This document shows positions 1-64,000 of a DNA stretch of 64,000 nt, in pieces; positions within the stretch are counted from its first letter, which is position 1; the number at the start of each line of letters is the position of its first letter. Under the pieces are notes generated by a model. It had not been told where the DNA came from, made no database searches, and was given only the letters and a program-made list of their open reading frames with translations. Origin of the DNA: a virus. Lineage: Duplodnaviria; Caudoviricetes. The DNA lies in the IMG/VR virus record IMGVR_UViG_3300049988_000286, positions 96,001-160,000 of that record; one strand, 5' to 3'. The position numbers were made by a program, and so were the translations under genes.

Positions 1-909
1 CCCGGCAAGGCGGTCGCCGATGATATCACCCTCGTTCTGATGAACGTCGATCGCAAGACCGCGATGCGGCGCTGGAACATCTGGCGTGCAGAGAACCAAG
101 ACCTAAACGGTTACCGGGTGATCGTCACGCCGGGTCAGGAGGACGAATATCTCGAACGCGTCGGCGACATCGCGCACGTGCTACTCTCGGATACCCCCTT
201 GCCCACCCGCAAGGCGAAGATGCGCCTTCTCGGGGAGGAGCCTCGCTCCGTGCGCGACCGTCCCGAGCAGACCATCGATCTCAATACCGGCGGGTATTAT
301 CTTGTCACCCGCAATCTGCGGGTCATCCATCCCAGCATCGAAGATGAACACCTCAACGATGCCGACCTCGCCGGTTTGCAGCAGCGGCTACTCAAGAGCG
401 ATATCCCGGATGCAGACAAGATCGTCCTCGTGCCATGGTCGCGGCGACGGGAACTCGGCGACGGCTGGACCGATGCCGCGACGGTGATCGGTGCCGACTA
501 TGAGAAGCAGAAAGGAAGCGCGGCGTTCGCCGACATGTTGGAAGCAGCGCGGACATACCGGGCCTTCACAGCGGCGATGTTCAATCAGGGGGTTTGTTTC
601 ACCAGCCTCGCCCGTATCGCCCGCCATTGCGACGATGGCCCGGTGAGCGCCTTCGTGGCGGAGCGTGAGCGGTGTCGCAACGCCAGTGTCGAGGGAGCAC
701 CGTGGGAGATCGTTCAGCGAGTCTTCGATACCAACGCCACACAGGACATGGGTGAACGGCTTTCGCTGCAATGGGGCGAGCTATGCCGTCAGTTCCCGAT
801 GTTGATTGATTTGGTCAAACACCGGCATCGCTACGAGACAGTTGGAAATATTGTCGCCGAAGACGCCGCCCTGTATGTTAACGCGAAGCAAAAAGTATTG
901 ACTGTATAA
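1..909 (+). CDS. C-terminal part of probable rIIA-like protein (5' end outside window)
   Basis: Frame is open from position 1; lies directly upstream of an rIIB-like gene. Identity inferred from synteny only. Confidence 0.45.
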   Translation, partial: PGKAVADDITLVLMNVDRKTAMRRWNIWRAENQDLNGYRVIVTPGQEDEYLERVGDIAHVLLSDTPLPTRKAKMRLLGEEPRSVRDRPEQTIDLNTGGYYLVTRNLRVIHPSIEDEHLNDADLAGLQQRLLKSDIPDADKIVLVPWSRRRELGDGWTDAATVIGADYEKQKGSAAFADMLEAARTYRAFTAAMFNQGVCFTSLARIARHCDDGPVSAFVAERERCRNASVEGAPWEIVQRVFDTNATQDMGERLSLQWGELCRQFPMLIDLVKHRHRYETVGNIVAEDAALYVNAKQKVLTV

Positions 910-922
910 AAGGACTCTATCC

Positions 923-2137
923 ATGGTACCATTTTCAGGGATGATCACCCACGATGGGACGATCACCTTCACCCATAGCGACGGACGCATTCACAGCGTC
1001 TTGACTACTCACTCGCAGTACGGGCGTGTCAAGGATTTGCTCCGCTCGATGGCGGGCCAGCCCGATGACTCACCGATCCGCGACCAGTTGCTCGAACTCG
1101 CCCAGCCCGCGCGGCTGATCACGCGATCGACGCGTGGCCTCGTCACGGTCGAGAACAACCAAGTCCTTTATCGAGGTGTGCCGGTCCGCAACGTCGTGGC
1201 GGAACGCATCCTTTGGATGATCGGCGACGGCTTCGACGCTGCCCCCATGCTGGCCTTCTTGGAGAACGTGAAGGAGAACAGCAGCAACCGGGCGGTGGAG
1301 GAACTCTACCGCTTCATGGAAGCCGCGAAGATGGGGATTACCCGCGACGGTATGATCCTCGCCTATAAGCGCATTCGTGGCGACTACCGAGACATCTACA
1401 CCGGCGAGATGGACAACAGCGTCGGGGTCACCGTCGAAATGCCCCGCAACGAGGTCAACGACAATCCGAACGAGACATGCTCGAACGGGCTGCATGTCTG
1501 CTCGATGTCCTACCTGCCCCACTACGGCGCGGGGCCGGGCAACCGTGTGGTGATCTGCCGCATCCATCCCCGCGATGTTGTTTCGGTGCCGATCGATTAC
1601 GCGAACGCGAAGATGCGCGTGTGCCGCTACACGGTCATCGAGGAAGTGACCGACCAGATGCAGGACGTGCTGGCCTCGAAGCCGGTGTTCGAGCATGAGG
1701 AAGACGCAGACGAGGCGCAGTGGTCATGGGGCGACGATGACGAGGAACTCACCGAGATCGAGATTGATGACACGGATGAGATCGATGGGATCGCCGAGTT
1801 CTTCGGAGACGATGAAGAGCTTGAAGAGGCTGAAGAGCTTGAACAGGTTCTAGAGGTTGACAATAGCGCAGCCCCCACGGAGGTAAAAACGCCGATCCTC
1901 GACTTCACCGCCTTGGTAGCGCGAGTGACCCAAGTTGTTCTAGATTGTGCGAAGGATCAGCTAAAGGTCGAGCGCATCGATCCCAACCATGTGCTGCTCG
2001 ATCTCGGCGCTGACGATCTCGATGTAATCGAATTGGTCATGCTGGTAGAAGACGTGCTTAATGTCGAACTCGGCGATGAATGGGATGCCGACAAGACTGC
2101 CAATCACATCATCGACGCGGTATTGCAGCAGATGTAA
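923..2137 (+). CDS. rIIB: rIIB-like protein with acidic linker and C-terminal acyl-carrier-protein-like domain
   Basis: rIIB-type motifs FLENVKENSSNRAVEELYRF, ILAYKRIRGDY, VEMPRNEVNDNPNETCSNGLH; C-terminal DLGADDLDVIELVM resembles ACP. Confidence 0.8.
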   Translation: MVPFSGMITHDGTITFTHSDGRIHSVLTTHSQYGRVKDLLRSMAGQPDDSPIRDQLLELAQPARLITRSTRGLVTVENNQVLYRGVPVRNVVAERILWMIGDGFDAAPMLAFLENVKENSSNRAVEELYRFMEAAKMGITRDGMILAYKRIRGDYRDIYTGEMDNSVGVTVEMPRNEVNDNPNETCSNGLHVCSMSYLPHYGAGPGNRVVICRIHPRDVVSVPIDYANAKMRVCRYTVIEEVTDQMQDVLASKPVFEHEEDADEAQWSWGDDDEELTEIEIDDTDEIDGIAEFFGDDEELEEAEELEQVLEVDNSAAPTEVKTPILDFTALVARVTQVVLDCAKDQLKVERIDPNHVLLDLGADDLDVIELVMLVEDVLNVELGDEWDADKTANHIIDAVLQQM

Positions 2138-2143
2138 TGGGAC

Positions 2144-2171
2144 GGGGGAGCGGACGGCCCGCTCCCCCTTT
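2144..2171. terminator. GC-rich hairpin between convergent genes
   Basis: GGGGGAGCGG/CCGCTCCCCC 10-bp stem followed by TTT, between rIIB and cca. Confidence 0.7.
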
Positions 2172-3303
2172 ACACACCAAGCATGTCGGTTTTGCCCAGT
2201 GTGTAATCCGATTCGATCCAGCGGCGGCGCGCATCCTTCATCCAGCGGCCGATCTCGACACCGGTGATGCCGCGCTCGATCAGTTCATTGCCCGAGACCG
2301 GGAAAGCAGGTGCCTCCCACGTCTCGATAAAGCGTCGGGTCAGGTCATCACCCCGCGTGGCGAGCAGCGCCGTGATGATCTCCACCGGGATACCTTCTAC
2401 GATATCGCGCTTCGCATCTCCGATCCCATATGGGGTCAAGAGTTTACCGACGATGAACGCGGCGGTCTTCTGCTCGACTTTGCTCCACTTCCACCGCTGA
2501 CCCAGCGCGAGCACCTCCTCACCACCATAGACAGCCATCAGCGCGGCGGGATTGCGTGAAGTCAGCCGAGCCTTGTCGAGAGCCGAGATGTCACCCTCCG
2601 GTAGACCAATCACGCGGCCCACGCCCGAGATGTGGATGAGTTTCAGCACCCTGTCAGCGTTCGGTCCCGCGATGATCTTCGAAATCTCCGCCCAGACACG
2701 CTCGACGCTGATCTGACGCAGATTGGGAGCCGCACGGGTGATCGCCCGCATCGCATCATAATCATTCAGGGGATCACCGAAGCGACCGTAGAAGCGGAAC
2801 CAGCGCAGCGCGCGAAGGTAATCCTCCGCGAGTCGCTCATCGGCATCGCCGACAAAGCGCACCCGTCCCGCTTCTACATCCGCGACACCACCGTGGGGAT
2901 CGAACATCGTGCCATCGAGCGCCATCGCGATGGCGTTCATGGTCAGGTCACGACGCCGCAGATCGTCACGCAGATCAAGGGTGTACTCGACGGTTGCGTG
3001 CCGACCATCGGTCTCGCGATCGATACGGTAGGTAGTGATCTCGTAGGGGATGCGATCGATCACGACAGTGATGGTGCCGTGGGCGAGCCCCGTCGCAACA
3101 TAGTTGTAGCCATGCTGCTCGTAGAGGGCGATCTGCTGATCCGGCGTCGCCGATGTGGTGAGATCGATGTCCTTGGGCGTGATGCCCAGAATGGAATCAC
3201 GTACGCAACCCCCGACAAGCCAAAGCTCGTATCCGGCTTCGACAAACCGCGCGTGCAGTTCATCAATTTCGGGCGGGAGGTTGAGAATATTGCGGTGGCT
3301 CAT
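2170..3303 (-). CDS. cca: CCA-adding tRNA nucleotidyltransferase / poly(A) polymerase family
   Basis: VGGCVRD, DIDL, EITTYR, DLRRRDLTMNAIA, RFVGDADERLAEDYLRALRWFRF class II NTase motifs. Confidence 0.92.
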   Translation of the reverse strand: MSHRNILNLPPEIDELHARFVEAGYELWLVGGCVRDSILGITPKDIDLTTSATPDQQIALYEQHGYNYVATGLAHGTITVVIDRIPYEITTYRIDRETDGRHATVEYTLDLRDDLRRRDLTMNAIAMALDGTMFDPHGGVADVEAGRVRFVGDADERLAEDYLRALRWFRFYGRFGDPLNDYDAMRAITRAAPNLRQISVERVWAEISKIIAGPNADRVLKLIHISGVGRVIGLPEGDISALDKARLTSRNPAALMAVYGGEEVLALGQRWKWSKVEQKTAAFIVGKLLTPYGIGDAKRDIVEGIPVEIITALLATRGDDLTRRFIETWEAPAFPVSGNELIERGITGVEIGRWMKDARRRWIESDYTLGKTDMLGV

Positions 3304-3347
3304 ACGGGTCTCTTACAGTCAAGCATCGAACTTGTCTAGAGATTTTT

Positions 3348-3962
3348 ATGCCCAAGAAGAAGACCCTCGCCTTCGATCGTAAAACTCGCCGTGCCCTCAA
3401 GGCATTCGTGCGCCCCCGCGCGCAAGATTGTGCGGATGAAAAGCCAATGCCAACCAAGACGAAGAAGCGTGTAAATTTCGGTAAGACAACCGCCGGAGCC
3501 AATTCAGCTACCAGCTATGAGCAAATCCTCTTGCCGCGTATCACCACGGACATCCTCGTCCACCCCTATGATACCCAGACCTTCGGGCACATGCACCTTA
3601 CGGTCTTCGCGCATCTATTCCCAAAGATCGACTACATTTTTGTGACGCGGCGCACAAAGGAGATCAGCAATGGCTATGAGGAGTCCTTGCAGCAGCTTGG
3701 CTTCTTCTCCGCGCGCGACTACGACACTTTCACGGATTGGCTAGAGGGATATCTGAAGAAATTCGGCCCGTGTACCGGTCATGCCTACCCGCCACCGATT
3801 GACGGTCACTACCCCTTCCATGCTCCGAGCAAGCCGCACAAGAGCTACGAGGAAGAGTGGCTGTGGATCATCGACAATTGCGCCGGTGAGGTCCGTCACG
3901 GTTCGAACCTCTGGCTGTTCGCCGACGAGGACGATGCTTGCCTATTCGAGTTGTGGAAGTGA
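3348..3962 (+). CDS. hypothetical protein with C-terminal W...F..EDDA..F.L domain
   Basis: 204-aa ORF ending WLFADEDDACLFELWK, the motif of the expanded small-protein family. Confidence 0.7.
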   Translation: MPKKKTLAFDRKTRRALKAFVRPRAQDCADEKPMPTKTKKRVNFGKTTAGANSATSYEQILLPRITTDILVHPYDTQTFGHMHLTVFAHLFPKIDYIFVTRRTKEISNGYEESLQQLGFFSARDYDTFTDWLEGYLKKFGPCTGHAYPPPIDGHYPFHAPSKPHKSYEEEWLWIIDNCAGEVRHGSNLWLFADEDDACLFELWK

Positions 3963-4453
3963 AGCCGGGGCTAGGGGCAGGTAGACGATCCTGCACGATG
4001 CTCATCGGACCGCCCGCGAGTGGAAAATCGACTTGGCGTGCGCGCGATACTACCAACGCAATCGTGATTAGTGGCGACGACATGATTGAGGAAGAGTGTC
4101 GGCGAACAGGGCTCACCTATGCGGAGGTCTTCCCCACGGTGTGCTTCAAGACACAGAAGCGTGCCCTGCATGAGCATTTCCAAGATGCGATCTTCAATCA
4201 CCGCAACATCATCATTGACCGTACCAATCTGACGATCAAGTCTCGGCGAAGCTTTCTCGCTTCGCTGCCACGCAGCTATGAGCGTATCGCGATTGTGTTC
4301 ACTGTCACGCCCTCGGTGTTGTTTGAACGATTGGAGCGACGCGGACAAGAGACTGGCAAGATCATCCCGCGCGAGGTAGTCGAGGACATGATGGCTCGAC
4401 TACAACCCCCAACGCGGGATGAGTTCGACACTATTGTAGAACTGAAAGACTAA
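3938..4453 (+). CDS. P-loop kinase (AAA_33 / polynucleotide-kinase-like)
   Basis: GPPASGKST Walker A, IIIDRTN, terminal PPTRDEFD. Confidence 0.8.
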   Translation: MPIRVVEVKPGLGAGRRSCTMLIGPPASGKSTWRARDTTNAIVISGDDMIEEECRRTGLTYAEVFPTVCFKTQKRALHEHFQDAIFNHRNIIIDRTNLTIKSRRSFLASLPRSYERIAIVFTVTPSVLFERLERRGQETGKIIPREVVEDMMARLQPPTRDEFDTIVELKD

Positions 4454-4599
4454 CGCCCTCGGTTAAGTGGCGATCTGTTCCTTCAACGCTAGCTTCTTCT
4501 TCTTGAGGGTTCGGATAAGCATCTCATCAGGCATGGGTCGCATCTCCTCTGCGCGAATTTCTTCATCGATCTTCGCGTGGCGATCGGCGAGGCTCGACT

Positions 4600-6231
4600 G
4601 TGATGCCATTGGTTGTCATCCCTTCCATGTCAGACCCGGTGTGGGCGAGATCGGGATATCTCGCCCACCCAGTGATGCAAAGATGCCTTGCATCATTTCC
4701 GAACTCTGCTATGTCGATGGTGTCATATCAGGGGTTCGCGATGTACTACGGTATCAAAATCGATTCAACGATCTACGTCACCGCCGCGACCGATCTGGCG
4801 GTCTTCCAAGAGATCGAGATCGATATCACCGATGGTGTGATCCGGGCCGAGCCCTGCGACATGGTGGAGATGTTCACGGAGCCGCTCCTCAAGGACTTCA
4901 CCCTCGCGCCCTTCGTCATCGAGTGCGCCACCGGCACGGTGGCTGATGCGGTCGCGTCGTCGAAAATGATCGCGATTCAATCACCGAGCGAAGCCCGCAA
5001 TACGCAGGACCACATGATGGAACTCGCGCGCCTCAAGGCCGAGTTCGATCAGCCCAAGGATCGCCGCACGCTCGCCGAAATCCATGGCTTCGACGACAAC
5101 GCGGACTGGGACAAACGCTCGGATGCCGAGAAGGAGGCGAGCCGCAAGCAGGACGAGAAGATGCGCGAGGTTCGTGCGGCGGGCGGTCTCACCAGCGGCA
5201 GCTTCGAGAGCACCGATACCGAGAACCTGAAAATCCACGGTGTCTCCACGGTTATCGATGCCGACAAGAACATCGTCTCGGCGTCGGTGAATGCGAGCAA
5301 GAACACCATGTCGCTCTATCGCCTGACCGTCGAGGGCGATGCCGTCGATTTCAACGCGATCTTCGACGACATCGGTCTGCCCGAGAATCGCGTCAAGGAA
5401 CAGGAAGCCAACCACGCGGTGATCAAGCTGCATGATCACCAGATCGAGCGGCTGACCGAGACGCTGGAACGCTTCCGGATGGTCTTCACGATTAACAAGG
5501 TCGGGGAAGGCGAGGAGGAGAGCGACGAGGGTGATCTCATCACCGGTCACGAGAACGTCAATGTCTTCTGGTCGGTTCAGATCGATCACCAGACCGTCTC
5601 CAAGGTGTCGCCGATCCTTCTCGCGGCCGGGCTGGATCAGAACCTCGTGGTGCTGATGCGCAATGCGGGACCGGGCTGCTGGTACGCTTTTCTGCGCGAG
5701 AGCGATGCCAAGGACGCCGCCGGGGCGCTCAAGGACGCCGGGATCGCGTCCGAGATCATTGCCGTCAACCGGCGTGGACAATCGATTTTCTCCGGCACTG
5801 GTGCGGGTGCGCGGATCGTCGATCGCCACGTCGAGGATGTCGTGGAGCCGCGTCCGTGGAACGATCGCGCCCATGAGATCGACGCGATGACCGACGAGCA
5901 GAAGGCGGAGTTGATGAAGGGGGTGAAGACCTCGGAGTTCATCGTCACCGTCGAGAGCACGCCGCGCTACAAGGCGCTGGTGCGCGTCCAGCCGGAAAGC
6001 TATTTCCGCGCGCATGATGCCTTGTGGGAGGCTCCCCTCCATATCGACAAGATGGTGGCGGAGCATGTCCTCAAGCCGATCGAGGGGGCGATCAACGCCT
6101 ATTCGTGCTCGGCTTTCGACGCCCAGTTGCTCAAGGACAATCTGATGCGCTGGGGGTTCATCGACTCGCTGTTGCTCCGGATGCACTTCAACGACCTTGA
6201 GTCGGAGATGAAGGCGGAGTTGTACTCCTGA
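4600..6231 (+). CDS. hypothetical protein (543 aa)
   Basis: Long ORF with strong GC3 codon bias; no recognised motif. Confidence 0.7.
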   Translation: MMPLVVIPSMSDPVWARSGYLAHPVMQRCLASFPNSAMSMVSYQGFAMYYGIKIDSTIYVTAATDLAVFQEIEIDITDGVIRAEPCDMVEMFTEPLLKDFTLAPFVIECATGTVADAVASSKMIAIQSPSEARNTQDHMMELARLKAEFDQPKDRRTLAEIHGFDDNADWDKRSDAEKEASRKQDEKMREVRAAGGLTSGSFESTDTENLKIHGVSTVIDADKNIVSASVNASKNTMSLYRLTVEGDAVDFNAIFDDIGLPENRVKEQEANHAVIKLHDHQIERLTETLERFRMVFTINKVGEGEEESDEGDLITGHENVNVFWSVQIDHQTVSKVSPILLAAGLDQNLVVLMRNAGPGCWYAFLRESDAKDAAGALKDAGIASEIIAVNRRGQSIFSGTGAGARIVDRHVEDVVEPRPWNDRAHEIDAMTDEQKAELMKGVKTSEFIVTVESTPRYKALVRVQPESYFRAHDALWEAPLHIDKMVAEHVLKPIEGAINAYSCSAFDAQLLKDNLMRWGFIDSLLLRMHFNDLESEMKAELYS

Positions 6232-6237
6232 CTTTGT

Positions 6238-6314
6238 GCTCGTGTGGCTGAAATGGGAATGGCTACGGACACTAAATCCGTAAGATGTGGGTTCGATCCC
6301 CACGGCGAGCGCCA
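6238..6314 (+). tRNA. tRNA with CUA (amber) anticodon, atypical A33 and G7:G66 mismatch
   Basis: Cloverleaf: acceptor GCTCGTG/GGCGAGC, anticodon stem ACGGA/TCCGT with loop CACTAAA, T arm GTGGG-TTCGATC-CCCAC, encoded CCA. Confidence 0.8.
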
Positions 6315-6506
6315 ATGAATCAAGCAGAGAGCATAGCAGAGGTGAGAGGCGGTTGGATGATCTACTTCCGACTGCCGATCACCACTACCGAACCATTGAA
6401 CGACTGGCTGGCCGAGAACATCAAGGACGCCTTCGATGTCCGCTACGGCGCTGTCATGTTCAAGTCCAAGGAAGACGCGTCGCTGTGCTACCTGCGATGG
6501 AGGTGA
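6315..6506 (+). CDS. small protein, tandem paralog 1
   Basis: Ends MFKSKEDASLCYLRWR; WLAEN motif. Confidence 0.7.
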   Translation: MNQAESIAEVRGGWMIYFRLPITTTEPLNDWLAENIKDAFDVRYGAVMFKSKEDASLCYLRWR

Positions 6507-6703
6507 GGGCCGATCGCGTTGTAGATTTGAGACCAGCACATGAGGGCTGGTTCGTCTTCTTCTCCGGCCCCTTTTACGAGCAGCGGAATCAGATCATTGG
6601 ATGGTTGTGGGCCAACATCGAGGGGAAGTTTTCAGGCCGCATCCTCGGAGTTTGGTTCGAGAATGAGGACGAGGCGCGTCTTTGCTTTCTACGGTGGGCG
6701 TGA
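6497..6703 (+). CDS. small protein, tandem paralog 2
   Basis: Ends WFENEDEARLCFLRWA. Confidence 0.7.
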   Translation: MEVRADRVVDLRPAHEGWFVFFSGPFYEQRNQIIGWLWANIEGKFSGRILGVWFENEDEARLCFLRWA

Positions 6704-6750
6704 TATCGCGGAACCCACGGAGCAGATGCCGCTCCCCGGTATTCCAGACA

Positions 6751-6948
6751 ATGACCAAGACGCGTGCTACCTCGGTGCACCCCGAGCACGGTAAGTGGGT
6801 GGTGGAATTCGATCGGTGGATGTGGGACGACGATCCCATTCATACATGGTGTCGCACCGGCAGTGTTTATGCGGTCAAGACAATGAGCCGCGCTGTTGTA
6901 TTCGATGATGAGGAGGACGCCCGGATATGCTTTCTCCGATGGGTGTAA
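6751..6948 (+). CDS. small protein, tandem paralog 3
   Basis: Ends VFDDEEDARICFLRWV. Confidence 0.7.
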   Translation: MTKTRATSVHPEHGKWVVEFDRWMWDDDPIHTWCRTGSVYAVKTMSRAVVFDDEEDARICFLRWV

Positions 6949-6962
6949 GGCGCGCCACCTCG

Positions 6963-7148
6963 ATGCTTGAACTCGACGGCTTCTGGCGCGTCTACTTTCC
7001 CTCCTACGCGCTGGGGGGTGGTGAGGCGCGATCAATCACCTTCCGGTGGTGCCGAGATCATGCCCATGGGAAGTTCGTGGTCAAACGCTCGCACATCAGG
7101 TTCACTGTAGAGGAAGATGCGCTACTGTGCTGGCTGGCCTTTCGCTAA
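6963..7148 (+). CDS. small protein, tandem paralog 4
   Basis: Ends RFTVEEDALLCWLAFR. Confidence 0.7.
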   Translation: MLELDGFWRVYFPSYALGGGEARSITFRWCRDHAHGKFVVKRSHIRFTVEEDALLCWLAFR

Positions 7149-7330
7149 ACCGCGCCAAGCACCGCCGTGGGCGCGCTGTCGAGTTTGAAAAAGCGTTCAC
7201 CGTTCACGAACGACGCTTCGTTCAGGATTGGCTCGAAAACAATTCACAGGGGCGGGGCAACGTCCTCACCCGGCGCGTGCTGCTCGATGATGAGAACGAC
7301 GCCGTGGCATTCTTTATCGCGGCGGCGTGA
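7127..7330 (+). CDS. small protein, tandem paralog 5
   Basis: GTG start after GAGGAAG; WLENN ... LLDDENDAVAFFIAAA. Confidence 0.6.
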   Translation: MLAGLSLNRAKHRRGRAVEFEKAFTVHERRFVQDWLENNSQGRGNVLTRRVLLDDENDAVAFFIAAA

Positions 7331-7840
7331 TCAGGCGGCGAGCGCTTCCTCGATCCGAGGGAAGAGCGCCATGTATTCGGTGCAGAACCGCGACCACTCC
7401 GGGGTCATGTCCGACATGGCGAGATGGAGGTTGCGATCGTGGATGAGCCAGCGAATCACCAACACGGGAACAAGCCGTTCGTCCAGCCGCTCTAAAATCT
7501 CGCGGGTGGGTGCCTGAAGGCCTCGGCACAGACGCTCCGATAGCTGGGGCTGTAACTGCCGCGCGTCCTCGGCGGAGATGCTGGTGGGGTATTCCTCAAG
7601 GAGGAATTGCAGCAGGTTGTTGAAGGTAGTCGTCACTGCGGCACGCAGATTGATCGAGGTGCCCAGCGCACCGGCATCGATGCGCGAAAGCGTATCGACC
7701 TTCGACAGAAGGATTTCGGTCCGGTCCATGGCAGCGGCCCCCGTAGCGTTTCGTTTCACTAGCATAAGCCGCCATAACCGACAAGCACCGAAACGGTTGC
7801 ATCGTGTGTGGACATAAATAGCAGGATTTAATTTTGACAC
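7331..7840 (-). CDS. hypothetical protein (true start probably downstream, near 7728)
   Basis: ORF track; helical-looking sequence from MDRTEILL. Confidence 0.55.
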   Translation of the reverse strand: MSKLNPAIYVHTRCNRFGACRLWRLMLVKRNATGAAAMDRTEILLSKVDTLSRIDAGALGTSINLRAAVTTTFNNLLQFLLEEYPTSISAEDARQLQPQLSERLCRGLQAPTREILERLDERLVPVLVIRWLIHDRNLHLAMSDMTPEWSRFCTEYMALFPRIEEALAA

Positions 7841-7863
7841 GAATCGATTCGGGATTCTACAAC
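7815..7863 (+). promoter_or_regulatory. TAAATA box (7815-7820) plus sigma70-like TTGACA-N18-TACAAC upstream of ncRNA candidate
   Basis: Motifs read directly: TTGACA 7834-7839, TACAAC 7858-7863. Confidence 0.5.
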
Positions 7864-7874
7864 AGGACTCATAA

Positions 7875-8376
7875 TACTCATGGCGTTATCGGGAGTCGCC
7901 ACCCCAACAACCCCAATGGACTTTGTAGGTGGCAGAGATGTCGCCGTGTTCCGGGCAGGGAAGCGGAGAGTAGCCGACCGGGAAGTGTTGCCGGGTAACA
8001 AGAGACACTAGAAAGAGGAGAGCCATGTCTTACTGACAACTCTCCGTGTTTGTCCAGTCAAGAACCATGCGGCTGGCAAACAAGCTTCTCCACACGAGAT
8101 AACCGTCGAGACCCGAAAGGGTCTGGGAAGGGCAGTAATGCAGGGTCACGGGCGACCACCTGCTAGGCTATAGACGCCGAAGCTGCTAGCGTGGCCATCA
8201 GAGACTCATAGGAATGATGTGCCTTCCCCCCGCTGGGTAGTTTGTCAGATCGATGATCTGTGCGCGTATTTCGCGAGCAAGCTAGTCAGCGGGGGGATAA
8301 AGTTCATCTCGATCTATAGGAATGATATTCATTTCTGTAAGCCATTATTAGCGAATTATCCCCGATAACGAGTGAG
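7875..8376 (+). ncRNA. candidate large structured non-coding RNA
   Basis: ORF-free ~500 nt; closing helix CGTTATCGGG (7884-7893)/CCCGATAACG (8361-8370); many nested stems; GNRA tetraloops; G-U pairs favour the + strand. Confidence 0.7.
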
Positions 8377-8402
8377 CCCGCGAACGAGTGAAGGGGTAAT
8401 TC

Positions 8403-8426
8403 AGGAGAGTGCCGTGGCACTCTCCT
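8403..8426. other. strong hairpin AGGAGAGTGCC-GT-GGCACTCTCCT
   Basis: 11-bp inverted repeat just 3' of the ncRNA candidate. Confidence 0.6.
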
Positions 8427-8514
8427 CCCAGTCAAGGTCTACAACACCTTGCAGGAACTACGGCAGACTAGACGGCGGATCGTTAATCCGACGCCATATT
8501 GATTTTGGAAGACA

Positions 8515-8904
8515 TCAGATCAGGTCTGCTGCCGTGACATGTATAGGGACGGCGGACGCGATAGAGCCTATAATTTCAAGGCTCGCCTTCCAAGACTTAT
8601 CGCTGTCGGCCCACTCGGCGTGGACCTGTGTCTCACGCTTTCCTAACGCCCGAAAGACCACAGGCTCCTCGATACCGGGCATGTCGGGGATCGGCGAAAG
8701 GATGCGGGCGAGAGGGAGAGCAAAGGTGATATAATCGTCACCGTTGTCTTCGATATTCTCGGCATAATAATCGCTGACTTCTTCTATAGCCCAATAACTG
8801 GTCGGGTTAATGCCATCCCGAAGAATTGCTTCGAGGTTCTGTTTCGGGGTGACATGGTAAAGCACTTGTGACGCGCTCTCCACGAGTTTGATCCAATTTC
8901 GCAT
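8515..8904 (-). CDS. putative ADP-ribosyltransferase-fold protein with N-terminal tag
   Basis: LYHVTPKQNLEAILRDGI start typical of DarT/Tpt1-like ART folds; TAAATA 5 nt upstream; MRNWIKLVE. Confidence 0.55.
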   Translation of the reverse strand: MRNWIKLVESASQVLYHVTPKQNLEAILRDGINPTSYWAIEEVSDYYAENIEDNGDDYITFALPLARILSPIPDMPGIEEPVVFRALGKRETQVHAEWADSDKSWKASLEIIGSIASAVPIHVTAADLI

Positions 8905-8967
8905 CCCCCTATTTAGGGGCGCGCCCCGCCAAACGGTGGGAGATCGAACGAACGCTTGCCGCGACTG

Positions 8968-9813
8968 TCATAGGAGGTGGTAGACCCGATAACCCCACGA
9001 CATCCCCAGCGTGAACATCGTCATATCCTCCCGAGACAGGAGAACCATGTTGCCCTCGATGTGGTATCTCTCCACTCCGAGTTCCTTGAGCAGCTTGGGG
9101 ATTTGATTCTTGAGTACCTGTGCGCCTCGTGCCGACGACGCGAACGCACCCGCGACTGGCGTTGGGATCACTTCAACTACCGCCCGGTAGGGATGGAGGT
9201 CATCGGACTTGATCCGGTTAGCCAATCCCCTGAACGCCGTCATGCGCCGACCCTTCATCTTCGACGGTCCGCTCAATTTCGCCATCAGATCGATGGTGGT
9301 GAGCCATTCCGGATGTGGGGTGATGGTCTCTACGACAGTGCCATCGAGATCGACCACGACGATCCGCACCACCGGCATCGGCCGCTTGGAATACTGGCGA
9401 AAATTGATGCGGATAATGTTCTGCTCCGCGCCAACGAGATTGGTGTGATGCAGCGCTCCATTGAAGTCACGCTCACTCCAGAAGCGCGTTGGTTGGGTCT
9501 CGTTAGTGCCCCACCAGAGCAATCCCTCCTCGTTCTCGACATAGTATTCGTGCGCAACCTCTCCGGCATCGAGCAGAGTGGCGTCGTGCAACTGCGAGGC
9601 ATCGACGAAGAGGTCCGCGTCCTTGAAACGCTTGCGCCGGGCACGCAGCCTTCCTTCCTCACGCCCAATGATCTTGATGCCGATCGTCCCCGATCCACGG
9701 CGAGGATAAGGGAGATGAACTTCGGTCCCGGCTGGCACGACGTGCGTCCCGGATGTCACTGCTGAATTGAGGAGCCAAGTCGAACCCTTGGTGAAACGAC
9801 GAATATCAATCAT
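8968..9813 (-). CDS. hypothetical protein (281 aa)
   Basis: Long ORF; C-terminal LLSREDMTMFTL is a weak match to the small-protein family motif. Confidence 0.65.
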   Translation of the reverse strand: MIDIRRFTKGSTWLLNSAVTSGTHVVPAGTEVHLPYPRRGSGTIGIKIIGREEGRLRARRKRFKDADLFVDASQLHDATLLDAGEVAHEYYVENEEGLLWWGTNETQPTRFWSERDFNGALHHTNLVGAEQNIIRINFRQYSKRPMPVVRIVVVDLDGTVVETITPHPEWLTTIDLMAKLSGPSKMKGRRMTAFRGLANRIKSDDLHPYRAVVEVIPTPVAGAFASSARGAQVLKNQIPKLLKELGVERYHIEGNMVLLSREDMTMFTLGMSWGYRVYHLL

Positions 9814-10072
9814 CAGCGATTTCCAGCTTTACGCGGCGGGCATGAGAGTAGGTGGTGGACAGTCGGAAGATCGCACGGTTGGCCTCAACCTCTTCCTTGG
9901 TCTCGCCGCGATAGATCACCATGTCCATCGAGGCGATTATGGCGACCCGGCACCATATGAGTTCTCGGGGGTGATCTGCGCACAGATTGTGAAAAATGTC
10001 GGCGGTATGGTGGCGATCTTCGTCCAGCATCTCTGTGGCGCGGCTAACCGCTACGGCATAATAATCATCCAT
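9806..10072 (-). CDS. hypothetical protein
   Basis: ORF overlapping both neighbours in an operon-like array. Confidence 0.6.
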   Translation of the reverse strand: MDDYYAVAVSRATEMLDEDRHHTADIFHNLCADHPRELIWCRVAIIASMDMVIYRGETKEEVEANRAIFRLSTTYSHARRVKLEIADD

Positions 10073-10334
10073 AGGCGATACTGGCTTCGCTCACGGCGGT
10101 ATATTGGTTCGCGAGACGGAACATGGTGCGGAGGTATTCGTGTTCCTCGGTCGGGGAACCGTAGGCTACCAATGTTTTGTCACTGCTGGATGAGAGTTGA
10201 CAGATCAAGCATGCATGGGTGCGGTCAATCACGACTAGGTTGTCGAAGAGATCGAACGAGCAAACCTCCGACAGTAGTTGGGCGGGATGCTTGAACGATA
10301 ACCCGATGACGACGGTGGAGACAGGGTTAGTCAT
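10065..10334 (-). CDS. hypothetical protein
   Basis: ATG 10334 after GGAGA, immediately downstream of the tRNA. Confidence 0.6.
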   Translation of the reverse strand: MTNPVSTVVIGLSFKHPAQLLSEVCSFDLFDNLVVIDRTHACLICQLSSSSDKTLVAYGSPTEEHEYLRTMFRLANQYTAVSEASIAYG

Positions 10335-10350
10335 GTCGTCTCCAAAAGGG

Positions 10351-10425
10351 TGGTGGGAATACTCGGATTCGAACCGAGGACACACGGTTTTAGGGACCGC
10401 TGTTCTACCGCTGAACTATACTCCC
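10351..10425 (-). tRNA. tRNA with CUA (amber) anticodon, atypical C33
   Basis: GGGAGTA-TA-GTTC-AGCGGTA-GAAC-A-GCGGT-CCCTAAA-ACCGT-GTGTC-CTCGG-TTCGAAT-CCGAG-TATTCCC-A-CCA; clean cloverleaf. Confidence 0.9.
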
Positions 10426-10434
10426 GATGTTGCC

Positions 10435-10463
10435 GAACTATCGCAAGAGATTCGGTTGGTCAA
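10435..10463 (-). promoter_or_regulatory. sigma70-like promoter of the tRNA (TTGACC-N17-TAGTTC)
   Basis: -10 element ends 10 nt upstream of the tRNA 5' end. Confidence 0.55.
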
Positions 10464-10486
10464 GAGATTTCTCGACATAGTTCGAC

Positions 10487-10515
10487 TTGACCGAGAAAGC
10501 GATCTCGACTATCCT
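10487..10515 (+). promoter_or_regulatory. sigma70-like promoter (TTGACC-N17-TATCCT), divergent from the tRNA promoter
   Basis: Exact 17-nt spacing; ATG 10523 follows 7 nt later. Confidence 0.55.
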
Positions 10516-10522
10516 GACAAAC

Positions 10523-11005
10523 ATGGAAATCGAAACTCCCTCTTACTGGGTCGCGGTTGGCGCGCACGGTGCGCAGCCCTACGCTGATGGCACGCACGTC
10601 GATGTCCATCTGCGGGCAGTGGTGGAGATACTCGTCAGCTTCAACTTCTGCGCACAGTTCTGGATCGACGCTGGGTGGCTCCACGACACCGATGAGGATA
10701 CCGCCTTCAAGGTAGCGCAGACCCGTCTGCGTTTCGGCGACATGACGGCCGACCTCGTATGGGCGGTCACGGGCGTGGGCGACAATCGTCGCGAGCGCAA
10801 TGCATCCATCTACGAGAAGATCGCCGCCTTTCCGCGCGCCGCCATTCTCAAGACCGCCGACCGGATCGCCAACCTGCGGTCCTCGAAGGTCCACGCACCG
10901 TCGCTGTTCCGCATGTACCAGAAGGAGGCCTCGACCTTCGTCCCGGCGGTGCGCGATCACATCCCAGAGGAGATGCTTGCGGCCTTGATGGAAGCCCATC
11001 AGTGA
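10523..11005 (+). CDS. HD-domain hydrolase, RelA/SpoT (Mesh1-like small alarmone hydrolase) type
   Basis: AH.AQ, HLRAV, AGWLHDTDEDT, ILKTADRIANLR. Confidence 0.8.
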   Translation: MEIETPSYWVAVGAHGAQPYADGTHVDVHLRAVVEILVSFNFCAQFWIDAGWLHDTDEDTAFKVAQTRLRFGDMTADLVWAVTGVGDNRRERNASIYEKIAAFPRAAILKTADRIANLRSSKVHAPSLFRMYQKEASTFVPAVRDHIPEEMLAALMEAHQ

Positions 11006-11259
11006 ATGTTCACTGGTTGGTAGTTGTCCGCCCCAAGCCATTCTTCGAATGGACTCGTGCTAGCGGTATTCCCGTCATCTACTACTATATGGGGATAGAA
11101 GGCAGGTGGGTGTATCGCTCTTCAGCCAATTATCTCAAAGACACCACGACCAACCGCATGTATTGGATGAGCCCAGCACGACTTAACGTGATCATCCGAG
11201 AGCGAGACGCAGAGATCGTTAGTCTCTATCTCGCGATGTCGGGATGGCCGCAGCCTTAG
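11002..11259 (+). CDS. small hypothetical protein
   Basis: GTGA overlap with the HD gene; FFEW...IRERDAE motif. Confidence 0.55.
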   Translation: MNVHWLVVVRPKPFFEWTRASGIPVIYYYMGIEGRWVYRSSANYLKDTTTNRMYWMSPARLNVIIRERDAEIVSLYLAMSGWPQP

Positions 11260-11393
11260 CGGAAGAAATACCAGTCTTCGGGCGACATCGAGAGATCGAC
11301 GGGGATTGACCACAGGGCACGCACACCCAGACCCAGCACCACTCCAGCCACCAAGGCGGCACTCCACAAACCTGTTTTCATACTTCCCTCCAT
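11256..11393 (-). CDS. small membrane protein
   Basis: TAAATA 5 nt upstream of ATG; single hydrophobic helix. Confidence 0.5.
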   Translation of the reverse strand: MEGSMKTGLWSAALVAGVVLGLGVRALWSIPVDLSMSPEDWYFFR

Positions 11394-11454
11394 GGAGGTA
11401 TTTATGAGCAAAAACAGGCCTGTGGCAAGAATGCGATGAACCGTTTGGCGCAAA

Positions 11455-11715
11455 TTATAATCGAAGACCCAACGCAGCCATCCGCTGATCGATCTCCGCG
11501 ATGGCTTCCCGGCAGCGCTCGTTATTGGGCTCGAACGCCTCGTCCCAATCCTCGACCGGAAACTTGGAACATTCGGCCGCGACGATCTCGGCACGCAAGG
11601 TGGCGTTCTTGTCGAGTTCCTGCTGGGCGAACCGTCGCATATGGCGGAACGACGTTGCGTCATCGAAGCCCTCGGGCAAGGAGGCGACCCAATCGCGGGG
11701 ATGAAGGTAGGCCAT
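11455..11715 (-). CDS. hypothetical protein
   Basis: ATG after AAGGA-like RBS; 86 aa. Confidence 0.6.
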   Translation of the reverse strand: MAYLHPRDWVASLPEGFDDATSFRHMRRFAQQELDKNATLRAEIVAAECSKFPVEDWDEAFEPNNERCREAIAEIDQRMAALGLRL

Positions 11716-11768
11716 AGTTCGATCCTTTCGCCCCTCCTTTACCGGGATCGAACTATGGCGTCAATCAA

Positions 11769-12305
11769 TTATGCGGCCTTTGACTTCGGACGCAACTCCG
11801 CGACGCCACCTTCGGTGATGGTCAGTGCCACGCCGCGAAAGCGCAACATTCCCCGCGTCGAGCCCTCTTCGAGTTCTCGGGTGGAAAAGCCCATCTGCGC
11901 ATCGATGTGCGGGCAATAATACGACTTGCCGTTCGCCTTGACGGTCCAGCGCGGCATGAAGGGAAAGGTATTACTCACCACGTTGTAGTGGACATCGACC
12001 GTCCGCGCCTCCACCGCGAGGGGGAAGAGCGCTGTCTGTTCGCGCATCTGGGCGTGCATGGCCCGGATACGGTCGCGCAAGACCTTGGCCTCCCCCAAGA
12101 GCGTCATGAGTTTGCGGGCGTCGGCGCGCTGGTAAGCCAATGCTTTCTGTTTGGTGGGGTCACCACTACGCTGCGCGGCCTTCACCTCCAACTTCCTACG
12201 GCGGATGTCGGCGCTGATATGCTGATAGACGGTCTTCCATGTCTTTCTCCAAGCCTTGTAGCCTTCGCGATCGGTGAACTGGGGTTTGAGAGCATAAACG
12301 GACAT
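11769..12305 (-). CDS. hypothetical protein, coiled-coil N-domain paralogous to 12502-12759
   Basis: FTDREGYKAWRKTWKTVY versus FNDRTTYLAYRRNWKLAY. Confidence 0.7.
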   Translation of the reverse strand: MSVYALKPQFTDREGYKAWRKTWKTVYQHISADIRRRKLEVKAAQRSGDPTKQKALAYQRADARKLMTLLGEAKVLRDRIRAMHAQMREQTALFPLAVEARTVDVHYNVVSNTFPFMPRWTVKANGKSYYCPHIDAQMGFSTRELEEGSTRGMLRFRGVALTITEGGVAELRPKSKAA

Positions 12306-12501
12306 CAGATATTCCCTTGATAATGATCATTGATGAATTGGTAGACGAGCGTGTGACCGCAGTCACAGAGATCATCCGCTCGTCTTCCGAAATGAGTGCG
12401 GGGACGGTTGATCTCGCACGATACGGCGTGATCCATATTCGCAACAAAGCAGCGCGCGGCCTGAACACGATCTTTGCGCTCCTCCCGCGCTCGCTCCTCG
12501 G

Positions 12502-12759
12502 TCATGCCGCCACCTTGGCGTCACGCTCGGCCTCCCACTGATGCTGCGCCTCGACGCGAGCCTCGACGAGTTCCGCGAGCATGTGGCGCGCATCCCGGCG
12601 CAGATACTCGCGAGTCATCTGGAGGCGACCCTGCTCCGGCTGCGCGGCGGTTTTCATCTTTGCCTTGGTGTCGCGGATGGTCTGGCTCAACTCCTTGTAG
12701 GCGAGCTTCCAGTTGCGGCGGTAGGCGAGATAGGTGGTGCGGTCGTTGAAAGCGTTCAT
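12502..12759 (-). CDS. hypothetical coiled-coil protein
   Basis: RBS GAGGA; paralog of the 11769-12305 N-terminus. Confidence 0.7.
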   Translation of the reverse strand: MNAFNDRTTYLAYRRNWKLAYKELSQTIRDTKAKMKTAAQPEQGRLQMTREYLRRDARHMLAELVEARVEAQHQWEAERDAKVAA

Positions 12760-13152
12760 GATTGATTTCCTCGTAGTTGTTGATTGACGAAAGAGATGAT
12801 CAACGGATCATCGGTCAGGGACTTGATTTTCTCCAAAGCTTTTCGCCAGCTTTCTGCACGGTGCCAAAGCTCAAAGCCCGTGCGCTGCAACTGTGTTATC
12901 CGGTCATTGCTGCTCTCCATTATCGCCACCGAAGTTCAAACAAGGTGAAGTCGTGATCTCGCAGGTAAATCGCCTTGTCATTCTTACAGGCAAACTCCAC
13001 CCCGTTCGCCAAACACCATTCAAGGTATTCGGCGAAGCTGTGCTTCGACCATGGTTCTTTACGAGTCGCGATCTCGTGGAAGGTGCCCCAGAGATCGACG
13101 AGATAGCCTTTCGTCCGAAAGTGGACGGTCTAACGGCCGGGTAGGATCAACT

Positions 13153-13569
13153 TCATAATTCGAGTCCTCCAAATCTGATCTTGAACAAGATGATATCCAT
13201 CTCCTGTTCCATCATGATCCCCTGTGAGTAAGAGCAGCCGCCCTCGCTCCAGTTGACGCGACGGAACTCACCGATGGCATTCTCGGCGAGCCATTCATCG
13301 ATGGCGAGATAGGCGGGATAGCCGCACATGATGCGGATGAGCGCCCAACCCGTGGGCGTCTGCATTTTCATCTTACGGAGACAGGGTTTGTCTTCGTAGA
13401 GTTTTTCGTCTTCGGCGAAGAAGGCATCGTGGCCTCCCTCGTTTGAGGTAAGCATGATGTTCTCCAAACGCGAAAAAGCCACCACGGCCCGATCGCTCGG
13501 AACCATGATGGCTTTATTGATATACGGAATAGTCGCCGAGATCGCGGGAGCGATCTGCGCAATCGACAC
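13153..13569 (-). CDS. hypothetical protein, small-protein family domain
   Basis: EWLAENAIGEF...MEQEMDIILFKIRF. Confidence 0.6.
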   Translation of the reverse strand: MSIAQIAPAISATIPYINKAIMVPSDRAVVAFSRLENIMLTSNEGGHDAFFAEDEKLYEDKPCLRKMKMQTPTGWALIRIMCGYPAYLAIDEWLAENAIGEFRRVNWSEGGCSYSQGIMMEQEMDIILFKIRFGGLEL

Positions 13570-13679
13570 GTTGCCCGCCGTGCGGGTCAGGGTCTGGATC
13601 GAGGGGGCGAGCTACGTCATGGGTTGTTTATGAGGCCTTGTTCGGGTTTCGTCAATAGAAAAGTTCGCTGATGATGAAT

Positions 13680-13913
13680 TTAGTCGCCGCCACCGCAGCC
13701 ACCATCACCACCTCCGCCTCCACCATCGCCGCAGCTTCCGCCGCCACCATCATTGGAGCCGCCACCACCATCGCTGACGAAGGACCAGAAGGAACCACCG
13801 TCGTCGCGGTAGCTGCTGCTGGATGAGTAACCTCGCGAGGAGGAGGTTGAACGACCCCTATGGTCGTTTCGGCTGGACCCTGCGCCCAGCCACTTTTTGA
13901 TGCTCTTGATCAT
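13680..13913 (-). CDS. Ser/Gly-rich low-complexity protein
   Basis: Ends DGGGGSCGDGGGGGGDGGCGGGD. Confidence 0.6.
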   Translation of the reverse strand: MIKSIKKWLGAGSSRNDHRGRSTSSSRGYSSSSSYRDDGGSFWSFVSDGGGGSNDGGGGSCGDGGGGGGDGGCGGGD

Positions 13914-13954
13914 ATCTCCGATATACCACCATGGTGATGGGGTATCAAATAGAA

Positions 13955-14641
13955 TCAGCGTCGAACCAAAAACTCTTTGCAGTTGAGCGAATTGGTCAAC
14001 CACACGATCCTATCTCGATCGATCTCCTCGTTGAGCACCTTACCGCGCCGCCGCGTTTCTTCGTTGCGCTCGATCAAGTCATCGTTCCAAGAGGTGATCT
14101 CATCCCTGATATCGTCGCCATCGGTGATGAAGTTACGATGGCGGTCATAGATGTTGTAGTACTGGGGTGCTGATTTGTTCTTGACGTAATGCCGCCCCAT
14201 ATAGGTAGTGTAGCCGATGCGATCATAGGCATCGACGAGACGATCTATCTCTTTGTCGGTCAGGATGTCGCGAAAGTATGATTCGAAACCCGGCCCATGG
14301 TTGCGCCAACCTGCGAAACCTTCCGCTACGCGACGATCACTGGTCCATGAATTCAAGACACCGGTCTTCCAGCCCTCATAGCCGGTATCGAGCGCGAGAC
14401 CCCGGTAGAGGGTCACCACAACAGGAAGGCGAGCCCGCACGGGAGCGAACGCTGCATCGATCTCCTGCCAGACAGCATCTTGAGCGATGAAATGCTTTTC
14501 GAGAGCGCCTCCCGTCCAGTTTGCGGCTTCCCACTGCTGAATGGCGCGCTGCGCATCAGAGCCGAGTGTCGCCTTCGCACGCTTCGCCAAGGCGAAAACA
14601 TCACTCGGCGTGGCGCGCTCAAAGAGATCACAGGCACGCAT
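13955..14641 (-). CDS. putative ADP-ribosyltransferase (R-S-E clade)
   Basis: TLYRGL ... NSWTSD ... KEFLV; start MRACDLFE overlaps the upstream stop (TGATG). Confidence 0.6.
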   Translation of the reverse strand: MRACDLFERATPSDVFALAKRAKATLGSDAQRAIQQWEAANWTGGALEKHFIAQDAVWQEIDAAFAPVRARLPVVVTLYRGLALDTGYEGWKTGVLNSWTSDRRVAEGFAGWRNHGPGFESYFRDILTDKEIDRLVDAYDRIGYTTYMGRHYVKNKSAPQYYNIYDRHRNFITDGDDIRDEITSWNDDLIERNEETRRRGKVLNEEIDRDRIVWLTNSLNCKEFLVRR

Positions 14642-15084
14642 CAGCGAGGCACTACACGGTAGACGAGGCGCAACTTGGCGCGATTGGCTCCAAGGGTGTT
14701 GTGCCAGTCGCCATCCCGGAAGGAGATGGCGTGACCCTGCCGCTGCGCGTGAATGGATGCGTAGAGGTGCACGTCGGGATCGTTCTCGCGCAACCACACG
14801 GCGCTCTGGTTGACGGTCATGCCGCCGGGACGGATATGGGGATGGCACCACGGCATCTTGTAATAGCCATCAAGACGGTAGCCGAGTTGCGTGAAGATTT
14901 GGCTGGTCTGGATGGGAGTCAGGCCATTCCGACCAAAGAAGGGTTTGGCCACTTCCCAGACTTCATTCCAAGTCCTGCCAGTCAAGTTGGAGACAGCGAT
15001 AATCGCGCACGAGCCGATGTCGCGGGCTTGTTCGGGAGAGAAGGTGCCGCGAGTGCTGGCCTCGAAGAGGTCATGTAGGAGCAT
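14641..15084 (-). CDS. tagged protein, possible papain-like Cys/His domain
   Basis: MLLHDLFE; GSCAIIAV...GHAISFRDG; TAAATA 5 nt upstream. Confidence 0.5.
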   Translation of the reverse strand: MLLHDLFEASTRGTFSPEQARDIGSCAIIAVSNLTGRTWNEVWEVAKPFFGRNGLTPIQTSQIFTQLGYRLDGYYKMPWCHPHIRPGGMTVNQSAVWLRENDPDVHLYASIHAQRQGHAISFRDGDWHNTLGANRAKLRLVYRVVPR

Positions 15085-15089
15085 AGGCC

Positions 15090-15105
15090 TATTTAGGCCT
15101 AAATA
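15090..15105. promoter_or_regulatory. perfect palindrome TATTTAGGCCTAAATA: back-to-back TAAATA boxes
   Basis: Serves the divergent ATGs at 15084 (-) and 15110 (+). Confidence 0.75.
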
Positions 15106-15109
15106 CTCG

Positions 15110-15718
15110 ATGAGAGAGTTGATCGATTTGATGGAAGACGGCGCACGCGACGACGTTCGCGCATTTTCACGAGACTTCAACGATCCCGCGATCGACCAGC
15201 GTGTTCAGCAGCAAGCCGCCCGCAAGAACCCCAAGTGGAAGAAGAGCCTCACCGCGCTCATGACCAAGCACGGCTTCAGCCTGATTGGCGCGGGGATCAA
15301 TGGCGCAGTGTTCCAAAACGCCGCCTACCCCTTTGTCCTCAAGGTCTATCGCAACGATCGCACCTACGATGAGTGGCTGCATTTTGCCCGCACGAACCGC
15401 GCCAATTCCTTGGTGCCACGGATCAAGGGGCAGCCGCGCCGCCTCAACGGCATCTTCTCCGTAGTGCGCCTCGAACTCCTTCAATCGTGCAATGTCGCGC
15501 TCGCCAACAAACTCGTGGACGAGATTCAAGAAGATATGGTGAGTTATGAGCGCGTGGCGGATTCCGAGAACCCAGATCGCCGTGCTGTTGCAAACTTCCT
15601 CCGAGATTGGGAACCCGCCTTTGACCTCTCGGCCCACAATGTCATGCAGCGTCCGAACGGCGAGATGGTGATCGTCGATCCCCTCTACCTCGAACCCGGC
15701 CGCGAGATCGACTGGTAG
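15110..15718 (+). CDS. protein-kinase-like protein 1
   Basis: LIGAGINGAVF, VLKVY, DLSAHNVM, VIVDP. Confidence 0.7.
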   Translation: MRELIDLMEDGARDDVRAFSRDFNDPAIDQRVQQQAARKNPKWKKSLTALMTKHGFSLIGAGINGAVFQNAAYPFVLKVYRNDRTYDEWLHFARTNRANSLVPRIKGQPRRLNGIFSVVRLELLQSCNVALANKLVDEIQEDMVSYERVADSENPDRRAVANFLRDWEPAFDLSAHNVMQRPNGEMVIVDPLYLEPGREIDW

Positions 15719-15838
15719 AAACAATTTGCAATCGGGCTTCTCCCCCGCGTATAAATATCTGGTAGGCCCACAAGTGGTGGAGTGCTTAGAGCACCATGGA
15801 TCAGGCGATCCGGGCAAAGCCTACAAGAGGAGAAGCGA

Positions 15839-16465
15839 ATGACTGCTACCCAGCAGCCAGACCACGCGCGCGACACCGCCGTGGTTGAGAATACAGATGT
15901 CACCTTTATCGAGTTCGTCCTCGACGAGACGGGCTCGATGCAGAGTTGCTACGACGCGACCCTGATCGGCTACGACGATTTCGTAGCAGAGCAACGCAAA
16001 CAGATTGGCGCGTGCTACCTCACCTTATCGAAGTTCGATTCGATGGGTATCCGAACCCCCTACGAGAATCTCCCGATCGAGATGGTCACACCGCTGACCT
16101 TTGAGCCCGGCCAGATGACCAACCTCTACGACACGATCGAGGTGCGCCTCGCTGCCGCCTTGGGGGCGTTCACTACCGGCAAGGCACTCTTCGTCATCAT
16201 GACCGATGGCGCGGACAACCAGAGCCGACCCGACGCGATCGATCGGGCACGAGACCTCATCATCCGTGCACAGGATAGCGGCATGGCAGTGCTCTTCCTC
16301 GGACCCACCGATTCGGCCCTCAATGTGGGCAAGCGTCTCGGCGTCCATGATGGCAACATCAAGTCGTTTCATACGACGAAGATGCGCGAGACCATGCGAG
16401 ATGTCTCCACCGCGACCAAGGCATTCCGCGCCGGAACAGCCGACAACACCAATCTGTTCGCTTGA
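15839..16465 (+). CDS. von Willebrand factor A domain protein
   Basis: FVLDETGSM MIDAS motif, TNLYD, VIMTDG. Confidence 0.85.
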   Translation: MTATQQPDHARDTAVVENTDVTFIEFVLDETGSMQSCYDATLIGYDDFVAEQRKQIGACYLTLSKFDSMGIRTPYENLPIEMVTPLTFEPGQMTNLYDTIEVRLAAALGAFTTGKALFVIMTDGADNQSRPDAIDRARDLIIRAQDSGMAVLFLGPTDSALNVGKRLGVHDGNIKSFHTTKMRETMRDVSTATKAFRAGTADNTNLFA

Positions 16466-16475
16466 GGTAATTGAA

Positions 16476-17345
16476 ATGCAGACCAACAATGTAGAAATGA
16501 CCGTGATCATTCACGGCAAGCCCGGCAGCGATGTCAAGTCTAACATCGCGCGTGAGTTCACGTCGCCGCAGGATCGTCAGAATTACATCGAGGGTCGTCC
16601 CGGCTCCGAGTTCTCGATCCGTCTCAAGAACCACAATCCCTACCGCGTCCTCGTCATGCTGGCCGTGGACGGTCTGTCGGTCCTTGATGGCAAGGCCGCT
16701 GGCGCGAAGTCGCCCGGCTACGTCCTTGAGGCCAACGACAGCTTGGATGTTCCGGGCTGGGTAGTCGATGGCTCCACCGCCGCGAAGTTCTTCTTCGCCG
16801 CACAGGAGAAGGGCTACAGCGCCGCCGTGGGGCAGGGTGTGGAGAACACCGGTGTGATCGCCGTTCAGGCGTTCCGGGAGAAGAATGCGCGGGTCGATCT
16901 CGCGAACCGGGGTACCAGCTTCCGTGGCTTCGCTCGCGGCGCTGGTGGGCAGTCGGTCGGCGGCAGCATGGTGAAGGGCATGGCCGCGAGCCGGGGAATG
17001 TCGGACGCGTTCGGAGGATCGGCTTCGCTGTCGTCGTTCGGCGCAACTTCGTTCAACGATAGCAGCGATTTCGTGTCCGCGTCGGCGTGCATGTCCATGG
17101 ATGCAGATCAGGGTAGCACGGAGGAGCAGAAGCTCTCAACGGGCTTCGGTGACGCCACCGACTTCAAGACCACCAAGACCGAGTTTCAGCGCGGCGATCT
17201 CCTCGCCGCGATGGTCCTGTGGTACCGCGACGAGCGCGGCCTTCGCAATGTCGGGATCGATGTCAATCGTCCGATCGAGCGTCGCGCCAATCCCTTTCCC
17301 GCCGACAGCACCGGCTGTGCGGTGCCGGAAGGCTGGAGCCGATAA
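16476..17345 (+). CDS. conserved phage-type hypothetical protein with Gly/Ser-rich linker
   Basis: FSIRLKN, AVDGLSVLDG, GYVL, GVIAV; coupled to the vWA gene. Confidence 0.7.
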   Translation: MQTNNVEMTVIIHGKPGSDVKSNIAREFTSPQDRQNYIEGRPGSEFSIRLKNHNPYRVLVMLAVDGLSVLDGKAAGAKSPGYVLEANDSLDVPGWVVDGSTAAKFFFAAQEKGYSAAVGQGVENTGVIAVQAFREKNARVDLANRGTSFRGFARGAGGQSVGGSMVKGMAASRGMSDAFGGSASLSSFGATSFNDSSDFVSASACMSMDADQGSTEEQKLSTGFGDATDFKTTKTEFQRGDLLAAMVLWYRDERGLRNVGIDVNRPIERRANPFPADSTGCAVPEGWSR

Positions 17346-17348
17346 AGG

Positions 17349-17379
17349 AATGGGGAGGTTTCGGCCTCCCCATTTTTTT
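17349..17379 (+). terminator. Rho-independent terminator
   Basis: AATGGGGAGG-TTTCGG-CCTCCCCATT followed by a T-run. Confidence 0.85.
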
Positions 17380-17402
17380 ACGAGGCGAGCGATAAATACT
17401 CG

Positions 17403-17936
17403 ATGAGGATATTCGAGCTATCGCGCCCCGACGTTCAAGAAGATGTTGCCCCAATCCTCGCGCGCGGCGGCTGGTCGATATATGGCGAAGGATATTACGC
17501 GCAAGTTTATGGTAGGGATGACAAAGATTACGTCTTGAAGGTCTTCGATTACCGAGATCGCGGCTACGCCGAGTTCCTCAAGCTTGTTGCCACCAACGCC
17601 AATCCGCACTTTCCAAAGATCATCGGTAAGCCGATCAAGATAACCTCGGGGTATTGGGCCGTCCGGATGGAGAAGCTCACGCCAGCGCCAGAGGCACTTC
17701 AAATCGGCATCTATCTCTCAACTCGCGATAATGGACCCAACCCGCGAAACTCACTCCAGATAGCAGCGCACGAACAGATCATGGAGTTGTTCGAGAGCCA
17801 GCCGTTGTTGAAGGATGCACTCGACTTGATAATCGACAACATCCTTCACAACAGTAGCATCGGGGCAGACCTCCACAAGGAAAACGTCATGAAGCGCTCC
17901 GATGGCACTCTGGTGATAATCGATCCGGTAAACTGA
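17403..17936 (+). CDS. protein-kinase-like protein 2
   Basis: YGEGYYAQVY, VLKVF, DLHKENVM, VIIDP; TAAATA 4 nt upstream. Confidence 0.75.
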   Translation: MRIFELSRPDVQEDVAPILARGGWSIYGEGYYAQVYGRDDKDYVLKVFDYRDRGYAEFLKLVATNANPHFPKIIGKPIKITSGYWAVRMEKLTPAPEALQIGIYLSTRDNGPNPRNSLQIAAHEQIMELFESQPLLKDALDLIIDNILHNSSIGADLHKENVMKRSDGTLVIIDPVN

Positions 17937-17948
17937 AACAGTTTCGCT

Positions 17949-18212
17949 TCACAGCCTTTCGATCAGGCCCTCTCTGATCATGTTGACCTCGCGGGTGGTC
18001 TCCTTGATCGCCTCATCGCTGACCACCGCACCGTTTTCACTTCGCGCCTCCCTCCCGATGCGGAAGGCACCTTCACGCCCGACTCCTCGGAACATGATGT
18101 CGAAGTAGATGCTCGCTATGCCAGCATCACCGGCTCGGTAAATCCTCGTCACGCCGCAGATTTGGTCGCGCTCAACAAGGCTCCCATCGACTTCGATGAA
18201 ACGCTCAAACAT
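17949..18212 (-). CDS. hypothetical protein
   Basis: ATG after AAAGGA. Confidence 0.6.
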   Translation of the reverse strand: MFERFIEVDGSLVERDQICGVTRIYRAGDAGIASIYFDIMFRGVGREGAFRIGREARSENGAVVSDEAIKETTREVNMIREGLIERL

Positions 18213-18272
18213 TGCGATCCTTTCCCAATGAGCAGTGCCCTACTAGGGGCGGTCATTTGATTCCCTAATCCT

Positions 18273-18485
18273 CTAGGATAGTTCGCTACTCTGCGCAAGG
18301 GATTTGGTTGGAACCGGGAGTTCCTCACCCCGAAAGCACCTCGCGGCCTCGCTGGGATCGATCTCTCCCTTGCATTTCTGACACGTCGCGGACCCATCGG
18401 GATTGCGACGCCAGACATGCATCCGCTGACCTCGCGTTCGCGGTCCCTTGCATTCGAAGTACCAGAGGGGCAACATCTCACCCAT
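18273..18485 (-). CDS. small Cys-containing (possible Zn-finger) protein
   Basis: CQKC plus two further Cys; RBS GAGGAG. Confidence 0.5.
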   Translation of the reverse strand: MGEMLPLWYFECKGPRTRGQRMHVWRRNPDGSATCQKCKGEIDPSEAARCFRGEELPVPTKSLAQSSELS

Positions 18486-18536
18486 ATCTCATAGTTCGCT
18501 CCTCGGATCAAGGCATCAGGGCGAACTAAATATCGG

Positions 18537-19124
18537 GTGAGTCATACCAACGATGTGCCGGGCCAGCCCCCGCGTAAACTCTCTGCCCGCAATCTCGCCG
18601 GATCGAGCGCAGACCGTCCCAAAGAGGATTTCTACCCAACTCCGCCCGAAGCCGTCCTTGCCCTTTTGGCAGAAGAGACCTTCGAGGGATCGATCTGGGA
18701 AAACAGTTGCGGGGATGGTGCGATCTGTCGGGTGCTCGAAGAGGCCGGATACCGCGATATCATCGCGACTGACCTCATCGATCGCGGTTACGGTGAAGCC
18801 CCGCACGACTTCCTCACCTCGACGCTAACCGCAGACAACGTGGTGATGAACCCGCCCTTCTCGATGGCGCAGCAATTCGTTGAGCTATCTCTTGCTCGCA
18901 CCACGGGTAAGGTAGCGATGTTGGGGAAGCTGGTTTTCCTAGAGGGTCAGAAGAGGAAGGCGTTCTTCACACAGACACCGCTGCGCACCGTCTATGTCTT
19001 CAGCAAGCGGGTCAACTTCTACCGCAATGGGGAGCGGGGTAATTACTCGACCTCCACGATGGCATTCGCGTGGTTCGTTTTCGAACATGGCTACACGGGT
19101 GAGCCGACGATCAAGTGGATATAG
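18537..19124 (+). CDS. phage SAM-dependent (N6-adenine-type) methyltransferase
   Basis: DFYPTP, WENSCGDG, ATDL, VMNPPF. Confidence 0.8.
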   Translation: MSHTNDVPGQPPRKLSARNLAGSSADRPKEDFYPTPPEAVLALLAEETFEGSIWENSCGDGAICRVLEEAGYRDIIATDLIDRGYGEAPHDFLTSTLTADNVVMNPPFSMAQQFVELSLARTTGKVAMLGKLVFLEGQKRKAFFTQTPLRTVYVFSKRVNFYRNGERGNYSTSTMAFAWFVFEHGYTGEPTIKWI

Positions 19125-19136
19125 GTTAAATACTTG

Positions 19137-19727
19137 ATGAAGGATTGGATCAACCTCGTCGAGCGTGCCGCCAACGGTGACGCAAATATCCGCCACGCAG
19201 CGGAAATCCTCCACGCCCATATGGTGCACGGACGCGCGCAGGATTGGCAGTACGAGAAGCTGCTGACCCTCCTTCCCCGCCCCGCGCAGGGCGCGACCCT
19301 CTATCGTGCAGAGCCGATGCTCGTGGAGGATATCGAGCGTCTCGATCAGGGTATCCGCTCGCCGATCAAGTCGCACTTCTTCTCATGGACGAAGGACGCG
19401 TCTTCGCTCAAGACGATCGCAATCGAAGTCAAGATGAATGCCCACACACTTCGCGATACGGGCAAACCGTTCAAGATCGTAGTGATCAAGAAGAACTTCC
19501 CCGCAGAGCAGATCGTCGTCGATCTGAACCAATTCCGACACAACTACCCCGATTCATTGACCCCGGATATGATGCGCGACCTAGCTATCCATTTCAACGA
19601 AGAGGAAGTCCTCGTCCTTGAGCGCGATCGTGTCATGAACCGACAGAACACGGTGGTGCTCAAGGATTCGATGACCAACCGGATCAAGGCCATGTTGGGT
19701 ATGAGTAACTCGGCGGTTAATGTCTAA
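19137..19727 (+). CDS. putative ADP-ribosyltransferase (R-S-E clade)
   Basis: TLYRAE ... FSWTKD ... NEEEVLV; MKDWINLVE; TAAATA 4 nt upstream. Confidence 0.6.
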   Translation: MKDWINLVERAANGDANIRHAAEILHAHMVHGRAQDWQYEKLLTLLPRPAQGATLYRAEPMLVEDIERLDQGIRSPIKSHFFSWTKDASSLKTIAIEVKMNAHTLRDTGKPFKIVVIKKNFPAEQIVVDLNQFRHNYPDSLTPDMMRDLAIHFNEEEVLVLERDRVMNRQNTVVLKDSMTNRIKAMLGMSNSAVNV

Positions 19728-19750
19728 TTGGTCAATCGTCTAAATAGGTG

Positions 19751-20890
19751 ATGCGAGACATTATCGATATCATCACGGAAGCGGCACTGACAGAAGGTGG
19801 CGTGGAGAAGATTTCTATTCGGAACGGGATGCCGTTTTCTGTTTATCAGAATCCCAGCCGAGCAGTCGTGGTCAATATGGGACCATCGATGGAGTTTCGT
19901 GGCGTTATCGCCGACGACGATCTCTATATCTGGGACGCCTTCGACGGAACACATGACGATGTTGCCCAAGAATTGATAATCGATTGGCAGATCGAGTTCA
20001 AAGTCAAGGATAACAAGGTTGATAACGAGGAGGCCTTGGCGCATCGTCGCTTTCGACGTGCATTCGGTGATGGCATCGAGGCTGTGCTTGAGGAAATGCC
20101 CATCCAGTCCATCACGCGGCTCGGCGACTGGGACAAGTCATCGTCGTTCCGCGACGGTAAGGATCGCAAACTCCTGACATCGGAGAAGGCCATTCAGAAG
20201 ATGAAGGCGATGTGGAAATACCCCGATGAGGTAGATTACAACATCCTGCTGATCAACAACGCGGAGGCGAACCGCCACACCGAAGTGGGCGTCGTTCCTC
20301 GCGATAAACTTGCCAGCATGTTCCCGAAAACGATTTCCGCGATCGAGCCGCTGCTCCGCGACGATCAGGTCAACATCATCTTCACGAACAACAAGGGGGC
20401 GGCGCGCGTTCCCCTCACCGGCTGGGTAATGGCTCACCGCTTCGGTCACGCCATGCAGCGCTTCGGCACCAGCTACTATTTCGATGAGGCGGTCAAGGAG
20501 TTGGACAAAGCATTGGGTGAACTGATGGTCCACTACGGCGCTCGCCCGAACGACAAGGCGACGTTCCGCCGACCCTCCGCGCTCAACTCCACCAATTCGC
20601 GTGGTCTCCTCCATGCTCTGTGCACCTTCCGATCCGCGCGCGAGAAGAAATTGCGCAACTCGATGGAAGCCGTGCACGAATTGTTTGCCCAATACATCTT
20701 CACCGGTCGGATCAAATTCAACCCCATCCCCCGCCATTACCAGTATGGAGCGGTCAACTACACGTTCCGGGGCGATGAGGAGGATTATGAAGCGGAACAT
20801 GATCTCTTTGCCGATACCGTGATCTACAATCTCGAAAATTATTTCGAGACCGCGATCCACAACGTTGTCGGAAAAGTGCTGGTGATGTAA
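19751..20890 (+). CDS. tagged hypothetical protein (379 aa)
   Basis: MRDIIDIITEAALTE; AHRFGH motif; TAAATA 4 nt upstream. Confidence 0.7.
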   Translation: MRDIIDIITEAALTEGGVEKISIRNGMPFSVYQNPSRAVVVNMGPSMEFRGVIADDDLYIWDAFDGTHDDVAQELIIDWQIEFKVKDNKVDNEEALAHRRFRRAFGDGIEAVLEEMPIQSITRLGDWDKSSSFRDGKDRKLLTSEKAIQKMKAMWKYPDEVDYNILLINNAEANRHTEVGVVPRDKLASMFPKTISAIEPLLRDDQVNIIFTNNKGAARVPLTGWVMAHRFGHAMQRFGTSYYFDEAVKELDKALGELMVHYGARPNDKATFRRPSALNSTNSRGLLHALCTFRSAREKKLRNSMEAVHELFAQYIFTGRIKFNPIPRHYQYGAVNYTFRGDEEDYEAEHDLFADTVIYNLENYFETAIHNVVGKVLVM

Positions 20891-20899
20891 AGCCGGGGG

Positions 20900-21433
20900 A
20901 TGATCCCTGAACGCTTCCGCAAAGCCATCTACGAGCGCCACATCGCAGAGATGCAGATAGCGGAAGCGCGAGCCATCTACGAATCGACGATCTTCTCGCC
21001 CGAGCAGATCATCGACGAACTGCCCCGCGCGAAGTCGAGCCACATGTTCCTCATCCTCGATCAGCCACCCGATCGGAACAGGATCAAGCACGAGTTAACC
21101 AAAGAGATGATTAAGCGGATGCGTGAGCCATTCGCCAGAGCGGGCCTTCTACAAATCTGCCGTCCACGGCAGCGCACCGATGAGGAATGGGTGATTGAAG
21201 CCCGAGAGACTGAACTCTACTACCGTGCCACCAAGGCGGCAGAACAGGGCCTGTGGTGGGACGGCAGAGCCCAAACGCCTCATCACCCCTCGACGGTAAA
21301 GTGGTGGCGCGAGTACCTCGCGAGCGAACGCATCAGTCTCATGAAGATTCAAAAACTAGAGCGCAACGATCTCACTCAACCGTGCTTCGACGGCCTCGAC
21401 GTTGATGTCACCATGGCACGATTAAGGTTATAA
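20900..21433 (+). CDS. hypothetical protein
   Basis: 177-aa ORF. Confidence 0.6.
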   Translation: MIPERFRKAIYERHIAEMQIAEARAIYESTIFSPEQIIDELPRAKSSHMFLILDQPPDRNRIKHELTKEMIKRMREPFARAGLLQICRPRQRTDEEWVIEARETELYYRATKAAEQGLWWDGRAQTPHHPSTVKWWREYLASERISLMKIQKLERNDLTQPCFDGLDVDVTMARLRL

Positions 21434-21475
21434 ATCCGTGTTCGCATACGGTTAAGCCAATGTAAGGAATTTCTC

Positions 21476-21503
21476 TTGACCATGGAACCATTCCCGTTAT
21501 TAA
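21476..21503 (+). promoter_or_regulatory. sigma70-like promoter of the hfa/curli-like operon (TTGACC-N16-TATTAA)
   Basis: Lies in an AT-rich intergenic gap 65 nt upstream of ATG 21569. Confidence 0.45.
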
Positions 21504-21568
21504 CAGCCACGCACCAAGCGACGCGGGGTTCCCAGCGTGGCTGATGGTTCAATTCGGGGAAGAGACAC

Positions 21569-22075
21569 ATGAGGATGAGGATTTTGCTGGTGGGCGCAGC
21601 CGCGCTCGCCATGCCCGCGCTGGCGTCGGCGCAGACGCTCGGTGAAGAGGGCAGCTTCCAGTTTCGCAATCCGGCGGAGCGCAGCGTCGCGCTATCGATC
21701 GCGCAGACCATCGAGGCCAAGCAGGGCGGTCAGTTCGAGGCAGGTTTCGGCGGCTTCGGCGGCACCGGTGCGGGTTCGGGCGCGGGTGGTTCGGCGGCGA
21801 ACACCAACAACCTGTTCCAGTTCATCGATCAGTCGCAGATCACCAACAACTGCACGTCGAGCGGCGGCGTCGGCTCGCCGATGTCGTGCGGGGGTGGCGG
21901 CTCCAACACCGTGTCGGGCACCAATCTGACGAGTTCGGGTAACTCGAACAAGTCGGATACGACGCTCACGGGCAACACCGTCACCAATGCCAACAACACG
22001 GCGAACAACACGCTGAACCGTGGCGACGGCAACAACAACACGTCGACCACGACGACGAACACGGGTGGCCGCTAA
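21569..22075 (+). CDS. secreted Gly/Asn/Thr-rich protein in the HfaA position
   Basis: Signal peptide ending ASA-Q; low-complexity N/T/G tail; Cys pair; directly upstream of the CsgG/HfaB homolog. Confidence 0.65.
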   Translation: MRMRILLVGAAALAMPALASAQTLGEEGSFQFRNPAERSVALSIAQTIEAKQGGQFEAGFGGFGGTGAGSGAGGSAANTNNLFQFIDQSQITNNCTSSGGVGSPMSCGGGGSNTVSGTNLTSSGNSNKSDTTLTGNTVTNANNTANNTLNRGDGNNNTSTTTTNTGGR

Positions 22076-22076
22076 C

Positions 22077-22994
22077 ATGGCGCGCCTTTCTGCCATCATG
22101 GCCCTCGCCGCCATGCTCGCCCCGAGTGTCGCTGTGGCGCAGGATCAGCCGATCTCGCTCAAGCTGGGATCAGCGCCGACCAACAATATCTCGCCGATGC
22201 AACTGGGCATCCAGTGCGTGCGGACGCGCCTCGACCAGCAGTCGAAGACGATGCGCTTCTCGGTCGGCGAGGTCCGTGACTATACGGGCAAATTCTCGAA
22301 CGAGGCCAGCGAGGGCGGTTTCCGCATCACGCAGGGCGGCACCCTGATGGTCATCTCGGCGCTCGGCCAGCTTGGTCAGCACGTCGATCTCGTGGAGCGT
22401 TACGACACCCGTATCGCCGAACAGGAGATCGCGCTGGCGCGCAACCAACTCGTGCAGGATCAGGGAGCCGGTGGAGCGATCCTCCGTCCCCTGACTGCGG
22501 GACAGTATTACGGCTCTGACTACTACATCGTCGGGGGCGTGACGGAAGCGAATTACTCCATCAGCAGCGGTGGCGCGGAAGTCCGTGTCATGGGTGTCGG
22601 TGGTGGTGCTCGCTACTATTCGATGAACGTCGCCGCCGACCTTCGGCTCGTCGATGCCCGAACCCTTCGGGTGATCAAGACGGTCTCGGTCCAGAAGCAG
22701 TTCGTCGGACACGAGGTCAAGGGCGATACTTTCCGATTCTTCGGAACGACGCTCATTGACATTAATGCCGGGAAGAAGAAGAACGAGCCCCTCCAGCTTG
22801 GTGTTCGCGCCACGCTCGAATACGGCACGCTCGATCTCATTTCGGCGGCGTTCGGGCAGGAATTCACTCCCTGTCAGGCACATGCCGACTACGGGTACAC
22901 GGCTGGGGTTCAGCAGCGTCTCGTGAAGGCTAGTCGGGGAGGGGCGACACAACTCGCGGCCTTCGCTGCTGGGTCGGCCAAGACCACGAAGTAA
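22077..22994 (+). CDS. hfaB: CsgG/HfaB-family outer-membrane secretion pore
   Basis: VGEVRDYTGK, TQGGTLMVISAL, LVERYD, YIVGGVTE, VAADLRLVDARTLRV, QKQFVG, EPLQLGVR. Confidence 0.85.
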   Translation: MARLSAIMALAAMLAPSVAVAQDQPISLKLGSAPTNNISPMQLGIQCVRTRLDQQSKTMRFSVGEVRDYTGKFSNEASEGGFRITQGGTLMVISALGQLGQHVDLVERYDTRIAEQEIALARNQLVQDQGAGGAILRPLTAGQYYGSDYYIVGGVTEANYSISSGGAEVRVMGVGGGARYYSMNVAADLRLVDARTLRVIKTVSVQKQFVGHEVKGDTFRFFGTTLIDINAGKKKNEPLQLGVRATLEYGTLDLISAAFGQEFTPCQAHADYGYTAGVQQRLVKASRGGATQLAAFAAGSAKTTK

Positions 22995-23056
22995 GTGGCG
23001 ACACCGTTACAGGTCAGGTATGGTGCTTGACTTGGATTTAATTACAGGGAATTTCA

Positions 23057-24484
23057 ATGCGTAATCTTCTTCTCGGCGCTTCGGCGCTGATCGCAATCGC
23101 GGTTGCGGGTTCGGCTTCGGCGCAGAACATCTCGGTCCAGAGCAATCAGACCAACAACGCTACTGTCACCGCGAACACCGAGCTTCGCAACATCGAAGTC
23201 GGCACTCGTCCCACCACCACGACTTTCGTCGGCGGCAACCTGACCGGCACCGCGCTCGCGGTCGGCAACCTGATCCAGACTTCGGCTCCCATCGGTCAGG
23301 GCTTCTCGGAGGCTGCATCGAACAACGGCGGTGTCCTGTCGCCGCAGAACAACAGCGGCACGATCACTGCCAACGTCGGTTTCGGCTCCGGCGTCACTGC
23401 TGGCGTGACCAACGTAGCGGCCACCGCAATCGCCAACAACGCCCTTCTGTCGGGTGTGCAGGTACAGAACGCGGGTAGCCGTGTTGACGGCCAGTTCAAC
23501 AACGGTGCGGTCACGGCGAACACCACGCTCACCGGCGGTGGTTACAATGTCGGTAACCTGACTGCTGGATCGCTGGCGATCGGCAACAACTTCGTCGCAA
23601 CGGGTTCGGGTGCAGTCTACCTCGGCGCTGGTGCTGGCACCAACGGCGGTGCCCTCACCCAGACGAATCAGGCGGCGATCTCCGCTAACACGGTGTTCGT
23701 CAACGGCGGCAACTCGGGCGCTCTCGTCGCCAATGCCAATGCCATCGGTAACGCGTTCTCGCCGTCTGCCCCGGTGGTCAGCGTCGCAGTCACCCAGAAC
23801 AACAGCGGTCCGCAGAACGCCTACCTCGATGTGAAGCAGGGTTCGCAGTCCCTGAACGCTTCGGGTTCGGCAGTCGGCAACCTCATCGCGCCGACCGGTG
23901 GTTCGTTCAACGGGGTCAACCTCGTCCAGAGCAACTCGGCGGGTCAGACCTCGACGGTCACGGTGGGCAACACGCTTGCGGTGTTCAACGGCGGCAACAC
24001 CAACGTTAATTCGCTGGCTGTCGGCAACGCGATCCAGATTTCGCAGACCGGCGCTGTCGGGCTGGCAACCGGTTCGCAGACGAACACCGGGCCGCAGTCG
24101 GCGAGCGTCTCCGTTCCCGGTGGTGCAAGCTTCACGGGCGGGTCGGCCTTCGCTTCACAGGCGTTCGGTAACCTGATCGCGGTGAACACCGGTTCGACCT
24201 TCGGATCGGGCATTCCGCAGAACAATGCGGCGACTGTGACGGCATCCACGCGTATCGATACCGGTGCGTTCGGCCCCAGCACCACCGCCTCGTCGTTCGC
24301 GGCTGGCAACATCCTTCAGGTTCAGGCCGGTGGATCGGTTGAGGGCATCAACGGTTCTGCTAACCAGCTTAACACCGGGGCGATCAATTCGCTCACCTCG
24401 GTCACCGGTGGCCTGTTTGCGGGTAACCTCGCGGCATCGTCGCAGTCGATCGGTAACGTGACCAGCGTCACGATCGGCCGCTAA
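23057..24484 (+). CDS. HfaD/curlin-like secreted repeat protein
   Basis: Signal peptide; about 9 repeats each with QxN(S/T/N)(G/A)xxxA and (S/A)xA(V/I)GN motifs. Confidence 0.7.
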   Translation: MRNLLLGASALIAIAVAGSASAQNISVQSNQTNNATVTANTELRNIEVGTRPTTTTFVGGNLTGTALAVGNLIQTSAPIGQGFSEAASNNGGVLSPQNNSGTITANVGFGSGVTAGVTNVAATAIANNALLSGVQVQNAGSRVDGQFNNGAVTANTTLTGGGYNVGNLTAGSLAIGNNFVATGSGAVYLGAGAGTNGGALTQTNQAAISANTVFVNGGNSGALVANANAIGNAFSPSAPVVSVAVTQNNSGPQNAYLDVKQGSQSLNASGSAVGNLIAPTGGSFNGVNLVQSNSAGQTSTVTVGNTLAVFNGGNTNVNSLAVGNAIQISQTGAVGLATGSQTNTGPQSASVSVPGGASFTGGSAFASQAFGNLIAVNTGSTFGSGIPQNNAATVTASTRIDTGAFGPSTTASSFAAGNILQVQAGGSVEGINGSANQLNTGAINSLTSVTGGLFAGNLAASSQSIGNVTSVTIGR

Positions 24485-24512
24485 CCCTCGCCCACACGGG
24501 CTAGGACCAAGG

Positions 24513-24545
24513 AGAGGGATCGGACCAACATCCGGTCCCTCTTTT
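24513..24545 (+). terminator. Rho-independent terminator after the repeat protein
   Basis: AGAGGGATCGGA-CCAACA-TCCGGTCCCTCT followed by TTT. Confidence 0.75.
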
Positions 24546-24556
24546 ACCAAGGAAAA

Positions 24557-24955
24557 GTGATGCTCCTGATCGCCCTGATGTTGCAAGCCACTGCTGTCGG
24601 CGAGACCGTCTCCCCCACGGTGGTGCGGGTCCGCGAAGTGCATCGAGTGGGTCAGCGCCTCACGGTCGATTACGAGATCGAGAATCGTTCAAAGACCCGC
24701 ATCCCGGTGCCGGTGCCTCCCGTGACGATCACCGACCCGGCGGGACGAAGCCTTCCCGTGGGGAAGCCCAGTGAGGGTGATGCTCCCAAGAGCGTCAAGA
24801 CCGAGATCGAACCCGGCCTCACGGTCGGTCAGTCGGTCTCCGTTGATCTCGGGCAGAACATCACCGCGACCGTCTATGGCATGAACCCGAAGACCTACAA
24901 CGAATCCACATGGTATTTCGTCGTCGGTGGGGACCGGGTGCCCTTCAGTTTCTAA
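24557..24955 (+). CDS. secreted Ig-like (DUF4352-like) protein
   Basis: Short hydrophobic leader; LTVDYEIENRS, TITDPAG, EIEPG beta-sandwich pattern. Confidence 0.5.
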   Translation: MMLLIALMLQATAVGETVSPTVVRVREVHRVGQRLTVDYEIENRSKTRIPVPVPPVTITDPAGRSLPVGKPSEGDAPKSVKTEIEPGLTVGQSVSVDLGQNITATVYGMNPKTYNESTWYFVVGGDRVPFSF

Positions 24956-25050
24956 TACGCGCCCACGGGCGTGTTAGAGACCGTCAAGTCTCTTCCCCAA
25001 TAGGTGCGACGGTCTTGGAAGAGCCGGAGGAGACTCCGGCTCTTTTCGTG

Positions 25051-25359
25051 TCAGACAAAAATGATCTTCATCGGGGCCGCGAGCCTCGCCGCCTTGTCGG
25101 CACGCTCCTGCGCGGTGATCTCGTTCAGGGACACGTAGCCCTTCTCGCGGAGGATCACGCCGGGCGCTTTCTTGGCATCGATCGCGGCGAAATACTCCTC
25201 GACCGTGAAGTTGGCGATCAGGAACTTGACGAAGTGGCGCGCATTCGCGGCGGGGCGCATATACTTGAAGCGGCCGACGAAGCGGCGATCCGGACCATAG
25301 GTCACGTAGCGCTCCGAACCCGAACCCATGTCGAACATCTTGGCGTTGAACTTGGTCAT
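25051..25359 (-). CDS. hypothetical protein
   Basis: RBS AGGAGA; upstream TTGCAC-N17-TATAGG promoter-like sequence. Confidence 0.7.
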   Translation of the reverse strand: MTKFNAKMFDMGSGSERYVTYGPDRRFVGRFKYMRPAANARHFVKFLIANFTVEEYFAAIDAKKAPGVILREKGYVSLNEITAQERADKAARLAAPMKIIFV

Positions 25360-25419
25360 GCGTGTTCTCCTTGAACACGCCTATACGCAGTTCGTCACCG
25401 CAGTGCAAGCACTAATTGA

Positions 25420-26238
25420 TTATCCCGAATAGCCGATCTTCGACAATACCGTATAGAGGCCGCGCATCGCTTTGTCGGTGGTGGGCTTGACCGTCGCGGC
25501 CATCCGGGGATTGTGATAGAAATAATTGATTTCCGTGTCCGCGCTCCGGATAAGGGGGAAGTCCTCGAAGCCATATCCGGCATTGCTGCCAGTCTTCATC
25601 TCGATCCAGATACCGAGACGCAGTGCTCGCCCCGATCCATGATTGACGTTCTGCAATCCCACTTCCTGCACGCTGTCCCGATATTCCTTCTTCCACAGGG
25701 TCATGAAGGGAGGACTACCATCCTTCTCAAGGATGGGGAGATCGCCGATGTGGGTCAGTGAGGCCAAGCGGTCGAATTGTTTCCAGCCGTGGAACTCATC
25801 CTCGGATGCCGGTGTGAGGCGCGTCTCGCGGGTGCGCCGCTTGCGCGCTGCCCAGAAGGCCTTGGCCTCGCTCGACTGCGCCTGTAGCGCGGCATCACCA
25901 ATCGAACCATCGGCGGGGTGGACGATGTAACCATGGGCTTCAAGGTGGTCGAGCATCGCGGTGTAGAGGCCGAACCTCTTAAATTGATCTTCCACCACCG
26001 ATTTATACGGCACGACGTTCATACCGTTTGCTCCCGCGATCTGCGGACCCTCCGGGATGACCAAGGTCTGCGCTACCTTCTCACGCGCGGGCCGGAAGAT
26101 GTTCTCTAAAGCGACGTAGGCTTCGCACAGCACGCCGCCGTGGGCGGGTCGATGGCTGATGTAGAAGACAGGGCCGCGCTCATCGTAGCGGCTATAGGCT
26201 TTGAGGGTGGATCGTTCTAGAAGCTGGGTGGCACGCAT
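25420..26238 (-). CDS. tagged protein with GNAT acetyltransferase-like N-domain
   Basis: MRATQLLE; KRFGLYTAMLDHL...QSSEAKAFW; TAAATA 4 nt upstream. Confidence 0.55.
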   Translation of the reverse strand: MRATQLLERSTLKAYSRYDERGPVFYISHRPAHGGVLCEAYVALENIFRPAREKVAQTLVIPEGPQIAGANGMNVVPYKSVVEDQFKRFGLYTAMLDHLEAHGYIVHPADGSIGDAALQAQSSEAKAFWAARKRRTRETRLTPASEDEFHGWKQFDRLASLTHIGDLPILEKDGSPPFMTLWKKEYRDSVQEVGLQNVNHGSGRALRLGIWIEMKTGSNAGYGFEDFPLIRSADTEINYFYHNPRMAATVKPTTDKAMRGLYTVLSKIGYSG

Positions 26239-26517
26239 CGCATATTTATTCGCGCCACCACAGCAAATGCTCGCCATCGAAATTGTCGCGGACGAGGACG
26301 AAGATGGGTTGCGAGGCGTCGCTACGGATGAAGTGCGTGACTTCGGTGGAGAGACGCTGGGGCGAGCAATTATCCAGACCGACAATCTCGTAGCCGGGAC
26401 CGAGTTGTAGCTGGATATTAGGCGCATGGGTGCTGCGCATCACGAGCGGTTTGCCTCCGAGGAGACGCGTGACCGTTTCCTTGATGTCAGAGGCGTCGCG
26501 AAGTAGTGCGAAGTCAA

Positions 26518-27019
26518 TCATCGCCATCGCAGGTAAAAGAGGTCGGCGTCGGTTTCGTTGACGAAGCCAACAAGCTTGATATCCGGGTCGCGCCCACTCC
26601 AACGGCTAGCGGTGACCTCGTAGAGGTCGCGCTCTACATTCTCGGCGAGCCAGTCAAGGACTTCCAGCGTGCCCTTGTCCAGACCCAGAGCGCACCACCA
26701 CGAATAATAGTGATGCTCGCCGATCTGGATTATAGTCTTGGTAGGGGGTGAGAGATAATCGCCGGTGATCATCAACGCATTACCGATACAGCGCACCAGC
26801 GTCCCCGCCGCTCCTGCTTCGTACTGGACGTAGACCTGACCTTCATCGGGTTCTTGGAAAACCACGCGACCACGCTGGCCAGCGCCGTTCATCACGGGCG
26901 CGCCAACGGGAAAGAGACCGTGGCGGGCCTCCCGTTTGTTCTCGTCCCGCTCTACCCCCTCATAGTCGAGCAACGAGGCATCGCGCCAATGCCCGCCGTC
27001 TCGCACCTGCATGACCATG
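26518..27019 (-). CDS. hypothetical protein with C-terminal small-protein family domain
   Basis: LDWLAEN...FVNETDADLFYLRWR. Confidence 0.65.
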
Positions 27020-27071
27020 ACGGTGCGGCGGAAGAAACCGATCCTCCGCTCGACTGCGCGGCTCTCCAGCT

Positions 27072-27245
27072 TCACGCCAGCGAACGCCGACACTCCGCCA
27101 TCGTCGGGAAGATGTCCCCGGCGTTGCGACTGCCCTTGGGCCAATACTGGAAACCGCCCTCGACGGTTTTGATGGTGCCCGCCATGCGGCGACCGATCTT
27201 GACGGTGGTGCCACGGAGACCATCGGTGAAGGTAATTGCGTCCAT
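27072..27245 (-). CDS. small hypothetical protein (57 aa, below the ORF-track cutoff)
   Basis: RBS AGGAGA; TTGACA-N16-TATAGG upstream. Confidence 0.55.
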   Translation of the reverse strand: MDAITFTDGLRGTTVKIGRRMAGTIKTVEGGFQYWPKGSRNAGDIFPTMAECRRSLA

Positions 27246-27289
27246 GTCTCTTCTCCTTGACCCTACCTATAAACGATTATATCGAACTG

Positions 27290-27493
27290 TCAAGCGAAAG
27301 GCCATGGGACGGGGAACGTAACGGTAACGACGATTGCCGCCGTGATGCACAGCACATTCACAACGATCGCGGCGAAGAGATTTTCCCTTTGCACGTCTCG
27401 GTCGCATTTCTTCCATGTCGCGTATGCAACTGCGACAAGAAAACAGTAGAAGGCGAGCAGCACTACCGCGCACGCCAGCCATGCGAAGATCAC
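27290..27493 (-). CDS. small membrane protein (2 TM)
   Basis: Two hydrophobic segments. Confidence 0.6.
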   Translation of the reverse strand: MIFAWLACAVVLLAFYCFLVAVAYATWKKCDRDVQRENLFAAIVVNVLCITAAIVVTVTFPVPWPFA

Positions 27494-28365
27494 ACCGCCA
27501 CCCGATCAAAGCCCTTGAGCGTCTCCGCCCGCACCCGCTCACCGAGATCGCGATCATGGAAGCGACGCATCGAGATCGTCCGGTGGTTTGCGAAAGGCAC
27601 CATGGGCATCGTAAAGCCATCGGCGATCCCGGCCTCGATCGCATCAAGGGCCTCGTCCTTCGTCCAGCTATAGATGCCGGAGGCGGGGTTGCGAACCTCC
27701 GTGGTGCGACCCACGGATTCCGCATAACCGGTCTCCTCCGCGATGCTGCTGAACACCAGCGGCTCACCGTGCGCCTCGCGCCAGACGTTGCCCCGCGACT
27801 CCAAGGTTAGCGATTCCAAACCGCGCGAGGTCGAGTAAGCGGATTGACCCGTCACCAGATCATACGCGGAGAGGTTGTAACAGTCGGCCTTCTGCGGACC
27901 CCAGCCACCATAACTGATGCCCTGAACGATAAAGTATTCCCGGCGCTCGCCCGCAACTGTGACGCGATCCCCTTCCCAGAACGGCGTGTCGGGGAGATCG
28001 CCGATTCGGACGGAATTGCGGAAATAATCACCGCGCGCAATCGTGCACTTGATCTCGTGATTGATCCACTCATCACGACGCTGCTGCTCGGTAATGGGAT
28101 CGGCGAAGTTGATGTAATTGTTCCAGCCCTGCACGTCCTCGTCCGCGCCATCGAAGCGCAAGATCGAGGTGCCGTCCTGTTCGTAGATGCCGGGCTCGCG
28201 GAATGCGCGACCCACGCCGGTGCGCGACTCATGGCGAATGAACCGCGTCTTGCCTACGATCGTGCCGACCGCACCATCGTCGGGGACACCTCGGCCATGC
28301 CAGCCACGCGTCTCCCGATCCATGTTGAAGACGATCCGGTCACCGATGCGAGCATTGTCGAGCAT
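27490..28365 (-). CDS. hypothetical protein (291 aa)
   Basis: RBS AGGAGA; TTGACA-N18-TATAGG upstream. Confidence 0.7.
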   Translation of the reverse strand: MLDNARIGDRIVFNMDRETRGWHGRGVPDDGAVGTIVGKTRFIRHESRTGVGRAFREPGIYEQDGTSILRFDGADEDVQGWNNYINFADPITEQQRRDEWINHEIKCTIARGDYFRNSVRIGDLPDTPFWEGDRVTVAGERREYFIVQGISYGGWGPQKADCYNLSAYDLVTGQSAYSTSRGLESLTLESRGNVWREAHGEPLVFSSIAEETGYAESVGRTTEVRNPASGIYSWTKDEALDAIEAGIADGFTMPMVPFANHRTISMRRFHDRDLGERVRAETLKGFDRVAV

Positions 28366-28427
28366 GTTGATCTCCTTGCGCCGCCTATACGATTAATCAC
28401 CACGAACTGTCAACGCCTAAATATCGC

Positions 28428-29177
28428 ATGAGCGTATTCCAAGGACCGGGCCGGGGTGGCGCGGGCACACCGAGTAGTGGTGGCCCGGATGCTGTCGAGG
28501 GCATCAATCTCGACATGGAGGAAATGTCGCAGACCGAGCGGATGAACTACCTCACGGCTCGGCTGGGCAGCGCCGACATGGCAGCCGCCTACCTGCGATC
28601 CAGTGTTGGTGCTGATCCCGCCGTGGAGGGGGAGGCCGTGTCTGGAATTGATCAGACATCGAAGGTGGTGGGTTGTCAGGAATTCAACGACTCCACCCCA
28701 TTATCGACCCGCATCTCCAAACACTATAGTCTCGCGATGTTGAGCAGCAACACCGCTTACTCCCGCTACCCGATCGTCCCCCATTCCGGCTTGAGCAAGG
28801 CCGCGATCATGTGCAATCTCAAGCACCTCGCGGTCAATTCCCTCGATATGATCCGTGACTGGCATCCCGCCGCCAAAGTTGGCTCGGGATTCCGCTCCAA
28901 CTCCTCCACTGATCACGGCAAGGGAAGCGCTGCCGACCTCTACTTCTACAACAAGGGTTCGACGCAGCGGATGAACGTCAAGGGACTGGTTGAGGTAGCC
29001 CGGTATCTCATCCATGATCTCAAGGTGCCCTTTACCCAGATGCTCGTAGAGTCGAGTGGAAACGGCACGGGATGGATACATATCGCCAATCGTCGCGCGG
29101 GGAACAACTCCGCAATGCGGGTTGGCTATTCGCTCAACAACGGCGGCAGCTTCCATCCCGGTCTGCCCAAGCTTTGA
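28428..29177 (+). CDS. peptidase M15-family Zn peptidase (peptidoglycan hydrolase-like)
   Basis: GSGFR...STDHGKGSAAD...GWIH Zn-binding pattern; TAAATA 4 nt upstream. Confidence 0.7.
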   Translation: MSVFQGPGRGGAGTPSSGGPDAVEGINLDMEEMSQTERMNYLTARLGSADMAAAYLRSSVGADPAVEGEAVSGIDQTSKVVGCQEFNDSTPLSTRISKHYSLAMLSSNTAYSRYPIVPHSGLSKAAIMCNLKHLAVNSLDMIRDWHPAAKVGSGFRSNSSTDHGKGSAADLYFYNKGSTQRMNVKGLVEVARYLIHDLKVPFTQMLVESSGNGTGWIHIANRRAGNNSAMRVGYSLNNGGSFHPGLPKL

Positions 29178-29189
29178 TCTAAATAGTCG

Positions 29190-29402
29190 ATGAGAAACTG
29201 GATTGATCTGATGAGCGAGAATGCCCTCACCCCCCATGATGTGATGTTTCGTCGGCATCAGCGTGAAGGTGCGGCCAAGCATCTAGCCGACTATGGCCAA
29301 CAGCTTACTCTCGACGACTTCATGAACATGCGCTACGGGCAGCCCGAAGATGAGGCGCAAGCCGACTACGATCACTTCGTGAGCACTGGTGAGATTCGTT
29401 AA
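29190..29402 (+). CDS. small tagged protein
   Basis: MRNWIDLMSE; TAAATA 4 nt upstream. Confidence 0.65.
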   Translation: MRNWIDLMSENALTPHDVMFRRHQREGAAKHLADYGQQLTLDDFMNMRYGQPEDEAQADYDHFVSTGEIR

Positions 29403-29405
29403 GCC

Positions 29406-29792
29406 ATGCTGCTACGAGACCTCATGGAACGCCGCGATACCACAACCGACTGGGGGTATTGGATCACACCGTTGGGTGCCTATTACCCCGTAGGTTCGCA
29501 CGGTCACGAAGCCTATATTCGCAAAGAAGAAGGTATGACCTCCGGTCAGGCGATGATCCGGGGCTGGGTCCGAGTGGTGACCGCCAACATGTTTCAGGTC
29601 GAGGCGTGCTTTGATCTCCTGTCATCGCGTGCCAAGGCGACGATGGTCCGGCTAGCCCGTCAGGGCGACTATCATCAGTTCGTCGCTGACGTTTATCGCG
29701 ATGACGGGCAGTATAGCGTCAACCGCTACGCGATCCTGCACGATTTTCTGCGCGGGATCGAGGCATTGTCTCACGCTAGCGAGACGGTCTGA
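29406..29792 (+). CDS. small tagged protein
   Basis: MLLRDLMER; 3 nt after the previous stop. Confidence 0.65.
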   Translation: MLLRDLMERRDTTTDWGYWITPLGAYYPVGSHGHEAYIRKEEGMTSGQAMIRGWVRVVTANMFQVEACFDLLSSRAKATMVRLARQGDYHQFVADVYRDDGQYSVNRYAILHDFLRGIEALSHASETV

Positions 29793-30133
29793 TCCCTCCG
29801 CGCCACTCGCGCGTGATCATTGGGAATCTTGATCTCTTTGTCGCCGGGGTTGGCGCGGTGATAGGCGTGAATGGCATAACCATCGATGACCCATCCCTGC
29901 CGCTCAATCTCCGCCAAGACATCCAGCCCGCCATCATCGATGAGGATGAACCAGAGGGGGTTGCTGCCGTACCACTGCTCCGATAGCGGTGTGACGATGT
30001 AGCTGCCACCAGCGCGGTAAGTCTGGTCGCTGAAATTGTCGTTGAGCCACGCGAGGAACTCGGGCTTGCGATCGATCGACGGGTTGCCGGGAATGCGTTC
30101 AAAACATAGACGGATCATAGGAGGGCCTTTCAT
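29771..30133 (-). CDS. hypothetical protein
   Basis: FLAWLNDNFS motif. Confidence 0.55.
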   Translation of the reverse strand: MKGPPMIRLCFERIPGNPSIDRKPEFLAWLNDNFSDQTYRAGGSYIVTPLSEQWYGSNPLWFILIDDGGLDVLAEIERQGWVIDGYAIHAYHRANPGDKEIKIPNDHARVARRDQTVSLA

Positions 30134-30172
30134 AGACGGTCACCTTACTGGCTCGGTGGATCGAATCTCAAC

Positions 30173-30493
30173 TTGTTTTTTCCGCGCGAACTGCTACACG
30201 GAGGTATGGCGAAGAGCGTAGAGATCGAGGTTGAGAAGACGGGGCAGCAGGCCTGTGACCTCATGGCGTGGTGCCGCGAGAACTCCATACCCGCGCTGGT
30301 GTGCTGGCTTGAAATGGTCGGCGATGGTGAGAACTCGATCAAACAGAACCTCTTCATCGGAACGCGCAGCTACAAGGAGCGGGCGATGGCTCACGCGATG
30401 GCTCACGACGCGTTAGAGTATAAAGACCCGCTGATCTTTTTCATTCGAGTCCGTGAACGCGACGCGACCCTCTTCTCTCTGCGAGCGCTTTAA
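30173..30493 (+). CDS. small protein, tandem paralog A
   Basis: WCRENSIPALVC...FFIRVRERDATLFSLRA. Confidence 0.65.
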   Translation: MFFPRELLHGGMAKSVEIEVEKTGQQACDLMAWCRENSIPALVCWLEMVGDGENSIKQNLFIGTRSYKERAMAHAMAHDALEYKDPLIFFIRVRERDATLFSLRAL

Positions 30494-30777
30494 TGATGAA
30501 GAACCGACAAATCGAATTGGAAAAGAGCCCGCTTGAAATGTGCGCTCTGATGCTGTGGTGTCGCGAAAACGGCATCCCGGCCCTTGTCTGTTTCGTTACC
30601 GTGACTACCCCTGACCTCGGTTACACGTGGAAGGATGTGAATAACTTTGTCGGCACACGAAAATATCTGGAAGCCGGGCACCTCCTAACTGATCCTTTGG
30701 AGGACAATCAATCGCACCCGTTCTTCGTGCGCGTCCGCGATCGTGACCGATCGCTCTTTCTGGTCCGCGCTCGCTAA
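30493..30777 (+). CDS. small protein, tandem paralog B
   Basis: WCRENGIPALVC...FFVRVRDRDRSLFLVRA. Confidence 0.65.
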   Translation: MMKNRQIELEKSPLEMCALMLWCRENGIPALVCFVTVTTPDLGYTWKDVNNFVGTRKYLEAGHLLTDPLEDNQSHPFFVRVRDRDRSLFLVRAR

Positions 30778-31018
30778 TATGGCGGTGAGACCGCGCCGGG
30801 AGTATCATTGCCGTTCAACTATTTGAGGCTTTGATATGATCTCCACCCTTCTGACTGTCCTTATTGTCGTGCTCGTTGCGGCACTGATATGCTGGCTCCT
30901 CTTCCTTGGTGTTGATCGCACCGGCATCCCCTATCCCTTCAACGTCGTGGCCAAGGTAGTGGTATTCATCGCCGCGCTGGTTTTGACTGGACAATATTTC
31001 CACATCCTGTAAGGCAAA

Positions 31019-31390
31019 GTGATGAGCGACACCAAATACATCATGCGCCATGGCATCTTTGTCATCTTCTCGAAGTATCTCGGTGTCGAGCATCAGCAGA
31101 TGGCCCGCATGGTCTGGCGGGACGGTGAGGTCACCAGTGCGGGCTTCGCCCTTCATGGCTACGGCGAATTCCAGTGCTATGGTCGGAGCATCTCGACCGG
31201 GAAGCGCTCCGCCCCGGAGGATGAGGGCCTGATCGCCAAGGCGTTCGAGGACGGCAAGATGGTGATGTGCTACCTCGACATGCCGTCCGTTGACGGCTGG
31301 GTGGCGACTAACGATCCCTCGCTCTTCCCCGGAGCGACGCAGCGAGCCGCCACCGAGTCGCTCCTCCACGATCTCAAGATTTTCTCGTGA
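31019..31390 (+). CDS. hypothetical protein
   Basis: ORF with GC3 bias; VTSAGF motif. Confidence 0.65.
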   Translation: MMSDTKYIMRHGIFVIFSKYLGVEHQQMARMVWRDGEVTSAGFALHGYGEFQCYGRSISTGKRSAPEDEGLIAKAFEDGKMVMCYLDMPSVDGWVATNDPSLFPGATQRAATESLLHDLKIFS

Positions 31391-31839
31391 TCGTCGCCCG
31401 CGCCGCGCCGGGGCGGCTCGTCAAGGCGAAGAAGCGTCCCTTCAACCTCGGCTTCGCAGTGGTGGAACTCGACAGCGGCGAGACGATCAAAGTCGAAGGG
31501 GTGAGATTCCCCCAAGACGAACACTATCACCGTCCGGAGGGATCGCGAGTTCATCTAGTCGATTCTGCCCGCAAGCACGCCTTCTTGGGTTATACGGGCA
31601 TCCTTTCGTTCAATTGGGCAAAGCGTCGCCTCTGCGTGCCAGCACCGCACTTCCACGTCGTCTCCGATCATAGCGAGCCGTTGCTCGGCACCATGCCGGA
31701 TGCGGTGAAGAACTACGGTAGTCGGTTTTGCACCATGGAATCGATCATCGAGGACGAGCACGACCTCATGCTGGTTCAACTCATCGTTGGTGAGACTCGC
31801 ACCAATTGGTCCAGCGAACTGTTGACAGGCTTGGAGTAA
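31387..31839 (+). CDS. hypothetical protein
   Basis: GTGA overlap; IIEDEHDLMLVQL. Confidence 0.6.
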   Translation: MIVARAAPGRLVKAKKRPFNLGFAVVELDSGETIKVEGVRFPQDEHYHRPEGSRVHLVDSARKHAFLGYTGILSFNWAKRRLCVPAPHFHVVSDHSEPLLGTMPDAVKNYGSRFCTMESIIEDEHDLMLVQLIVGETRTNWSSELLTGLE

Positions 31840-31871
31840 TCAATTATTGGGTATCGCAGAGGAGATCACCC

Positions 31872-32555
31872 ATGGTTCGCATCGGCACCACCTTCAACTA
31901 CACCTACGCGGACAGCAAGCCCAAGTGGAAAGTCAAGAGCAAGCGCGGCGCGAGCACGTGGCAGTGCGAAGTCGTCGGTGGTGAGTGGCAGGGCGCGAAG
32001 AAGGTCTTCGGCTCGGAAGAGATCGAGAACGCTCGCCGCGTTGATGCCATCTGGAAGGCGATCGATCGCGAGTCGAAGGACTGGTGGGCGTCGCGCAAGA
32101 TCGGCGAGACCCTCCACTACCACAACGCCTTCGGGCAGTATATTCGCGGCACGGTCATCAATCAGCAGGGGAAGAACATGCTCCTCCCGCTCGCTCTGGT
32201 GGGTTCGTGGGCGGCTCATGATCTGCCTTCGCGAGGGCGCGACGGCGAGGTTCGTCTCTCCTACACGGTGCGCAAGATTCGCGCCGGTGAGGCGTGGCAG
32301 CCCAACGAGGGCTCCGTGTTCGAGTCGCCGTCGTTCTCGCGCCCCATGGGGCCAAACAACAGCTTCGATCCCCGCCGGGCCAATCCCCTCGACATCAGCG
32401 ATCCCGAGCCGCTGACCGGCGATGCCGCCGTGGAGGCCCGGTATGAGCATCTCCGGATGCGCCTTACGGGCATCCTCGGCGACGGTCACCGCGATCCCAA
32501 GGCGGCGCTCACCGAGGCGGCGCGGATGATTGCCGAATTGGGTATTGGCGCGTAA
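31872..32555 (+). CDS. hypothetical protein
   Basis: RBS GGAGA; TTGACA-N17-TATTGG upstream. Confidence 0.7.
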   Translation: MVRIGTTFNYTYADSKPKWKVKSKRGASTWQCEVVGGEWQGAKKVFGSEEIENARRVDAIWKAIDRESKDWWASRKIGETLHYHNAFGQYIRGTVINQQGKNMLLPLALVGSWAAHDLPSRGRDGEVRLSYTVRKIRAGEAWQPNEGSVFESPSFSRPMGPNNSFDPRRANPLDISDPEPLTGDAAVEARYEHLRMRLTGILGDGHRDPKAALTEAARMIAELGIGA

Positions 32556-32596
32556 ACGAACTCGACACTACCGTAATACCTGCTAGGGAGGGTCGT

Positions 32597-33052
32597 ATGA
32601 TCCTGATCACCATCATTTCGACTCTCGTTGCGGTCTTTGCTATCCAGAAATTCACCGTTTGGCTGGTGGTGGGTGTGACCCTTGCCCCATATCCGAGCGA
32701 GACTTGGCTGCATCGGCTTTCCTTTCGCGCATACGAACTATGCGAGCTATTGGGCTGGGCATTACCCGAGAGCGAACGGAGCGAAGTCGAGGGACTGGAT
32801 CGTTATCCCGAAGACGGCAGCGATCCTCGCATACAGTTCATAACCCGCATCGTCGTGCCATCCGAATATGCGCGTGATCAGGTAGTTAAGGCGATCCGCT
32901 ATCTTCACGATAGCGATATCGACACCGAGTACATGGCGGTTAACTGGCTCGTTCATGCATACACGGGCTATGATGGTGAGCCTACCGATTATCCACCTGC
33001 TATCGTGGTAGAGCCGGAGATCGACGGGCCAGATCAGAGGAGCATTTCATGA
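32597..33052 (+). CDS. membrane-anchored hypothetical protein
   Basis: N-terminal hydrophobic segment. Confidence 0.6.
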
Positions 33053-33978
33053 AACTCATTACCGGCAATTCGAACCCCAGCCTCGCACAGTCGATCGCCC
33101 TCTATCTCGACAAACCGTTGACCAAGGTGGCCGCGCGGCGCTTTGCCGATGACGAAATCTTCGTCGAGATTGAGGAGAACGTGCGGGGCGAGGATGTCTT
33201 CATCATCCAGTCCACGGGCTTCCCCACGAACGACAACCTGATGGAACTCCTCATCATGATCGATGCGCTCAAGCGCGCATCCGCGAAGAGGATCACGGCG
33301 GTGATGCCCTATTACGGCTACGCGAGGCAGGATCGAAAGCCCGGCCCCCGCACACCCATCTCGGCCAAACTGGTCGCCGATCTCATCCACACGGCGGGCG
33401 CTGACCGCGCCCTGTGCGTCGATCTGCACGCCGGGCAGATTCAGGGGTTCTTCGACATCCCGATGGACAACCTCTACGCCGCGCCGGTGATCGCCAGCGA
33501 CGTTCGTGCCCGATACGGCAAGCGCAACCTCATGGTGGTGTCGCCGGATGTGGGTGGTGTCGTTCGTGCCCGAGCACTCTCAACTCGCCTCGACCACGCG
33601 CCGCTCGCTATCGTGGACAAGCGCCGCGAGCGTGCGGGTGTCTCGGAAGTCATGAACATCATCGGCGACGTACGGGGGCAATTCTGCGTGTTGATCGATG
33701 ACATCATCGATTCGGCGGGAACGCTATGCAACGCCGCCAAGGCGCTCCGGGAAGCCGGGGCGGAGGGTGTCGTCGCCTATTGCACGCATGGGGTTTTCTC
33801 CGGCGAGGCTATCGCGCGCATCGATGCTTCGGACTTCCTCGAAGTCGTGGTGACCGATACCCTGATGCCCCGTGGCGGCGACGGATCGAAGGTGCGTCGC
33901 ATGACGATTGCACCGCTACTCGGGGAGGCGATCAAGCGGATCAGTGACGAGACCTCCGTTTCATCGTTGTTCGACTGA
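33049..33978 (+). CDS. prs: ribose-phosphate pyrophosphokinase
   Basis: [50 protein letters not shown]. Confidence 0.97.
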
Positions 33979-34305
33979 TGCACACTGTCGATATGATGAG
34001 GGTAGCGGCGAGCATTGACTCGATTAAAGAGCTATCCAGACTGGCAGACATCTTGGTTCGCCGGATGAACGAAGTCTCTGATTTAACCGGACACGATTGT
34101 GTTTACGAGCTTCAGAGTTTATCGAGGATTAGATCATGGAAGAAGTAGAACGCATCGCTCGCCTCCTCTGTCGCGATAAGGGCATCGATCCAGATGGTCG
34201 TGGCTACGCGATGACCAAGCAGACCGAGCAGCGGCTAGGTAAGGAATACCCGCTATGGCGCTATCAGGCCATGTCGGTTGAACTCGTCCTGCGCGAGCAT
34301 CAGTC

Positions 34306-34515
34306 GTGAGCATCGCGCAGAAGATCGCCGCAACACCCGAGCACGGCTACACAGTCGTGTCACTTTCGGGCGACCGCGCGAAAATGTATCGGTTCCGGGG
34401 CCTCGCCCTTACGATGCGCGAGGATGGTATCCATGTGCCTATCTTCTTCTCCGCCGGGGTGCTGACTATCCACTTCCCCACCAGCGACATCGACAACTAC
34501 GAGGTCTTTGCCTGA
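34306..34515 (+). CDS. hypothetical protein
   Basis: 69-aa ORF overlapping an upstream small ORF. Confidence 0.5.
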   Translation: MSIAQKIAATPEHGYTVVSLSGDRAKMYRFRGLALTMREDGIHVPIFFSAGVLTIHFPTSDIDNYEVFA

Positions 34516-34905
34516 TCAGGAGTAGTACCGCACCATGATGGACCAATCTCTCTCCTGCTTGGCAATCATCGTGGAATGGAGATAGCCGATCTGGTCTGGG
34601 AGATTGTCCGCAACGAGACCGACGAAATCGTTGAAGTCCTCGGTGTTGAGCGCCACGGTATCCTCGACAGTGATGAGGAAGGAGATGCTCGACGACTTGG
34701 TGCTGATGTGGGCGGGGTCTAGGCGGTTCTGCGCCCGCAGGAGATCAAACAGCGCGTCGCGGAGGCGTAGTTCGAAAAACTTGTCCTCTGGTCCAGTGCG
34801 GAGAACATCCCGATCAAGGGTTTCGAAAAGGGCGCGGAGGTCAGCTTTGCGGGCCTCGTCCGCTTTGTTTGCTCGGATAACCGAGAGATCAACGACGTTG
34901 CTCAT
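34516..34905 (-). CDS. hypothetical protein
   Basis: TAAATA 4 nt upstream of ATG. Confidence 0.65.
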   Translation of the reverse strand: MSNVVDLSVIRANKADEARKADLRALFETLDRDVLRTGPEDKFFELRLRDALFDLLRAQNRLDPAHISTKSSSISFLITVEDTVALNTEDFNDFVGLVADNLPDQIGYLHSTMIAKQERDWSIMVRYYS

Positions 34906-35181
34906 GTGGTATTTAGTGTAGAGTTATTACCGATCTTCGTGATATATTGCTGGAATGATAACTCCGATAGTTGATCTTTATGCGACGTGTTGGTTGCCGG
35001 GCGATCAACACTTACCAGAACCGTGGTTCAAGACTCATTGTTGGTGGCAAGATGAAGCCGTGGGCTGGATGAAGCGCCTTGATGGTCTGACGGAAACCGA
35101 GAAAAATAAAGCGATGGGCTTGTTCTCGCTTGCGTGCGACCGTTTAATCTTGGCAGCGCCGCGACTTGATGGCATAAACCC

Positions 35182-35997
35182 GTGATGCACTTCATCGTAA
35201 ACACGAATCTACAACGCGAGGGCGGCTACTACGCTCTGATCGAACAATTGGAGCGGCAGGGCGTGGGATACACGCTCGTCCGCAAGCCGCCATTCGCGGA
35301 TTACCTTGTGGCGATGGAGGACGACTTTGACGCAGATGGGCACCAGAAACCCATTATGCTTGAAGGGATCGACGGACCGGTGTTCGTCACCGGCACCACT
35401 TCGATGAAGGCGGTGAGCGAGGCTCATGGGTGGCAACCCGGCTACATCGACGCGCCATCGCAGGACGAGTGCTTCGCGGCATGGGACACCCACATGCTCA
35501 ACCGAGATGCCGTCTTTGGGACGATCGCGGATATCGTGCCGCCGGAGGGTGAGTTCTTCATCCGCCCCGACCTCGATAGCAAGGCCTTCTCGGGCACCAC
35601 GATGCACGCGTCGGCATTCGAGGATTGGCGTCGCGACATCATGACGATCGACACTTGGACAACAGTGCCGCGTGATCTGCGGGTTATGATTGCGCCGCTG
35701 AAAACCATTTGGGCAGAGTATCGGTGCATCATGGTGCGGGGCCGCTACGTGACGGGATCGCGCTACAAGACAGGCGAGACGGTGGCGTACAGTCCCGATG
35801 TCGGTGACCGGATCATCCGCTACGCGAATGAGCGAGTGGCAGAATGGTGCCCCCGTGTCGCTATGTGCCTTGATATCGCCGACACGCCGGAAGGGTTGAA
35901 GGTCATTGAGACCAACGCGATATCGTCGGCGGGCTTCTACTCGATCGACATGAACATCTTTGTTGGTGAGATCGCCGCGCTGGGAGAATACTCGTGA
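35182..35997 (+). CDS. ATP-grasp protein (R2K/DUF4343-like)
   Basis: FFIRPDLDSKAFSG, EYRC, SRYK, LDIA...KVIETN. Confidence 0.8.
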   Translation: MMHFIVNTNLQREGGYYALIEQLERQGVGYTLVRKPPFADYLVAMEDDFDADGHQKPIMLEGIDGPVFVTGTTSMKAVSEAHGWQPGYIDAPSQDECFAAWDTHMLNRDAVFGTIADIVPPEGEFFIRPDLDSKAFSGTTMHASAFEDWRRDIMTIDTWTTVPRDLRVMIAPLKTIWAEYRCIMVRGRYVTGSRYKTGETVAYSPDVGDRIIRYANERVAEWCPRVAMCLDIADTPEGLKVIETNAISSAGFYSIDMNIFVGEIAALGEYS

Positions 35998-36296
35998 GAA
36001 ATTGGTTTGCGATGGCGGGATTACTCACCATCACGGTAGGATTAGGACTCCTCGTCGGATGCGACGTGGACGAGCAACGAGCACGGGCGCGAGTAGGTAA
36101 TCTCACCACGGTTCAACGGCTCATGGGCGATAGTGTAGTGACTTGCGCGGACGGGAATCAGATTCGGACGTTGGTCTATGACTTCGGCGGCAACTCTACT
36201 GCTTTCTCATCCTTCACGATCCTCAACGCTGATGGAACACCGAAGCGTTGCGTACGGCGGGAGAGGGCGGTGGAGACCGTTGAGGTGCCGGAGTGA
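35994..36296 (+). CDS. putative lipoprotein
   Basis: Lipobox LLVG-C after a hydrophobic leader. Confidence 0.55.
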   Translation: MRNWFAMAGLLTITVGLGLLVGCDVDEQRARARVGNLTTVQRLMGDSVVTCADGNQIRTLVYDFGGNSTAFSSFTILNADGTPKRCVRRERAVETVEVPE

Positions 36297-36610
36297 GCCG
36301 CCCTTACACGGAAGAAGAGTCTGTTGAGGCGCTCCTCTCCCATATCGCGGCACTGGCTCATTTCTGGGGCACGACGGAGGGCAGGGATGGCCCGAAAACG
36401 CCACTGGAACGCTGCAACGGTTTGGCGTTCTCGATCTTGTCGATGATTGATGGCTCCACGCTTGATCTTCCCGCGATCGATCTCTCCATGTCTCCGCACC
36501 CCGACGATCGCGCCTACCATGTTGATAATGACGAAAACTATTGGCAACCCGGTGTGTTCAACAACGAGATGCTCCACGAGCGCTGGCACGCGATTGAGCG
36601 CAAGTCATGA
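36293..36610 (+). CDS. hypothetical protein
   Basis: GLAFSILSMIDG...LP.IDL motif; GTGA overlap. Confidence 0.65.
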   Translation: MSRPYTEEESVEALLSHIAALAHFWGTTEGRDGPKTPLERCNGLAFSILSMIDGSTLDLPAIDLSMSPHPDDRAYHVDNDENYWQPGVFNNEMLHERWHAIERKS

Positions 36611-36951
36611 CCGACTACGAGGCTCTGTTCTGGCAACACCACGATACCGCAATGGATGTGCGAGAAGCCGTCTCGCGCGCCATTGAGATGATGCAGGACG
36701 AGGGCTTCGATCCCGCCGTTGATCGTCGAATCGAGGATGCCCAACAGGCAATGATCGATACGCAGCCGAGTTGGGGTTGGCGACTGGCTCGCGTCTGGTC
36801 CGCCCTTGGTGTTGATTTCGGTGATGCCGACAGTTTCGACTGGTCGATGCAGCGTGAGTTTATCCGGTTGTTCATGCACGATGAGGGTGCTAGACGGGCA
36901 ATCCAAGAACGCGATTGTTCATATCCTGCATTGGGTGAAGTGATCCGATGA
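36607..36951 (+). CDS. hypothetical protein
   Basis: ATGA overlap in an operon. Confidence 0.6.
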   Translation: MTDYEALFWQHHDTAMDVREAVSRAIEMMQDEGFDPAVDRRIEDAQQAMIDTQPSWGWRLARVWSALGVDFGDADSFDWSMQREFIRLFMHDEGARRAIQERDCSYPALGEVIR

Positions 36952-37185
36952 CGATCCGCATTACTACCTCATTGGAAACGCAACGCCTTATCGGTAGCGC
37001 TGCTCGGGCTGCCGGGGGATATTTCGCACTCGCGAGGAAAATCGCCGACACGCGCAAACGCGTGATCGATGAGGCGAAGTCGGAACGGAAACAATCATGA
37101 TCTACTATCTCATCTTCTGCACCATGTCGATGTCCGCTGGTGATCAAGTCTGTATCGCGCCGACGCCAACGCCATCCCAGCGAGC

Positions 37186-37560
37186 GTGTCGCTTTATGCT
37201 GCGGGAGTATCTCGCTCTCGCTGGTACAACGATGGGCGGCGAGGCTCGCGCCAAGGGGCGGTGTCTCGGCGTCGTCAAGTGACCTATACGCATTGTTCTC
37301 GCATCCCCTCGTTGTTGTTCGGTGATCTCCCTCCTAGCATCAAGGAAGCGATGTTGCGCAATTCAGTGCGGCTTCCTGATTTGCGATCCGAGTATCAAGC
37401 AAAACTCATGAAAATCATCGACGAGTGGTGCACAGAGCATTGCGCGGGCCTGTTCGTCATCAACTTGAAAATAGGTCGCGTCATGTTCGAGAAGGAAGAC
37501 GATCGCTTCCTCTTCCAGACTGCCACGCCGGGAAAGGATTACAGTGATGATAAACGGTGA
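37186..37560 (+). CDS. small-protein family member (true start probably internal)
   Basis: WCTEHCAG...VMFEKEDDRFLF. Confidence 0.55.
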   Translation: MSLYAAGVSRSRWYNDGRRGSRQGAVSRRRQVTYTHCSRIPSLLFGDLPPSIKEAMLRNSVRLPDLRSEYQAKLMKIIDEWCTEHCAGLFVINLKIGRVMFEKEDDRFLFQTATPGKDYSDDKR

Positions 37561-37924
37561 CACTGAAGTCAAAGTGCGAAGCGAGGGTGACTTTCACCTC
37601 GGACTCGCCCTTGATCTCTGTATGATCTATCATACGGGATCGCGCGACGGTGGCGTGACTCACTGGCGCACCGATGGCGACGTGCTGTATTTCGGATGGC
37701 ACGAATCGATGCAGGGCACGCCCCTTCCCGCGAAGATGAACCGCGATATGCTCGTTCCGCTCATCAACGCTTGGCTGAAGGACGCCGAATACGGTGAGGA
37801 GCCCGACATCGACGGTTCTACGGTCAAGGGTTGGACGATCTCCAACCGGATCAAATACGAGGTCAAGGGGCAGTTCTACATTACCTTCGCGGTCTACCCG
37901 ACATGGCTCGAATACGGGAAATAG
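37544..37924 (+). CDS. hypothetical protein
   Basis: WL....YG.EPDIDGS..KGW motif. Confidence 0.65.
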   Translation: MMINGDTEVKVRSEGDFHLGLALDLCMIYHTGSRDGGVTHWRTDGDVLYFGWHESMQGTPLPAKMNRDMLVPLINAWLKDAEYGEEPDIDGSTVKGWTISNRIKYEVKGQFYITFAVYPTWLEYGK

Positions 37925-37989
37925 CCTAATCGATTTATGTTGCGATCCTGACCGAACTCTCCTATAGGCGGGGGATATCGGAGGATCGT

Positions 37990-39090
37990 ATGGTCGAATA
38001 TCTGTTGTTGTTGGTTCCGCCGCTGCTCGTCGTCATCGGCATGAAGTATTTCTGTCATGCGGAGATCACGTGGCAGGAGGCGGGAGCACAGGCCCTGATC
38101 GCGATCATCCTCGTCACCACCGTCTACTCGGTGTCGAGGTATTCGCAGATGGCCGATACCGAAATCCTCAATGGTCAGGTGACTGCCAAGAGCAAGGAGT
38201 GGACCTCCTGCTCGCATAGCTACTCGTGCAATTGCCGCACCGTCACGTCGGGCTCGGGTCCAAACGCCACGACCTCGACGCAGTGCGATACCTGCTATGA
38301 GCACCTCAACGACTGGGACTGGACGGTCAAGTCCACGGTGGGGCGCTTCGACATCGATCGGATCGATAGCCGTGGGTCGGAAGAGCCGCCGCGCTGGACC
38401 AAGGTGGCGGTAGGTCAGCCGGTGGCGCGCGAACACCGCTATACCAACTACATTCGTGGTGCGAAGGACAGCCTCTTCAATGAGGAATTCCTCAAGAAGA
38501 ACTATCGCGGCCCGCTCCCCGACTATCCCTCCACCTACGACTACCAATACGCCGATCGGGTTATCGCCACGCCGGGCACCCGTGTCGCCGATCTTCGTGG
38601 ATGGAACGAACGGCTCGCCATGATGCTGCGTGCGATCGGCCCGGCGAAACAGGCCAATATCGTCATGGTGATGACCCATGAGGGGCCGGGGTTCGCGGAA
38701 GCGCTGCGGGGCCATTGGCTGGGTGGTAAGAAGAACGACATCATCGTTGTCGTAGGGACCAATTATCCTGCGATTACTTGGGTGCGCGTCTTCTCATGGG
38801 CGCAGCAGGACATAATCAACGTCATGCTTCGAAATGAACTCACCGAATCGAAGACGCTTGACATTGGCCGAACTATGGATATCATCGGCCGCAATGTGGT
38901 GACCTACTACCAGCGCAAGCCAATGAAGGAGTTCGAGTATCTGGCCAATGATGTAAGCCCGCCAATGTGGGTGCTCGTCATGGCGCTGATCCTCGGGACC
39001 GGAGCATCGATCGGCGCTGGTGTGTACTTCATGCAGAACGAATGTTTCGGACAGAAGAGCAGCTTCGGTCGCTCGCCTTTCCGTCGCTGA
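37990..39090 (+). CDS. membrane protein with Cys-rich periplasmic domain
   Basis: N- and C-terminal TM helices; CSHSYSCNC...CDTCYEH. Confidence 0.75.
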   Translation: MVEYLLLLVPPLLVVIGMKYFCHAEITWQEAGAQALIAIILVTTVYSVSRYSQMADTEILNGQVTAKSKEWTSCSHSYSCNCRTVTSGSGPNATTSTQCDTCYEHLNDWDWTVKSTVGRFDIDRIDSRGSEEPPRWTKVAVGQPVAREHRYTNYIRGAKDSLFNEEFLKKNYRGPLPDYPSTYDYQYADRVIATPGTRVADLRGWNERLAMMLRAIGPAKQANIVMVMTHEGPGFAEALRGHWLGGKKNDIIVVVGTNYPAITWVRVFSWAQQDIINVMLRNELTESKTLDIGRTMDIIGRNVVTYYQRKPMKEFEYLANDVSPPMWVLVMALILGTGASIGAGVYFMQNECFGQKSSFGRSPFRR

Positions 39091-39112
39091 AACCTCTATC
39101 AAGGAATAATCA

Positions 39113-39679
39113 ATGAATAAGATTTCCCCCATCTTCGTCGCCCTTGGCGTCATTGGCCTCGCCATCGTGGTGCTGGTAGGCGGCTACATTTCGGGCAACA
39201 ACACCGCTGCGCGTTACGAGGCGAACATCAACGCCTCCTACAAGGACAGCCAGAACGTGCTCGGCCAACTCGCCCCCAAGCTGCGCGAGTCGGTGAGCAT
39301 CACCAAGGTGCAGGAGGCGGCGCTTCGCAACATCATCACCGGCGCGAACACCTCGCGGTACGGCCCCAATGGCACCGCAGCCGCCGTGCAGGTGATTCAG
39401 GAGTCGAACCCGACGCTCGACCAGTCCAGCTACGCGCGGATCGTCGCCATGATCGAGGCGACGCGCAATGACTTCGCGACCAAGCAGCGCCGCACCGCCG
39501 ACGAGATGCGGGGCTACAAGACCGCGCTCACGACGCTGCCGGGCAGCATGTTCATCAAGATGGCGGGCTACCCCACGGCGGGCTTCATCGAGAAGTACGA
39601 TGTCGTCGTCCAGTCGAGCCACTCCGACAATGCCTTCAAGACCGGCATCGACGACGGCGTGGACATCAACAGCTTCTAA
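39113..39679 (+). CDS. LemA-like membrane-anchored coiled-coil protein
   Basis: TM anchor, YISGNN, QESNP, IEATRNDF, Y...L..PGSMF pattern. Confidence 0.6.
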   Translation: MNKISPIFVALGVIGLAIVVLVGGYISGNNTAARYEANINASYKDSQNVLGQLAPKLRESVSITKVQEAALRNIITGANTSRYGPNGTAAAVQVIQESNPTLDQSSYARIVAMIEATRNDFATKQRRTADEMRGYKTALTTLPGSMFIKMAGYPTAGFIEKYDVVVQSSHSDNAFKTGIDDGVDINSF

Positions 39680-39720
39680 CCGGGTGGGGGCCTCGTGCCC
39701 CCATCCTCTATTGGAGAATC

Positions 39721-40056
39721 GTGATGCCCAATCCCCCTACCCTCAACACACCCTTCGACTGGGCGCTCCGGGTCGCCTCCTCGGTGATCAGCTACCTCTA
39801 CATGTACGCCTTGGCGCTGATCGTCTTCGTGATCTTCCCCGGCTGGTTCATCAAGATCGTGTGGATGACGGGGGGCGCGACATTCCTCGCCTTGGTGGCG
39901 ATCGTCATCATCGGGAACGTGGTGCTCCGTAGGGAGGGGCGACTGACGCCGAAGCAATACGCCATCGCGGCGATGCTCGCGGTGGTCTGGCCCATTGCCC
40001 TGATGGTCGGCCTCTCCAACGACGTTGAGCGCTACATGAACGGAGAACCGCTGTGA
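39721..40056 (+). CDS. membrane protein (3 TM)
   Basis: Hydrophobic helices. Confidence 0.65.
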   Translation: MMPNPPTLNTPFDWALRVASSVISYLYMYALALIVFVIFPGWFIKIVWMTGGATFLALVAIVIIGNVVLRREGRLTPKQYAIAAMLAVVWPIALMVGLSNDVERYMNGEPL

Positions 40057-40352
40057 CGACACTCGAACGCGCCATGCGGGCACGAGATAAGGTGCGCCAG
40101 TCGCCCACCGCGATCAACATCATGGCGTTCTTCGCCGTGATCGACGACATTCCTATTACCCGCTTCGATCCCTCGGTGAAGGAATTCGGTGAGCGCACCT
40201 TCACCGACGAAGAGATCACCGCGATGCCGCAGGAGCGTCAGGCCTTCGCCCTCTTGGCGCAAGTCGCCGGGGTGGCGGGTTCGGAGCGTCTCGGTGAGGA
40301 GTTGGTGAAGTGGACGCGGGCGCGGTTCCAAGCCATGCGGGAAAACACTTGA
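40053..40352 (+). CDS. hypothetical protein
   Basis: GTGA overlap. Confidence 0.6.
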   Translation: MTTLERAMRARDKVRQSPTAINIMAFFAVIDDIPITRFDPSVKEFGERTFTDEEITAMPQERQAFALLAQVAGVAGSERLGEELVKWTRARFQAMRENT

Positions 40353-40396
40353 CCCGCTAAACAATTATGCTAATAGTTCGGTCAAGGAGATCGAAC

Positions 40397-41845
40397 ATGG
40401 CATCAGCGGCGCAGCAGGTTCATTTCAGCATCGATGGCGAGTGGCTCACGGGTCATGTGCGCGATCTCGTCATCGAAGGCCGCTGGGATCACGCCATGCG
40501 GACTCTCAAGGAACTTGAGGGCATGACCGCCGACATCGCGATCACGATCCTGCGCGGCGATAAGAAGCTCGTCGGCGTCAACGATCTCTCGCTCGCCGAC
40601 GATGATGCGACCGAGTATCGCGCCACGCTCGATCAGATGTTCTCCGGCGTCTTCGTCGATCAGTGGGGGACTTATCTGCGCCCCTACGCGGTAGTGACGG
40701 CATGGGGGCAGCGCGATCTCTGTGACGGTGATCTCCCGACGCTGACGCGCGGCAGCACCTTCGCGGATTTCGCCACCTATCGCGGCGGCACGCGCCGCTC
40801 TTACCGCAACCCGCTCATCTACGCCGACCACCCCACCGACGTGTCGGTCAAGGTCAGGGTTCCGGAGGGGCAGACGAGCACCTCGCGCGGCGGCAGTCTC
40901 GGTGACGAGATCGTCCTGTGCCGTGTCGTCGATGGTTTCCCGCATCTCATCCGGGACTCGCACGGGAACGGTAATGCCGCCGGGGCGATCCGGGAGTTGT
41001 TCGAGCGCGGTATCCTTCTGCGCGAGGTTGGTGCCTTCGAGGGTAGCGCAGAGGACGCGGCGGCGATCGTGGAGAAGGGTACCCGCGCCGATGCCGACAA
41101 GGTGCTCGATGATGCGCGCAGCGATCCGGTGCGTCTCAAGGCCGTGCTGGAAATCACCCAGCGGATGCAGGACAACAAGCTGGCTGATTATCGCACGCGC
41201 ATCATCGAGCAAGCCGGTGACGACTTCTTCGATCTCCCCTACCGGGACGGTGACGAGGAGAAGGTAGCGCGTGTCCCCACCGCACCGTTCGAGAACTGGG
41301 CGCTGTGGCGCACCGCTGGTGCTGGTTTGGCCAAGCCGTGGCAGACCATCTGCCCTTCGGGCATGAAGATGTATGGCGACGATCCCTATCACACTGACTG
41401 GATGGTCGGTGCCGGGCTGCCGCTCGATAAGATGAACGACGACAACTCCACGCTGTCGAAAGTCGCCTTCCAGCGCAACTGGGATATACAGGAGAGCCTG
41501 ATGTCCTTCGAGGCGGCGGTGCTCTGCGGTGACGGGGACGCCTATGGCGAAGTCGTGCACCCCAAGGCGGGCGAGGAAGTTGAGCCGGATCAGATCGCGG
41601 TTATCCCCGCCGCATCGGCGCGGTATCTCGCTGCCGCGATCACGGCACGGGCCGTGATTGTTGAACAGGGCGGCGCGATGGCGCATCTCGTCACCGTGGC
41701 ACGGGAACAGGGCGTGACCATCATGCGAATGGAGGGTGCTCGCACCAAGTATCCGGTGGGCTCGCGCGTCACCATGCGTCCCTCGGAGGGCGTCATCCGA
41801 ATGGCAAGCATCCCGGTCCGCGATGCCTTCGGGGACATCGACTAA
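40397..41845 (+). CDS. protein with C-terminal PEP-utilising mobile (phosphohistidine) domain
   Basis: AVIVEQGGAMAHLVTVAREQGV matches the GGxxxHxxxxARExG swivel motif. Confidence 0.7.
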   Translation: MASAAQQVHFSIDGEWLTGHVRDLVIEGRWDHAMRTLKELEGMTADIAITILRGDKKLVGVNDLSLADDDATEYRATLDQMFSGVFVDQWGTYLRPYAVVTAWGQRDLCDGDLPTLTRGSTFADFATYRGGTRRSYRNPLIYADHPTDVSVKVRVPEGQTSTSRGGSLGDEIVLCRVVDGFPHLIRDSHGNGNAAGAIRELFERGILLREVGAFEGSAEDAAAIVEKGTRADADKVLDDARSDPVRLKAVLEITQRMQDNKLADYRTRIIEQAGDDFFDLPYRDGDEEKVARVPTAPFENWALWRTAGAGLAKPWQTICPSGMKMYGDDPYHTDWMVGAGLPLDKMNDDNSTLSKVAFQRNWDIQESLMSFEAAVLCGDGDAYGEVVHPKAGEEVEPDQIAVIPAASARYLAAAITARAVIVEQGGAMAHLVTVAREQGVTIMRMEGARTKYPVGSRVTMRPSEGVIRMASIPVRDAFGDID

Positions 41846-41847
41846 TA

Positions 41848-42168
41848 ATGACATCACGGCTGTCGCGAGGTAGTCTCTTCCCTCATATCAGAGAGGTGAA
41901 GATGTTCGAGACTGCACGCGACAGCAAGGTGTATAAGCGCGCCGTTGATCGCGCCATGGAGAAAGTCACCCTGCCGAGTGCGGAGGAGACCTTCCTGACC
42001 TTCATGCGCCGGGTCGCCATTGCGGGGATTGAGGCGTTCGAGGACGAGATCGATCAGGGGCGTTACGCGCGTTCACGGGACTTGCGCGATGCGCTATCTG
42101 GACTATACTTCCGAACAGACCTCGATCCGGAATTGAAGACGATGATCGGGACGGTTCTCAAGCTTTAA
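41848..42168 (+). CDS. hypothetical protein
   Basis: ORF in an operon. Confidence 0.55.
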   Translation: MTSRLSRGSLFPHIREVKMFETARDSKVYKRAVDRAMEKVTLPSAEETFLTFMRRVAIAGIEAFEDEIDQGRYARSRDLRDALSGLYFRTDLDPELKTMIGTVLKL

Positions 42169-42176
42169 GGAACGAC

Positions 42177-43100
42177 ATGGGCAGCACCGACGCCGTATGC
42201 GGTATTTCAGGCATGGCTATTCCCGAAGGCGGCGAAGTCGTCACGATGATCATCCAGCGCAATCCGCGCCAAGGTGATCTGCCCCTCTACTCATTTTCCT
42301 CGTGGTACCCCGCCTCTCCGCTGGTTCGGGGCACCTATGACGACTACCTCTCGGTGGCTATCGACGATGATGCAACGGCGGCATGGCGGGCCACGCAGGA
42401 AAGTGCTCGCCGGACATGGCGGATCAAGACTTTTCCGGCGACGGACCAGCATGGCGAGCGCACCGTGCATGTGCCGCATCGGCTCGACTACACATATACG
42501 ATTGACGGCCAGAGACAAGAGATTGGTGATTCAACAGACGATGATACGAAGCTCTGCGACTTCGCCCTCTGGATGGCGCACGCCGAAGTATTCGATTATC
42601 TCGCCGCCACCGTGGAGATCGACTTCGATTATCTCGGGAACCAGCGCTACACCGAAGGCGTGATCGCAGATGCGATCGAGGACGCGAAGGCGAAGGGGCT
42701 GGCGCAGATGCGTGGGGAGGAACTCCCCTTCTTCGTCACCGATTATCTCGCGCGCTTTCCCGACGACACGGCGAGTATTCCTCGGCTGATCCGTTCTCGT
42801 TCACCTTGGGCGCACCCCTCGACGGGATGCTACTCGCCCCTGTTCGACTTTTACGACGAGCACATCTGGGATGCCTTTGAGGCCGGAAAGATGGAGGAGG
42901 TGGCGCGCCTGATCTCGTGGTGGGGTGGCTCCTCTACGATCATGCTCATCCTGCAAAATCTGCGGAAACAGCTTTGTGACCCCGGCGCGGTAGGGCAGCA
43001 GCACGGGCACGATCAGCCCTTCGAAGCCTTGGCGCGGGCGATCGGCCGTCAGGCCGAAGCGCACCGCTACCGTTTCGGCAATGGTGAGGACGAGGCGTGA
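42177..43100 (+). CDS. hypothetical protein (307 aa)
   Basis: N-terminal CGISGMAI, RGTYDDY motif. Confidence 0.7.
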   Translation: MGSTDAVCGISGMAIPEGGEVVTMIIQRNPRQGDLPLYSFSSWYPASPLVRGTYDDYLSVAIDDDATAAWRATQESARRTWRIKTFPATDQHGERTVHVPHRLDYTYTIDGQRQEIGDSTDDDTKLCDFALWMAHAEVFDYLAATVEIDFDYLGNQRYTEGVIADAIEDAKAKGLAQMRGEELPFFVTDYLARFPDDTASIPRLIRSRSPWAHPSTGCYSPLFDFYDEHIWDAFEAGKMEEVARLISWWGGSSTIMLILQNLRKQLCDPGAVGQQHGHDQPFEALARAIGRQAEAHRYRFGNGEDEA

Positions 43101-43258
43101 CCGCTCGCCCCTCCACAGTAAAGCGCCAGTCCTGCACCTGTCAGAAATGCCAGCGTTCGTGGGAGGACTTCCCCGGCCAGTGGGCGGATTACTACAATGG
43201 CTGCCCGTTCTGCGGTCATCTCTACTGGACGGTAAAGGCGGAGACAAGAGATGATTGA
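43097..43258 (+). CDS. small Zn-ribbon protein (below the ORF-track cutoff)
   Basis: Hand translation: CTCQKC...GCPFCGH; GTGA overlap. Confidence 0.5.
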   Translation: MTARPSTVKRQSCTCQKCQRSWEDFPGQWADYYNGCPFCGHLYWTVKAETRDD

Positions 43259-43372
43259 ACAGGCGATACCCGGCTTCTTCGCTCTGGCTCTAGCGGGTTT
43301 GGGGTATGTCGCGTATCTACGCGACAAGGCACAGACCAAGAAGCGTCAGGCTAGTGATGAGACGAGAGAACA

Positions 43373-43885
43373 ATGAAGGTAGGTTTCTACGCGGGATCAT
43401 TTGATCCCATTACACTCGGTCACCTCGACATCATTGAGCAAGCCGCTCGCGTGTTCGATCGCCTCCACGTCGAGATTGGCATCAACCCGCGCAAGACGCC
43501 GATGTTCAGCATCAGTGAACGCGCGGACATGATCGAGGAAACGCTGGCAGAACGCCGCCAGCGGAGCGTTCCCGGTCAGCATCACTGCACGATCGAGGTC
43601 GGGACGTATTCGGGGGCGCTGATGGATCGTGCCGACGCTTTAGAGGCTACCGCAATCGTGCGCGGCCTTCGTCAGATCAGCGACTTCAACGATGAGTTTA
43701 CGATCAATGGTATGGTGTCTCGACTCCTGCCTGAAGTCCCGATGGTCTATTTCATCTGCCATCACGAGTTCCTTCATGTCTCGTCATCGAGCGCGAAAGA
43801 ACTGGCTCGCTACGGCTACCACGCCGAGATCGACTGGATGGTAGGTCGGGCAGTTCGAGACAAGCTACGCGCCCAATTTGAATAA
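43373..43885 (+). CDS. coaD: phosphopantetheine adenylyltransferase
   Basis: YAGSFDPITLGHLDII, NPRKTPMFS, VRGLR, DF..E, VSSSSAKE. Confidence 0.92.
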   Translation: MKVGFYAGSFDPITLGHLDIIEQAARVFDRLHVEIGINPRKTPMFSISERADMIEETLAERRQRSVPGQHHCTIEVGTYSGALMDRADALEATAIVRGLRQISDFNDEFTINGMVSRLLPEVPMVYFICHHEFLHVSSSSAKELARYGYHAEIDWMVGRAVRDKLRAQFE

Positions 43886-43919
43886 TGCGCCACCGCAGTG
43901 GTCTCGATAGTATCTGGGT

Positions 43920-46028
43920 ATGGAAGAAGAATATCCCGAGTTCCTCCACCAGACGCTATCGAATGGAACCACTATGGAAGACGTTTTTCATATCAAGACT
44001 GCGATGAATGTCCTTGCGACGTGGAAGGGCAGCTTCTCCGACGAATCGTTCCTGCGACTCCTCATTGATCGCTTCCCCGGCCAGATCGCTGGTCCGACCG
44101 GCTGGGTGAACGAGATCAAGCGCCGCGAGAAAGAGTATTTCGACGCTAACCCCGACGCTTCTTCGGTCTTCGTGCCTTATGCGAAGTTCCTCACAGAGAC
44201 CGACATCGCCACGATCATCATCGATCCCGTCCTCGACTTCGTTGAGGGTGCTCGCGGTCCGATGCCCATCACTACCACGTGCCGCACCCTCGCAACCGTG
44301 CTCGAATTGTCCGAGCCGGAAACGATTTTGCTCCAACTCGCCATCGACATGAAGAGCATGAACTATCCCTACGAGGCCTTCTACCCTCGTATGCTCAACA
44401 TCTTCGACAATCGTGAGAACGGATTGGCGGCGATCCTCGGCCTCACCCGCGAACAGGTCCGACAAGCGACGACCGGATTCTTGGTCAAGAGCGGCTTCAT
44501 CGTGCCCACCGCCTATCCCGAGGGCTATTACCAGATCGCTGCCGTGTTCGAGGACAGCTTCGACAATGCCAACATCGAGATCGGCGACCTCGACGATCTT
44601 CTCTTCCCGCAGACGATCTCCACCGATCTCACCGTGGAGGATTATGCCCACGTGGAGGTCGATGTCACTCGCACCGAGAAGATCGTCAACAACGCGCTTT
44701 CGTCGCGCGTGCCGGGCACCAACATCCTCCTGTGGGGACCGGCGGGGACGGGTAAAACCGAACTAGCCCTTGCCTTGGCGGCGAAGAACGGCTGGAAGCT
44801 GAAGTCGATCGGCGACATCTCGGCAAGCGACGATGGTGAGAAATCGCGTGCACAGCGGTTGGGAAGCCTCAAGATCGCTCTGAAGTTGTTCAACACCGAC
44901 ACCAACACGGTGCTGCTCTTCGATGAGATCGAGGATTTGTTCAAGGTTGATAACAACGCTACCTTCTCCAAGGCATTCATCAACCGGATCATCGAGACCA
45001 CCACGGTGCCGATCATCTGGACGACCAACTCGCTCCTCGCCTTGGGGTCGCCGGTGCTGCGCCGCATGACCTACAACATCCACTGCACCACACCCTCGAA
45101 GAAGGCCCGGCGCGCTATGTGGGAGAAGTATGCGACCAACTACGGGGTCAAGCTGGACGCCGACACCAAGACGATGCTCGACGCGTTCGACATCTCTCCG
45201 GCACTGATCCGCAATTCGATGCGGGTGACCGCATCGGCACTCGCCGCCGACGCAGAGGCGAGCCAGAAGGACGTGCGCGAGATCGTCTCCTCGCTCGATC
45301 GTCTCGTCAACTTCGGCGAGAAGCGTAAGTTCGATCTTGGTGAGCCCGAAGACCCGTTCTACGACGCCTCATGTGCCAACACGGAGATCGACCTCGATAA
45401 CTTCACCGCGCGCCTCATGGATGCCAAACCGGGCTTCTCCCTGTGCCTCTACGGTCCCCCCGGAACCGGCAAGTCCAAGTATGGGCGCTATCTCGCTGCC
45501 AAGATGGGCAAGCAGGTGCTCTTCAAGCGCGCCAGCGATCTTCAGTCGATGTGGGTCGGTGAATGCGAGAAGAACATCGCCCGCGCCTTCGAGGAGGCTC
45601 GTGAGGACGGCAAGGTGTTGATCATCGACGAGGGCGATACCTTCCTGCGCAATCGCGAGCGCGCCAAACAGTCGTGGGAGGTTAGTCAGGTCAACGAGAT
45701 GCTCTCCCAGATGGAGTCGCATCCCCAGCCCTTCGTTCTGACCACGAACCTGATGGACGACCTCGACCCCGCATCGCTGCGTCGCTTCACCTTCAAGATG
45801 AAGTTCGACTTCATGACGCCCGCACAAGCATCACGCCTGTTCGAGCGCTACTTCAAGGTCAGGGCACCGGCGGCGATCATGCGTAACCATATCCTCGCGC
45901 CCGGCGACTTCGCCAACGTGAAGAAGCAGGTGGAGATTCTGGGCCTTCACGACGCCGATGCGATTTACAAGATCGTCATGGACGAGTGCGCGCAGAAGCC
46001 GAATTACCGCCGCGATATCGGTTTCTGA
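43920..46028 (+). CDS. tandem double AAA+ ATPase
   Basis: GPAGTGKT/LLFDE and GPPGTGKS/LIIDEGD, SRH DPASLRRF. Confidence 0.9.
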   Translation: MEEEYPEFLHQTLSNGTTMEDVFHIKTAMNVLATWKGSFSDESFLRLLIDRFPGQIAGPTGWVNEIKRREKEYFDANPDASSVFVPYAKFLTETDIATIIIDPVLDFVEGARGPMPITTTCRTLATVLELSEPETILLQLAIDMKSMNYPYEAFYPRMLNIFDNRENGLAAILGLTREQVRQATTGFLVKSGFIVPTAYPEGYYQIAAVFEDSFDNANIEIGDLDDLLFPQTISTDLTVEDYAHVEVDVTRTEKIVNNALSSRVPGTNILLWGPAGTGKTELALALAAKNGWKLKSIGDISASDDGEKSRAQRLGSLKIALKLFNTDTNTVLLFDEIEDLFKVDNNATFSKAFINRIIETTTVPIIWTTNSLLALGSPVLRRMTYNIHCTTPSKKARRAMWEKYATNYGVKLDADTKTMLDAFDISPALIRNSMRVTASALAADAEASQKDVREIVSSLDRLVNFGEKRKFDLGEPEDPFYDASCANTEIDLDNFTARLMDAKPGFSLCLYGPPGTGKSKYGRYLAAKMGKQVLFKRASDLQSMWVGECEKNIARAFEEAREDGKVLIIDEGDTFLRNRERAKQSWEVSQVNEMLSQMESHPQPFVLTTNLMDDLDPASLRRFTFKMKFDFMTPAQASRLFERYFKVRAPAAIMRNHILAPGDFANVKKQVEILGLHDADAIYKIVMDECAQKPNYRRDIGF

Positions 46029-46037
46029 TCCGATCCT

Positions 46038-46079
46038 CCATTCCGGGACCAAGCCTTACCGGCTGGTCCCGGAGAATGG
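46038..46079. terminator. long hairpin between convergent genes
   Basis: CCGGGACC/GGTCCCGG outer stem with AGCC/GGCT inner stem. Confidence 0.55.
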
Positions 46080-46268
46080 GCTGGCATGATCCCGCCAACT
46101 GCTCATTGGCGGCGATCTCCACGATGAGCATCGAGATCGCACCGCCGATCGCCCACCGCTCCCGCAAGCGCCACCACGGAGTTTTGCGAAGGTGTGCCCT
46201 TAGGGCATCTCGCTCTCGGGTCTGACGGTCGATGACAAGCGAGATCGGGATTACGGGTTCGGCGCAGT

Positions 46269-46589
46269 TCATGCGAACATCTCCGCCAAGGCAGCATCCC
46301 ACTGGCGCGGTGCGAAGCGACCTCTGGGATAATCGTGTAGTTCCGTGGTGCGGGCACGGAGATGGATGGTGGAGGCGGCGATATCGGCCAATGCCCCCAT
46401 CTCCTCCACGGTTGTCTTGGCCACGACGGTGAGGAATTTACGCCGCTGACCTCGCGGCGGGAGGCGGACTAGGCCGCTGTCGCTCGATAGAATCTTGACG
46501 CTGGTGCTCGACAGTTTCACGAGCAGGGCTTCGATGTCGCTCTTCGGCGTCATCATCGAGAAGAACATCTGATGTTCGAAGGTTGTCAT
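46269..46589 (-). CDS. hypothetical protein
   Basis: 106-aa ORF. Confidence 0.55.
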   Translation of the reverse strand: MTTFEHQMFFSMMTPKSDIEALLVKLSSTSVKILSSDSGLVRLPPRGQRRKFLTVVAKTTVEEMGALADIAASTIHLRARTTELHDYPRGRFAPRQWDAALAEMFA

Positions 46590-46630
46590 ACCGCCCCGAT
46601 AGCAGAACCAAGGCGGTATGACAATCCGAA

Positions 46631-46894
46631 CTAGGCGGGCTCGGCTTCGAGTTCGTTCTTATCCTCGATCTCATTGCCGTCGCGATCGTCGTCGCGATGA
46701 TCGCTTGCGTGGGAAACCCGCTTGTCTTCCGAAGACGCAGAGGCGTCCGAAGGACTACCCGTAGCGATAGGCCGATCCTCCGGAATGGAGTCGTAGGTCA
46801 TCTTTACCAACGCGGGAACATCCTCGGGAAGGATCGACCGATTGTTCACGAAATATGCTTCGAGGATTTGCACCGTCTGCTCGATTCTACTCAT
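46631..46894 (-). CDS. MucR/Ros N-terminal-domain-only protein with acidic tail
   Basis: IEQTVQILEAYFVNNRSILPEDVPALVKMTYDSI resembles the MucR LTAEIVAAYVSNH..P..LP.LI..V..AL segment; no zinc finger follows. Confidence 0.55.
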   Translation of the reverse strand: MSRIEQTVQILEAYFVNNRSILPEDVPALVKMTYDSIPEDRPIATGSPSDASASSEDKRVSHASDHRDDDRDGNEIEDKNELEAEPA

Positions 46895-47534
46895 TGCTGG
46901 GTTCCCTATGCTTGAGGATTGTAAGAATCTCACGGGCGATCTCGCCCATCTGTTTCGTCGCGTCAACGACAAAATAGGTATCGCCGTGATAGTGTGCCAT
47001 CACGGCCTCGGTCTGATTGTGGTAGCGAGATAGCCGCGCCCGAAGGGCATGGGGGTTGTCCTCCTCCCGGCGTTCCAACCCGGTTGAACAACGATCGCAT
47101 ACCATCTCGGTCAGGGGCGGCTTGAACACCACATGGTAACCGGTGCCGCAATGGGGGCAGACGAGCCGACCCGCAATGCGTTCGATGAGTAGTTGATCAG
47201 CGATTCGCAGTTCTACCACGTGGTCGATCGTCATCCCCATAGAGGCGAGTAGAGCATCGAAGACTCTGGCTTGCGCCACCGTGCGGGGGAAGCCATCGAA
47301 GACATAGTGGAGTGCTGGATCGAGGTTCGTGCGGATCAGCGCGATGGCGGTCTCGTCGGACACGAGGTGGCCCGCGTTCATATCAGCGGTGATGTTCTGC
47401 CCGAGTGGTGTCCCGGCCCTCATCTCGGCACGGAGCAACTCGCCAGTCGATAACGGCACGTAGCCGTGATCGACTAGGAGGTGGGCTTGTGTTCCTTTGC
47501 CCGAGCCGGGCGGACCAAATAGAATGATGCTCAC
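46887..47534 (-). CDS. adk: adenylate kinase (Zn-LID type)
   Basis: GPPGSGKGTQA, STGELLR, DGFPRT, CPHC...CDRC, RREEDN. Confidence 0.95.
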   Translation of the reverse strand: MSIILFGPPGSGKGTQAHLLVDHGYVPLSTGELLRAEMRAGTPLGQNITADMNAGHLVSDETAIALIRTNLDPALHYVFDGFPRTVAQARVFDALLASMGMTIDHVVELRIADQLLIERIAGRLVCPHCGTGYHVVFKPPLTEMVCDRCSTGLERREEDNPHALRARLSRYHNQTEAVMAHYHGDTYFVVDATKQMGEIAREILTILKHREPSNE

Positions 47535-47565
47535 CGCCCCCGTATGCGTAGGGGTGGGCGCGCCG

Positions 47566-48000
47566 TCAATGGGGGCGGGTAAACCCACGCAGCTTGATTG
47601 GCGGATTGGGATCGCGCTTCATCCGAAAGCCGTTTTTCGCATCGCCGAAACCGGTCACGAAACCGAAGCGCTGATACCACTCGACCAGTTTCTTGGTCGG
47701 AGTATCCGCGTACCCGTAAGCCAGCAGTGACAGGGGGACATTGAGTTCATCAGCGATCTCACATATCGCCTTGAGCGCCACGGTGCCGCTACCCTTGGTC
47801 AGCGAGTCCATGGAGTTGATGTGCACCTCCTGATTGCCCCGACTGGGCTGGCAGTGGACCGAACAGTCATGCACGATGAAGGCTTTGGGATCGAGGGGGT
47901 GATCGCGTGAAATAGCCTCAAGGCGCTTGAAGAAGTTTTCGACGGGTGATCCCTCAATTGGCACGCCGCTCAACTTGAGGATTGTCTCTAGCAAATCCAT
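47566..48000 (-). CDS. GNAT acetyltransferase-like tagged protein
   Basis: KGSGTVALKAICEIADE...LVEWYQRFGF; TAAATA 4 nt upstream. Confidence 0.7.
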   Translation of the reverse strand: MDLLETILKLSGVPIEGSPVENFFKRLEAISRDHPLDPKAFIVHDCSVHCQPSRGNQEVHINSMDSLTKGSGTVALKAICEIADELNVPLSLLAYGYADTPTKKLVEWYQRFGFVTGFGDAKNGFRMKRDPNPPIKLRGFTRPH

Positions 48001-48015
48001 GTGGTATTTAGTGTT

Positions 48016-48558
48016 ATGGAGTCACCCCGTTTCACGCTTGTCGATCCAGTGACAGGTCTGTACTGGACCCAGAATCTCCCGGCTGATGTTTTCTGGGGTA
48101 AAGACGCAGCGGCCGATTGGATACCACGTTTCCAAGGTAACCCTCACTTCGAATATAGCGAAGGACGAATCAAACTTCTGTGGAACCGATACGAGCATGT
48201 GCGCCGCCGTCGCGGTGATTCCACAATCCCGGAACTCATGCTGGAACCCCACGTCGTCATCGTGAAAGCGATGCCCCGCCGCGCGCTGGTACTCGAACCC
48301 TTTGAATCATTCTGCCTCACCGTCAATCGCGCGCATGGGCATGTGCTCACTACCGCGATCACGAAAGTGTGCGAGCACGCTCCCCTGTACGCGATCAAGC
48401 GCCGAGGGAGGACCAAAGCTGTCGCCGATGTGCTCCCTGACACAATCCTCCACGAAGGCATGTATCTCTTCTGCTTCAACGAAGACGATCTCGCGTTGGC
48501 CAAGATCGCGCTTGGGGCTAACATCGCACAGACTTATGATTTGCGGGACTATCGATGA
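48016..48558 (+). CDS. hypothetical protein
   Basis: C-terminal FCFNEDDLALAKI. Confidence 0.6.
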   Translation: MESPRFTLVDPVTGLYWTQNLPADVFWGKDAAADWIPRFQGNPHFEYSEGRIKLLWNRYEHVRRRRGDSTIPELMLEPHVVIVKAMPRRALVLEPFESFCLTVNRAHGHVLTTAITKVCEHAPLYAIKRRGRTKAVADVLPDTILHEGMYLFCFNEDDLALAKIALGANIAQTYDLRDYR

Positions 48559-48965
48559 TCATCTCTTTGCGTGAGACGCCCTTCCGTTATGTGAATTGGG
48601 GCAAGACCATGGGCGAGAGTATGGCTCGCTCTTGGATGCATACTCGCGCCCGCGATGCCCTGTATGATCTTGGCATCTATTATCGCTTCATCGGTTATGG
48701 CTTCCATTCGTTTGGGGGTACGGTTGTAAATCCATACTGTCTATACTTCGTTGATATCATTGATCCCGATGAGACTACATTGACGCTCCTCGCGCTCTCG
48801 ATAAAGATCGAGACTAATGTAGCGCTTGATTCGTCGCAAGCGGTTTGTCAGCTTTCCGAATTTGCTTATCGCCAGCGTTCCGGCGTTGGAGCCGACGAGC
48901 GGGAATGGGAAGCCGCTCTATCCAATCCTCCAGTTCGCAAAGTGATTAAGCATTGTTGTGAATAA
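48555..48965 (+). CDS. hypothetical protein (lower GC)
   Basis: ATGA overlap. Confidence 0.55.
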   Translation: MIISLRETPFRYVNWGKTMGESMARSWMHTRARDALYDLGIYYRFIGYGFHSFGGTVVNPYCLYFVDIIDPDETTLTLLALSIKIETNVALDSSQAVCQLSEFAYRQRSGVGADEREWEAALSNPPVRKVIKHCCE

Positions 48966-49000
48966 TGCGGTGATGGTGAGGGCGGGGTTATCCTGCCTCC

Positions 49001-49906
49001 ATGATATCGTTGATTGAACAGATGAACCGCCTCTCCGATCGCGACAAGAAGTCGCTGTCGCAGAAAGGTCTAAAGGCCGGTGAAGAGGTGGGGGAACTCG
49101 CCAAGGCTATCCTCCCCTACGAGGGTGCGCACGGCACTCATCACCGCGTCCCGAGTGCGGACAAGATCGCCGAAGAGTGCGCGGACGTGATCTTGGTCGC
49201 ATATTCGATTATGCGACAGGTCGGCTATGACGCGGATGCCATGATGGCGATGCTACAGCGCAAGACCGATGTCTGGGAGTTGATCCTCGACAACGAGGAC
49301 CGCACTGACTGTGATAATCTCGACTTCGAGATGCACATCACCGTCGAGAGCGCCACGAGCATCGACGACTTTTCGGCAAGCTGCCGCGAAATCGGAGTTA
49401 AGCCGATCGTGCTCGATCTCTACGGCCACGGTGAGGTCAACGATGTCATGACCTCTTCTACTTTCCGGGGTTCGACCAAGCAAGCGGTTGACCATTGCCG
49501 CGATCTCGCCGCACGCTTGCGTGAGATGGGGTATCGTGTGCTTCGAGAGAAGATCGAGACGGTGCCGTGGCATCCCGCTGCGCAAACTAAATCGGCGCGC
49601 CCCTCCGCCTATTTCGAAGCCCACTTCGCTTTCGATACCCCCTACCCGGCACTCCTGCGGGAGTTCTGCCGCAACGCTGACATTCATCTATCCCGCAACA
49701 TGATGAAGAAGGGTGGGGCGAGCGTCTCAATGGGGACTTACCGCGTTGATGCTACGGAGACCACCGCATCGCAGTTTCAGGCCAGCGTTCGCAACATCCG
49801 TGACATGGCTGATGCGGCGGGGCACCGCGTCACCAAGATACCCCATACGGAATACGCCCTCCATGATACTAACGAGCGTCACGACAAGGAATGGATCAAC
49901 GCATGA
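49001..49906 (+). CDS. MazG-like pyrophosphohydrolase fused to an unknown C-domain
   Basis: KAGEEVGELAKAI...AEECADVI; C-domain FEMHIT, REKIETVPWHP. Confidence 0.75.
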   Translation: MISLIEQMNRLSDRDKKSLSQKGLKAGEEVGELAKAILPYEGAHGTHHRVPSADKIAEECADVILVAYSIMRQVGYDADAMMAMLQRKTDVWELILDNEDRTDCDNLDFEMHITVESATSIDDFSASCREIGVKPIVLDLYGHGEVNDVMTSSTFRGSTKQAVDHCRDLAARLREMGYRVLREKIETVPWHPAAQTKSARPSAYFEAHFAFDTPYPALLREFCRNADIHLSRNMMKKGGASVSMGTYRVDATETTASQFQASVRNIRDMADAAGHRVTKIPHTEYALHDTNERHDKEWINA

Positions 49907-50133
49907 ATGTCCTTCAGCGCGTGCGGGAAGCACGAAGTCAACTCAAGGCACGGGGCCAGTCCGAACACGCTAACGCGGACGCAATCGAAGAATTGTTCGC
50001 TCGCGCACAGGAGATCATCACAGAGATGAACGCAAAGAAGCTTGCGGCGATCCGCGAGGCAGAGAAGCCGTTCCTCGACGAGTTGGAACAGATCGATCGA
50101 GAGATGTCCATGTTCATCACGTTGTCGGCATGA
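49903..50133 (+). CDS. small coiled-coil protein
   Basis: ATGA overlap. Confidence 0.6.
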   Translation: MNVLQRVREARSQLKARGQSEHANADAIEELFARAQEIITEMNAKKLAAIREAEKPFLDELEQIDREMSMFITLSA

Positions 50134-50573
50134 GCGTCGTTTGGTGGAACCCCCTCAAGAGGTGCATGACAAGCGACAGCTATTGCACCTCTGATAGTGA
50201 ATTCGTCGATCTTCGATCAAAGGTCACTGACAACGGTCAGTTTCTGATTGGCACGACGGGTGACGCGCGCCTTCGTTCCTATCTCGCCACGCATGTGCGA
50301 CGCGGAGAAAGCGTTAAAAGGCCTGATTTTGACTGCGCGAATTCTTCCGCTCTGCTGTTCGACAATACAATGAACCACCTGTTGCTCCTGACTGTTACTG
50401 CTGATGACTTTCGGTTGTATGAACTCAATCATGAGCAGTATTACGCAATCGGTTACGGAGCCTCTGTGGTTATGGTCTTGAGCGATCTTGGATACGACGA
50501 TGCTGCAATTGGCGAGGCGCTGGTCAAACGGATCGCCTTCGTTGCTGCCCCCTTTCACACCATGGATGCTTGA
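50130..50573 (+). CDS. hypothetical protein, possible Ntn-hydrolase/proteasome-like fold
   Basis: MTSDS, IGTTGD, YYAIGYGA pattern. Confidence 0.4.
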   Translation: MSVVWWNPLKRCMTSDSYCTSDSEFVDLRSKVTDNGQFLIGTTGDARLRSYLATHVRRGESVKRPDFDCANSSALLFDNTMNHLLLLTVTADDFRLYELNHEQYYAIGYGASVVMVLSDLGYDDAAIGEALVKRIAFVAAPFHTMDA

Positions 50574-51697
50574 TGTCACAGTCGATCAAATTCCCCCCTG
50601 CCCACTATGTTGGCATGATCACCAACCGCAACGGTGACGATCTCCCCCTTGGCTTCATGACCCCCGATGGCGACGACGCTGCCGCAAAGAACCGCCGCGC
50701 TAGTGTCGATGCGTGGGTGGCTCAGAACCACGGGCACCGTTCCAACCACCCCAAGGCGGTGGTGATGCCCAACACTGCGATGGCGGGTTTCCGGCTGCTC
50801 GACGATGTGCGTCGAGATTCCAGTTGGGGGTCGGGTAACGTGAAGTGGCGCGTAGAAGACCCGCGTGGCTTCGAGTTGGAGATATCATCCCCAAACCTCA
50901 TGAACATCCTCGCCTCCACTGTGGTGGATCAGGGTGAAGTCCTCGATCGATGTATCTGGGCACGGGAGGGCAAGGAGAACATTCTCGTGCCGCTATCGAG
51001 CGAGGTCTATCAGACCGCTGTTGCCAACACTGCGCGTGAGGCAAAGACCGCCTCGATCAAGGATACTCGCCCCGGTGACGCTGTAGTGCTTCGCAACGGC
51101 GACACGGGCATCTATCTCGGTCGAATGAACATGATCGATTGGGATTATACCGGTGGGTATAATCGGACACCCGCGCAGCCTATTACAGTCAAGCTGTTGC
51201 CTCGACACGTCTTTGTCTCTGTGGTTGATCGCAACATCTTTTATGTTTCGGCGACGCCGAAGCTGTCAGAAGTCACTCCGGGAACGCCGATCTCGCCCGA
51301 CGAGGCGGAAAACAACATCGCGGCGTGGATCGCCGATGGCTTCAAGCGTAACGGATCGAGCTACGGATCGCTCGGCTTCACGTTCAGCAAAACCCTCCCC
51401 ACTGTGACGAGGGAGAAAGTCGTGGAGACGTGGGACAAACAGAGAGGCCATTGCGTCTTCGAAGTCAACGGAGAGTTCTGGTCACCCTCCTACCTCTGGG
51501 AGTCATCTGATGAATTCAGCGCGAAGTTGATCGCTCGTGAAGACTGGGTGGATGGCAGCTTTATCCGACCGATAGGGTGGCGTAGTGTCGATCAGGACTT
51601 CAAGAAGAGCGATCTCATCGCAGCCGGGGTCACGCCCACGCGTGTCGTCTCGGTGATCACGACTGATGCGGGCGCGAGGTTCATTGTCGGGCATTGA
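50570..51697 (+). CDS. conserved phage-type hypothetical protein (375 aa)
   Basis: PLGFMTP, W.VEDPRGFELEISSPNL motif. Confidence 0.75.
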   Translation: MMSQSIKFPPAHYVGMITNRNGDDLPLGFMTPDGDDAAAKNRRASVDAWVAQNHGHRSNHPKAVVMPNTAMAGFRLLDDVRRDSSWGSGNVKWRVEDPRGFELEISSPNLMNILASTVVDQGEVLDRCIWAREGKENILVPLSSEVYQTAVANTAREAKTASIKDTRPGDAVVLRNGDTGIYLGRMNMIDWDYTGGYNRTPAQPITVKLLPRHVFVSVVDRNIFYVSATPKLSEVTPGTPISPDEAENNIAAWIADGFKRNGSSYGSLGFTFSKTLPTVTREKVVETWDKQRGHCVFEVNGEFWSPSYLWESSDEFSAKLIAREDWVDGSFIRPIGWRSVDQDFKKSDLIAAGVTPTRVVSVITTDAGARFIVGH

Positions 51698-51748
51698 GGA
51701 TTGACTGGAGGGTGGGGGTGCGCTATACCGAACTGTAAGGAGCAGTTT

Positions 51749-52813
51749 ATGGCCACCACCACCCAGTATAATCCGCAGCGCGATATCGATGCGCGCCTCC
51801 GCGAGGCAGGGGCGTCGAAAACCGTTTACGCGCTCATCACCCCAGAGACGGAGGAGATGAAGGCGGAGGCGATGGGCTTCAATAGCCCGGAAGGCCGCGC
51901 CGCTTTTTTCGACCAGTTTCGTCGCGCGTGGACGGGCCAGCAGGATGCCCTGCACGAGGATTTCTTCGACACTTGGGAACAGTGGGCGGATCGTGCGGTC
52001 AAGTTCAACCGCGACGCCTACCCCTACCACTACCCCACCGCTGGTGCGAGCGAGGGGCTACGGCACCTCATCTACGATTTCGCAGCACGCGGCGGACGAA
52101 CCGTTCACGTCTTCCGTGGCGAGTATGAGGGGTACAAGTCGCTCGCTGAAGCCGCCGGGCTCACTGTCGAGGAGCACGATCGCGACAACTGGCGATACGA
52201 CCTGATCGAGAACGATCGGCTACAAGCCGAGTTTACCGGATCGGACGAGCGGATGTTCTTCATCAGCCAGCCGAGCGCCATCGACGGGATGGTATGGCAG
52301 GACTTCAACGAGTTCGTCGCCGATATGGCGCAGTCGAGCGTGGTAGCCGATGTCACCTATGTGGGGGCGGTGCCGGAGTGTGCCCTGACAACCCGCATCG
52401 ACCTCGACGCGATCTCGATTCGCAACATCGTGTTCAGCCTCTCCAAGCCGTTCGGCCTCTACTATGATCGCGTCGGCGGCATCTTCTGCCGCGACGAGGA
52501 TGGTGGACTGTTCGGCAACAAATGGTTCAAGTCTCTGACCGCACTGATGATCGGCACCGAGATGATGCGTCGCTTCGGTGTGTTCGATTTCCCCAATGCC
52601 CTCGCACCCGTGCAAGAGCGGATGATCGAGAAGGTCAACCGGACCCTTGGGCTCACGTTGCGCGCCGCCGATGTCTTTCTTCTCGGCACCAGCGACGAAG
52701 GCGGTGACGATCCTCTGCGCACCTATCTGCGTCGCGCGGGCAAGCTGCGTGTCTGCCTGACGCCCGGCATGGCGCAGGAGATCGGCACGGCCGGTTTCGT
52801 GGGGGACGAGTGA
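51749..52813 (+). CDS. PLP-dependent aminotransferase-like protein (fold type I)
   Basis: AGASEGL, VADVTY, FSLSKPFGL...RVG (PLP lysine). Confidence 0.7.
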   Translation: MATTTQYNPQRDIDARLREAGASKTVYALITPETEEMKAEAMGFNSPEGRAAFFDQFRRAWTGQQDALHEDFFDTWEQWADRAVKFNRDAYPYHYPTAGASEGLRHLIYDFAARGGRTVHVFRGEYEGYKSLAEAAGLTVEEHDRDNWRYDLIENDRLQAEFTGSDERMFFISQPSAIDGMVWQDFNEFVADMAQSSVVADVTYVGAVPECALTTRIDLDAISIRNIVFSLSKPFGLYYDRVGGIFCRDEDGGLFGNKWFKSLTALMIGTEMMRRFGVFDFPNALAPVQERMIEKVNRTLGLTLRAADVFLLGTSDEGGDDPLRTYLRRAGKLRVCLTPGMAQEIGTAGFVGDE

Positions 52814-53085
52814 TGGCGACCTTCTACGTCATCCGCTTCGCACGAACCGTTTCCGCGAGCGAGTTGTTCGGTCACATCAAGCCGGGCGTCCATGGCGATT
52901 ACGCTATCATCGAAGCGGGGTGTTACTGGGGCTCGGGCATCGATCCGAGTACCTTCAACGTTTCGTTTGATAAAGCCCGATTTTTCACCAAGGCCGAAGC
53001 GGAGCGTCGCTTTGCAAACCTTGCTATCGACTATCCCGCCGATGTTGCGGCGATCCTTCCCGTGCAGGTGGAGGAACCGGCATGA
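52810..53085 (+). CDS. hypothetical protein
   Basis: GTGA overlap. Confidence 0.55.
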   Translation: MMATFYVIRFARTVSASELFGHIKPGVHGDYAIIEAGCYWGSGIDPSTFNVSFDKARFFTKAEAERRFANLAIDYPADVAAILPVQVEEPA

Positions 53086-53915
53086 AGATCGCTGCCGTCC
53101 TCGTCGAGCGCGATGATATCCACGACTACATGATGGGCCTGTGGCAGTCCGATGTCTTTCGAGCGTCGCACCTCGCGGGCACTTTCGTGCATGAACAGGT
53201 GGAGCGGTTCGCGTGGCTGCCGCGTGTCTTCGCAACAACCACGAACGACTACCTTGAGCGCAGTCATTTCTGCACGTGGTGGAATGTCGTGATGCTTCGC
53301 GACGGCTACACCAATCCGATCATCCACGACCTCTACTACCTGCATGAGATGGCTCATGCGGCGACGATGCCGTATCTGCGCGATATCTCCATGACTGCGT
53401 GGTCGGAGAAGATGCAGCGCAACGAACTCGAAGCTAGCGTCTTGTCCGAGATCGCGGTCTACTTCGAGATGCCCGGCCTTCGCGAGTGCAGCTTCCCGCA
53501 TCCCATCTACGCCGATCGCTTCCTGCTCGATCCCGACATGCGCGATCTGTGGTCGGCCAACCCCGCAGCGGCGATCGACACGCTGCGCACCATGCGGCGC
53601 GAGGTCATGACCGGGCGGAACGATCTGCTGCTCGATGATGCGGAGCGCTGGATCAGACGGTTCGCCGACCAGAACGCCGCATGGGCGGTGTCGTGGTCGC
53701 ACCGCTACCTCGATGTCGAGAACTTCATGGCGGCATTCCGCCCTTTGGCGGCGCGCAACCGGGCAGAGGCGGCGGCGCAACACGTTGCGTGGATCGGCGC
53801 AGAAGCGGCGCGAGACCCCGTGGACCTCATTCCCTTCCGGGATGAGGCAGAATTGTTTTCGCCCTTCTACTGGACGAATAAGCGGCGTTATGAGGCTGCG
53901 ATGCAGGAAAGGTGA
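53082..53915 (+). CDS. HExxH-motif protein
   Basis: DLYYLHEMAHAA...NELEASV. Confidence 0.6.
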   Translation: MKIAAVLVERDDIHDYMMGLWQSDVFRASHLAGTFVHEQVERFAWLPRVFATTTNDYLERSHFCTWWNVVMLRDGYTNPIIHDLYYLHEMAHAATMPYLRDISMTAWSEKMQRNELEASVLSEIAVYFEMPGLRECSFPHPIYADRFLLDPDMRDLWSANPAAAIDTLRTMRREVMTGRNDLLLDDAERWIRRFADQNAAWAVSWSHRYLDVENFMAAFRPLAARNRAEAAAQHVAWIGAEAARDPVDLIPFRDEAELFSPFYWTNKRRYEAAMQER

Positions 53916-53930
53916 TCCGCTAAATACGGG

Positions 53931-55631
53931 ATGCGCGATCTCCTCAATATCCTGAACGAAACCTCCCTCCTCACCGAGTCCCGCAAGGACTATGAATCGA
54001 TGATCAACCCGGTGCTGGATGCACTGGGGAAGCCCACGGGCGAGGGGAGCAAGATCGCTGTTGATGTCAACGCGACGCTTCGTGACAAGATCATCAAGCG
54101 TTGGGGGGAGATCGTTGCGGAGGCGATGAAGACGCTCAAGAAGGCGGATCGTGTCACATGGTTCCTCCGCGCCATGCGCATCGGTATGGTGGGATCATAT
54201 GCGAAGCATCTTGATCCGGTCCGAACAAGTAAGATGGTGCGCGACTTCGAGGCTCGCTCTGGCACGCCGTTCGATCAGGATCACTTCCCCCTGATGGCAG
54301 CCCTGCCGGAATTGGAGCACTTCCTCTCCCTCCCCATCCCAGAGATCGCCAACTACCAGTTTCGCTTTCAGTCATGGACTGAAATCCACTCCACCTTCGT
54401 GGCGGCGGAGAGCCGGTGGAAGTCCACGGTCGAGAACAGCTTCGTCGATGATGATTGCAAGACGATCATCGATTTCAAGAACGGCTGGTTCTGGGTCAAC
54501 ACCGAGCGGGCATCCTGCGACAAAGAGTCACAGGCGATGGGGCATTGTGGCAACTCACCGCGCTCACGCAGCGATGATCAGCTATTGAGCCTTCGCAAGA
54601 AGATCATGGTGGGAGATCAGGCTCGCTGGGAGCCGCACCTGACGTTCATCCTCGCCCGTGATGGGTTCCTGACCGAGATGAAGGGTCGGAACAACGACAA
54701 GCCAGTCGAGAAATACCATAAGATGATCGTCGCCCTGTTGGCCGATCCGATCATCAAAGGTATTCGTGGTGGAGGTTATTTGCCGCAAAACAACTTCTCG
54801 ATGGATGATCTGGACGCTGGTCTGCGGAACAAGCTGATCGAAGAGAAACCCGAACTCGGCTCAACATGGAACCTGTATGAGAAGTACGGTCTCACTGATG
54901 CGGTCTTTGATCGCGTTTGTGAACGACTGCGGACCCACGGGTTGGAGGAGCCGCACGAATTCGATGCCGACACGGGAACCATCGTAATATTCGATGGGAC
55001 GCTTGCAAAATTTGCTGTGGGCGAACTTGATCTCGACTCCGATGTCGTCAATCTCGCGACCGGTGATCGTGACGAGATCGAATGGCTGGACACCAGCCCA
55101 GCGGAGGGTTTGCGCATCATCGAGGGGTTGGACGAAGACCCCGACACCGAGCACGACATCATCGGTCTCATTGCCAGCCTGATCCACCTCGACAAGGACC
55201 AAGCCATCGACGGTCTCCTCCACACATTCCCGAAGTCGGTCGCATCGATCTGGGACGAGGTGTGGGAACAGGTTCGCACCACGGCGCACGATCAACTCGT
55301 CTCATTCGTTGATAATCAGTCGTTTGACTACCGCGCCCTGATGGTCACGGTCACCGGTGACAACGTTCGCGTCACGGTAGACGCAGAGACTCTGATCAAC
55401 GATATCGCGTCTGTCATCGACAAGGACGAGAACATCGATGACGACAACAACTTCGAAGCGTCGGTACGATCAGGGCTGTGGTTTGAAAAGGACAGCTACG
55501 GCTATGACGCCGACCCGGAGGAGGCTAATGAGCCGAAGCTAGACGAGTACGAGGCAGAAGCGTTCCGCGCATTGTCTCGGCACATCCGAGGCCTGTTCGA
55601 CCACTCCGACCAGTTGGAATTCGGTTTCTGA
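53931..55631 (+). CDS. large tagged protein (566 aa), possible PcfJ-like central domain
   Basis: MRDLLNILNE; ESQAMGHCG...LSLR...PHLT...EMKGRNNDKP; TAAATA 4 nt upstream. Confidence 0.65.
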   Translation: MRDLLNILNETSLLTESRKDYESMINPVLDALGKPTGEGSKIAVDVNATLRDKIIKRWGEIVAEAMKTLKKADRVTWFLRAMRIGMVGSYAKHLDPVRTSKMVRDFEARSGTPFDQDHFPLMAALPELEHFLSLPIPEIANYQFRFQSWTEIHSTFVAAESRWKSTVENSFVDDDCKTIIDFKNGWFWVNTERASCDKESQAMGHCGNSPRSRSDDQLLSLRKKIMVGDQARWEPHLTFILARDGFLTEMKGRNNDKPVEKYHKMIVALLADPIIKGIRGGGYLPQNNFSMDDLDAGLRNKLIEEKPELGSTWNLYEKYGLTDAVFDRVCERLRTHGLEEPHEFDADTGTIVIFDGTLAKFAVGELDLDSDVVNLATGDRDEIEWLDTSPAEGLRIIEGLDEDPDTEHDIIGLIASLIHLDKDQAIDGLLHTFPKSVASIWDEVWEQVRTTAHDQLVSFVDNQSFDYRALMVTVTGDNVRVTVDAETLINDIASVIDKDENIDDDNNFEASVRSGLWFEKDSYGYDADPEEANEPKLDEYEAEAFRALSRHIRGLFDHSDQLEFGF

Positions 55632-56192
55632 TCAGGCACGTGGCAAGGAGGGCTTTGTATCCTCCTCGCCCGCGAAGGGATCGGTGGGGTTCTTCCGGGA
55701 TTGCTCCGCTGCACAAGCGCGCAGTCCCGCGACCGCTTGGCCGCTACCCTTGAGGCTGAAGCTCTTCAACAGCACATCCCCATAGAAGAAGGCCAGCATG
55801 TCGTATCGTGCGACATCGACGAGGAATTCGGCGCTCATCTTGCGGGTGAAATGGATGCGACCATCGACCTCGAAGGTCTTGAAATCCTTTTCGCCCCAGC
55901 CTTCATCGAGCGAACCGCTCACCCCGCGATTGGCAAAATACGTGTTCAGCTTTCGCGACTCGCCGCCCTTGAGCGCCTTGACGCTCGGATCACTGAACGC
56001 GACCGCTACCTCGTTGGTGCGATCGTCGTAAGTGATCATCAGCGAGGAGTTGTTGTCGAACTCTCCGTAGAGCGCGCAGTCGTTCGTATTACGAGCCACG
56101 TTCCAGTGGTCGTAGTGGCGATACGGCTGCAACTCTCCGACCGCCGGGGTGGCAATCAACAGGGCCGTCATGCAGAGAAGGCGAGCGAACAT
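55632..56192 (-). CDS. secreted/periplasmic hypothetical protein
   Basis: Signal-peptide-like N-terminus; Cys pair. Confidence 0.6.
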   Translation of the reverse strand: MFARLLCMTALLIATPAVGELQPYRHYDHWNVARNTNDCALYGEFDNNSSLMITYDDRTNEVAVAFSDPSVKALKGGESRKLNTYFANRGVSGSLDEGWGEKDFKTFEVDGRIHFTRKMSAEFLVDVARYDMLAFFYGDVLLKSFSLKGSGQAVAGLRACAAEQSRKNPTDPFAGEEDTKPSLPRA

Positions 56193-56236
56193 TTGAATTC
56201 CTTTCGTGATCGTGATGCCGAACTATCCCCTGCGGG

Positions 56237-56698
56237 TCAAGCGACAAAATCATCCGCTCGCCGATACACGCCCTGTATCAACTCCTTACAGGTAAGGAGG
56301 TAGTTCATCATCGTGACATCGAAGCCCTCGAAGCACGGCAGTGAGAGATCGTTGGAACGGATGCGGTCGATGCGACTGCGCGGAATATTCTTGCGGTTGA
56401 GCGCCTCTCGCCACGCCGTCACCGAGGCCGGGTAATCGACATCGTGACGCTCGGTGCAGAATAGAAGCTCTCGCTCCACCGCTGCGAGGAGGGCGTGGTA
56501 ATCCGGAAGGGCGACGATCTCGAAACCATGCACCCCATCGCGCTCCTCAACCGGCTGCATGACGGTCACGCCGAAGTGCTCGACCAATGCCGTGTAGCTG
56601 GCCAACAAGGACTGGCTGCTCGGCAAACTGGGCTCCCAATAGAGGGAAACCCATTGCGGCTTGATGATCTGTCTGGCGTTCAGACTATTGAGCAGCAC
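56237..56698 (-). CDS. hypothetical protein
   Basis: 153-aa ORF. Confidence 0.5.
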   Translation of the reverse strand: MLLNSLNARQIIKPQWVSLYWEPSLPSSQSLLASYTALVEHFGVTVMQPVEERDGVHGFEIVALPDYHALLAAVERELLFCTERHDVDYPASVTAWREALNRKNIPRSRIDRIRSNDLSLPCFEGFDVTMMNYLLTCKELIQGVYRRADDFVA

Positions 56699-57200
56699 CG
56701 AACCACTCGGGCTTTAGTTCACGAAGCTGACGCAGCGACGATTCCGCCGATGTGTGGGTGATCCACAGACCACCAGCCTCCTCCCACGCCGCACGATGCT
56801 TCTCGCGATCGTCGATCAGGACATCGCCGGGCTGCATGTGGAGGCGCTTGTCCTTCGCCATGCAGGTGATCATTTTCGTATCCGGGAAGTGATGCTTCGC
56901 CCACGCCAGCTTGTCCGCTGGTGCCCAATCACCAAAGGGACAACCGGTCAGGATGATTGGATCGAGATGGCGCACACCCTCGTAGAGGACCATCGCATCG
57001 GGCATCAGCGGCAGGGCGCGGAAGAACCCCTGCCCCTCCGGGCAGCGATAGTGCCGAAGCTCTCGCCAGAACGCCTTCGACTTGAACTTGGCCTCGTACT
57101 CACCCGAGGGCATTCCGAGGATTTGCTCTGCGAGTGTATCGAAATCGGCGAGGACACCATCGCAATCGATGAAGATTTGAGGAGGGTGGGTAGTAGTCAT
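56685..57200 (-). CDS. HAD-family 5'(3')-deoxyribonucleotidase-like
   Basis: FIDCDGVLADF, ILTG, K..W..HHF, LIDD. Confidence 0.85.
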   Translation of the reverse strand: MTTTHPPQIFIDCDGVLADFDTLAEQILGMPSGEYEAKFKSKAFWRELRHYRCPEGQGFFRALPLMPDAMVLYEGVRHLDPIILTGCPFGDWAPADKLAWAKHHFPDTKMITCMAKDKRLHMQPGDVLIDDREKHRAAWEEAGGLWITHTSAESSLRQLRELKPEWFGAAQ

Positions 57201-57279
57201 GTGGTCTCCTTTACAGTAATGATTTCGTTTGTCAACGCTACAATATAGCGAAGCCGTGCAGCGTTCAGTATGATTGTGC

Positions 57280-58080
57280 ATGACCGGAACAGAAGTCCAG
57301 ATTGGCGATCACCGAATAACGCACGGCGAGTGCCTCGCCGTGATGGCCAAGATACCAGATCACAGCATCGACTTCGTTCTCTGCGATCCCCCTTTTGGAA
57401 CCATCAATTGGAAGTGCCCAGAGAAGTGGGACAATGTGATTCCTTTCTCTGATATGTGGTCTGCTTATTGGCGCGTCCTGAAGCCCAAGGGCGTTATCGC
57501 GCTATTCGGCAACGAACCCTTCTCTACGCTGCTCAAGGCGAGCCAACTCACCCGATACAAATACGACTACGTTTGGCGCAAGTCTCGTCCCGGTGGATTC
57601 GCGAACGCGAAGGTAAAACCTTTGAAGCAATATGAGTTGATTTCGATCTTCTCCGAGGGGACGACTTCACCGGGTCGGCCCAACAACATGCCCTATTACC
57701 CGCAAGGTTTGGTCCGCTGCGAAAAGAAGGTCAAGAACAGCGGCAACTCCCGTATCGGCTTCACCGTTCGTAACGGTAATCCGGCCGAGTACGTGCAGGA
57801 GTGGACCAACTATCCCGGCGATGTATTGGAATACGCGAACGAAAACGGCTTTCATCCCACGCAGAAGCCAGTCCCGTTGCTCGAACATCTGATCCGCACT
57901 TACTCAACGGAGGGCGGCATCGTCCTCGACAACACGATGGGGAGTGGCTCAACCGGCGTGGCGGCAGCAAAGAGTGGTAGGCGCTTCATCGGCATCGAGC
58001 AAGAGGAGAAGTATTTCGCCATCGCGGAGCAGAGGATCAGGGAGGCGTGCCCCGATCCCGATGATCTCATTCAGCTTTAG
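57280..58080 (+). CDS. DNA methyltransferase (N6/N4, beta class)
   Basis: DPPF, HPTQKP, VLDNTMGSGSTG, FIGIE. Confidence 0.93.
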   Translation: MTGTEVQIGDHRITHGECLAVMAKIPDHSIDFVLCDPPFGTINWKCPEKWDNVIPFSDMWSAYWRVLKPKGVIALFGNEPFSTLLKASQLTRYKYDYVWRKSRPGGFANAKVKPLKQYELISIFSEGTTSPGRPNNMPYYPQGLVRCEKKVKNSGNSRIGFTVRNGNPAEYVQEWTNYPGDVLEYANENGFHPTQKPVPLLEHLIRTYSTEGGIVLDNTMGSGSTGVAAAKSGRRFIGIEQEEKYFAIAEQRIREACPDPDDLIQL

Positions 58081-58589
58081 ACGATCTTGAGTAATGGGTG
58101 TTCGATCAAGTCGGTGAAGGGTCGCGCACCCTCCTCGGTCATGGCAATCGCGTGAGCGGCCTCGAAGGCCTCGCTCGTCATCTCGATCGAGGCGAGGAAG
58201 CGCGACAGCGGCGTGATCCCGCGATCGGTGATACAAAACTCTTCGGCCTCGGTTCTCACGGATACTGGGCGGGAACCTTCGCGCGATAGCGGCTGGTAGA
58301 AGTCGAATGGGCGGATGAAGAATCGCTGACGCAGCTTCTGCTGATCGATGACGAACACTACACCGCCCTTGGCCCACGTGCGAGCGAAGCGGGGGTTGCG
58401 GGTCAGCGATACACCACTGATGAGATTAGGGCGACCGGGCGCGAAATCGAAGCCGAGCCGTCGATAATTGTGCATCGTATGGGGGCGGAGCGTATCGGAG
58501 GCCAGAATCTGAACAGCGGTGGCGAGGGGAGCGCCATGATAGAGGTGAGCATCCCGCACCCCCTCTTCGATAATCTCGCTCCAACGCAT
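58077..58589 (-). CDS. putative ADP-ribosyltransferase-fold tagged protein
   Basis: MRWSEIIEE; LYHG...GVSLTRNPRFA...VFVIDQ...EAEE; TAAATA 4 nt upstream. Confidence 0.6.
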   Translation of the reverse strand: MRWSEIIEEGVRDAHLYHGAPLATAVQILASDTLRPHTMHNYRRLGFDFAPGRPNLISGVSLTRNPRFARTWAKGGVVFVIDQQKLRQRFFIRPFDFYQPLSREGSRPVSVRTEAEEFCITDRGITPLSRFLASIEMTSEAFEAAHAIAMTEEGARPFTDLIEHPLLKIV

Positions 58590-58747
58590 CCACTATTTAG
58601 GAATACTCGGAACGCACTCGCTCCACTTCATCCGCGATCCGGATCAAGGCGGATCGCCATCTCGCGTCCTCCACCTCGAACGCCACCAGACGGAGACGCG
58701 TCGGATCGAAGGTCTCCGTCCAGTAATCGTGCAAGTGGGAGGGGGCG

Positions 58748-58948
58748 TTAGTCGGCGGCGTATTCGACACGGAGCCGGGCATTGAAACCGCTGCGCTGGA
58801 CGATCTCCGCGTCGCGGATGTGGTCGCAAATCAGAACGGGCTGGACACCACCACCGAGCATCGGCTCGAAAACGAGGTCGAGCGGTCCGAAGCCGTTTGC
58901 GTCAACGGCGTTCTTGGCCGCGTCGGCGCTCTGGTACTGATTAAACAT
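58748..58948 (-). CDS. small hypothetical protein
   Basis: RBS GAGGAGA before ATG 58948. Confidence 0.55.
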   Translation of the reverse strand: MFNQYQSADAAKNAVDANGFGPLDLVFEPMLGGGVQPVLICDHIRDAEIVQRSGFNARLRVEYAAD

Positions 58949-59004
58949 ATGTGTCTCCTCGGCACCAGCTACGCGGCGTCCACCCATGTGGTCAACGGGA
59001 ACAA

Positions 59005-59529
59005 TCAAAGAACATTGGTCAAAAATCGCTCGATCGTCCTTTCTAGCGAACTGACATGGATAAAGCCGTATCGTGGCGGATTGGGCCAAGTCAGCGCACG
59101 GATGTTCAGGTCTGGATAGAGCGACACTACCGTGCCACCGCGTTGAAAGTTGAGCATCGCGTCGGTGGGGGCAACCTGCCAATCGGAGAGGTGATCGGCC
59201 AGCCGGGCAGCGACTCGTTCCCAGCCCATTAGACTATCCCCCTGATGATCGCTTTCCGCCGCGCAGTATCGATCTCCGGAAGCGCATCGCCATAGCGATT
59301 GCTGTTCTTCGTCCATCGCGAATATGGCTTCATCCGTCAAATGCCCGTCGCCCCCGATAACGTAGGGGATACCGATCTGGTCAAGGATTTCGCACGCCCG
59401 AGTGGATGCGAAAAACGCCTCTGCTTTGTCTTTGCGGGTTCCGGGAAGGTAGCCCCGCGATGCATGTTCAACTCCGACGACATCTAGGAGGACGTTGATC
59501 CGATAGGTGCGGAACGTCAGCCCCACCAT
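59005..59529 (-). CDS. hypothetical protein
   Basis: ORF in a minus-strand operon. Confidence 0.5.
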   Translation of the reverse strand: MVGLTFRTYRINVLLDVVGVEHASRGYLPGTRKDKAEAFFASTRACEILDQIGIPYVIGGDGHLTDEAIFAMDEEQQSLWRCASGDRYCAAESDHQGDSLMGWERVAARLADHLSDWQVAPTDAMLNFQRGGTVVSLYPDLNIRALTWPNPPRYGFIHVSSLERTIERFLTNVL

Positions 59530-60125
59530 TGTGCCCTCATCGGCCGAAGCTTACCCACGCCGGGTAGTGCGAGGATGTTGTACTCGGTGAGCCACCAGCG
59601 CAAGATGTCGGGAACGCCGTGTTGGAGACCATCTAATTTGACTTTGCTCATGACACGCACACCGTTCCCGTCCATGTACTCGTCCCAGAACGGGTTCAGG
59701 TTACCCCGTGGAAGGTAATCGATCTGTGACTGGAGTGTTTCTTCCTCATAATTCATAGCAAGATACCAATCGATGTCATCATCGAACCGGTACCACTTCT
59801 TTGCCAAATCACTGTTGGGGATGAACAACACATGGTCGCGGTCATCACCACTTCCGATAATGTGGATCAGGCTGGTAAGTCTAACACCGTCCGCGAGCAC
59901 CTTGCTGCTTGTGCCAAGTTCGTACTCGCGCAAGGGTCCGCCGTAGTAGATCGGCCCCTTATCGGGAAGGTGATCATCGAGCGCATCATGGAGGCAATCA
60001 TCGTCGGGGGTCATGTCGATCAAACACGACTCCACGAACTCCCCGTAGGGCATCGCGTAGCCGATCGCTCGATGGATGCGCGAAGGCATCAAAGCCCCGA
60101 GTAGAGCCAGCGAGAAGTGATCCAA
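59517..60125 (-). CDS. hypothetical protein
   Basis: RWYRFDDDIDWY; ends LRPMRAQWWG. Confidence 0.6.
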   Translation of the reverse strand: MDHFSLALLGALMPSRIHRAIGYAMPYGEFVESCLIDMTPDDDCLHDALDDHLPDKGPIYYGGPLREYELGTSSKVLADGVRLTSLIHIIGSGDDRDHVLFIPNSDLAKKWYRFDDDIDWYLAMNYEEETLQSQIDYLPRGNLNPFWDEYMDGNGVRVMSKVKLDGLQHGVPDILRWWLTEYNILALPGVGKLRPMRAQWWG

Positions 60126-60430
60126 ATGAAGAGCACGACGAAGATGACGCCGTATATGCGCGTATAGATCGCCACATCATGCCGCCACTCCAGCGATTCG
60201 CCATGGACGATTTTCTGCACGGCACAATCCTGCACGTATGACCAGATCGAGAACAGCGCCGAGGCGAGCGTCAGAATGGCGAATGGCCAGATGCTCTTCG
60301 ACCAATGGGTGAGCCACACGCCGATCGCCGAGACGGGCGGGACGAACGTGATGACGTGCTCCCACCAGACAGCGCGGCTGTCGTGCTTGAGGGCGTGGTT
60401 GCGATACCAGTAGGTGAAATCGTGGATCAT
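60089..60430 (-). CDS. membrane protein (3 TM)
   Basis: Hydrophobic helices. Confidence 0.6.
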   Translation of the reverse strand: MIHDFTYWYRNHALKHDSRAVWWEHVITFVPPVSAIGVWLTHWSKSIWPFAILTLASALFSIWSYVQDCAVQKIVHGESLEWRHDVAIYTRIYGVIFVVLFIWITSRWLYSGL

Positions 60431-60768
60431 GATATCGAATTCGCTGCTTCGTTGGAGACGGCAATAGAGAAGGCATCCGAGTAGGCGTGACGGACACGCT
60501 TCTCATCGGCGGGATCGTAGAAGGTCGCGCTCAAATCATCCCAGCCCGCCCTACCGCACAGTCGGCGAAGTCGGAACAACTGTCGCGCAACCTTGATCGA
60601 CCCCGCTTCGAACGGTTTGATCGCCCGCAGGAAATAGGGCGTTTGGAGAGTCAGGGTATGGCGATCCCACCCCAGATTCGGCATGTTGGCGAAGATGAAG
60701 TCGAGGGCTTCGCGGCCGATCTCGACTTCATCCCCGCTACGCTTCAGGCTAAACTTGGCTACCTTCAT
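60427..60768 (-). CDS. hypothetical protein
   Basis: ATG 60768 after GAGGGA, overlapping the LysRS 3' end. Confidence 0.55.
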   Translation of the reverse strand: MKVAKFSLKRSGDEVEIGREALDFIFANMPNLGWDRHTLTLQTPYFLRAIKPFEAGSIKVARQLFRLRRLCGRAGWDDLSATFYDPADEKRVRHAYSDAFSIAVSNEAANSIS

Positions 60769-62476
60769 TGGCGATCCCTCGCAATAGATCAACTGTTTCT
60801 CTGATACCATACATGGCGGTGAAGGCACCGAAGCGCGGCCCCGACTCCTGACCCAAGACAGTCTCGTAGAGGGTCCGGAACCAATCACGCAAGCGTTCCT
60901 TGCCGAAATGTGCCTTCCCGACTTCGTAGACCTCGAACTGGATCATCTCCTCACCGGATCGTACACCCACCGCCCACTCGGGCAAGGGTTCAGCCAACAA
61001 CTGGAGGAACCGCGTGCCATCGGGATTAGCGCGATGCGCATAGGTGACATCCCCGAGAGACATACCATCAAGACGATCGGCGAGATCAAGCATCGCCACA
61101 CCTTCCTCCGGCGTGGGCAAGCGACGCGCCAGCTTCCCGGCGAGGAAATCCTCGTAATAGTTGAACGCGTGATCGATCAACCAACCGAGTTCCTCCTCCA
61201 AGGCATCGCTCATCACCGGAGTAACCCGCGACGCATAGGAGTGGAGACGCGCCTTACTGTCCACCGCCGCCGTCTGGGCGATGTTGAGCAGAAGCTGATA
61301 CGAGACCGGGAGACTTCCTTCGGGAACACCGGCGTGGACGTGGTGGACCGCATTGCCGAGACGCTGCTCCGAGGTCTGTTCCGCGTAGCGGCGACGCGCG
61401 TCGCGATAGTCCTCCTCCGCCTGAACGACGACGGCGGGATAGAGCTTCTTCGCCCGCTGCGGCTCACGGTAGAGGTAGGCGGCAAGGCTATCCTGCGAGC
61501 CGTAGCGGAGCCACTGCTCCATGGTGAGCCCATTGCCCTTCGACTTGCTGATCTTGCCGCCGTGCTCGTCGAGGAACATCTCGTAGATCATCGTCACCGG
61601 CGGGCGTCCCCCGATCGCACGGACGATCTTCGACGATAGCGTGACGCTATCGGTCAAGTCCTTGCCCGCCATCTCGTAATCGACGCCAAGGGCGAGCCAC
61701 CGCATCGCCCAGTCAGCCTTCCACTGACACTTCACGTTGCCGTTGCGAATGTCCCACATAACATCGCCAAGGCGATCGATGCCCCATTCAACGATCCGGA
61801 ACCGCCCGTCGTCCCGCACTGTCTTATACCAAGGCCCGCGACCGTAACTGACATCGATCACGCCAACATAGTTGGGGTTTGAGGTCACGCCCTCATTGAC
61901 GACATGGCCATCCTCCATGATGGGCATGAACGGCGAATAGGTGGCGCGACGCTCCTCCCCCAGCGTGGGAGCGATGATGCCGCGAACCTTGTCGTACTGG
62001 GCGTCGATGGCAAGCAGGGCGTCGTTGAAGCGGCCGGAGTTGTAGGTCTCCGTCGCAGACATGAACTCGTAGTCGAACCCGAAGCGATCGAGAAAGTCGC
62101 ACAGCATCGCGTTGTTGGCGTGAGCGAAACTCTGGTGGCGACCGCTGGGATCAGGGACGCGGGTGAGCGAGTATCCGAGCCACGGCGCGAGTGAGGCTTG
62201 TGCCTCCTCGGACAGATTTGTCGGGACACTCCGTAGAGCGTCCATGTCGTCGCTGAAGACGATCAGGCGCGTGCCGGCGTTGCGCGAGAAACCCATGAGG
62301 TCTTCGTAGGCACGGCGAACCATCGTGGTGCGCGCCACTTCGGCGAAGGTGCCGATGTGAGGCTGCCCCGATGGTCCATACCCGCACTCGAATACTACGT
62401 CGCGACCCGTGATGCCCCGCTGGGCGATCTTGCGGGCCTCAACGTACGGCCATGCCTTGCTCGACTGATAATCCAT
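60749..62476 (-). CDS. lysS: class I lysyl-tRNA synthetase
   Basis: AWPY.EA, CGYGPSGQPHIGT (HIGH-like), KCQWKADWAMRW, GKDL, KISKSKGN (KMSKS), GPRFG. Confidence 0.95.
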   Translation of the reverse strand: MDYQSSKAWPYVEARKIAQRGITGRDVVFECGYGPSGQPHIGTFAEVARTTMVRRAYEDLMGFSRNAGTRLIVFSDDMDALRSVPTNLSEEAQASLAPWLGYSLTRVPDPSGRHQSFAHANNAMLCDFLDRFGFDYEFMSATETYNSGRFNDALLAIDAQYDKVRGIIAPTLGEERRATYSPFMPIMEDGHVVNEGVTSNPNYVGVIDVSYGRGPWYKTVRDDGRFRIVEWGIDRLGDVMWDIRNGNVKCQWKADWAMRWLALGVDYEMAGKDLTDSVTLSSKIVRAIGGRPPVTMIYEMFLDEHGGKISKSKGNGLTMEQWLRYGSQDSLAAYLYREPQRAKKLYPAVVVQAEEDYRDARRRYAEQTSEQRLGNAVHHVHAGVPEGSLPVSYQLLLNIAQTAAVDSKARLHSYASRVTPVMSDALEEELGWLIDHAFNYYEDFLAGKLARRLPTPEEGVAMLDLADRLDGMSLGDVTYAHRANPDGTRFLQLLAEPLPEWAVGVRSGEEMIQFEVYEVGKAHFGKERLRDWFRTLYETVLGQESGPRFGAFTAMYGIRETVDLLRGIANEGSQV

Positions 62477-62544
62477 TAATGACTTCCCCAATCGACCTTG
62501 GCCTTCAAGTTCGGTATGCCACGACGCGGAGGGTATGGCAAGCG

Positions 62545-63303
62545 TTACGCGAGGTGGTCGGAGTAGACGGAAACGACGTCGGTATCCGGCGAGAAGATGG
62601 AAGATCGTGCGGTTTTGCTCACGATGCCATCACGAATTTCATGAACGACCGCTCCTTTGAATAAGCCGATAATGTCGGTCTCGGTCACCGTGATCATGTC
62701 ATACTTCTTCTTCTTGCCCTTATCCCACTTCAGGGCCTTCTCCATCAGGATTGCGTTCAGCTTCGCGATCCGCTTGGGACAGCGGATATCGTAGATGCGA
62801 ACAGGCCGACCATCCCAATGTGCGTTAAGCACATAGTGCTGCTTGGGCGGGTCTTCGAGCACGGCGTGCGCGTGGTGGCCAAACCCGACAGTCGTGAACA
62901 GTGGATTTTTCTTGGTCTTGGACTGGCGCGGCACGAACACCTTACCGTTAGCGGCGACTTCCTTGTGCTTGGCCTCGCGCTTCTTTTTCCGCGCACGTTC
63001 TGTCGTCCGAACCTTCTTCGATACGCTACCGTTCTTTTCTTCGACCATCTTCACGATCCCGCGCTCGACCACGATTGCGTCTTCGTTGTTGCGCCCGTCG
63101 CTCGTGTTCTCATAGGACGGGTCAACCAACGCCATAAATTCGGCCAATGTCCAAGCATTGTAATTCTCGTTGTCAAGGATGTCGTATCCGAGTTTCCCCA
63201 ACAAGATACCGCGAATAGCGAGAATGACATTCACCAATTCCTTATTCGTAAGGTTAGGGAGAATGTCTTCGAGGTATTCTCTGTAGTCGATAGGCGTAGT
63301 CAA
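62545..63303 (-). CDS. hypothetical protein, possible PD-(D/E)xK nuclease
   Basis: Lys-rich, lower GC; D-x12-ExK (EDAIVVERGIVKMVEEK); adjacent to an MTase. Confidence 0.4.
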   Translation of the reverse strand: MTTPIDYREYLEDILPNLTNKELVNVILAIRGILLGKLGYDILDNENYNAWTLAEFMALVDPSYENTSDGRNNEDAIVVERGIVKMVEEKNGSVSKKVRTTERARKKKREAKHKEVAANGKVFVPRQSKTKKNPLFTTVGFGHHAHAVLEDPPKQHYVLNAHWDGRPVRIYDIRCPKRIAKLNAILMEKALKWDKGKKKKYDMITVTETDIIGLFKGAVVHEIRDGIVSKTARSSIFSPDTDVVSVYSDHLA

Positions 63304-63347
63304 AGTAACATCCAGTCATACTTGAAGTTAATATGACCGGATGGTAA

Positions 63348-64000
63348 CTAAATCTGTATCAGACCATCAATATTCTCATCACCGCCTATGATACTTTGAG
63401 AACTGTTGATACGATTACTCGCGATGTCAAAGTATTCGGAGTGACGCTCAATTCCAATGAAGTCGCGACCTGCTTCCACCGCTGCCACACCGTGTGAGCC
63501 GGAGCCAAGGAAGGGATCGAGCACGACCTGTCCCGGCGTTGAGAACAAACGGATCAGGTGGGCGATGAGAGGTACGGGTTTGACCGTGGGGTGGAAATTA
63601 CCCTCGCCCTTATCTGTTTTGCTGGGCTTCTTCACTTCCATGATGTTGCCGGGGAACATCCCGTCAAGCGTCTGCGTGACATCAACAAGGCCGGTGCGGT
63701 GCTGAAGCCAATTATCGACGAAGGTGCCATCGCGGGGTTTCTGCGCGAGGGTCATGGGTTCCATCTGCGGTTTGAGTTGCGGCGTCTTGCGCCCACCGAG
63801 ATCGGCGATGATTCGCGCCTTCTCCTCGTCGCTAATCTTCATCTTCCGGACGAAGTGATCTTGGGAGAAAGCTTTCGCTTGCCCCTCATACTTCCACGCC
63901 AACATGTCTCGAAGCTCGAATCCAGCGTCCTCAACCGCGACACCGAGGCGGTGATAAAGACGCGCTTGGGTGAAGCTGATGTAGAATGCACCGGGCACGA
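63348..64000 (-). CDS. DNA methyltransferase (N6/N4), 5' end outside window
   Basis: HPTVKP, VLDPFLGSGS, FIGIE; frame is open to the window end. Confidence 0.9.
   Translation of the reverse strand, partial: VPGAFYISFTQARLYHRLGVAVEDAGFELRDMLAWKYEGQAKAFSQDHFVRKMKISDEEKARIIADLGGRKTPQLKPQMEPMTLAQKPRDGTFVDNWLQHRTGLVDVTQTLDGMFPGNIMEVKKPSKTDKGEGNFHPTVKPVPLIAHLIRLFSTPGQVVLDPFLGSGSHGVAAVEAGRDFIGIERHSEYFDIASNRINSSQSIIGGDENIDGLIQI

Follow-up and report, generated by a model that had tools for sequence, protein, structure and literature searches.

A huge-phage rIIB protein with a serine-less acyl-carrier-protein-like domain at its C-terminus

Introduction

Bacterial acyl carrier proteins (ACPs) contain the motif DLGADSLD, in which the serine carries 4'-phosphopantetheine. 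To our knowledge, the phosphopantetheinyl transferases known so far act on a serine at the N-terminus of helix II. Phages also encode homologues in which this residue is replaced; the 'acyl carrier protein' AER70228 of PhiSH19, a Salmonella phage of the Ackermannviridae, belongs to phrog_4154 and reads DLGGDDLD. An ACP may be kept for protein binding when it is not acylated, as described for the mitochondrial ACP (mACP) of Plasmodium falciparum, which lacks the phosphopantetheine group and binds Isd11-Nfs1 (Falekun et al., bioRxiv 10.1101/2021.04.13.439690).

In molecular genetics, few genes have a longer history than rIIA and rIIB of phages. In T-even phages the two lie in one operon, and rIIB together with rIIA acts against RexAB and triggers a bacterial gasdermin/CARD defence, by a mechanism that is described as unclear (bioRxiv 10.1101/2023.05.28.542683). 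The rIIB protein has been regarded as possibly a transcription factor, and rIIA has been described as a GHKL ATPase whose C-terminal domain varies greatly (PMC7824862).

Here we describe a gene in which an rIIB core and an ACP-like domain are joined. It is located in a stretch of 64,000 nucleotides (the window) that belongs to a single IMG/VR virus record of 499,572 bp, rated complete by CheckV and with a G+C content of 57%. The fusion protein resembles T4-type rIIB (PF26926, phrog_609) in its homologous core and in having rIIA directly upstream; unlike T4-type rIIB, it continues after the core with an acidic linker of 80 residues and an ACP-like domain, referred to below as the tail. The tail shares with the bacterial type II ACPs (AcpP/AcpA, PF00550) a homologous sequence, the four-helix fold and the acidic motif of helices II and III, whereas it carries Asp in place of their serine and stands behind an rIIB core rather than alone. 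The PhiSH19 protein is likewise an ACP homologue with Asp at the serine position (41% identity to the tail over 56 residues); however, it is a separate protein of 110 aa encoded ~76 kb from rIIA/rIIB, while the tail is covalently joined to rIIB. Serine-less ACP look-alikes therefore occur in isolated phages, and the new element is the fusion to rIIB. Literature searches for a link between rIIB and ACP found nothing relevant.

Results

Layout of the fusion gene

The gene encodes a product of 404 aa that consists of a core, a linker and a C-terminal domain (Table 1). This three-part division was set by the pLDDT values of the full-length AF2 model. The database gene call begins at Met7 and gives a protein of 398 aa. 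The ATG at 923 is probably the better start, since the six residues before Met7 are conserved; the N-terminal MVPFSGMI is kept in the aligned homologues.

Table 1. Features of the rIIA-rIIB region, in coordinates of the window
Feature	Position	Strand	Evidence or remark
rIIA, 3' part (last 302 of 663 residues)	1..909	+	phrog_612 RIIA; ORF traced in genome
Shine-Dalgarno-like AAGGA	910..914	+	8 nt before the ATG at 923; direct reading
Complete rIIB–ACP-like fusion gene	923..2137	+	Single open frame, 404 codons + TAA
rIIB core, residues 1-245	923..1657	+	phrog_609, PF26926; AF2 pLDDT 70-94
Linker, acidic and disordered, residues 246-325	1658..1897	+	pLDDT <50
Serine-free ACP-fold domain, residues 326-404	1898..2134	+	PF00550; AF2 pLDDT >90
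DLGADDLD motif, residues 360-367, start of helix II	2000..2023	+	Read from sequence and alignment
Hairpin, 10-bp, G+C-rich, followed by UUU	2144..2168	.	MFE -24 kcal/mol, z -2.9
tRNA nucleotidyltransferase / poly(A) polymerase family gene	2170..3303	-	PF01743 E 3.7e-31, PF12627; convergent
204-aa ORF	3348-3962		No family match
AAA_33 kinase-like gene	3938-4453		
DUF465 gene	4463-4609	-	

Profile searches matched residues 7-249 to five PHROG rIIB families, the best of which was phrog_609 (E 4.9e-71), and PF26926 (Phage_T4_rIIB) is the precomputed Pfam family of the protein. The gene directly upstream is rIIA, with a match to phrog_612 RIIA over its residues 1-318 (E 1.9e-118). Since the profile match and the adjacency to rIIA were both found, the protein is classed by sequence and gene order as a member of the rIIB family. 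Its core is 39-47% identical to the rIIB proteins of isolated phages. The linker that follows is highly acidic, with 31 D/E against 1 K/R in the 70 residues from 256 to 325. The frame had been read in the first-pass annotation as an rIIB core, a D/E-rich linker and an ACP-like C-terminal domain, and each of these parts was recovered. The motif DLGADDLD is encoded by gat ctc ggc gct gac gat ctc gat, in agreement with the codons given there.

A weak Foldseek match linked the rIIB core of the full-length model to rifampin ADP-ribosyltransferase (probability 0.41, TM 0.33). The Foldseek and VIA-align lists for this model were filled by the ACP domain, with rifampin ADP-ribosyltransferase as the only row for the core, and a likeness at TM 0.33 is too weak to interpret.

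Genomic setting

Genome position 94918, which lies 1,083 nt ahead of the window, marks the start of rIIA (locus L002:4918-6909). Relatives carry a gene of 644-745 aa at the rIIA place, also directly upstream of rIIB. The rIIA profiles cover residues 1-318 only; the C-terminal 345 residues gave no family match in Pfam or PHROG, and nothing beyond the near clade of huge phages could be aligned with them.

Downstream of the fusion gene, a hairpin lies between the convergent genes for rIIB and the CCA-type enzyme and is probably a two-way terminator. It was not listed by a simple terminator scan because just three T follow the stem. The gene of the tRNA nucleotidyltransferase family occupies the same position in relatives, and the whole neighbourhood at 2170-4609 is conserved and common to them.

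Profile searches of the phage genome detected no homologue of ACPS, AMP-binding, ketoacyl-synthase or RelA/SpoT proteins, no phosphopantetheinyl transferase, and no second PP-binding domain besides the tail. As the phage genome holds none of these ACP enzymes, any partner of the ACP type would be the host's.

The tail is an ACP homologue without the serine

Residues 338-386 of the tail matched the Pfam PP-binding family PF00550 with 29 bits in the whole protein and 31.8 bits when the domain was searched alone, against a gathering cut-off of 20.8 bits. The E-value was 1.7e-7 in Pfam, and the PHROG ACP matches were phrog_4154 (E 6.4e-8, the best) and phrog_5934 (E 8.4e-7). Compared by sequence with solved ACPs, the tail matched the B. 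subtilis ACP (E 4e-6), and its identity to solved bacterial ACPs was 26-37%. The AF2 model of the tail, built from an alignment of 32 rows, is a four-helix bundle with a pLDDT of 91.9. The best 50 Foldseek rows obtained with this model were all ACP or PCP chains (TM 0.6-0.8), and all 50 rows listed by VIA-align, which is independent of Foldseek, were carrier proteins as well (Z up to 12.2). The pI of 4.05 is acidic, as in ACPs. The obtained results showed that the tail is a true ACP-homologous domain with the ACP fold, and both the PF00550 search and the structure prediction that had been suggested as checks in the first-pass annotation thus turned out in its favour.

The residue aligned with the serine of DSLD in 20 ordinary ACPs is Asp365, encoded by GAT at 2015-2017, and the translation of the domain (residues 326-404) contains no serine. 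Because of this Asp and the absence of any other serine in the domain, attachment of 4'-phosphopantetheine in the usual way is ruled out on the translated sequence. The tail is therefore not a canonical carrier, as the annotation had argued from the exchange of Ser for Asp. Around this position, the tail keeps the acidic helix II/III motif D-x-L-D...E-L-V-M..E-D, with the docking face almost intact. The helix II/III region of the window copy, DLGADDLDVIELVMLVEDVLNVELGDE, is close to the ACP consensus DLGADSLDxVELVMxxEDxFxIEIxDE.

Asp365 is genuine and the tail is constrained

Raw reads with a serine at this position had been named as a refutation in the first-pass annotation, and none was found. 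The read depth over the gene in the probable source run, a leaf metagenome, was 47x with zero variants. Contigs from two other studies (one of them a phyllosphere metagenome of 2018) are 96-99% identical over the tail and have codon 365 unchanged as GAT. Since the depth is free of variants and GAT is kept in the contigs of other studies, the fusion and Asp365 are genuine and are not due to a read error. A protein fragment from a library of 1.8 billion proteins (P0122) is 95% identical and has the same motif.

The same contigs allowed us to compare the tail domain with its relatives, and the changes comprised 10 synonymous and 1 non-synonymous (E386A). This ratio points to purifying selection on the tail. 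The linker, compared with its relative in run X2, had 5 non-synonymous and 1 synonymous changes and one in-frame insertion of 3 nt, and by this count it evolves fast.

Distribution of the fusion

Searches among isolated phages were negative throughout. No phage in the isolate collection matched at least 80% of the fusion protein, tblastn with the tail found nothing in that collection at an E-value up to 0.01, and megablast with the first 8 kb of the window found no match to isolate phages. In IMG/VR, a search with the single fusion protein found no close relative, and none of the best 80 rIIB loci had an ACP-like domain in or beside rIIB. A word-index search with the tail region returned the window's own protein only, and one with the tail alignment at longer lengths gave no new rIIB fusions.

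The survey of rIIB homologues for the fusion, which had also been suggested, succeeded in a set of 5.8 billion proteins. Among the best 120 homologues, a small group carries an ACP-like tail, and others carry KTSC or HTH domains. The same architecture was present in at least seven independent assemblies. The motif is DLNADELD in P0004, TLGADELD in P0005 and SLGFSEDQ in P0003, each with Glu at the serine position; it is DLQGDDLD in P0006, DLGLDDLD in P0007 and DLGADDLD in P0047, each with Asp. P0033 retains the serine (NLGADSLD). The serine position is thus D/E in 7/8 recognisable rIIB tails, which is to say in all those that lack Ser. The tails of P0008, P0009, P0010, P0011 and P0013 are degenerate but can still be aligned; four of them (P0008, P0009, P0010 and P0013) retain the domain with a decayed DxLD motif. 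At the alignment position of Glu370, which is the Glu of helix II, P0003 has Tyr, P0004 Lys, P0005 Cys and P0006 Lys.

Synteny with the window was seen in the genomes of P0003, P0005, P0006, P0009 and P0033. Their common gene order is ClpP, small ORFs, rIIA, rIIB, the CCA-type enzyme and the AAA_33 kinase, and in all the syntenic loci except that of P0033 the kinase is followed by DUF465. In a maximum-likelihood tree of 68 rIIB cores, the tailed proteins fall in one clade of 14 with support of 98/95, with P0033 basal. P0014 and P0038 are placed inside this clade without a recognisable ACP-like tail. P0047 is located in the other half of the tree, beside P0046 and P0054, both of which are without an ACP-like domain. 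An AU test with 15 rows, the group having been named after the tree was inspected, rejected the joining of P0047 to the main clade (p 1.8e-4). An earlier test with 13 rows, containing the tailed proteins only, was set aside as non-specific, given that P0014 and P0038 nest in the clade.

As far as these sequences reach, the fusion is rare and not unique: it occurs in one syntenic clade of huge phages and in a second, unrelated rIIB lineage. The placement of P0047 indicates that the ACP-like domain joined rIIB at least two times, or else moved between rIIB genes, and both lineages carry Asp.

The C-terminal part of rIIB is variable beyond this group. Behind the rIIB core there is usually an acidic stretch, after which come highly diverse tails, including CxxC zinc-ribbon-like domains, G/Y-rich repeats, KTSC and HTH domains (IMG/VR loci L003-L082; P0012-P0121). 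The pattern suggests that rIIB is a conserved core with swappable C-terminal modules. In P0009, P0010 and P0033, an extra small module with a consensus of roughly QF..NG.W..L.GH.C.....E...YV separates the acidic linker from the ACP-derived domain.

Serine-less relatives outside rIIB

An exhaustive search with the tail returned mostly ordinary ACPs with DSLD. It also returned small, free-standing proteins without the serine, namely P0137 (LGMDDLD), P0154 (LGADDLD) and P0146 (LGLDELD). P0137 is encoded among small phage-like genes and a Dam methylase. A tree of the ACP domains, in which 3/29 branches were starred, does not tell whether the rIIB tails derive from phage ACP genes. The grouping of P0047, P0154 and PhiSH19 in this tree was discarded as a join of long branches.

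Discussion

The tail as a proposed docking module

A carrier-dead ACP linked to rIIB suggests a class of partners that can be tested, the proteins that recognise ACP. The reading that we favour is that the tail binds a host protein which normally recognises ACP, its own carrier function being gone, and we rate its chance as falling just short of even. About 80 disordered, highly acidic residues tether the rIIB core to a small carrier-dead domain of the ACP fold, and this domain would work as a docking module through the acidic face of helices II and III, by which ACPs engage their clients. The tail could then bring the rIIA/rIIB machinery to an ACP-recognising host protein, or it could sequester such a protein.

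The lost serine is always D/E in the recognisable tails and in three free-standing look-alikes. This pattern agrees with two roles of the acidic residue: it may cap helix II, Asp being well suited as an N-cap, and it may imitate the negative charge of the phosphodiester in holo-ACP. The recurrence of D/E in the independent free-standing proteins P0137, P0154, P0146 and PhiSH19 is in favour of docking. Further points in its favour are the purifying selection on the tail, the partner of host type implied by a genome without ACP enzymes, and the joining of an ACP-like domain to rIIB at least twice. The Plasmodium mACP resembles the proposed role of the tail, as it is a non-acylatable ACP kept for protein binding; however, it is a eukaryotic organellar protein with another function and is not fused, and it is a precedent for the principle only.

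Several observations stand against docking. The identity of 26-37% to solved ACPs is ordinary and lower than expected of a host mimic. Many unrelated tails occur on rIIB homologues, zinc ribbons, G/Y-rich repeats and HTH domains among them, and the ACP fold may be one of several interchangeable rIIB modules. Across the clade, generic mimicry of the ACP docking helix cannot, judging from the alignment, be the common function, because sister tails that keep the domain have lost the motif or carry another residue at the position of Glu370. The first-pass annotation had proposed a decoy or adaptor for ACP partners such as SpoT, lipid/LPS enzymes, ACP-dependent toxins or defence proteins, tied to the rII anti-exclusion function. 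It is supported in part: the serine-less ACP domain fused to rIIB is real, and these candidate clients and the tie to anti-exclusion are hypothetical.

Alternative explanations

Instead, the tail may be an internal module of the rII system with a structural or regulatory role: it would dock on rIIA or on the rIIB core, perhaps acting as an acidic assembly or autoinhibitory domain, and would be unrelated to the host clients of ACP. We regard this as the strongest alternative to host docking, though on balance an unlikely one. The position of rIIA directly upstream of the fusion gene agrees with it, and detectable similarity between the C-terminal halves of rIIA is confined to phages with an ACP-derived rIIB tail. 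However, this similarity tracks the overall divergence, so the co-variation is confounded. That tails persist without the ACP docking residues would be expected of a partner co-evolving inside the phage; against this, P0014 and P0038 have lost the tail inside the clade, and P0014 keeps a syntenic gene at the rIIA position. The free-standing serine-less look-alikes, which show the same acidic substitution far from rII, are left unexplained by an internal module. A predicted complex of the tail with full-length rIIA scored 0.00 in a run without controls and counts neither way.

It is improbable that the tail is a functionless, decaying relic of a serine-bearing carrier domain of the kind still present in P0033. 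The basal position of P0033, which keeps NLGADSLD, would fit such a history, and so would the other members, in which the motif decays progressively or the tail is gone. The window copy, on the other hand, shows a strong excess of synonymous over non-synonymous changes in the domain (10 to 1) beside a fast-evolving linker, and its fold is predicted with high confidence. The serine was also replaced always by D/E and not by random residues, including the Asp in the independent second fusion of P0047.

It is very improbable that the tail continues to act as a carrier through modification of a different residue or through non-canonical chemistry; the intact fold and nothing else speaks for it, while the domain has no serine and the phage genome no phosphopantetheinyl transferase. 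That the fusion or the Asp is an artefact of assembly or sequencing, through two joined genes or a miscalled codon, can be practically discounted given the variant-free depth, the frame (with in-frame linker indels) and GAT kept in independent contigs, and the recurrence of the architecture across assemblies.

Phage ACP look-alikes and the rII system

The value of the fusion lies in the lead that it offers to a partner class for the rII proteins and in the context that it gives to mis-annotated phage 'ACPs'. Many large phages have genes annotated as 'acyl carrier protein' whose products are unable to carry acyl groups, and the fusion provides them with a functional context. The database name is misleading for such proteins; the relative P0004, for example, was so named by JGI.

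A wider 'Rosetta stone' reading is conceivable because Asp-bearing ACP domains were fused to rIIB in two independent cases. According to it, the serine-less phage look-alikes (phrog_4154 of the Ackermannviridae and the P0137 type) would be partners of the rII system that mimic holo-ACP and aim rIIA/rIIB at an ACP-dependent membrane or defence component of the host. We consider this extension doubtful. If true, it would provide the first molecular lead to the cellular contacts of the rII proteins.

The closest serine-bearing relatives of the tail (P0123, P0125, P0128, P0139 and P0151) have a C-terminal ACP fused to an uncharacterised N-terminal domain (loci L092 and L093). P0123, P0125 and P0128 share the same N-terminal domain and are 40-43% identical to the tail. 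Proteins of the P0123/P0125 type may represent a phage-borne ACP family, and the contigs of P0123 and P0125 are full of small, unannotated phage-like genes.

Follow-up and report, generated by a model that had tools for sequence, protein, structure and literature searches.

Two CUA tRNAs lacking U33 and a small gene with an early in-frame TAG in a standard-code T4-like phage: a possible amber read-through module

Why would a phage that ends its genes with the ordinary stop codons carry a tRNA for the amber codon, and why would that tRNA lack the uridine at position 33? The question is raised by a stretch of viral DNA of 64,000 nucleotides (hereafter the window; all coordinates refer to it unless marked as genome), which corresponds to bases 96001-160000 of a single virus record of 499,572 bp with 57% G+C. 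U33 is near-universal in tRNAs and makes the U-turn of the anticodon loop. The first-pass annotation of the window had described a tRNA with anticodon CUA and A33, had likened its anticodon arm to that of tRNA-Pyl, and had proposed either conditional amber readthrough or a non-decoding decoy.

The tRNA in question (hereafter tRNA no. 1) is located at 6238-6314 on the plus strand. The check with a tRNA caller was positive: ARAGORN calls a tRNA of 77 nt there, with the anticodon CTA at 6272-6274, which reads UAG. The Rfam model RF00005 gave a score of 39.2 bits, the gathering score being 29, with one non-standard pair in the acceptor stem. Direct reading of the sequence gave the anticodon arm (T)ACGGA-CACTAAA-TCCGT(A), in which the stem ACGGA/TCCGT could be lengthened by a U26-A44 pair and the loop of the RNA is CACUAAA. 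The acceptor stem has a G7:G66 mismatch beside a U6:G67 wobble and is followed by G73 and an encoded CCA. The arm, the CUA anticodon, A33, G7:G66, G73 and the CCA had all been described before, and all were borne out by this reading. The rest of the body is normal, with a D loop of 9 nt that contains GGG and includes G18G19, the T loop TTCGATC, a variable loop of 5 nt and two bases (U8 and G9) between the acceptor and D stems. Among the features of a canonical elongator tRNA, U33 is absent from tRNA no. 1, the base at 6271 being A. The tRNA gene directly follows a conserved ORF of 543 aa with no assigned function (4600-6231, plus strand), the stop codon of which lies 7 nt before it and which served as the synteny anchor for tRNA no. 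1.

The resemblance to tRNA-Pyl was found to be confined to the loop. Like tRNA-Pyl, tRNA no. 1 has the anticodon CUA and G73, and the loop CUCUAAA is found in the relatives of this phage. tRNA-Pyl, however, has a compact core: its variable loop has 3 nt, its small D loop lacks G18G19, the T-Psi-C sequence is missing, and a single base separates the acceptor stem from the D stem. The D, T and variable loops are canonical in the present case, and the spacer has two bases. In addition, the PylS profile TIGR02367 (PylS_Cterm) had no match at E <= 1 in the 499,572-bp phage genome. The presence of G18G19, the TTCGA T loop, the 5-nt variable loop and the two-base spacer, together with the lack of PylS, led us to reject an identity with tRNA-Pyl; the body of the tRNA is canonical, and what is common to all orthologs is the loop CUCUAAA.

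The genome is that of a very large T4-like phage with the standard code. It carries an rIIB-like gene, a T4-type Gp23 capsid gene, 41 tRNA genes and a tmRNA; no gene with an RF-1 domain was found in it. The density of greedily chosen ORFs in code 11 is 0.89, and the stop codons over the whole genome are TGA (346), TAA (215) and TAG (118), so that TAG terminates 17-18% of the ORFs, or about 120 phage genes. Genome-wide, the gain from ignoring TAG stops is no greater than that from ignoring TAA stops, and the Gp23 capsid gene has no internal stop. The earlier statement that the locus does not reflect simple genome-wide recoding therefore held, on the ORF density, the share of TAG among the gene ends and the uninterrupted capsid gene. 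The share of TAG among stops is 5-14% in the loci of the relatives, a figure that comes from few genes, as against 18% here.

The window contains a second tRNA with the anticodon CUA. This tRNA no. 2, at 10351-10425 on the minus strand, was found by ARAGORN and by Rfam (64.8 bits). It has the loop CCCUAAA, with C33 at 10394 and the anticodon at 10391-10393, as well as GGG/CCC-A73, U35 and an encoded CCA. Promoter-like hexamers, TTGACC-N17-TAGTTC (10435-10463, minus strand), end 9 nt before it; they were seen by eye and fall below a consensus promoter scan, and are thus weak evidence. A gene of the HD_4 type (RelA/SpoT-type HD; 10487-11005, plus strand) is divergent from tRNA no. 2 and served as the second synteny anchor. 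A gene of the CCA-adding enzyme / poly(A) polymerase family (2170-3303, minus strand) belongs to the same neighbourhood in all relatives, and is thus kept near the suppressors although both tRNAs encode their CCA.

Among the 41 tRNAs that ARAGORN finds in the phage genome, U33 is present in 38. The three exceptions are tRNA no. 1 (A33), tRNA no. 2 (C33) and one tRNA-Cys(GCA) (C33); all three tRNA-Lys genes of the phage retain U33. Against the 41 tRNAs of the phage itself, the CUA tRNAs show a uniform similarity of 0.67-0.71, which points to no particular amino-acid identity. The tRNA-Cys(GCA) with C33 lies outside the window, at genome 52186-52262 (L029:2186-2262), has the loop CCGCAAG and an anticodon stem of 6 bp, and directly precedes a second tRNA-Cys(GCA) with U33 and a long variable arm. 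Homologs of the gene that adjoins it were found in the relatives, with no tRNA-Cys beside them.

Relatives of the region were found through the 543-aa ORF, the homologs of which (about 40% identity) lie on metagenomic contigs, and through homologs of the HD_4 protein. They are genome fragments of 18-130 kb, and their common neighbourhood comprises rIIB, the CCA-adding-enzyme-family gene, an AAA_33 kinase gene, a gene of about 500 aa, small genes and the HD_4 gene. Both CUA tRNAs are present, in the same plus/minus arrangement, in the loci L002 and L003. Both are also present in L021, where the copy of tRNA no. 1 was detected by Rfam only. L020 has tRNA no. 2 and stops short of the position of tRNA no. 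1, and L004 has neither tRNA. The orthologs used were those of L002, L003/L006/L013 and L021 for tRNA no. 1, and those of L002, L003, L020 and L021-23 for tRNA no. 2. Other searches added little: single-protein and exact-pattern searches of IMG/VR gave no relatives of the neighbour genes or of either tRNA, and a search of IMG/VR and metagenomes with a D-arm pattern returned mostly chance matches in coding sequence, the only tRNAs being those of L002, L003, L006 and L013. The GenBank phages gave no DNA or protein relatives of the region.

The folds of both tRNAs are maintained across these lineages. In the tRNA no. 1 family, 95% of the cells are paired and 8 pairs are changed on both sides in the three other lineages, a result that none of 500 shuffles reaches. 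In the tRNA no. 2 family, 99% of the cells are paired and 15 of the 21 pairs show compensatory changes, again with 0 of 500 shuffles. Since its orthologs in three other lineages keep the fold and no shuffle matches it, tRNA no. 1 is a genuine cloverleaf tRNA and not a chance fold. Both CUA tRNAs are real and conserved, with compensatory changes in their stems. All orthologs, in both families, have the anticodon loop CUCUAAA. The Rfam score of tRNA no. 1 (39 bits) is the lowest of its family, the others scoring 45-53, and that of tRNA no. 2 (64.8 bits) compares with 60-68 in its orthologs.

Two copies in the relatives have unusual bodies. The ortholog of tRNA no. 1 at L021:6152-6228 lacks GG in its D loop, and its T loop reads GGCAGTT instead of GTTCGAT; it retains CUCUAAA, G73 and CCA, and has an Rfam score of 45 bits and no ARAGORN call. 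On the NCBI contig SECT01002067.1, the site of tRNA no. 2 (L028:250-330) holds a tRNA-like gene without a normal D arm, which is not called by ARAGORN and has kept CUCUAAA and the ACCA end. The HD_4 protein beside it falls into the same 90%-identity cluster as that of the window.

What, then, might the two tRNAs read? A comparison of TAG-read-through ORFs between the window and its relatives gave a candidate at 12920-13156 on the minus strand (hereafter the gated gene), which consists of an ATG, seven sense codons, a TAG as codon 9 (13130-13132, minus strand), 69 sense codons and a TAA. Its ATG overlaps the TGA of an upstream paralog as ATGA. The paralog (13153-13569, minus strand; C-terminus ...LFKIRFGGLEL) belongs to the same small-protein family and is translationally coupled to the gated gene. 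Orthologs with the same layout are found in L002, L003, L020 and L021/22/23, and each of the five lineages has the TAG as codon 9 or codon 10. The list of code-11 ORFs has no entry at 12920-13156 on the minus strand of the window, and the code-11 gene calls in the relatives omit the gated gene or start it late (at an internal ATG in L002).

Both sides of the TAG have the signature of coding sequence. In the 17 codons after the TAG, the differences among the four relatives number 9, 8 and 52 at the first, second and third codon positions, respectively. Before the TAG nearly all differences are at the third position, and they include a synonymous switch of arginine codons, CGC/AGA. The first in-frame start after the TAG comes at codon 49 in the window and at codons 48-80 in L003, L020 and L021. 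Such a signature on both sides, with the next start so late, argues that translation starts at the ATG and passes the UAG. On these codon patterns, the gated gene is translated on both sides of the TAG.

The gated gene also travels with the tRNAs. It is located 2.5-3.5 kb from tRNA no. 2 in every lineage, and both tRNAs lie no more than about 7 kb away from it; L004, which has no CUA tRNAs, has no homolog of the gated gene in the 21 kb examined. The copy in the window retains the TAG, the 69 open codons and the family motifs. Judging from this conservation, the phage apparently retains the tRNA pair for the translation of one small gene with a UAG near its start. Conditional amber readthrough, as proposed at first, thereby has a specific candidate client in this conserved gene, whose TAG at codon 9 or 10 the tRNAs would decode. 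The predicted protein is a member of an expanded family of small phage proteins. It had no significant match in Pfam or PHROG and no relatives among the GenBank phages. AlphaFold predicted a small alpha/beta fold, with a pLDDT of 87 in one of five models and 50-60 in the rest, and the model had no convincing match in the PDB or the ESM Atlas.

The gated gene seems to be alone in this genome. Three genome-wide scans (500 kb, with TAA and TGA as controls) revealed no other convincing TAG-interrupted or TAG-gated gene, and no gene in the genome has at least 50 coding codons on both sides of a TAG. The proposed genome-wide search for TAG-split genes and pylS thus added no second gated gene and no PylS. 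The other TAG-split candidates were rejected as adjacent genes in the same frame with starts of their own, or as non-coding or antisense frames. A PTH2-like gene was considered as a gated partner and rejected: its sole match (genome 391966-392289, minus strand) has no TAG and is not adjacent.

Another rejected candidate is an ATG-NNN-TAG ahead of the upstream paralog (genome 109614), where the next 54 codons differ at 14, 20 and 22 sites by codon position, without third-position bias, as in an untranslated leader. The head of this small-gene operon in the window (13570-13620, minus strand) reads TTGACG-N17-CATAAACA, then ATG ACG TAG, and its counterpart in L020 reads TTGACC-N15-ACTAAATA, then ATG CAT TAG. 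The stretch of about 160 nt from the mini-ORF to the ATG of the first gene is conserved between L002 and L020 with no coding bias (14/20/22); by this pattern it is a conserved 5' leader.

A TAG that is conserved ahead of a T5orf172-like gene was likewise set aside as part of a promoter/start motif, L004 having TAA TAG at this place. The motif, (C/T)TGACTAAATAG(T/G)GGGTG, ends in the GTG start of the T5orf172/GIY-YIG-like gene, and reads CCAACTAAATAATAGGTG in L004. It occurs at about genome 94250-94275, just before the window, and at about 3150-3170 in L002, 1425-1445 in L003 and 2485-2505 in L004. From its sequence it looks like the -10 element of a phage promoter, lying so close to the start codon that the mRNA would be nearly leaderless.

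The loss of U33 was then placed in time by comparing strains. Contigs of four runs (X1-X4) were compared over 5800-10700, of which X2-X4 cover parts only. Two other metagenomes, runs X2 and X4, gave contigs 98-99% identical to the window over 360-400 nt, and both of these near-identical strains have T at 6271, as do the orthologs. Since U is found at 6271 in near-identical strains and in all orthologs, the sequence comparison indicates that A33 is recent, derived and specific to this strain. By the same kind of comparison, C33 of tRNA no. 2 is a derived state, all four other lineages having U there. In one near-identical strain the 31:39 pair is inverted by two compensating changes, 6269 A>T and 6277 T>A. 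By this compensated change between close strains, tRNA no. 1 is under purifying selection at the strain level.

The two tRNAs were also compared with their families column by column. The copy in the window is altered at 8 of 47 invariant ortholog columns in tRNA no. 1 and at 5 of 36 in tRNA no. 2, and position 33 is among the altered columns in both. If sites were hit at random, the joint chance of hitting position 33 in both would be about 0.02, and this chance drops when compensated stem pairs are excluded. As U33 is ordinarily under the strongest constraint of all sites, the chance should be smaller again. Further changes in tRNA no. 1 are C66>G, which breaks the 7:66 pair, and C6>U. The loss of U33 probably weakens both tRNAs. 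Bare and co-workers reportedly found in 1983 that U33 is not essential for amber suppression. In yeast tRNA-Gln(CUG), both U33C and U33A gave the phenotype expected of poor decoding (PMC3664417).

We propose the following explanation. Two dedicated amber suppressors of a clade of standard-code giant T4-like phages would read the UAG of the gated gene, so that suppressor activity would determine whether, and in what amount, the protein of about 80 residues is made; conservation and coding signatures point in this direction. In the present strain, U33 has been replaced by A in tRNA no. 1 and by C in tRNA no. 2, with the cloverleaf bodies, the CUA anticodons and the gated gene kept. Published U33 substitutions lead one to expect that such tRNAs still recognise the same codon and are still charged, but decode less well on the ribosome. 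Both changes could then be a selected turning-down of amber suppression, not a new mode of decoding. There would be less read-through at the about 120 phage genes that end in TAG, where read-through is a possible cost, and less of the gated protein. Two hits are needed to lower suppression and one would silence the gated gene, which suggests that selection acted on suppression itself.

Taken as a whole, a two-tRNA, one-gene amber read-through module with tRNAs weakened in parallel in this strain has, in our judgement, slightly less than an even chance of being correct. That the module is a private one-codon switch, in which two suppressors gate one gene and strains tune or shield it by parallel mutation of U33, is a tentative reading that we consider more probably wrong than right. 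If it is true, U33 would be a natural tuning site for suppressor strength. Two points count against tuning. The broken 7:66 pair, the U6:G67 wobble and the lowest Rfam score of tRNA no. 1 fit decay equally, and odd anticodon loops elsewhere in the genome (C33 in tRNA-Cys, U37 in tRNA-Pro and G37 in tRNA-Ile) point to a general pressure on loops, for example from nucleases.

The second of these points leads to another interpretation, in which an anticodon nuclease recognises or cuts CUCUAAA, and replacement of U33 protects two suppressors that are still needed and still working, at a cost in decoding. We know of no nuclease that targets suppressor tRNAs, and no such nuclease was identified here. 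The two tRNAs would nevertheless offer one shared loop, altered at the same site in both, and this loop, CUCUAAA, differs from that of tRNA-Lys(CUU) only at position 36. Strains differ at position 33, as in an arms race, and several further anticodon loops of this phage are non-canonical. Phage tRNAs with loops altered so as to resist anticodon nucleases have been described (van den Berg et al. 2023, PMC10264068, a paper that mentions neither U33 nor position 33), and the tRNA-Lys of T5 acts against PARIS (PMC11464382). Like the nuclease-evading phage tRNAs, those of the window combine a non-canonical anticodon loop with a conserved body; those tRNAs, however, are sense tRNAs that replace host tRNAs cut by a known nuclease, and the suppressors have no host counterpart. 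Changes at position 33 do alter cleavage by gamma-toxin, but A33 and C33 were not protective against this one nuclease for which there are data (PMC2275089). Moreover, the three tRNA-Lys genes of the phage keep U33, and the sole candidate client of the suppressors is one small gene, so that a need for protection is a supposition. Escape from a nuclease is a doubtful explanation.

The broken acceptor stem raises the alternative that suppression became unneeded or harmful, and that both tRNAs are early pseudogenes inactivated at U33, with a gated gene that is now silent and will decay. The very recent origin of A33, the two additional destabilising acceptor-stem changes and lowest family score of tRNA no. 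1, the degenerate copies in relatives (tRNA no. 2 of L028 without a D arm and tRNA no. 1 of L021 with an aberrant T loop) and the absence of the tRNAs and the gene from L004 are all as expected from such a loss. Yet the same site in two unrelated tRNA bodies would rarely be hit at random (about 0.02), tRNA no. 2 otherwise equals its orthologs in score, and the gated gene shows no sign of decay in its TAG, its 69 open codons or its family motifs. Furthermore, published U33 substitutions weaken suppressors and are not known to abolish them. We consider this loss of the whole module unlikely.

The non-decoding decoy of the first-pass annotation would have a tRNA body kept for a role off the ribosome, such as soaking up a tRNA-binding defence protein or enzyme, with the loss of U33 removing unwanted decoding. 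A conserved body with an altered decoding loop, and the conserved gene for a CCA-adding enzyme nearby, would suit this role, but all relatives keep the optimal suppressor loop and a conserved client with an in-frame TAG, which argues for decoding as the function of the family, and there is no pointer to a binding partner. This makes a decoy very improbable. An artefact of sequencing or assembly at 6271 and 10394 is scarcely credible: the two assemblies are probably from the same sample, but the separate Logan contigs of the likely source run match the window over 5800-10700 at a depth of 51-54 (54 at 6271) with no other letter listed, contigs being unable to show minor alleles at 6271 or 10394, and it is very unlikely that two genes would both be misread at the homologous position.

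The preferred reading, a read-through module with two weakened suppressors, has partial parallels in known systems. Phages that have recoded TAG ('code 15'; crAss-like, Lak and others) encode Sup-CUA tRNAs (Borges et al., bioRxiv 10.1101/2021.08.26.457843). As in those phages, a CUA tRNA is encoded by a very large phage with a standard-code host, and the suppression in code 15 phages is thought to control the expression of particular genes, which resembles the present case. Unlike them, the present genome shows no recoding, either genome-wide or of late genes; TAG serves as a normal stop codon, and none occurs in frame within the capsid gene. Instead, there are one conserved gene with an in-frame TAG and two unrelated suppressor bodies, with U33 lost in the strain. 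The G+C content is 57%, whereas that of recoded phages is typically low.

A closer parallel for position 33 itself is the tRNA-Ser(CAG) of Candida. With G33 this tRNA decodes with medium instead of high efficiency, and the base is believed to have made the code change less toxic (PMC1991585); G33 in the tRNA-Ser(CAG) of the CTG clade is attributed to Santos et al. 1996 in a passage of PMC3664417. In both cases a tRNA that changes the meaning of a codon has a base other than U at position 33. The Candida case, however, is the reassignment of a sense codon in eukaryotes, extends over a whole clade and involves G33, whereas the present tRNAs are phage stop suppressors with A or C, and the change is specific to one strain and affects two tRNAs at once.

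Phage suppressor tRNAs and code-changing tRNAs without U33 are thus both known kinds. The literature that we searched describes phage suppressors in recoded genomes only. As far as we have searched, two findings are new: that phages of a clade with the standard code keep a pair of suppressors for just one gated gene, and that both suppressors have lost U33 in parallel at the strain level. Phage suppressor tRNAs are known mainly for wholesale recoding of stop codons, and here they seemingly serve one gated gene. If the change does tune or protect suppression, it would illustrate, from nature, how a code-altering tRNA can come to be tolerated, and the U33, A33 and C33 alleles would be ready-made for testing the role of U33 in bacterial stop decoding. 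For annotators it would also be a warning that a short 'gap' close to a CUA tRNA may contain an amber-gated gene overlooked by standard callers.

Several minor observations were made in the course of this analysis. The window contains an ORF of 580 aa at 60749-62491 on the minus strand. A PTH2-domain protein of 192 aa with a hydrophobic N-terminal segment is encoded at L001:1489-2067 on the minus strand (genome about 391954-392532), about 500 nt downstream of a 95-nt tRNA-Ile(UAU) on the same strand. Other tRNA genes of the phage, all located outside the window, have unusual bases in the anticodon loop, namely U37 in Pro(CGG) (genome 351359-351435), G37 in Ile(GAU) (genome 403157-403232), A32 in Arg(CCU) (genome 39124-39199) and G32 in Leu(CAG) (genome 61857-61932). 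For a further tRNA outside the window, at genome 402970-403045 on the minus strand, ARAGORN gives the four-base anticodon 'tcca'. From an alignment to E. coli tRNA-Trp it looks like a tRNA-Trp(CCA), with A1-U72 and G73; on the same alignment, C31:C39 and C27:U43 mismatches open its anticodon stem.

Follow-up and report, generated by a model that had tools for sequence, protein, structure and literature searches.

The window analysed here, 64,000 nucleotides of phage DNA, contains a gap free of open reading frames, which raises the question of what, if anything, this gap encodes. An earlier note on this DNA read it as an unannotated, highly structured RNA of ~500 nt transcribed from the + strand, and comparison with homologous loci supports that view. 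The predicted gene is:

7868-8428, + strand: RNA gene of ~560 nt, with both ends inferred.

The borders were placed where similarity between paralogous copies of the element begins, at a promoter-like motif, and stops, near a 3' hairpin. The stretch ~7868-8428 is non-coding. It contains no open reading frame of more than 64 codons in the standard code, and in tblastx comparisons of four contexts the similarity between copies is visible in all six frames and ends at the RNA borders. The minimum free energy of folding is -228 kcal/mol compared with -186 ± 7 kcal/mol for shuffled sequences (z-scores of -5.8 for the + and -4.1 for the - strand). The + strand is indicated by the many G-U pairs and by the promoter motif, since the 81 G-U cells in the structural model would be mismatches on the opposite strand and the promoter has the same direction.

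Comparison of homologues predicts ~17 helices, more than ten of which, one pseudoknot included, are backed by compensatory changes. The principal elements of the fold are:

7918-7951, + strand: GGAC/GTTC helix (GCAC/GUGC in homologue L052) around hairpin GGTGGC/GTCGCC
7978-8009, + strand: H-type pseudoknot, CCGG 7978-7981/CCGG 7991-7994 crossed by AGTGT 7984-7988/ACACT 8005-8009
8017-8045, + strand: hairpin GGAGAG/CTCTCC with invariant inner TGTC/GACA; 5/6 outer pairs change on both sides
8047-8082, + strand: long variable hairpin with conserved loop GUCAAG...GCGGC; 11/13 pairs change on both sides
8109-8124, + strand: hairpin AGACCC-GAAA-GGGTCT; GAAA loop in 7/12 homologues
8125-8131, + strand: purine strand GGGAAGG of the long-range helix closing the central domain (partner 8222-8228)
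8131-8187, + strand: central multi-helix domain with GGCAGT/GCTGCT, GCAG/CTGC, GGTC/GACC, and a small hairpin with loop TATAGAC
8222-8228, + strand: pyrimidine strand CCTTCCC (partner of 8125-8131)
8226-8296, + strand: long 3' arm CCCCCCGCTG.../...CAGCGGGGGG, a covarying helix with a tip of variable length
8377-8396, + strand: small hairpin CCC/GGG, by direct reading, whose loop carries the GAACGAGUGA motif
8404-8425, + strand: terminal hairpin GGAGAGTGCC/GGCACTCTCC, not followed by a U tract

In the central model of 46 pairs, 97.1% of cells pair compared with 75.9% after shuffling and ~40% when the strands are slid; 29 of the 46 pairs change on both sides, a score reached by none of 500 shuffles. 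For the 5' model, 95.6% of cells pair versus 87.4%, and 11/32 pairs have changed on both sides. The same helices were recovered from a raw MAFFT alignment, one that was fitted to no structure. The covariation check proposed in the earlier note gave a clear result: homologues exist, and they covary strongly. Compensation by way of G-U pairs is the mark of an RNA, and not of DNA or protein.

Individual helices illustrate how these changes are distributed. Position 5 of the GGTGGC/GTCGCC hairpin alternates between G-U and C-G among homologues. The first stem of the pseudoknot becomes CUGG/CCAG in L048, and in its second stem 49 of 58 cells pair, compared with 12 to 35 when slid, with up to four pair types per position. 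The helix closing the central domain has a match of 6 to 7 bp in 11/11 homologues, with sequences that co-vary (GAGAGAG/UUCUCUC, GGAAGAG/UUCUUCC, AAGGAG/UUCCUU), each single case being weak, given that a purine tract faces a pyrimidine tract. Within the central domain, the helices from GGCAGT/GCTGCT to GGTC/GACC have covaried; in two of them every cell pairs, and several pairs change on both sides. The long 3' arm forms a helix of 10 to 18 bp in 11/11 homologues (for example, CCCUACGAGG/CUCGUAGGG in L048), and 0/500 shuffles are as good in 10 of them and 18/500 for copy D. Several stems drawn in the earlier note are confirmed by covariation in 11 to 14 homologues: GGAGAG/CTCTCC with TGTC/GACA, TGTTTG..CCAG/CTGG..CAAACA, AGACCC-GAAA-GGGTCT, GGAAGG/CCTTCC (as the long-range helix), GCAGG/CCTGC, and CCCCCCGCTG/CAGCGGGGGG. 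Its GCCACC/GGTGGC pairing gives way to the GGTGGC/GTCGCC hairpin, and its GCA-GTAA-TGC hairpin to the long-range GGCAGT/GCTGCT helix. The sequences TAGTTTG/CAAGCTA, CAGATC/GATCTG, and CGCG/CGCG are present in the 3' arm, in a region that is length-variable and unalignable. By eye, a loop of the GAACG..AGUGAG type recurs in C, L039, L042, D, and L118; hairpins with differing stem sequences occupy the position of the terminal hairpin in B, C, D, and L042. A blind scan of the MAFFT alignment for extra tertiary pairs gave nothing convincing beyond the known helices, and no conserved loops of the kissing type (palindromic or mutually complementary) were found.

Further segments lie at the ends of the RNA and in two internal repeats. 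With the helix strands again by direct reading, they are:

7877-7893, + strand: 5' strand of the terminal helix, CTCA + CGTTATCGGG
8361-8376, + strand: 3' strand of the terminal helix, CCCGATAACG + TGAG
8208-8218, + strand: purine-rich motif ATAGGAATGAT, first copy
8316-8326, + strand: purine-rich motif ATAGGAATGAT, second copy

CGTTATCGGG (7884-7893) and CCCGATAACG (8361-8370) are perfect complements, and CTCA (7877-7880) pairs with TGAG (8373-8376). This long-range closing helix, a central element of the earlier note, is real in copy A, the copy in the window, where it is equalled in only 2/300 shuffles. However, its 10 bp are specific to that copy, and only the CTCA/TGAG end represents a family-wide terminal pairing. 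The contiguous-helix test was significant for copy A only, the other copies having no equivalent 10-bp helix; duplexfold gave only uninformative long, bulged duplexes for their ends. In B, D, L042, and L052, the 5' segment aligned with CTCA has a 3' AGUGA-type motif as its pairing partner. In a near-identical strain from another metagenome, the substitutions A8368G and C8369T keep G-U wobbles with 7886 and 7885, and a 2-nt deletion is also present. The two words that had been noticed as duplicated are ATAGGAATGAT and AACGAGTGA, the latter at 8367-8375 and again at 8383-8391. ATAGGAATGAT occurs twice in the whole 500-kb genome, both times in copy A (expected 0.12 per strand). The two purine-rich motifs are identical within each RNA and different between RNAs, the longest shared word being 8.5 nt within an RNA compared with 4.8 nt between RNAs. 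The motif pair evolves in concert in every homologue, ATAGGAATGAT being one case. A search for genomic targets revealed enrichment of the phage genome for neither the ATAGGAATGAT motif nor its complement.

Two conserved elements precede the RNA:

7814-7820, + strand: ATAAATA box upstream of the -35-like hexamer, of putative role
7834-7863, + strand: promoter-like motif, TTGACA (7834-7839), an 18-nt spacer with CGAnTCG, then GATTC-TACAAC

The promoter-like motif is conserved ahead of each of the four paralogues and of the homologues in phages, and exact TTGACnCGAnTCG is found in the 500-kb genome at the four copies only. The ATAAATA box also precedes the homologues in L048, L040, L118, and L119. 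The boxes that the earlier note took for promoters of the RNA are present as TTGACA and ATAAATA, and the motif is conserved in the family, but the -10 element is non-canonical and missed by a simple scan: a consensus scan does not call the motif because the -10 lacks its final T. The promoter and terminator scan found no canonical -10 and no intrinsic terminator, and did not call the terminal hairpin a terminator. A metatranscriptome from the same sample as one DNA source of the element had no match. Among RNA libraries there was a single match, a 151-nt contig of a relative that could be carried-over DNA. When the contigs of two metatranscriptomes were compared with the region, one gave nothing and the other a 48-nt match from a relative; a further search of sequencing runs returned small shares only.

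The element that the earlier note had treated as single is real, but it is not a lone gene: the 499,572-bp phage genome has four paralogous copies (A to D) with 69% to 75% identity. Flanking genes are unrelated between the copies, their tblastx similarity being confined to the RNA. Copy A lies between one divergent and one convergent gene. Related ~0.5-Mb phages, represented by at least eight metagenomic contigs, have homologues too; one family copy is always ~0.2 to 2.5 kb from the large terminase gene and ends facing converging genes. The other three copies of this phage are nowhere near packaging genes. The terminase-adjacent position may reflect nothing other than conserved gene order. The unrelated flanks, the divergent and convergent neighbours of copy A, and the converging genes at the terminase copy suggest a stand-alone gene with a trans-acting product. 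Two metagenome-assembled (MAG) alphaproteobacterial chromosomes, both of Sphingomonadaceae, also have the RNA as a single copy each, in a low-GC island 3 kb from a tRNA-Thr gene. A phylogenetic tree groups the four copies of this genome together, and not with their positional counterparts in other phages, with weak support and poorly resolved deep nodes. Several blocks of 9 to 13 nt (GCCGTGTTCCGGG, TAGCCGACCGGG, GATAACCGT) are invariant across the ~70%-identical paralogues and sit around a pseudoknot. No match was found by blastn against 50,697 GenBank phages. Pattern scans of IMG/VR returned 34 loci, which were all chance matches according to nhmmer.

To place the RNA among known families, we compared it with Rfam 15. 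A cmscan of positions 7600-8700 at E ≤ 10 gave one chance match of 15 bits to a C/D box only, at E ≤ 0.1 there was no match in the loci of copies B, C, and D, and the whole window at gathering thresholds gave two tRNAs only. The claim that the RNA belongs to no known family thus holds at permissive thresholds, and no description of it was found in the literature. All of the tests that the earlier note had named against its own reading, as far as they could be run here, favour a structured RNA. Being absent from Rfam 15, the family appears to be new, while its kind, the large ornate phage RNA, is already known from ROOL and GOLLD. ROOL, which averages 581 nt (PMC5737381), is close in size to the present ~560 nt. 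The two share an abundance of multi-stem junctions and pseudoknots, a length-variable internal region within an otherwise conserved fold, and the lack of a known protein partner. ROOL genes stand alone in phages or prophage-like islands, in many cases close to tRNA genes (PMC5737381, PMC12286853), as do copy A and the MAG copies, and GOLLD is likewise a large ornate phage or prophage RNA often found near tRNA islands (PMC12286853). However, no sequence or structure match to ROOL was detected in the permissive cmscan, and there was no covariance-model match to ROOL, GOLLD, OLE, HEARO, or raiA. ROOL hosts are rumen organisms, Firmicutes, and others, whereas the present RNA belongs to alphaproteobacterial phages and islands, with four paralogues in one genome, a private promoter motif, and an internal motif pair evolving in concert. 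The ROOL oligomer has been seen as a particle, an octamer cage, by cryo-EM (PMC12286853), whereas oligomers of the present RNA are hypothetical. GOLLD often exceeds 800 nt and forms a 14-mer cage, in contrast to the ~560 nt and different architecture found here, which has no Rfam match.

The pRNA of phi29 is also a phage-encoded structured RNA that acts as an oligomer; it is a single-copy RNA of ~170 nt in small podoviruses with a protein-primed genome. The constant presence of one family copy near the large terminase gene recalls this RNA, but the present one is ~560 nt long and without an Rfam match, and three of its four copies are away from packaging genes. RNase P RNA, tmRNA, group I and II introns, and HEARO/omega RNAs are likewise large and pseudoknotted, some with a helix closing the 5' and 3' ends, and some occur in huge phages. 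RNase P RNA and tmRNA were rejected, with no Rfam or ARAGORN call at the locus and the permuted tmRNA of the genome located elsewhere (G000 15556-15913). A group I or II intron was rejected as well: the element is intergenic, all copies have their own promoter-like motif, and the genome has neither an Rfam intron match at this element nor a reverse transcriptase (RVT_1). Omega and retron RNAs are disfavoured by unrelated flanks and by a phage genome in which a direct search, for TnpB (zinc-ribbon) and reverse transcriptase domains, found neither.

We favour, with a probability of about 0.55, the reading that the locus is a stand-alone gene for a ~560-nt pseudoknotted, trans-acting RNA of a family outside Rfam that serves as a particle or scaffold. 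That this is a genuine new family of structured RNA is very probable; the particle or scaffold mechanism, taken by itself, is tentative and somewhat less likely than not. Host RNA polymerase would transcribe the gene from TTGACA-N18-TACAAC, and the product would accumulate as a stable folded RNA. Its three-dimensional shape would be what matters, in a self-assembling particle or as a protein scaffold, and it would not be a guide, riboswitch, or leader. The likeness kept among paralogues and between the internal motifs may reflect co-assembly or a shared binding partner. In mode of action, the RNA would resemble ROOL and GOLLD, without homology to them.

Several other readings deserve consideration. 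A cis-acting leader or riboswitch controlling the next gene is very improbable. Copy D and both MAG copies have an ORF on the same strand 70 to 130 nt downstream, yet the gene after copy A is on the opposite strand, the terminase-side copies face converging genes, downstream genes are unrelated between copies, and the gene after copy D has, by eye, a promoter-like site of its own. It is scarcely credible that the locus is no RNA gene at all, whether an amber-suppressed protein gene, a mobile element, or DNA repeated as a site of, for example, recombination or replication. The element is present four times, and reading through TAG opens a frame of 162 to 168 codons (7880-8368; 162 at its shorter count) between two amber-suppressor tRNA genes (tRNA(CUA) at 6238-6314 on the + strand and 10351-10425 on the - strand). 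However, the association with amber tRNAs, to which the earlier note had pointed, holds for copy A only, and the readthrough ORF was rejected: it is open in copy A alone, kept in 0 homologues, and there is no sign of TAG recoding anywhere in the phage genome. The compensatory changes via G-U also argue against a DNA element or protein gene, as do, for mobile elements, borders without terminal repeats or target duplications and the missing reverse transcriptase and TnpB.

The RNA could also belong to a phage enzyme, or be a ribozyme, acting on the translation machinery in the processing, repair, or modification of tRNA or rRNA, with the invariant single-stranded blocks as its active site. The phage invests heavily in translation (41 tRNAs, a class I LysRS, and the permuted tmRNA), two tRNA(CUA) genes flank copy A, the bacterial copies are near tRNA-Thr, and invariant blocks around a pseudoknot are a pattern typical of catalytic cores. 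We nevertheless consider this unlikely, since the RNA resembles neither RNase P, group I or II introns, nor any Rfam ribozyme, four paralogues would be unusual for a catalytic RNA, and only one of the four phage copies is near tRNA genes. Further, scans of the neighbours with Pfam, PHROG, and PADLOC revealed nothing relevant and no conserved partner protein. A decoy or sponge in phage-host conflict is similarly doubtful. The chromosomal copy would be a regulator of island defence or addiction, an antitoxin, or the target of a sensor, neutralised by four strongly expressed phage mimics; alternatively, the purine motifs would titrate a target rich in pyrimidines, for example the 3' tail of 16S rRNA. 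Consistent with this, both MAG islands also carry a resolvase, Fic, a type I restriction-modification system, an MmeI-type enzyme, and a Schlafen-type ATPase; between the two MAGs, the RNA is conserved jointly with the ORF behind it (86%); and, by eye, the paired motifs of every homologue are rich in purines and resemble Shine-Dalgarno sequences (AGGA, GGUGA, GUGAU). Yet the neighbouring small proteins match no PADLOC or Pfam model, and the island proteins have no homologue in the phage. A link between the RNA and the 149-aa ORF after the MAG copies was rejected, its more distant relatives occurring without the RNA. A sponge would not require ~17 conserved helices and a pseudoknot, and the Shine-Dalgarno likeness may be mere purine richness, which leaves the identity of the motifs within each RNA unexplained.

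If the favoured reading of a trans-acting, shape-dependent RNA is extended, the family might stand beside ROOL, GOLLD, and OLE as a new class of large ornate RNA, specific to alphaproteobacterial megaphages and islands, in which the four paralogues co-assemble into a mixed particle or each supply a different variable part to one shared machine. This extension is speculative and, as a whole, rather improbable; if it were true, intermolecular contacts would have left their footprint in the way the paralogues, and likewise the paired motifs, evolve in concert. RNAs of such size and complexity are rare in bacteria and phages. Those longer and more structurally complicated than ROOL are, in bacteria, ribosomal RNAs, GOLLD, and group II introns only (PMC5737381). 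Each new class has brought to light unexpected biochemistry or, in recent work, cages made of RNA only. The present family offers four natural variants within one genome, homologues that already yield covariation at the level of helices, and a pseudoknotted core with invariant blocks. The motif pair is a concrete and testable oddity, and the single-copy Sphingomonadaceae version would make genetics possible without growing a megaphage. The family also bears on how half-megabase phages use their non-coding space. The related big phages include relatives of 509 kb (JAWVHG010000023), 547 kb (JAWVHB010000016), and 293 kb. A more distant phage (L053, terminase 59% identical) has no homologue even with filters off, and its gap seems to contain a tRNA-like sequence.

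Direct inspection of window 7600-8700 recovered, in place, all the sequence elements that the earlier note had named for the putative structured non-coding RNA gene of about 560 nt at window ~7868-8428 (+), and the two amber tRNAs said to flank it are tRNA genes with CUA anticodons.

Elements of copy A, the copy of the RNA in the window, as read in the sequence, and the flanking tRNA genes
6238-6314, + strand, tRNA gene with CUA anticodon (ARAGORN label Pyl)
7814-7820, + strand, ATAAATA
7834-7839, + strand, TTGACA
7884-7893 and 8361-8370, + strand, 10-bp complement extended by CTCA/TGAG
8208-8218 and 8316-8326, + strand, two copies of ATAGGAATGAT
8367-8375 and 8383-8391, + strand, two copies of AACGAGTGA
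10351-10425, - strand, tRNA gene with CUA anticodon (ARAGORN label Pyl)

The window spans positions 96001-160000 of the 499,572-bp phage record (G000). A DNA search of this record revealed three further copies of the RNA, with identities of 75%, 73%, and 69% that cover roughly 280 to 300 nt in its 5' and central portions.

Further copies found by the DNA search (approximate G000 coordinates)
257213-256650, - strand, copy B
471047-470478, - strand, copy C
338254-338790, + strand, copy D

The alignment of the four copies opens with a common upstream motif, TTGACnCGAnTCG...GGATTCTAyAA, and exact TTGACnCGAnTCG occurs in the phage genome at these four copies only. We infer a promoter from this conservation; a consensus scan for promoter and terminator called neither at the RNA. 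The element TCTACAAC resembles the housekeeping -10 consensus of Caulobacter type, GCTANAWC, and is a lead only. Six-frame comparison of the 8-kb contexts confined the likeness to the RNA, whichever frame or strand was compared, and the flanking genes of the four copies have no mutual similarity. The duplicated unit is therefore the promoter and the RNA, without a partner gene. Neither a reverse transcriptase domain nor a TnpB-type domain was found in the phage genome.

Since amber-suppressor tRNAs flank the RNA, coding potential was checked with TAG read through, and a 162-codon frame then opens at 7880-8368 in copy A. However, among eight homologues this frame is present in copy A only, and there is no genome-wide sign of TAG recoding: long open segments are joined by TAG no more often than by TAA or TGA, and TAG is the stop codon of 52 of the 280 long ORFs. 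Wholesale recoding of TAG in this phage is thus unlikely, an amber read-through protein was rejected, and the region is non-coding. Copy A has a fold energy of -228 kcal/mol, compared with -186 +/- 7 kcal/mol for dinucleotide shuffles, and folding z scores of -5.8 on the + strand and -4.1 on the - strand.

Most of the helices that the earlier note had drawn by eye hold in 11 to 13 sequences of varied sequence in a plain, structure-free MAFFT alignment. Two were replaced: GGTGGC, assigned to GCCACC, pairs locally with GTCGCC as a hairpin, and instead of the hairpin GCA-GTAA-TGC, GGCAGT pairs long-range with GCTGCT. Two covariance models were constructed from RNAalifold consensus structures, a central model (window 8011-8192; 46 pairs, 14 sequences) and a 5' model (window 7911-8047; 32 pairs, 13 sequences), and matches were realigned to them. 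Pairing cells account for 97.1% in the central model (75.9% in shuffles, about 40% with the partner slid) and 95.6% in the 5' model (87.4% and 34% to 46%, respectively); model-fitted alignments favour the model, and the raw MAFFT alignment agrees. Both sides have changed in 29 pairs of the central model and 11 of the 5' model, and none of 500 shuffles matched the observed value of the central model by any measure.

The helix AGUGU (7984-7988)/ACACU (8005-8009), which is in neither model, pairs in 49 of 58 cells (12 to 35 after sliding), and a single position can show as many as four pair types. It crosses CCGG (7978-7981)/CCGG (7991-7994), changed to CUGG/CCAG in one homologue, and the two helices make up an H-type pseudoknot. 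The long 3' arm (8226-8296) forms a helix of 10 to 18 bp in all 11 sequences tested, and in 10 of these no shuffle of 500 was as good. A purine/pyrimidine helix (8125-8131/8222-8228) is likewise kept, and co-varies, in 11 of 11. Of the paired cells, 81 are G-U and become mismatches on the opposite strand, which reduces pairing there to 86% to 90%; these G-U cells and the direction of the promoter motif fix the + strand, as had been claimed.

The proposed long-range closing helix is specific to copy A. Its 10 bp beat 298 of 300 shuffles of the 3' tail there; every other homologue lacks an equivalent and has the corresponding 5' nucleotides in a small hairpin. In a near-identical strain from a phyllosphere metagenome of another study, A8368G and C8369T convert Watson-Crick pairs of this helix to G-U wobbles, and a 2-nt deletion would bulge it. 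What the homologues share is a shorter pairing, between the opening nucleotides of the RNA and an AGUGA-type motif on the 3' side (CUCA/UGAG in copy A, AUUACUCA/UGAGUGAU in B, UUAUCCG/UGGAUGA in D, and AUCGCUA/UAGCGAU in the homologue L052); none of these is significant singly, and the changes are compensatory. The ends and tertiary contacts of the RNA are putative.

In every homologue a purine-rich motif of 7 to 13 nt stands on both sides of the 3' arm; its two copies match within a homologue and differ across homologues. The duplicated ATAGGAATGAT is the form in copy A, and others are ACAGGAUGUGAUA (homologue L042), AGGAUGAUG (B), AAGGAAAG (D), and GUGUGAG (L052). The mean longest shared word is 8.5 nt within an RNA versus 4.8 nt between RNAs. 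Both copies may be 3' strands of small hairpins, which leaves their identity to each other unexplained. The phage genome shows no enrichment of the motif or of its complement.

Searches of GenBank phages with the RNA gave no match, and two pattern scans of IMG/VR gave chance matches only. A metagenome scan with two invariant blocks yielded four true homologues, two of them in contigs syntenic with loci C and D. Copy C adjoins the large terminase gene (Terminase_6N/6C), and further homologues were gained from contigs encoding the closest relatives of this terminase, including contigs of 293, 509, and 547 kb. The RNA lies ~0.2 to 2.5 kb downstream of the terminase gene in every long-enough contig with 66% to 81% terminase identity, and is absent from a contig with 59% identity (L053). 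In that more distant huge phage, the terminase gene has on its downstream side a gap of 650 nt without genes (L053 8929-9581), which folds well (z of -3.9) and contains a tRNA-like 3' half (GGTGAGTTCAAATCTCAC). A 1340-nt contig (L040, from ERZ1645187) combines a bacterial-type upstream region with the 5' domain of the RNA and diverges completely beyond the GGAGAG/CUCUCC hairpin; truncation, recombination, or chimeric assembly (coverage is 2.8x) may account for this.

Of the 60 loci obtained when one genome per prokaryotic species was scanned, two are real homologues: one in a Sphingomonadaceae MAG, on a contig of 2.15 Mb, and the other in a second alphaproteobacterial MAG, on a contig of 89.6 kb. 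Both MAGs have a single copy, ~3 kb from tRNA-Thr(GGT) and just inside a low-G+C region (0.67 falling to about 0.55), followed by a 149-aa ORF conserved along with the RNA; more distant members of this ORF family occur without the RNA. The islands adjoining tRNA-Thr(GGT) (L118 7238-19204 and L119 342-12161) also carry a 180-aa serine recombinase and varying defence genes (Fic, type I R-M with RhuM, an MmeI-type enzyme, a Schlafen/AlbA_2 ATPase, and a T5orf172 protein), and have only the recombinase, the RNA, and the 149-aa ORF in common. Neighbours of the RNA did not match known defence models.

Rfam 15, searched with all four copies at permissive thresholds, returned no family. ROOL, GOLLD, OLE, HEARO, RNase P, tmRNA, and introns were therefore rejected as identities, in keeping with the earlier failure to match tmRNA, RNase P, or an intron. 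A leader function was also rejected, as the gene on one side of copy A is divergent and that on the other convergent, and genes converge on the ends of the terminase-side copies. The nearest analogues of the RNA are ROOL and GOLLD, which are large, ornate phage and prophage RNAs, are often near tRNA islands, have no known partner, and were recently found to form RNA-only cages (PMC5737381, PMC12286853). Given these analogues, we favour a proposed function in which the folded RNA would act in trans as a particle or scaffold. In a core tree with weak deep nodes, the four copies of this genome group together, and the terminase-side copy of another phage groups with the D-locus copy of the same lineage rather than by locus. 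This hints at concerted evolution, which would be the expected outcome of co-assembly or a shared partner. A metatranscriptome from one DNA-positive sample contained no match to the RNA; a rhizosphere metatranscriptome yielded a 151-nt contig with flanks like those of the L052-type homologue, for which DNA carry-over is possible.

The phage encodes a permuted alphaproteobacterial-type tmRNA with the tag VNDNDIRMAIAA (G000 C1 15556-15913; L055 1035-1374) that matches Rfam alpha_tmRNA at 69.7 bits. This tmRNA type, the 41 tRNA genes of the genome, and the presence of the phage DNA in leaf and phyllosphere metagenomes suggest that the host is probably an alphaproteobacterium. A stretch of 1.5 to 2.1 kb at G000 C1 about 54990-57070 (L054) matches nothing in Rfam at E up to 0.1 and is unrelated to the family of the RNA. 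Within the window, the product of the gene at 60749-62491 (-) is a full-length lysyl-tRNA synthetase of class I (tRNA-synt_1f, E 1e-100), and the gene at 923-2137 (+) has an odd pairing of an RIIB-like N-terminal part (PHROG 609) with a C-terminal phosphopantetheine-binding (acyl carrier) domain.

Follow-up and report, generated by a model that had tools for sequence, protein, structure and literature searches.

An uncultured, T4-related phage of the Rak2 group with a genome of 499,572 bp, whose source is a leaf metagenome, carries about 57 genes (8% of all) that open with a peptide of 5–10 residues closing in (L/I)-x-E. Thirteen of these tagged genes lie in the 64-kb window analysed here (the whole stretch of 64,000 nucleotides, to which coordinates refer unless given as genomic), and they are predicted to be late from promoter sequence alone. 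We favour, with reasonable though not high confidence, the reading that these peptides are a form, particular to this phage, of T4's capsid-targeting sequence (CTS). They closely match the tag by which T4 loads its head, and the tagged proteins are therefore probably shipped into the host with the DNA; their packaging, cleavage and injection would follow the T4 scheme. The initial annotation had drawn the same parallel from the 13 N-termini, and it is now partly supported, in that all of the comparative tests run agree with it (the S77 protease, an LME↓A site, a gp55 homologue, the match to IPII/IPIII, Ala at P1′ and the tags of an ADP-ribosyltransferase-fold family; ↓ marks the presumed cut).

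Tagged genes of the window

All 13 start peptides that had been listed are present at their positions. TAAATA stands 4–5 nt before the ATG in 11 of the genes and the other two are coupled to a gene with such a box, as had been claimed. The gene at 8515–8904 (minus strand, 129 residues, MRNWIKLVE↓S, TAAATA at 8910–8915) has no Pfam or PHROG match; an LYHVT motif five residues past the tag is an ART-like lead only. On the same strand, the gene at 14641–15084 (147 residues, MLLHDLFE↓A) follows TAAATA at 15090–15095, and that at 13955–14641 (228 residues, MRACDLFE↓R) lacks one, its ATG overlapping the stop of the former gene in an arrangement of translational coupling. Two divergent predicted late promoters stand back to back in TATTTAGGCCTAAATA (15090–15105) and serve the 14641–15084 gene and the plus-strand gene at 15110–15718 (202 residues, MRELIDLME↓D). 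The latter has a kinase-like body (phrog_15752, protein kinase, E = 3e-8) and is a paralogue of the gene at 17403–17936 (plus strand, 177 residues, TAAATA at 17393–17398), which is also kinase-like and carries the short tag MRIFE↓L. The orthologue of this second kinase-like protein in a related jumbo-phage fragment starts MKINE↓L, and homologues of it encoded by a T4-like rhizobiophage open with KSFSEHIAE↓S and MISFKSHLNE↓S.

Further along the plus strand are the genes at 19137–19727 (196 residues, MKDWINLVE↓R, TAAATA at 19127–19132) and 19751–20890 (379 residues, MRDIIDIITE↓A, TAAATA at 19741–19746). The tag of the latter is the ten-residue form, in a register equal to that of T4 MKTYQEFIAE↓A, and the gene has a paralogue at genome position 448067. 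The gene at 25420–26238 (minus strand, 272 residues, MRATQLLE↓R) follows TAAATA at 26243–26248. A 70-residue protein (29190–29402, plus strand, MRNWIDLMSE↓N, TAAATA at 29180–29185) is followed after 4 nt by the start of a coupled gene without a box of its own (29406–29792, plus strand, 128 residues, MLLRDLME↓R). The gene at 47566–48000 (minus strand, 144 residues, TAAATA at 48005–48010) has the short tag MDLLE↓T, and weak GNAT matches were obtained for its paralogues in other parts of the genome. The largest protein (53931–55631, plus strand, 566 residues, MRDLLNILNE↓T, TAAATA at 53921–53926) contains a PcfJ-like central domain; it has two tagged paralogues in the genome and a homologue in the cultured Salicola phage SCTP-2 (gene 31) that starts MRLNNLFE↓S. 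Finally, the gene at 58077–58589 (minus strand, 170 residues, MRWSEIIE↓E, TAAATA at 58594–58599) encodes a predicted ART-fold body (DarT/Tpt1/PARP-like).

The enzyme labels first given to these bodies (ART, kinase, GNAT and protease-like) held in part. The kinase label stands for both kinase-like proteins, with PHROG E values of about 1e-8. The ART label is carried by the predicted fold of the 58077–58589 protein and, at 8515–8904, by the motif only, and the GNAT label is weakly supported through the paralogues of the 47566–48000 protein. The protease-like label found no support in the window: the 19751–20890 protein, the candidate for it, has no HExxH and only a weak zincin lead from language models. 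A Pfam search of 64 tagged proteins was almost blank, with one PLA2-like protein (a parvovirus-type PLA2 match) and one GNAT protein above the cut-off, an ART-PolyVal match near its cut-off and a Kinase-PolyVal match well below; PHROGs added only the two kinase-like proteins. The tagged bodies are thus small, soluble and nearly all without a Pfam family, which would fit delivered effectors. An expectation that packaged proteins should be basic failed: the tagged proteins are no more basic than the rest, a point against the CTS reading.

The N-terminal peptide

The tags take the form M-R-x-(W/F/L)-I-x-L-x-E, with variants MLLxDLFE, MRWxxIIxE and MRIFE. P1 is Glu in all 57 and P3 is Leu or Ile in 52 of them, and P1′ is Ala in 18 of 57 (background 9.5%, p = 3e-6). 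The 31 class-A tags have W/F/L/I/Y/H at position 4 and L/I/M at position 7; the eight-residue MLLxDLFE tags match these positions only if aligned from the Glu. Class-C pattern matches with tail-fibre-like starts (MAxKKINELT, MARKITDLP) or without M-R were excluded from the set. In T4 IPIII, residues 4 and 7 are reported to serve targeting and residues 8 and 10 processing (PMC9026906). The tag MRNWINLITE↓A resembles MKTYQEFIAE↓A of T4 IPII/IPIII position by position: both are basic at position 2, aromatic at 4 and hydrophobic at 7, and both have Ile8, Glu10 and an Ala directly past the cut.

Genome-wide, an (L/I)-x-E ending at residues 5–11 is found in 44 of 82 box genes (54%) and in 65 of 601 others (11%; odds ratio 9.5, p = 8e-18), compared with 6% in an identical test on an internal window; the motif is therefore commoner after TAAATA, on which the earlier proposal had staked itself. 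A stricter pattern, M[RK]x[WFLIYH][IL]x[LIM]x(x)E, occurs at 24 box ATGs and at seven of the remaining 6,209 ATGs that are followed by 50 or more open codons, and all seven resemble true Shine–Dalgarno (SD)-led or coupled genes. The pattern marks 31 N-termini in all, with no spurious match in the set of 6,209, which argues strongly against chance. Recent duplication of one gene family would be suggested by the eight small paralogue families that an all-against-all BLAST of about 66 tagged proteins, with tags removed, recovered; most bodies, however, had no similarity to one another, and the tag class varies inside families (MLLSDLFE, MRWSEIIEE and MRTLIDLVE occur on one family). We regard chance or duplication as a negligible explanation. 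The claim that the bodies are unrelated holds for most of them and fails for these families, of which the only pair in the window is the two kinase-like genes (BLAST E = 1e-12).

Predicted late promoters

The window contains 17 copies of TAAATA where 4.7 would be expected, a count that no shuffle out of 100 equalled, and the genome contains 171, of which about 102–103 have an ATG 4–5 nt downstream. The conserved part is (C/A)TAAATA only: the T4 octamer is not kept at its first two bases and no upstream or −35 element is present. A homologue of the late sigma factor gp55 is encoded (E = 8e-7), and a T4 gp45 query found no match at E ≤ 0.01 (phmmer, tblastn). Because the promoter lies 4–5 nt from the ATG, the mRNAs of the tagged genes should be leaderless or nearly so; the roughly 100 apparently leaderless late genes are a by-product that is testable apart from packaging.

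This proximity raises the possibility that leaderless mRNAs use the motif as a nucleotide or translation signal, in the manner of an initial transcribed region or 'downstream box', with the peptide as its by-product. An SD site is found in two of 82 box genes and in 298 of 601 others, and synonym choice in the tag codons is biased to A-ending forms (AGA, CGA, CTA, GAA), and both observations favour this view. The amino acids are nevertheless kept through many synonymous codons, with Arg in five and Leu in six; nine tagged genes have no box and 35 box genes have no tag; and relatives of 31–45% GC encode the same peptide behind SD sites. We consider this explanation very improbable. We infer that the signal is in the protein, not the DNA, because synonymous codons vary and the tags of relatives follow ordinary ribosome-binding sites.

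Head proteins and protease

Among the head genes of the phage are those for a prohead protease of the T4 gp21 type and for a scaffold core. The protease (PF03420, S77, 92 bits; genome 213946–214356) aligns to T4 gp21 (5JBL) and retains the catalytic His in GELDHP and Ser in SSRG. A gp23-type capsid protein and the scaffold-like g278 adjoin it, with portal and scaffold in one module. The start of mature T4 gp23 maps beside SLME50↓AASS in the capsid protein, giving a predicted maturation site LME↓A, and the protease probably retains the L/I-x-E specificity. All six head-module proteins g275–g280 start with (L/I)-x-E within 11 residues (background 6%), and T4 gp67, gp68, gp21, gp22, gp24, Alt and Inh likewise open with it.

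These elements suggest the following mechanism under the CTS reading. Each tagged gene would be a self-contained late unit of gp55-type promoter, ATG and tag. The tag, as a short amphipathic helix, would bind the gp22-like scaffold core during prohead assembly and so bring the attached protein inside. The gp21-type S77 protease would then cut after the Glu of (L/I)-x-E, mostly before Ala, freeing the mature protein among the DNA. The proteins would be ejected with the genome into the next host, where they might serve, ready-made, in take-over or counter-defence; ART-fold, kinase-like, GNAT and PLA2-like proteins would be among them, together with many orphans. A tag right behind the promoter would let any acquired gene go to the head, which we propose as the reason why there are about 57 tagged genes. 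This number itself weighs against the CTS reading, as so many packaged proteins would far exceed the handful of T4.

ART-fold family and the role of the tag

The AF2 model of the 58077–58589 protein has a pLDDT of 78.5, and each of its 20 best PDB matches is a DarT or a Tpt1/KptA (probability 0.89–1.0, E about 0.01–0.04). The predicted model displays an ART fold whose hhHG[ST] strand bears the presumed NAD-binding His, together with a candidate acidic catalytic motif, and supports the assignment of a predicted ADP-ribosyltransferase fold. His18 and Glu114/Glu116/Glu117 are invariant across the family, which comprises 1,492 representative clusters in an exhaustive profile search; a word-index homologue search gave one relative, so that the family is visible only by the exhaustive search. 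The tag is modelled as a helix of its own at the N-terminus (residues 3–11), before the first strand at 15–20, and structural alignments from the Atlas begin at residues 7–12. Family members in contigs with T4 gp13/14/15/17/18 genes carry T4-type tags (MKTFAQFIAE↓GRDAP and the like), and members here and in jumbo-phage contigs carry MR/ML-type tags. One body thus bears different tags across phages, as one tag type precedes unrelated bodies here. Among standalone members 121 of 129 have the motif, against a background of about 21%. The Glu lies at a fixed 8–9 residues before the catalytic His and could be read as part of the domain, a point against the CTS reading for this family. This large family of likely internal proteins can also be tested apart from packaging.

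In multi-copy ART proteins, with chains of up to eight units, [LI]xE↓GRDAP precedes every unit without a full tag. Such an arrangement would suit a peptide that is a protease-removable cap and not a targeting signal, keeping enzymes inactive or marking them for trimming by the prohead protease or another Glu-specific protease, with head entry by other means. The invariant part of the tag is indeed just (L/I)-x-E, and the nine tags of five residues (for example MRIFE and MDLLE), which also count against the CTS reading, have the cleavage motif and lack the determinants at positions 4 and 7. Yet the long forms conserve positions 2, 4, 5 and 7, beyond the needs of cleavage and including the targeting positions of T4 IPIII, and gp21-type proteases work inside proheads, so the substrate must be present there. 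We judge the cap to be unlikely. About equally unlikely, or marginally less so, is a docking module for a non-capsid partner (a chaperone, membrane or secretion factor, regulator or degradation adaptor), with which the short amphipathic helix predicted outside the folded domain is consistent. Docking of this kind leaves unexplained the obligatory Glu followed by Ala, the match to the T4 CTS and the motif on the phage's own head-core proteins; moreover, the tag co-occurs with S77 in the phages checked, and the homologue in Lu11, which has no S77 match, lacks a tag, albeit as a single case.

Distribution in relatives

Tags stand behind SD sites in related jumbo-phage fragments and in the cultured phages SCTP-2 and RHph_I1_18, both with S77. 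A variable-gap pattern scan gave 37 matches in SCTP-2 and seven in its control; the scan also gave out-of-frame matches and is informative for SCTP-2 only. Among other cultured relatives, pattern scans of Phosso, 121Q, Hallingskeid, Vibrio 2.275.O and RaK2 gave nothing or counts near those of the control, and few or no tags in Phosso, 121Q and RaK2, the closest cultured relatives by capsid, speak against the CTS reading. A megablast of the window against the phage collection gave no match, and no RNA run contained the sequence. Our literature search found no virion proteome of tag-bearing relatives and no SCTP-2 virion paper. The XacN1 paper names three packed enzymes, none with a clear tag, and gives its protein list in a figure only; the PA5oct paper makes no mention of late promoters or processing.

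A broader proposal, which we put forward tentatively and hold slightly less probable than an even chance, is that this phage and its uncultured relatives have turned the CTS principle into a plug-and-play cassette of late promoter, leaderless ATG and tag. It would load about 57 proteins, the largest predicted virion-delivered effector set of any phage, readable from sequence, with tag variants that track each phage's own scaffold. Should the tag indeed direct proteins into the head, the proteins injected by this uncultured 500-kb phage and by its relatives could be listed by one rule: an N-terminal peptide of at most ten residues ending in (L/I)-x-E, in a genome with S77. The injected set would be mostly orphan proteins and thus prime candidates for new take-over or counter-defence activities. 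The T4 CTS is already in use for packaging foreign proteins; it would be extended to diverged tags and other hosts, and the promoter-plus-tag cassette would appear as a means of recruiting new cargo.

Comparison with known systems

The closest known system is that of T4 IPI, IPII and IPIII (with Alt), which are processed by gp21 and, like the proteins described here, begin with an N-terminal peptide of about ten residues that closes in (L/I)-x-E, with Ala as the usual next residue (PMC9026906, PMC3012670). Both peptides, here in their long forms, are basic at position 2 and aromatic or hydrophobic at 4 and 7, and both precede unrelated, fast-evolving bodies. Head genes of the gp21, gp22 and gp23 types are common to the two phages, as is a late promoter, predicted here, with TAAATA. 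The T4 late promoter is the gp55-dependent TATAAATA at −10 without a −35 element; here only (C/A)TAAATA is kept, no −35 element is seen and a gp55 homologue is encoded, and the full TATAAATA is fused to an ATG in one relative. The phage differs in its diverged consensus (MRxWIxLxE, MLLxDLFE), in having about 57 tagged genes against a handful, in their scattering as single units over the 500-kb genome, and in a promoter 4–5 nt from the ATG without SD, whereas T4 ip genes have an SD-led start.

In the phiKZ-like giants (phiKZ, 201phi2-1, SPN3US), a homologue of T4 gp21 cuts dozens of different head-internal proteins after the Glu of a three-residue motif, and these proteins are delivered to the host (PMC9026906). 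These phages belong to a different lineage and cleave at S/A-x-E, in many cases at more than one site within a long propeptide, and a short common N-terminal tag has not been described for them. Polyvalent proteins of phages and conjugative elements contain domains presumed to accompany the DNA into the host (PMC7824862), and their repertoire overlaps with that of the tagged proteins through the near-cut-off ART-PolyVal and sub-threshold Kinase-PolyVal matches and through GNAT. Their domains are fused in a giant polypeptide, whereas the phage encodes them as individual small proteins, each furnished with a promoter and a tag of its own.

Properties of the N-terminal tag

The 13 window genes under study (designated by start coordinate and strand) each begin with a tag, a peptide of 5–10 residues ending in (L/I)-x-E, and all 13 N-termini were found where the initial annotation had placed them. 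When the strict motif M[RK]x[WFLIYH][IL]x[LIM]x(x)E, the MLLxDLFE class and the shorter MR-type forms are counted together, 57 of about 683 genes (8%) in the genome are tagged. The strict motif follows 24 ATGs of box genes, in which the ATG lies 4–5 nt after TAAATA (the box, a putative late promoter), and only seven of the 6,209 other ATGs with at least 50 open codons after them. The tag is indeed commoner after TAAATA, as had been proposed: the rates for [LI]xE ending at residues 5–11 are 54% in box genes, 11% in other genes (p = 8e-18) and 6% in internal control windows. With the tags aligned on their Glu (P1), P3 is Leu or Ile in 52 of 57, and the residue after the Glu (P1′) is Ala in 18 of 57, compared with 9.5% of the proteome (p = 3e-6). 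Outside the initial list of 13, weaker tag-like starts without a TAAATA box are present in the window at 12323–12541 (+) (MIIDELVDE), 48555–48965 (+) (MIISLRE) and 53082–53915 (+) (MKIAAVLVE|R), and from these starts the three genes may belong to the same tagged set.

The evidence places the tag signal in the protein rather than the nucleotide sequence, because the codons vary, some tagged genes are boxless and low-GC relatives carry the tag behind sites resembling ribosome-binding (SD) sequences. Arg is encoded by five codons and Leu by six, with a slight bias to A-ending synonyms, and nine tagged genes of the source genome have no box. MR[DN]WI[DN]L[LFV]E was found at N-termini in five IMG/VR fragments with 31–44% GC, mostly after SD-like sequences; four of these, compared by tblastn, have many core genes in common with the source phage at 40–60% identity and represent 10–19% of genomes of roughly 350–390 kb (CheckV). 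A complete cassette, TATAAATA-GTCGG-ATG followed by MRDWINIINE, is present in a jumbo-type contig with 38% GC.

Promoter architecture

The window contains 17 copies of TAAATA (4.7 expected) and the whole genome 171, of which 102 have an ATG 4–5 nt downstream. Box–ATG units number 103 across the genome and 13 in the window, the latter between 8910 and 58599. The placement of a box 4–5 nt before the ATG of eleven tagged window genes was confirmed, as was the coupling of the other two: gene 14641- overlaps the stop of gene 15084-, and gene 29406+ starts 4 nt past gene 29190+. The box–ATG logo is (C/A)TAAATA-N3-G-ATG, with no conservation upstream. This arrangement leaves no space for a ribosome-binding site, and an SD-like 4-mer precedes only two of 82 box genes compared with 298 of 601 others, so that the mRNAs of box genes should be leaderless or nearly so; on these sequence features, a T4-related phage would have about 100 apparently leaderless genes. 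The tag would sit on leaderless promoter units, presumably with late timing.

Untagged box units also occur in the window, for example at starts 18537+ (a GTG start), 28428+ and 34905-. At window positions 15090–15105 two putative late promoters stand back to back (TATTTAGGCCTAAATA), each fused to its own ATG, and further divergent pairs of the same design are located at genome positions 43815/43816, 63171/63176 and 173187/173212. A perfect 4-bp inverted repeat immediately flanks TAAATA at 10 of 103 box–ATG sites, compared with 0.5% of random positions, in forms such as cccc/GGGG (window 8910–8915, cccc TAAATA GGGG), ggcc/GGCC, cacc/GGTG and gtcc/GGAC.

Tagged proteins

The bodies behind the tags had been described as unrelated, which largely holds: when the first 14 residues are left off, BLAST connects the proteins in just eight small families, and the only paralogues among the tagged window genes are 15110+ and 17403+. 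One body family carries three tag classes (MLLSDLFE, MRWSEIIEE and MRTLIDLVE); tag class thus varies within a family, and the classes behave as equivalents. The tagged proteins are mostly soluble, are no more basic than the rest and are encoded outside the core region (180–250 kb).

Pfam searches with 64 tagged proteins passed the cut-off only for one GNAT and a parvovirus-type phospholipase A2-like protein; ART-PolyVal came close, and Kinase-PolyVal and two further GNAT matches were weak. The phospholipase-like domain (PF08398, 30.8 bits) lies in a 116-aa protein at genome 401958–402305 (-) that starts MRSRHLFE|A. In the window, ADP-ribosyltransferase (ART), kinase, GNAT and protease-like enzymes had been proposed. 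The ART label stands for 58589- by its fold, and 8904- is an ART candidate with an LYHVT motif as its sole ART-like feature; the kinase label is supported for 15110+ and 17403+ (phage protein-kinase PHROG match, about 1e-8). The GNAT label is weak, 48000- being a paralogue of weakly GNAT-like proteins, and the protease-like label fails, since 19751+ lacks HExxH. Gene 53931+ encodes a PcfJ-like domain. In one paralogue family (genome 43826+, 178297-, 456221-, 244197–246953 and 459812+), (A)RSNPxLN comes straight after the tag (MRYHNLVEARRNPDLN, MNTFRELIEARSNPEL, MRAIQIIEARSNPALN).

Homologues in cultured phages are also tagged. The T4-like rhizobiophage RHph_I1_18 has kinase-like homologues of 17403+ that open with KSFSEHIAE|S and MISFKSHLNE|S, and a homologue of 53931+ in Salicola phage SCTP-2 starts MRLNNLFE|S and has tagged neighbours; both phages encode a gp21-type (S77) prohead protease. 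Tagged genes of these phages include EVB91_002 and EVB91_003 of RHph_I1_18 and genes 31, 33 and 36 of SCTP-2. Lu11 gp208 has no tag; of the homologues found, it is the only one whose phage gave no S77 match (a single case).

The ART-fold family

The protein model of 58589- has an ART fold (mean pLDDT 78.5) in which the tag forms a helix (residues 3–11) ahead of the first strand (15–20). The leading PDB matches are all DarT, Tpt1/KptA or PARP, with high probability and weak E-values. The family profile matched 1,492 representative clusters. In 121 of the 129 standalone members among the top 150 matches, [LIVMFY]xE falls in the N-terminal 14 residues, compared with a background of about 21%. The starts fall into T4-like (25 members; MKTFAQFIAE, MKTFQQFITE, MFTFKEFITE), MLLxDLFE-like (24), MRWxEI..E (24) and MRxWIxL (5) flavours. 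One T4-flavoured member lies between the genes for T4 gp14 and gp15, near gp13, gp17 and gp18, and adjoins a second copy (MKTFGQFLAE); another T4-like contig encodes four such proteins (MKTYREFISE, MYTFRDFVTE, MFTFKEFIEE and MFTFKEFITE). In this comparison, the strongest of those made, one ART body thus bears the canonical T4 capsid-targeting sequence (CTS) in T4-like phages and the source phage's tag here; tags are interchanged on a single body family. Counting against a CTS, the Glu is fixed at 8–9 residues before a conserved His and could be read as part of the domain.

In the metagenomic proteins P0003 (2,290 aa), P0007, P0010 and P0011, relatives of the family are strung together, with as many as eight units per chain. 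In P0003, [LI]xE precedes every unit, directly before GRDA[PS] and an L/V-Y/F-H motif, and the protein looks like a polyprotein with a predicted prohead-protease site ahead of each unit.

T4-type machinery and comparison with known systems

The 64-kb window spans positions 96,001–160,000 of the source virus record (499,572 bp, 57% GC, 100% complete by CheckV), which encodes a T4-type head module at genome 208–219 kb. The module comprises a portal, a scaffold-like protein, an S77 protease (genome 213874–214494; PF03420, 92 bits) and a major capsid protein of the gp23 type (PF07068, 243 bits). The genome also encodes a homologue of gp55, the T4 late sigma factor (phmmer E = 8e-7). The full window was found in one sequencing run only, a leaf metagenome, and in none of the RNA runs searched for it. 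Sinorhizobium phage Phosso, at 66%, is among the nearest isolates by capsid protein, together with jumbo phages of the Rak2/121Q group. The sole clear tag-like start seen in Phosso, MRASELFE, belongs to a 171-aa ORF (241144–241659 of its record) that comes directly after the head-module gene annotated 'scaffolding protein'.

In T4, gp21 cuts after the Glu of L/I-x-E, and the first ten residues of IPIII are enough for encapsidation, with residues 4 and 7 serving targeting and 8 and 10 processing (PMC9026906). In the T4 record, MKTYQEFIAE|A opens both IPII and IPIII, and IPI begins MKTFKEF...ITE|A. Ten-residue tags such as MRDIIDIITE|A (19751+) and MRNWINLITE|A (elsewhere in the genome) share this register: basic at 2, aromatic or hydrophobic at 4 and hydrophobic at 7, with Ile and Glu at 8 and 10 and Ala next. 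Other T4 head-core or packaged proteins also begin with a short (L/I)xE peptide: gp67 (MEGLIE), gp68 (MLLIPE), gp21 (MNEPQLLIE), gp22 (MLKEQLIAE), gp24 (MAKINELLRE), Alt (MELITE) and Inh (MIDKDYIAE). Similarly, six consecutive head-module proteins of the source phage (genome 212461–218697), including protease, scaffold and capsid, all start with [LI]xE within 11 residues (MTLNE, MKSILE, MSHIPLTE, MPKTIEEILNE, MNLFE and MTLRE). The protease retains the catalytic His and Ser on alignment to gp21 (5JBL). In the capsid protein, residue 54 is the counterpart of residue 16 in mature T4 gp23 by alignment, which places the predicted maturation site at or near the tag-like SLME50|AASS.

The tag is thus most likely a diverged and much expanded form of the T4-type tag for capsid targeting and processing. 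We infer that it would bind the scaffold, be cleaved after its Glu and bring numerous orphan proteins and small enzymes inside the head, from which they would be ejected and delivered to the host. Against head loading, the cargo types would be unprecedented in number, tags are scarce in the cultured phages closest by capsid and some tags are only five residues long. Modular CTSs across diverse internal proteins are established for T-even phages (PMC3012670, PMC9026906) and go unmentioned in a broad review of jumbo-phage genomics (PMC7824862).
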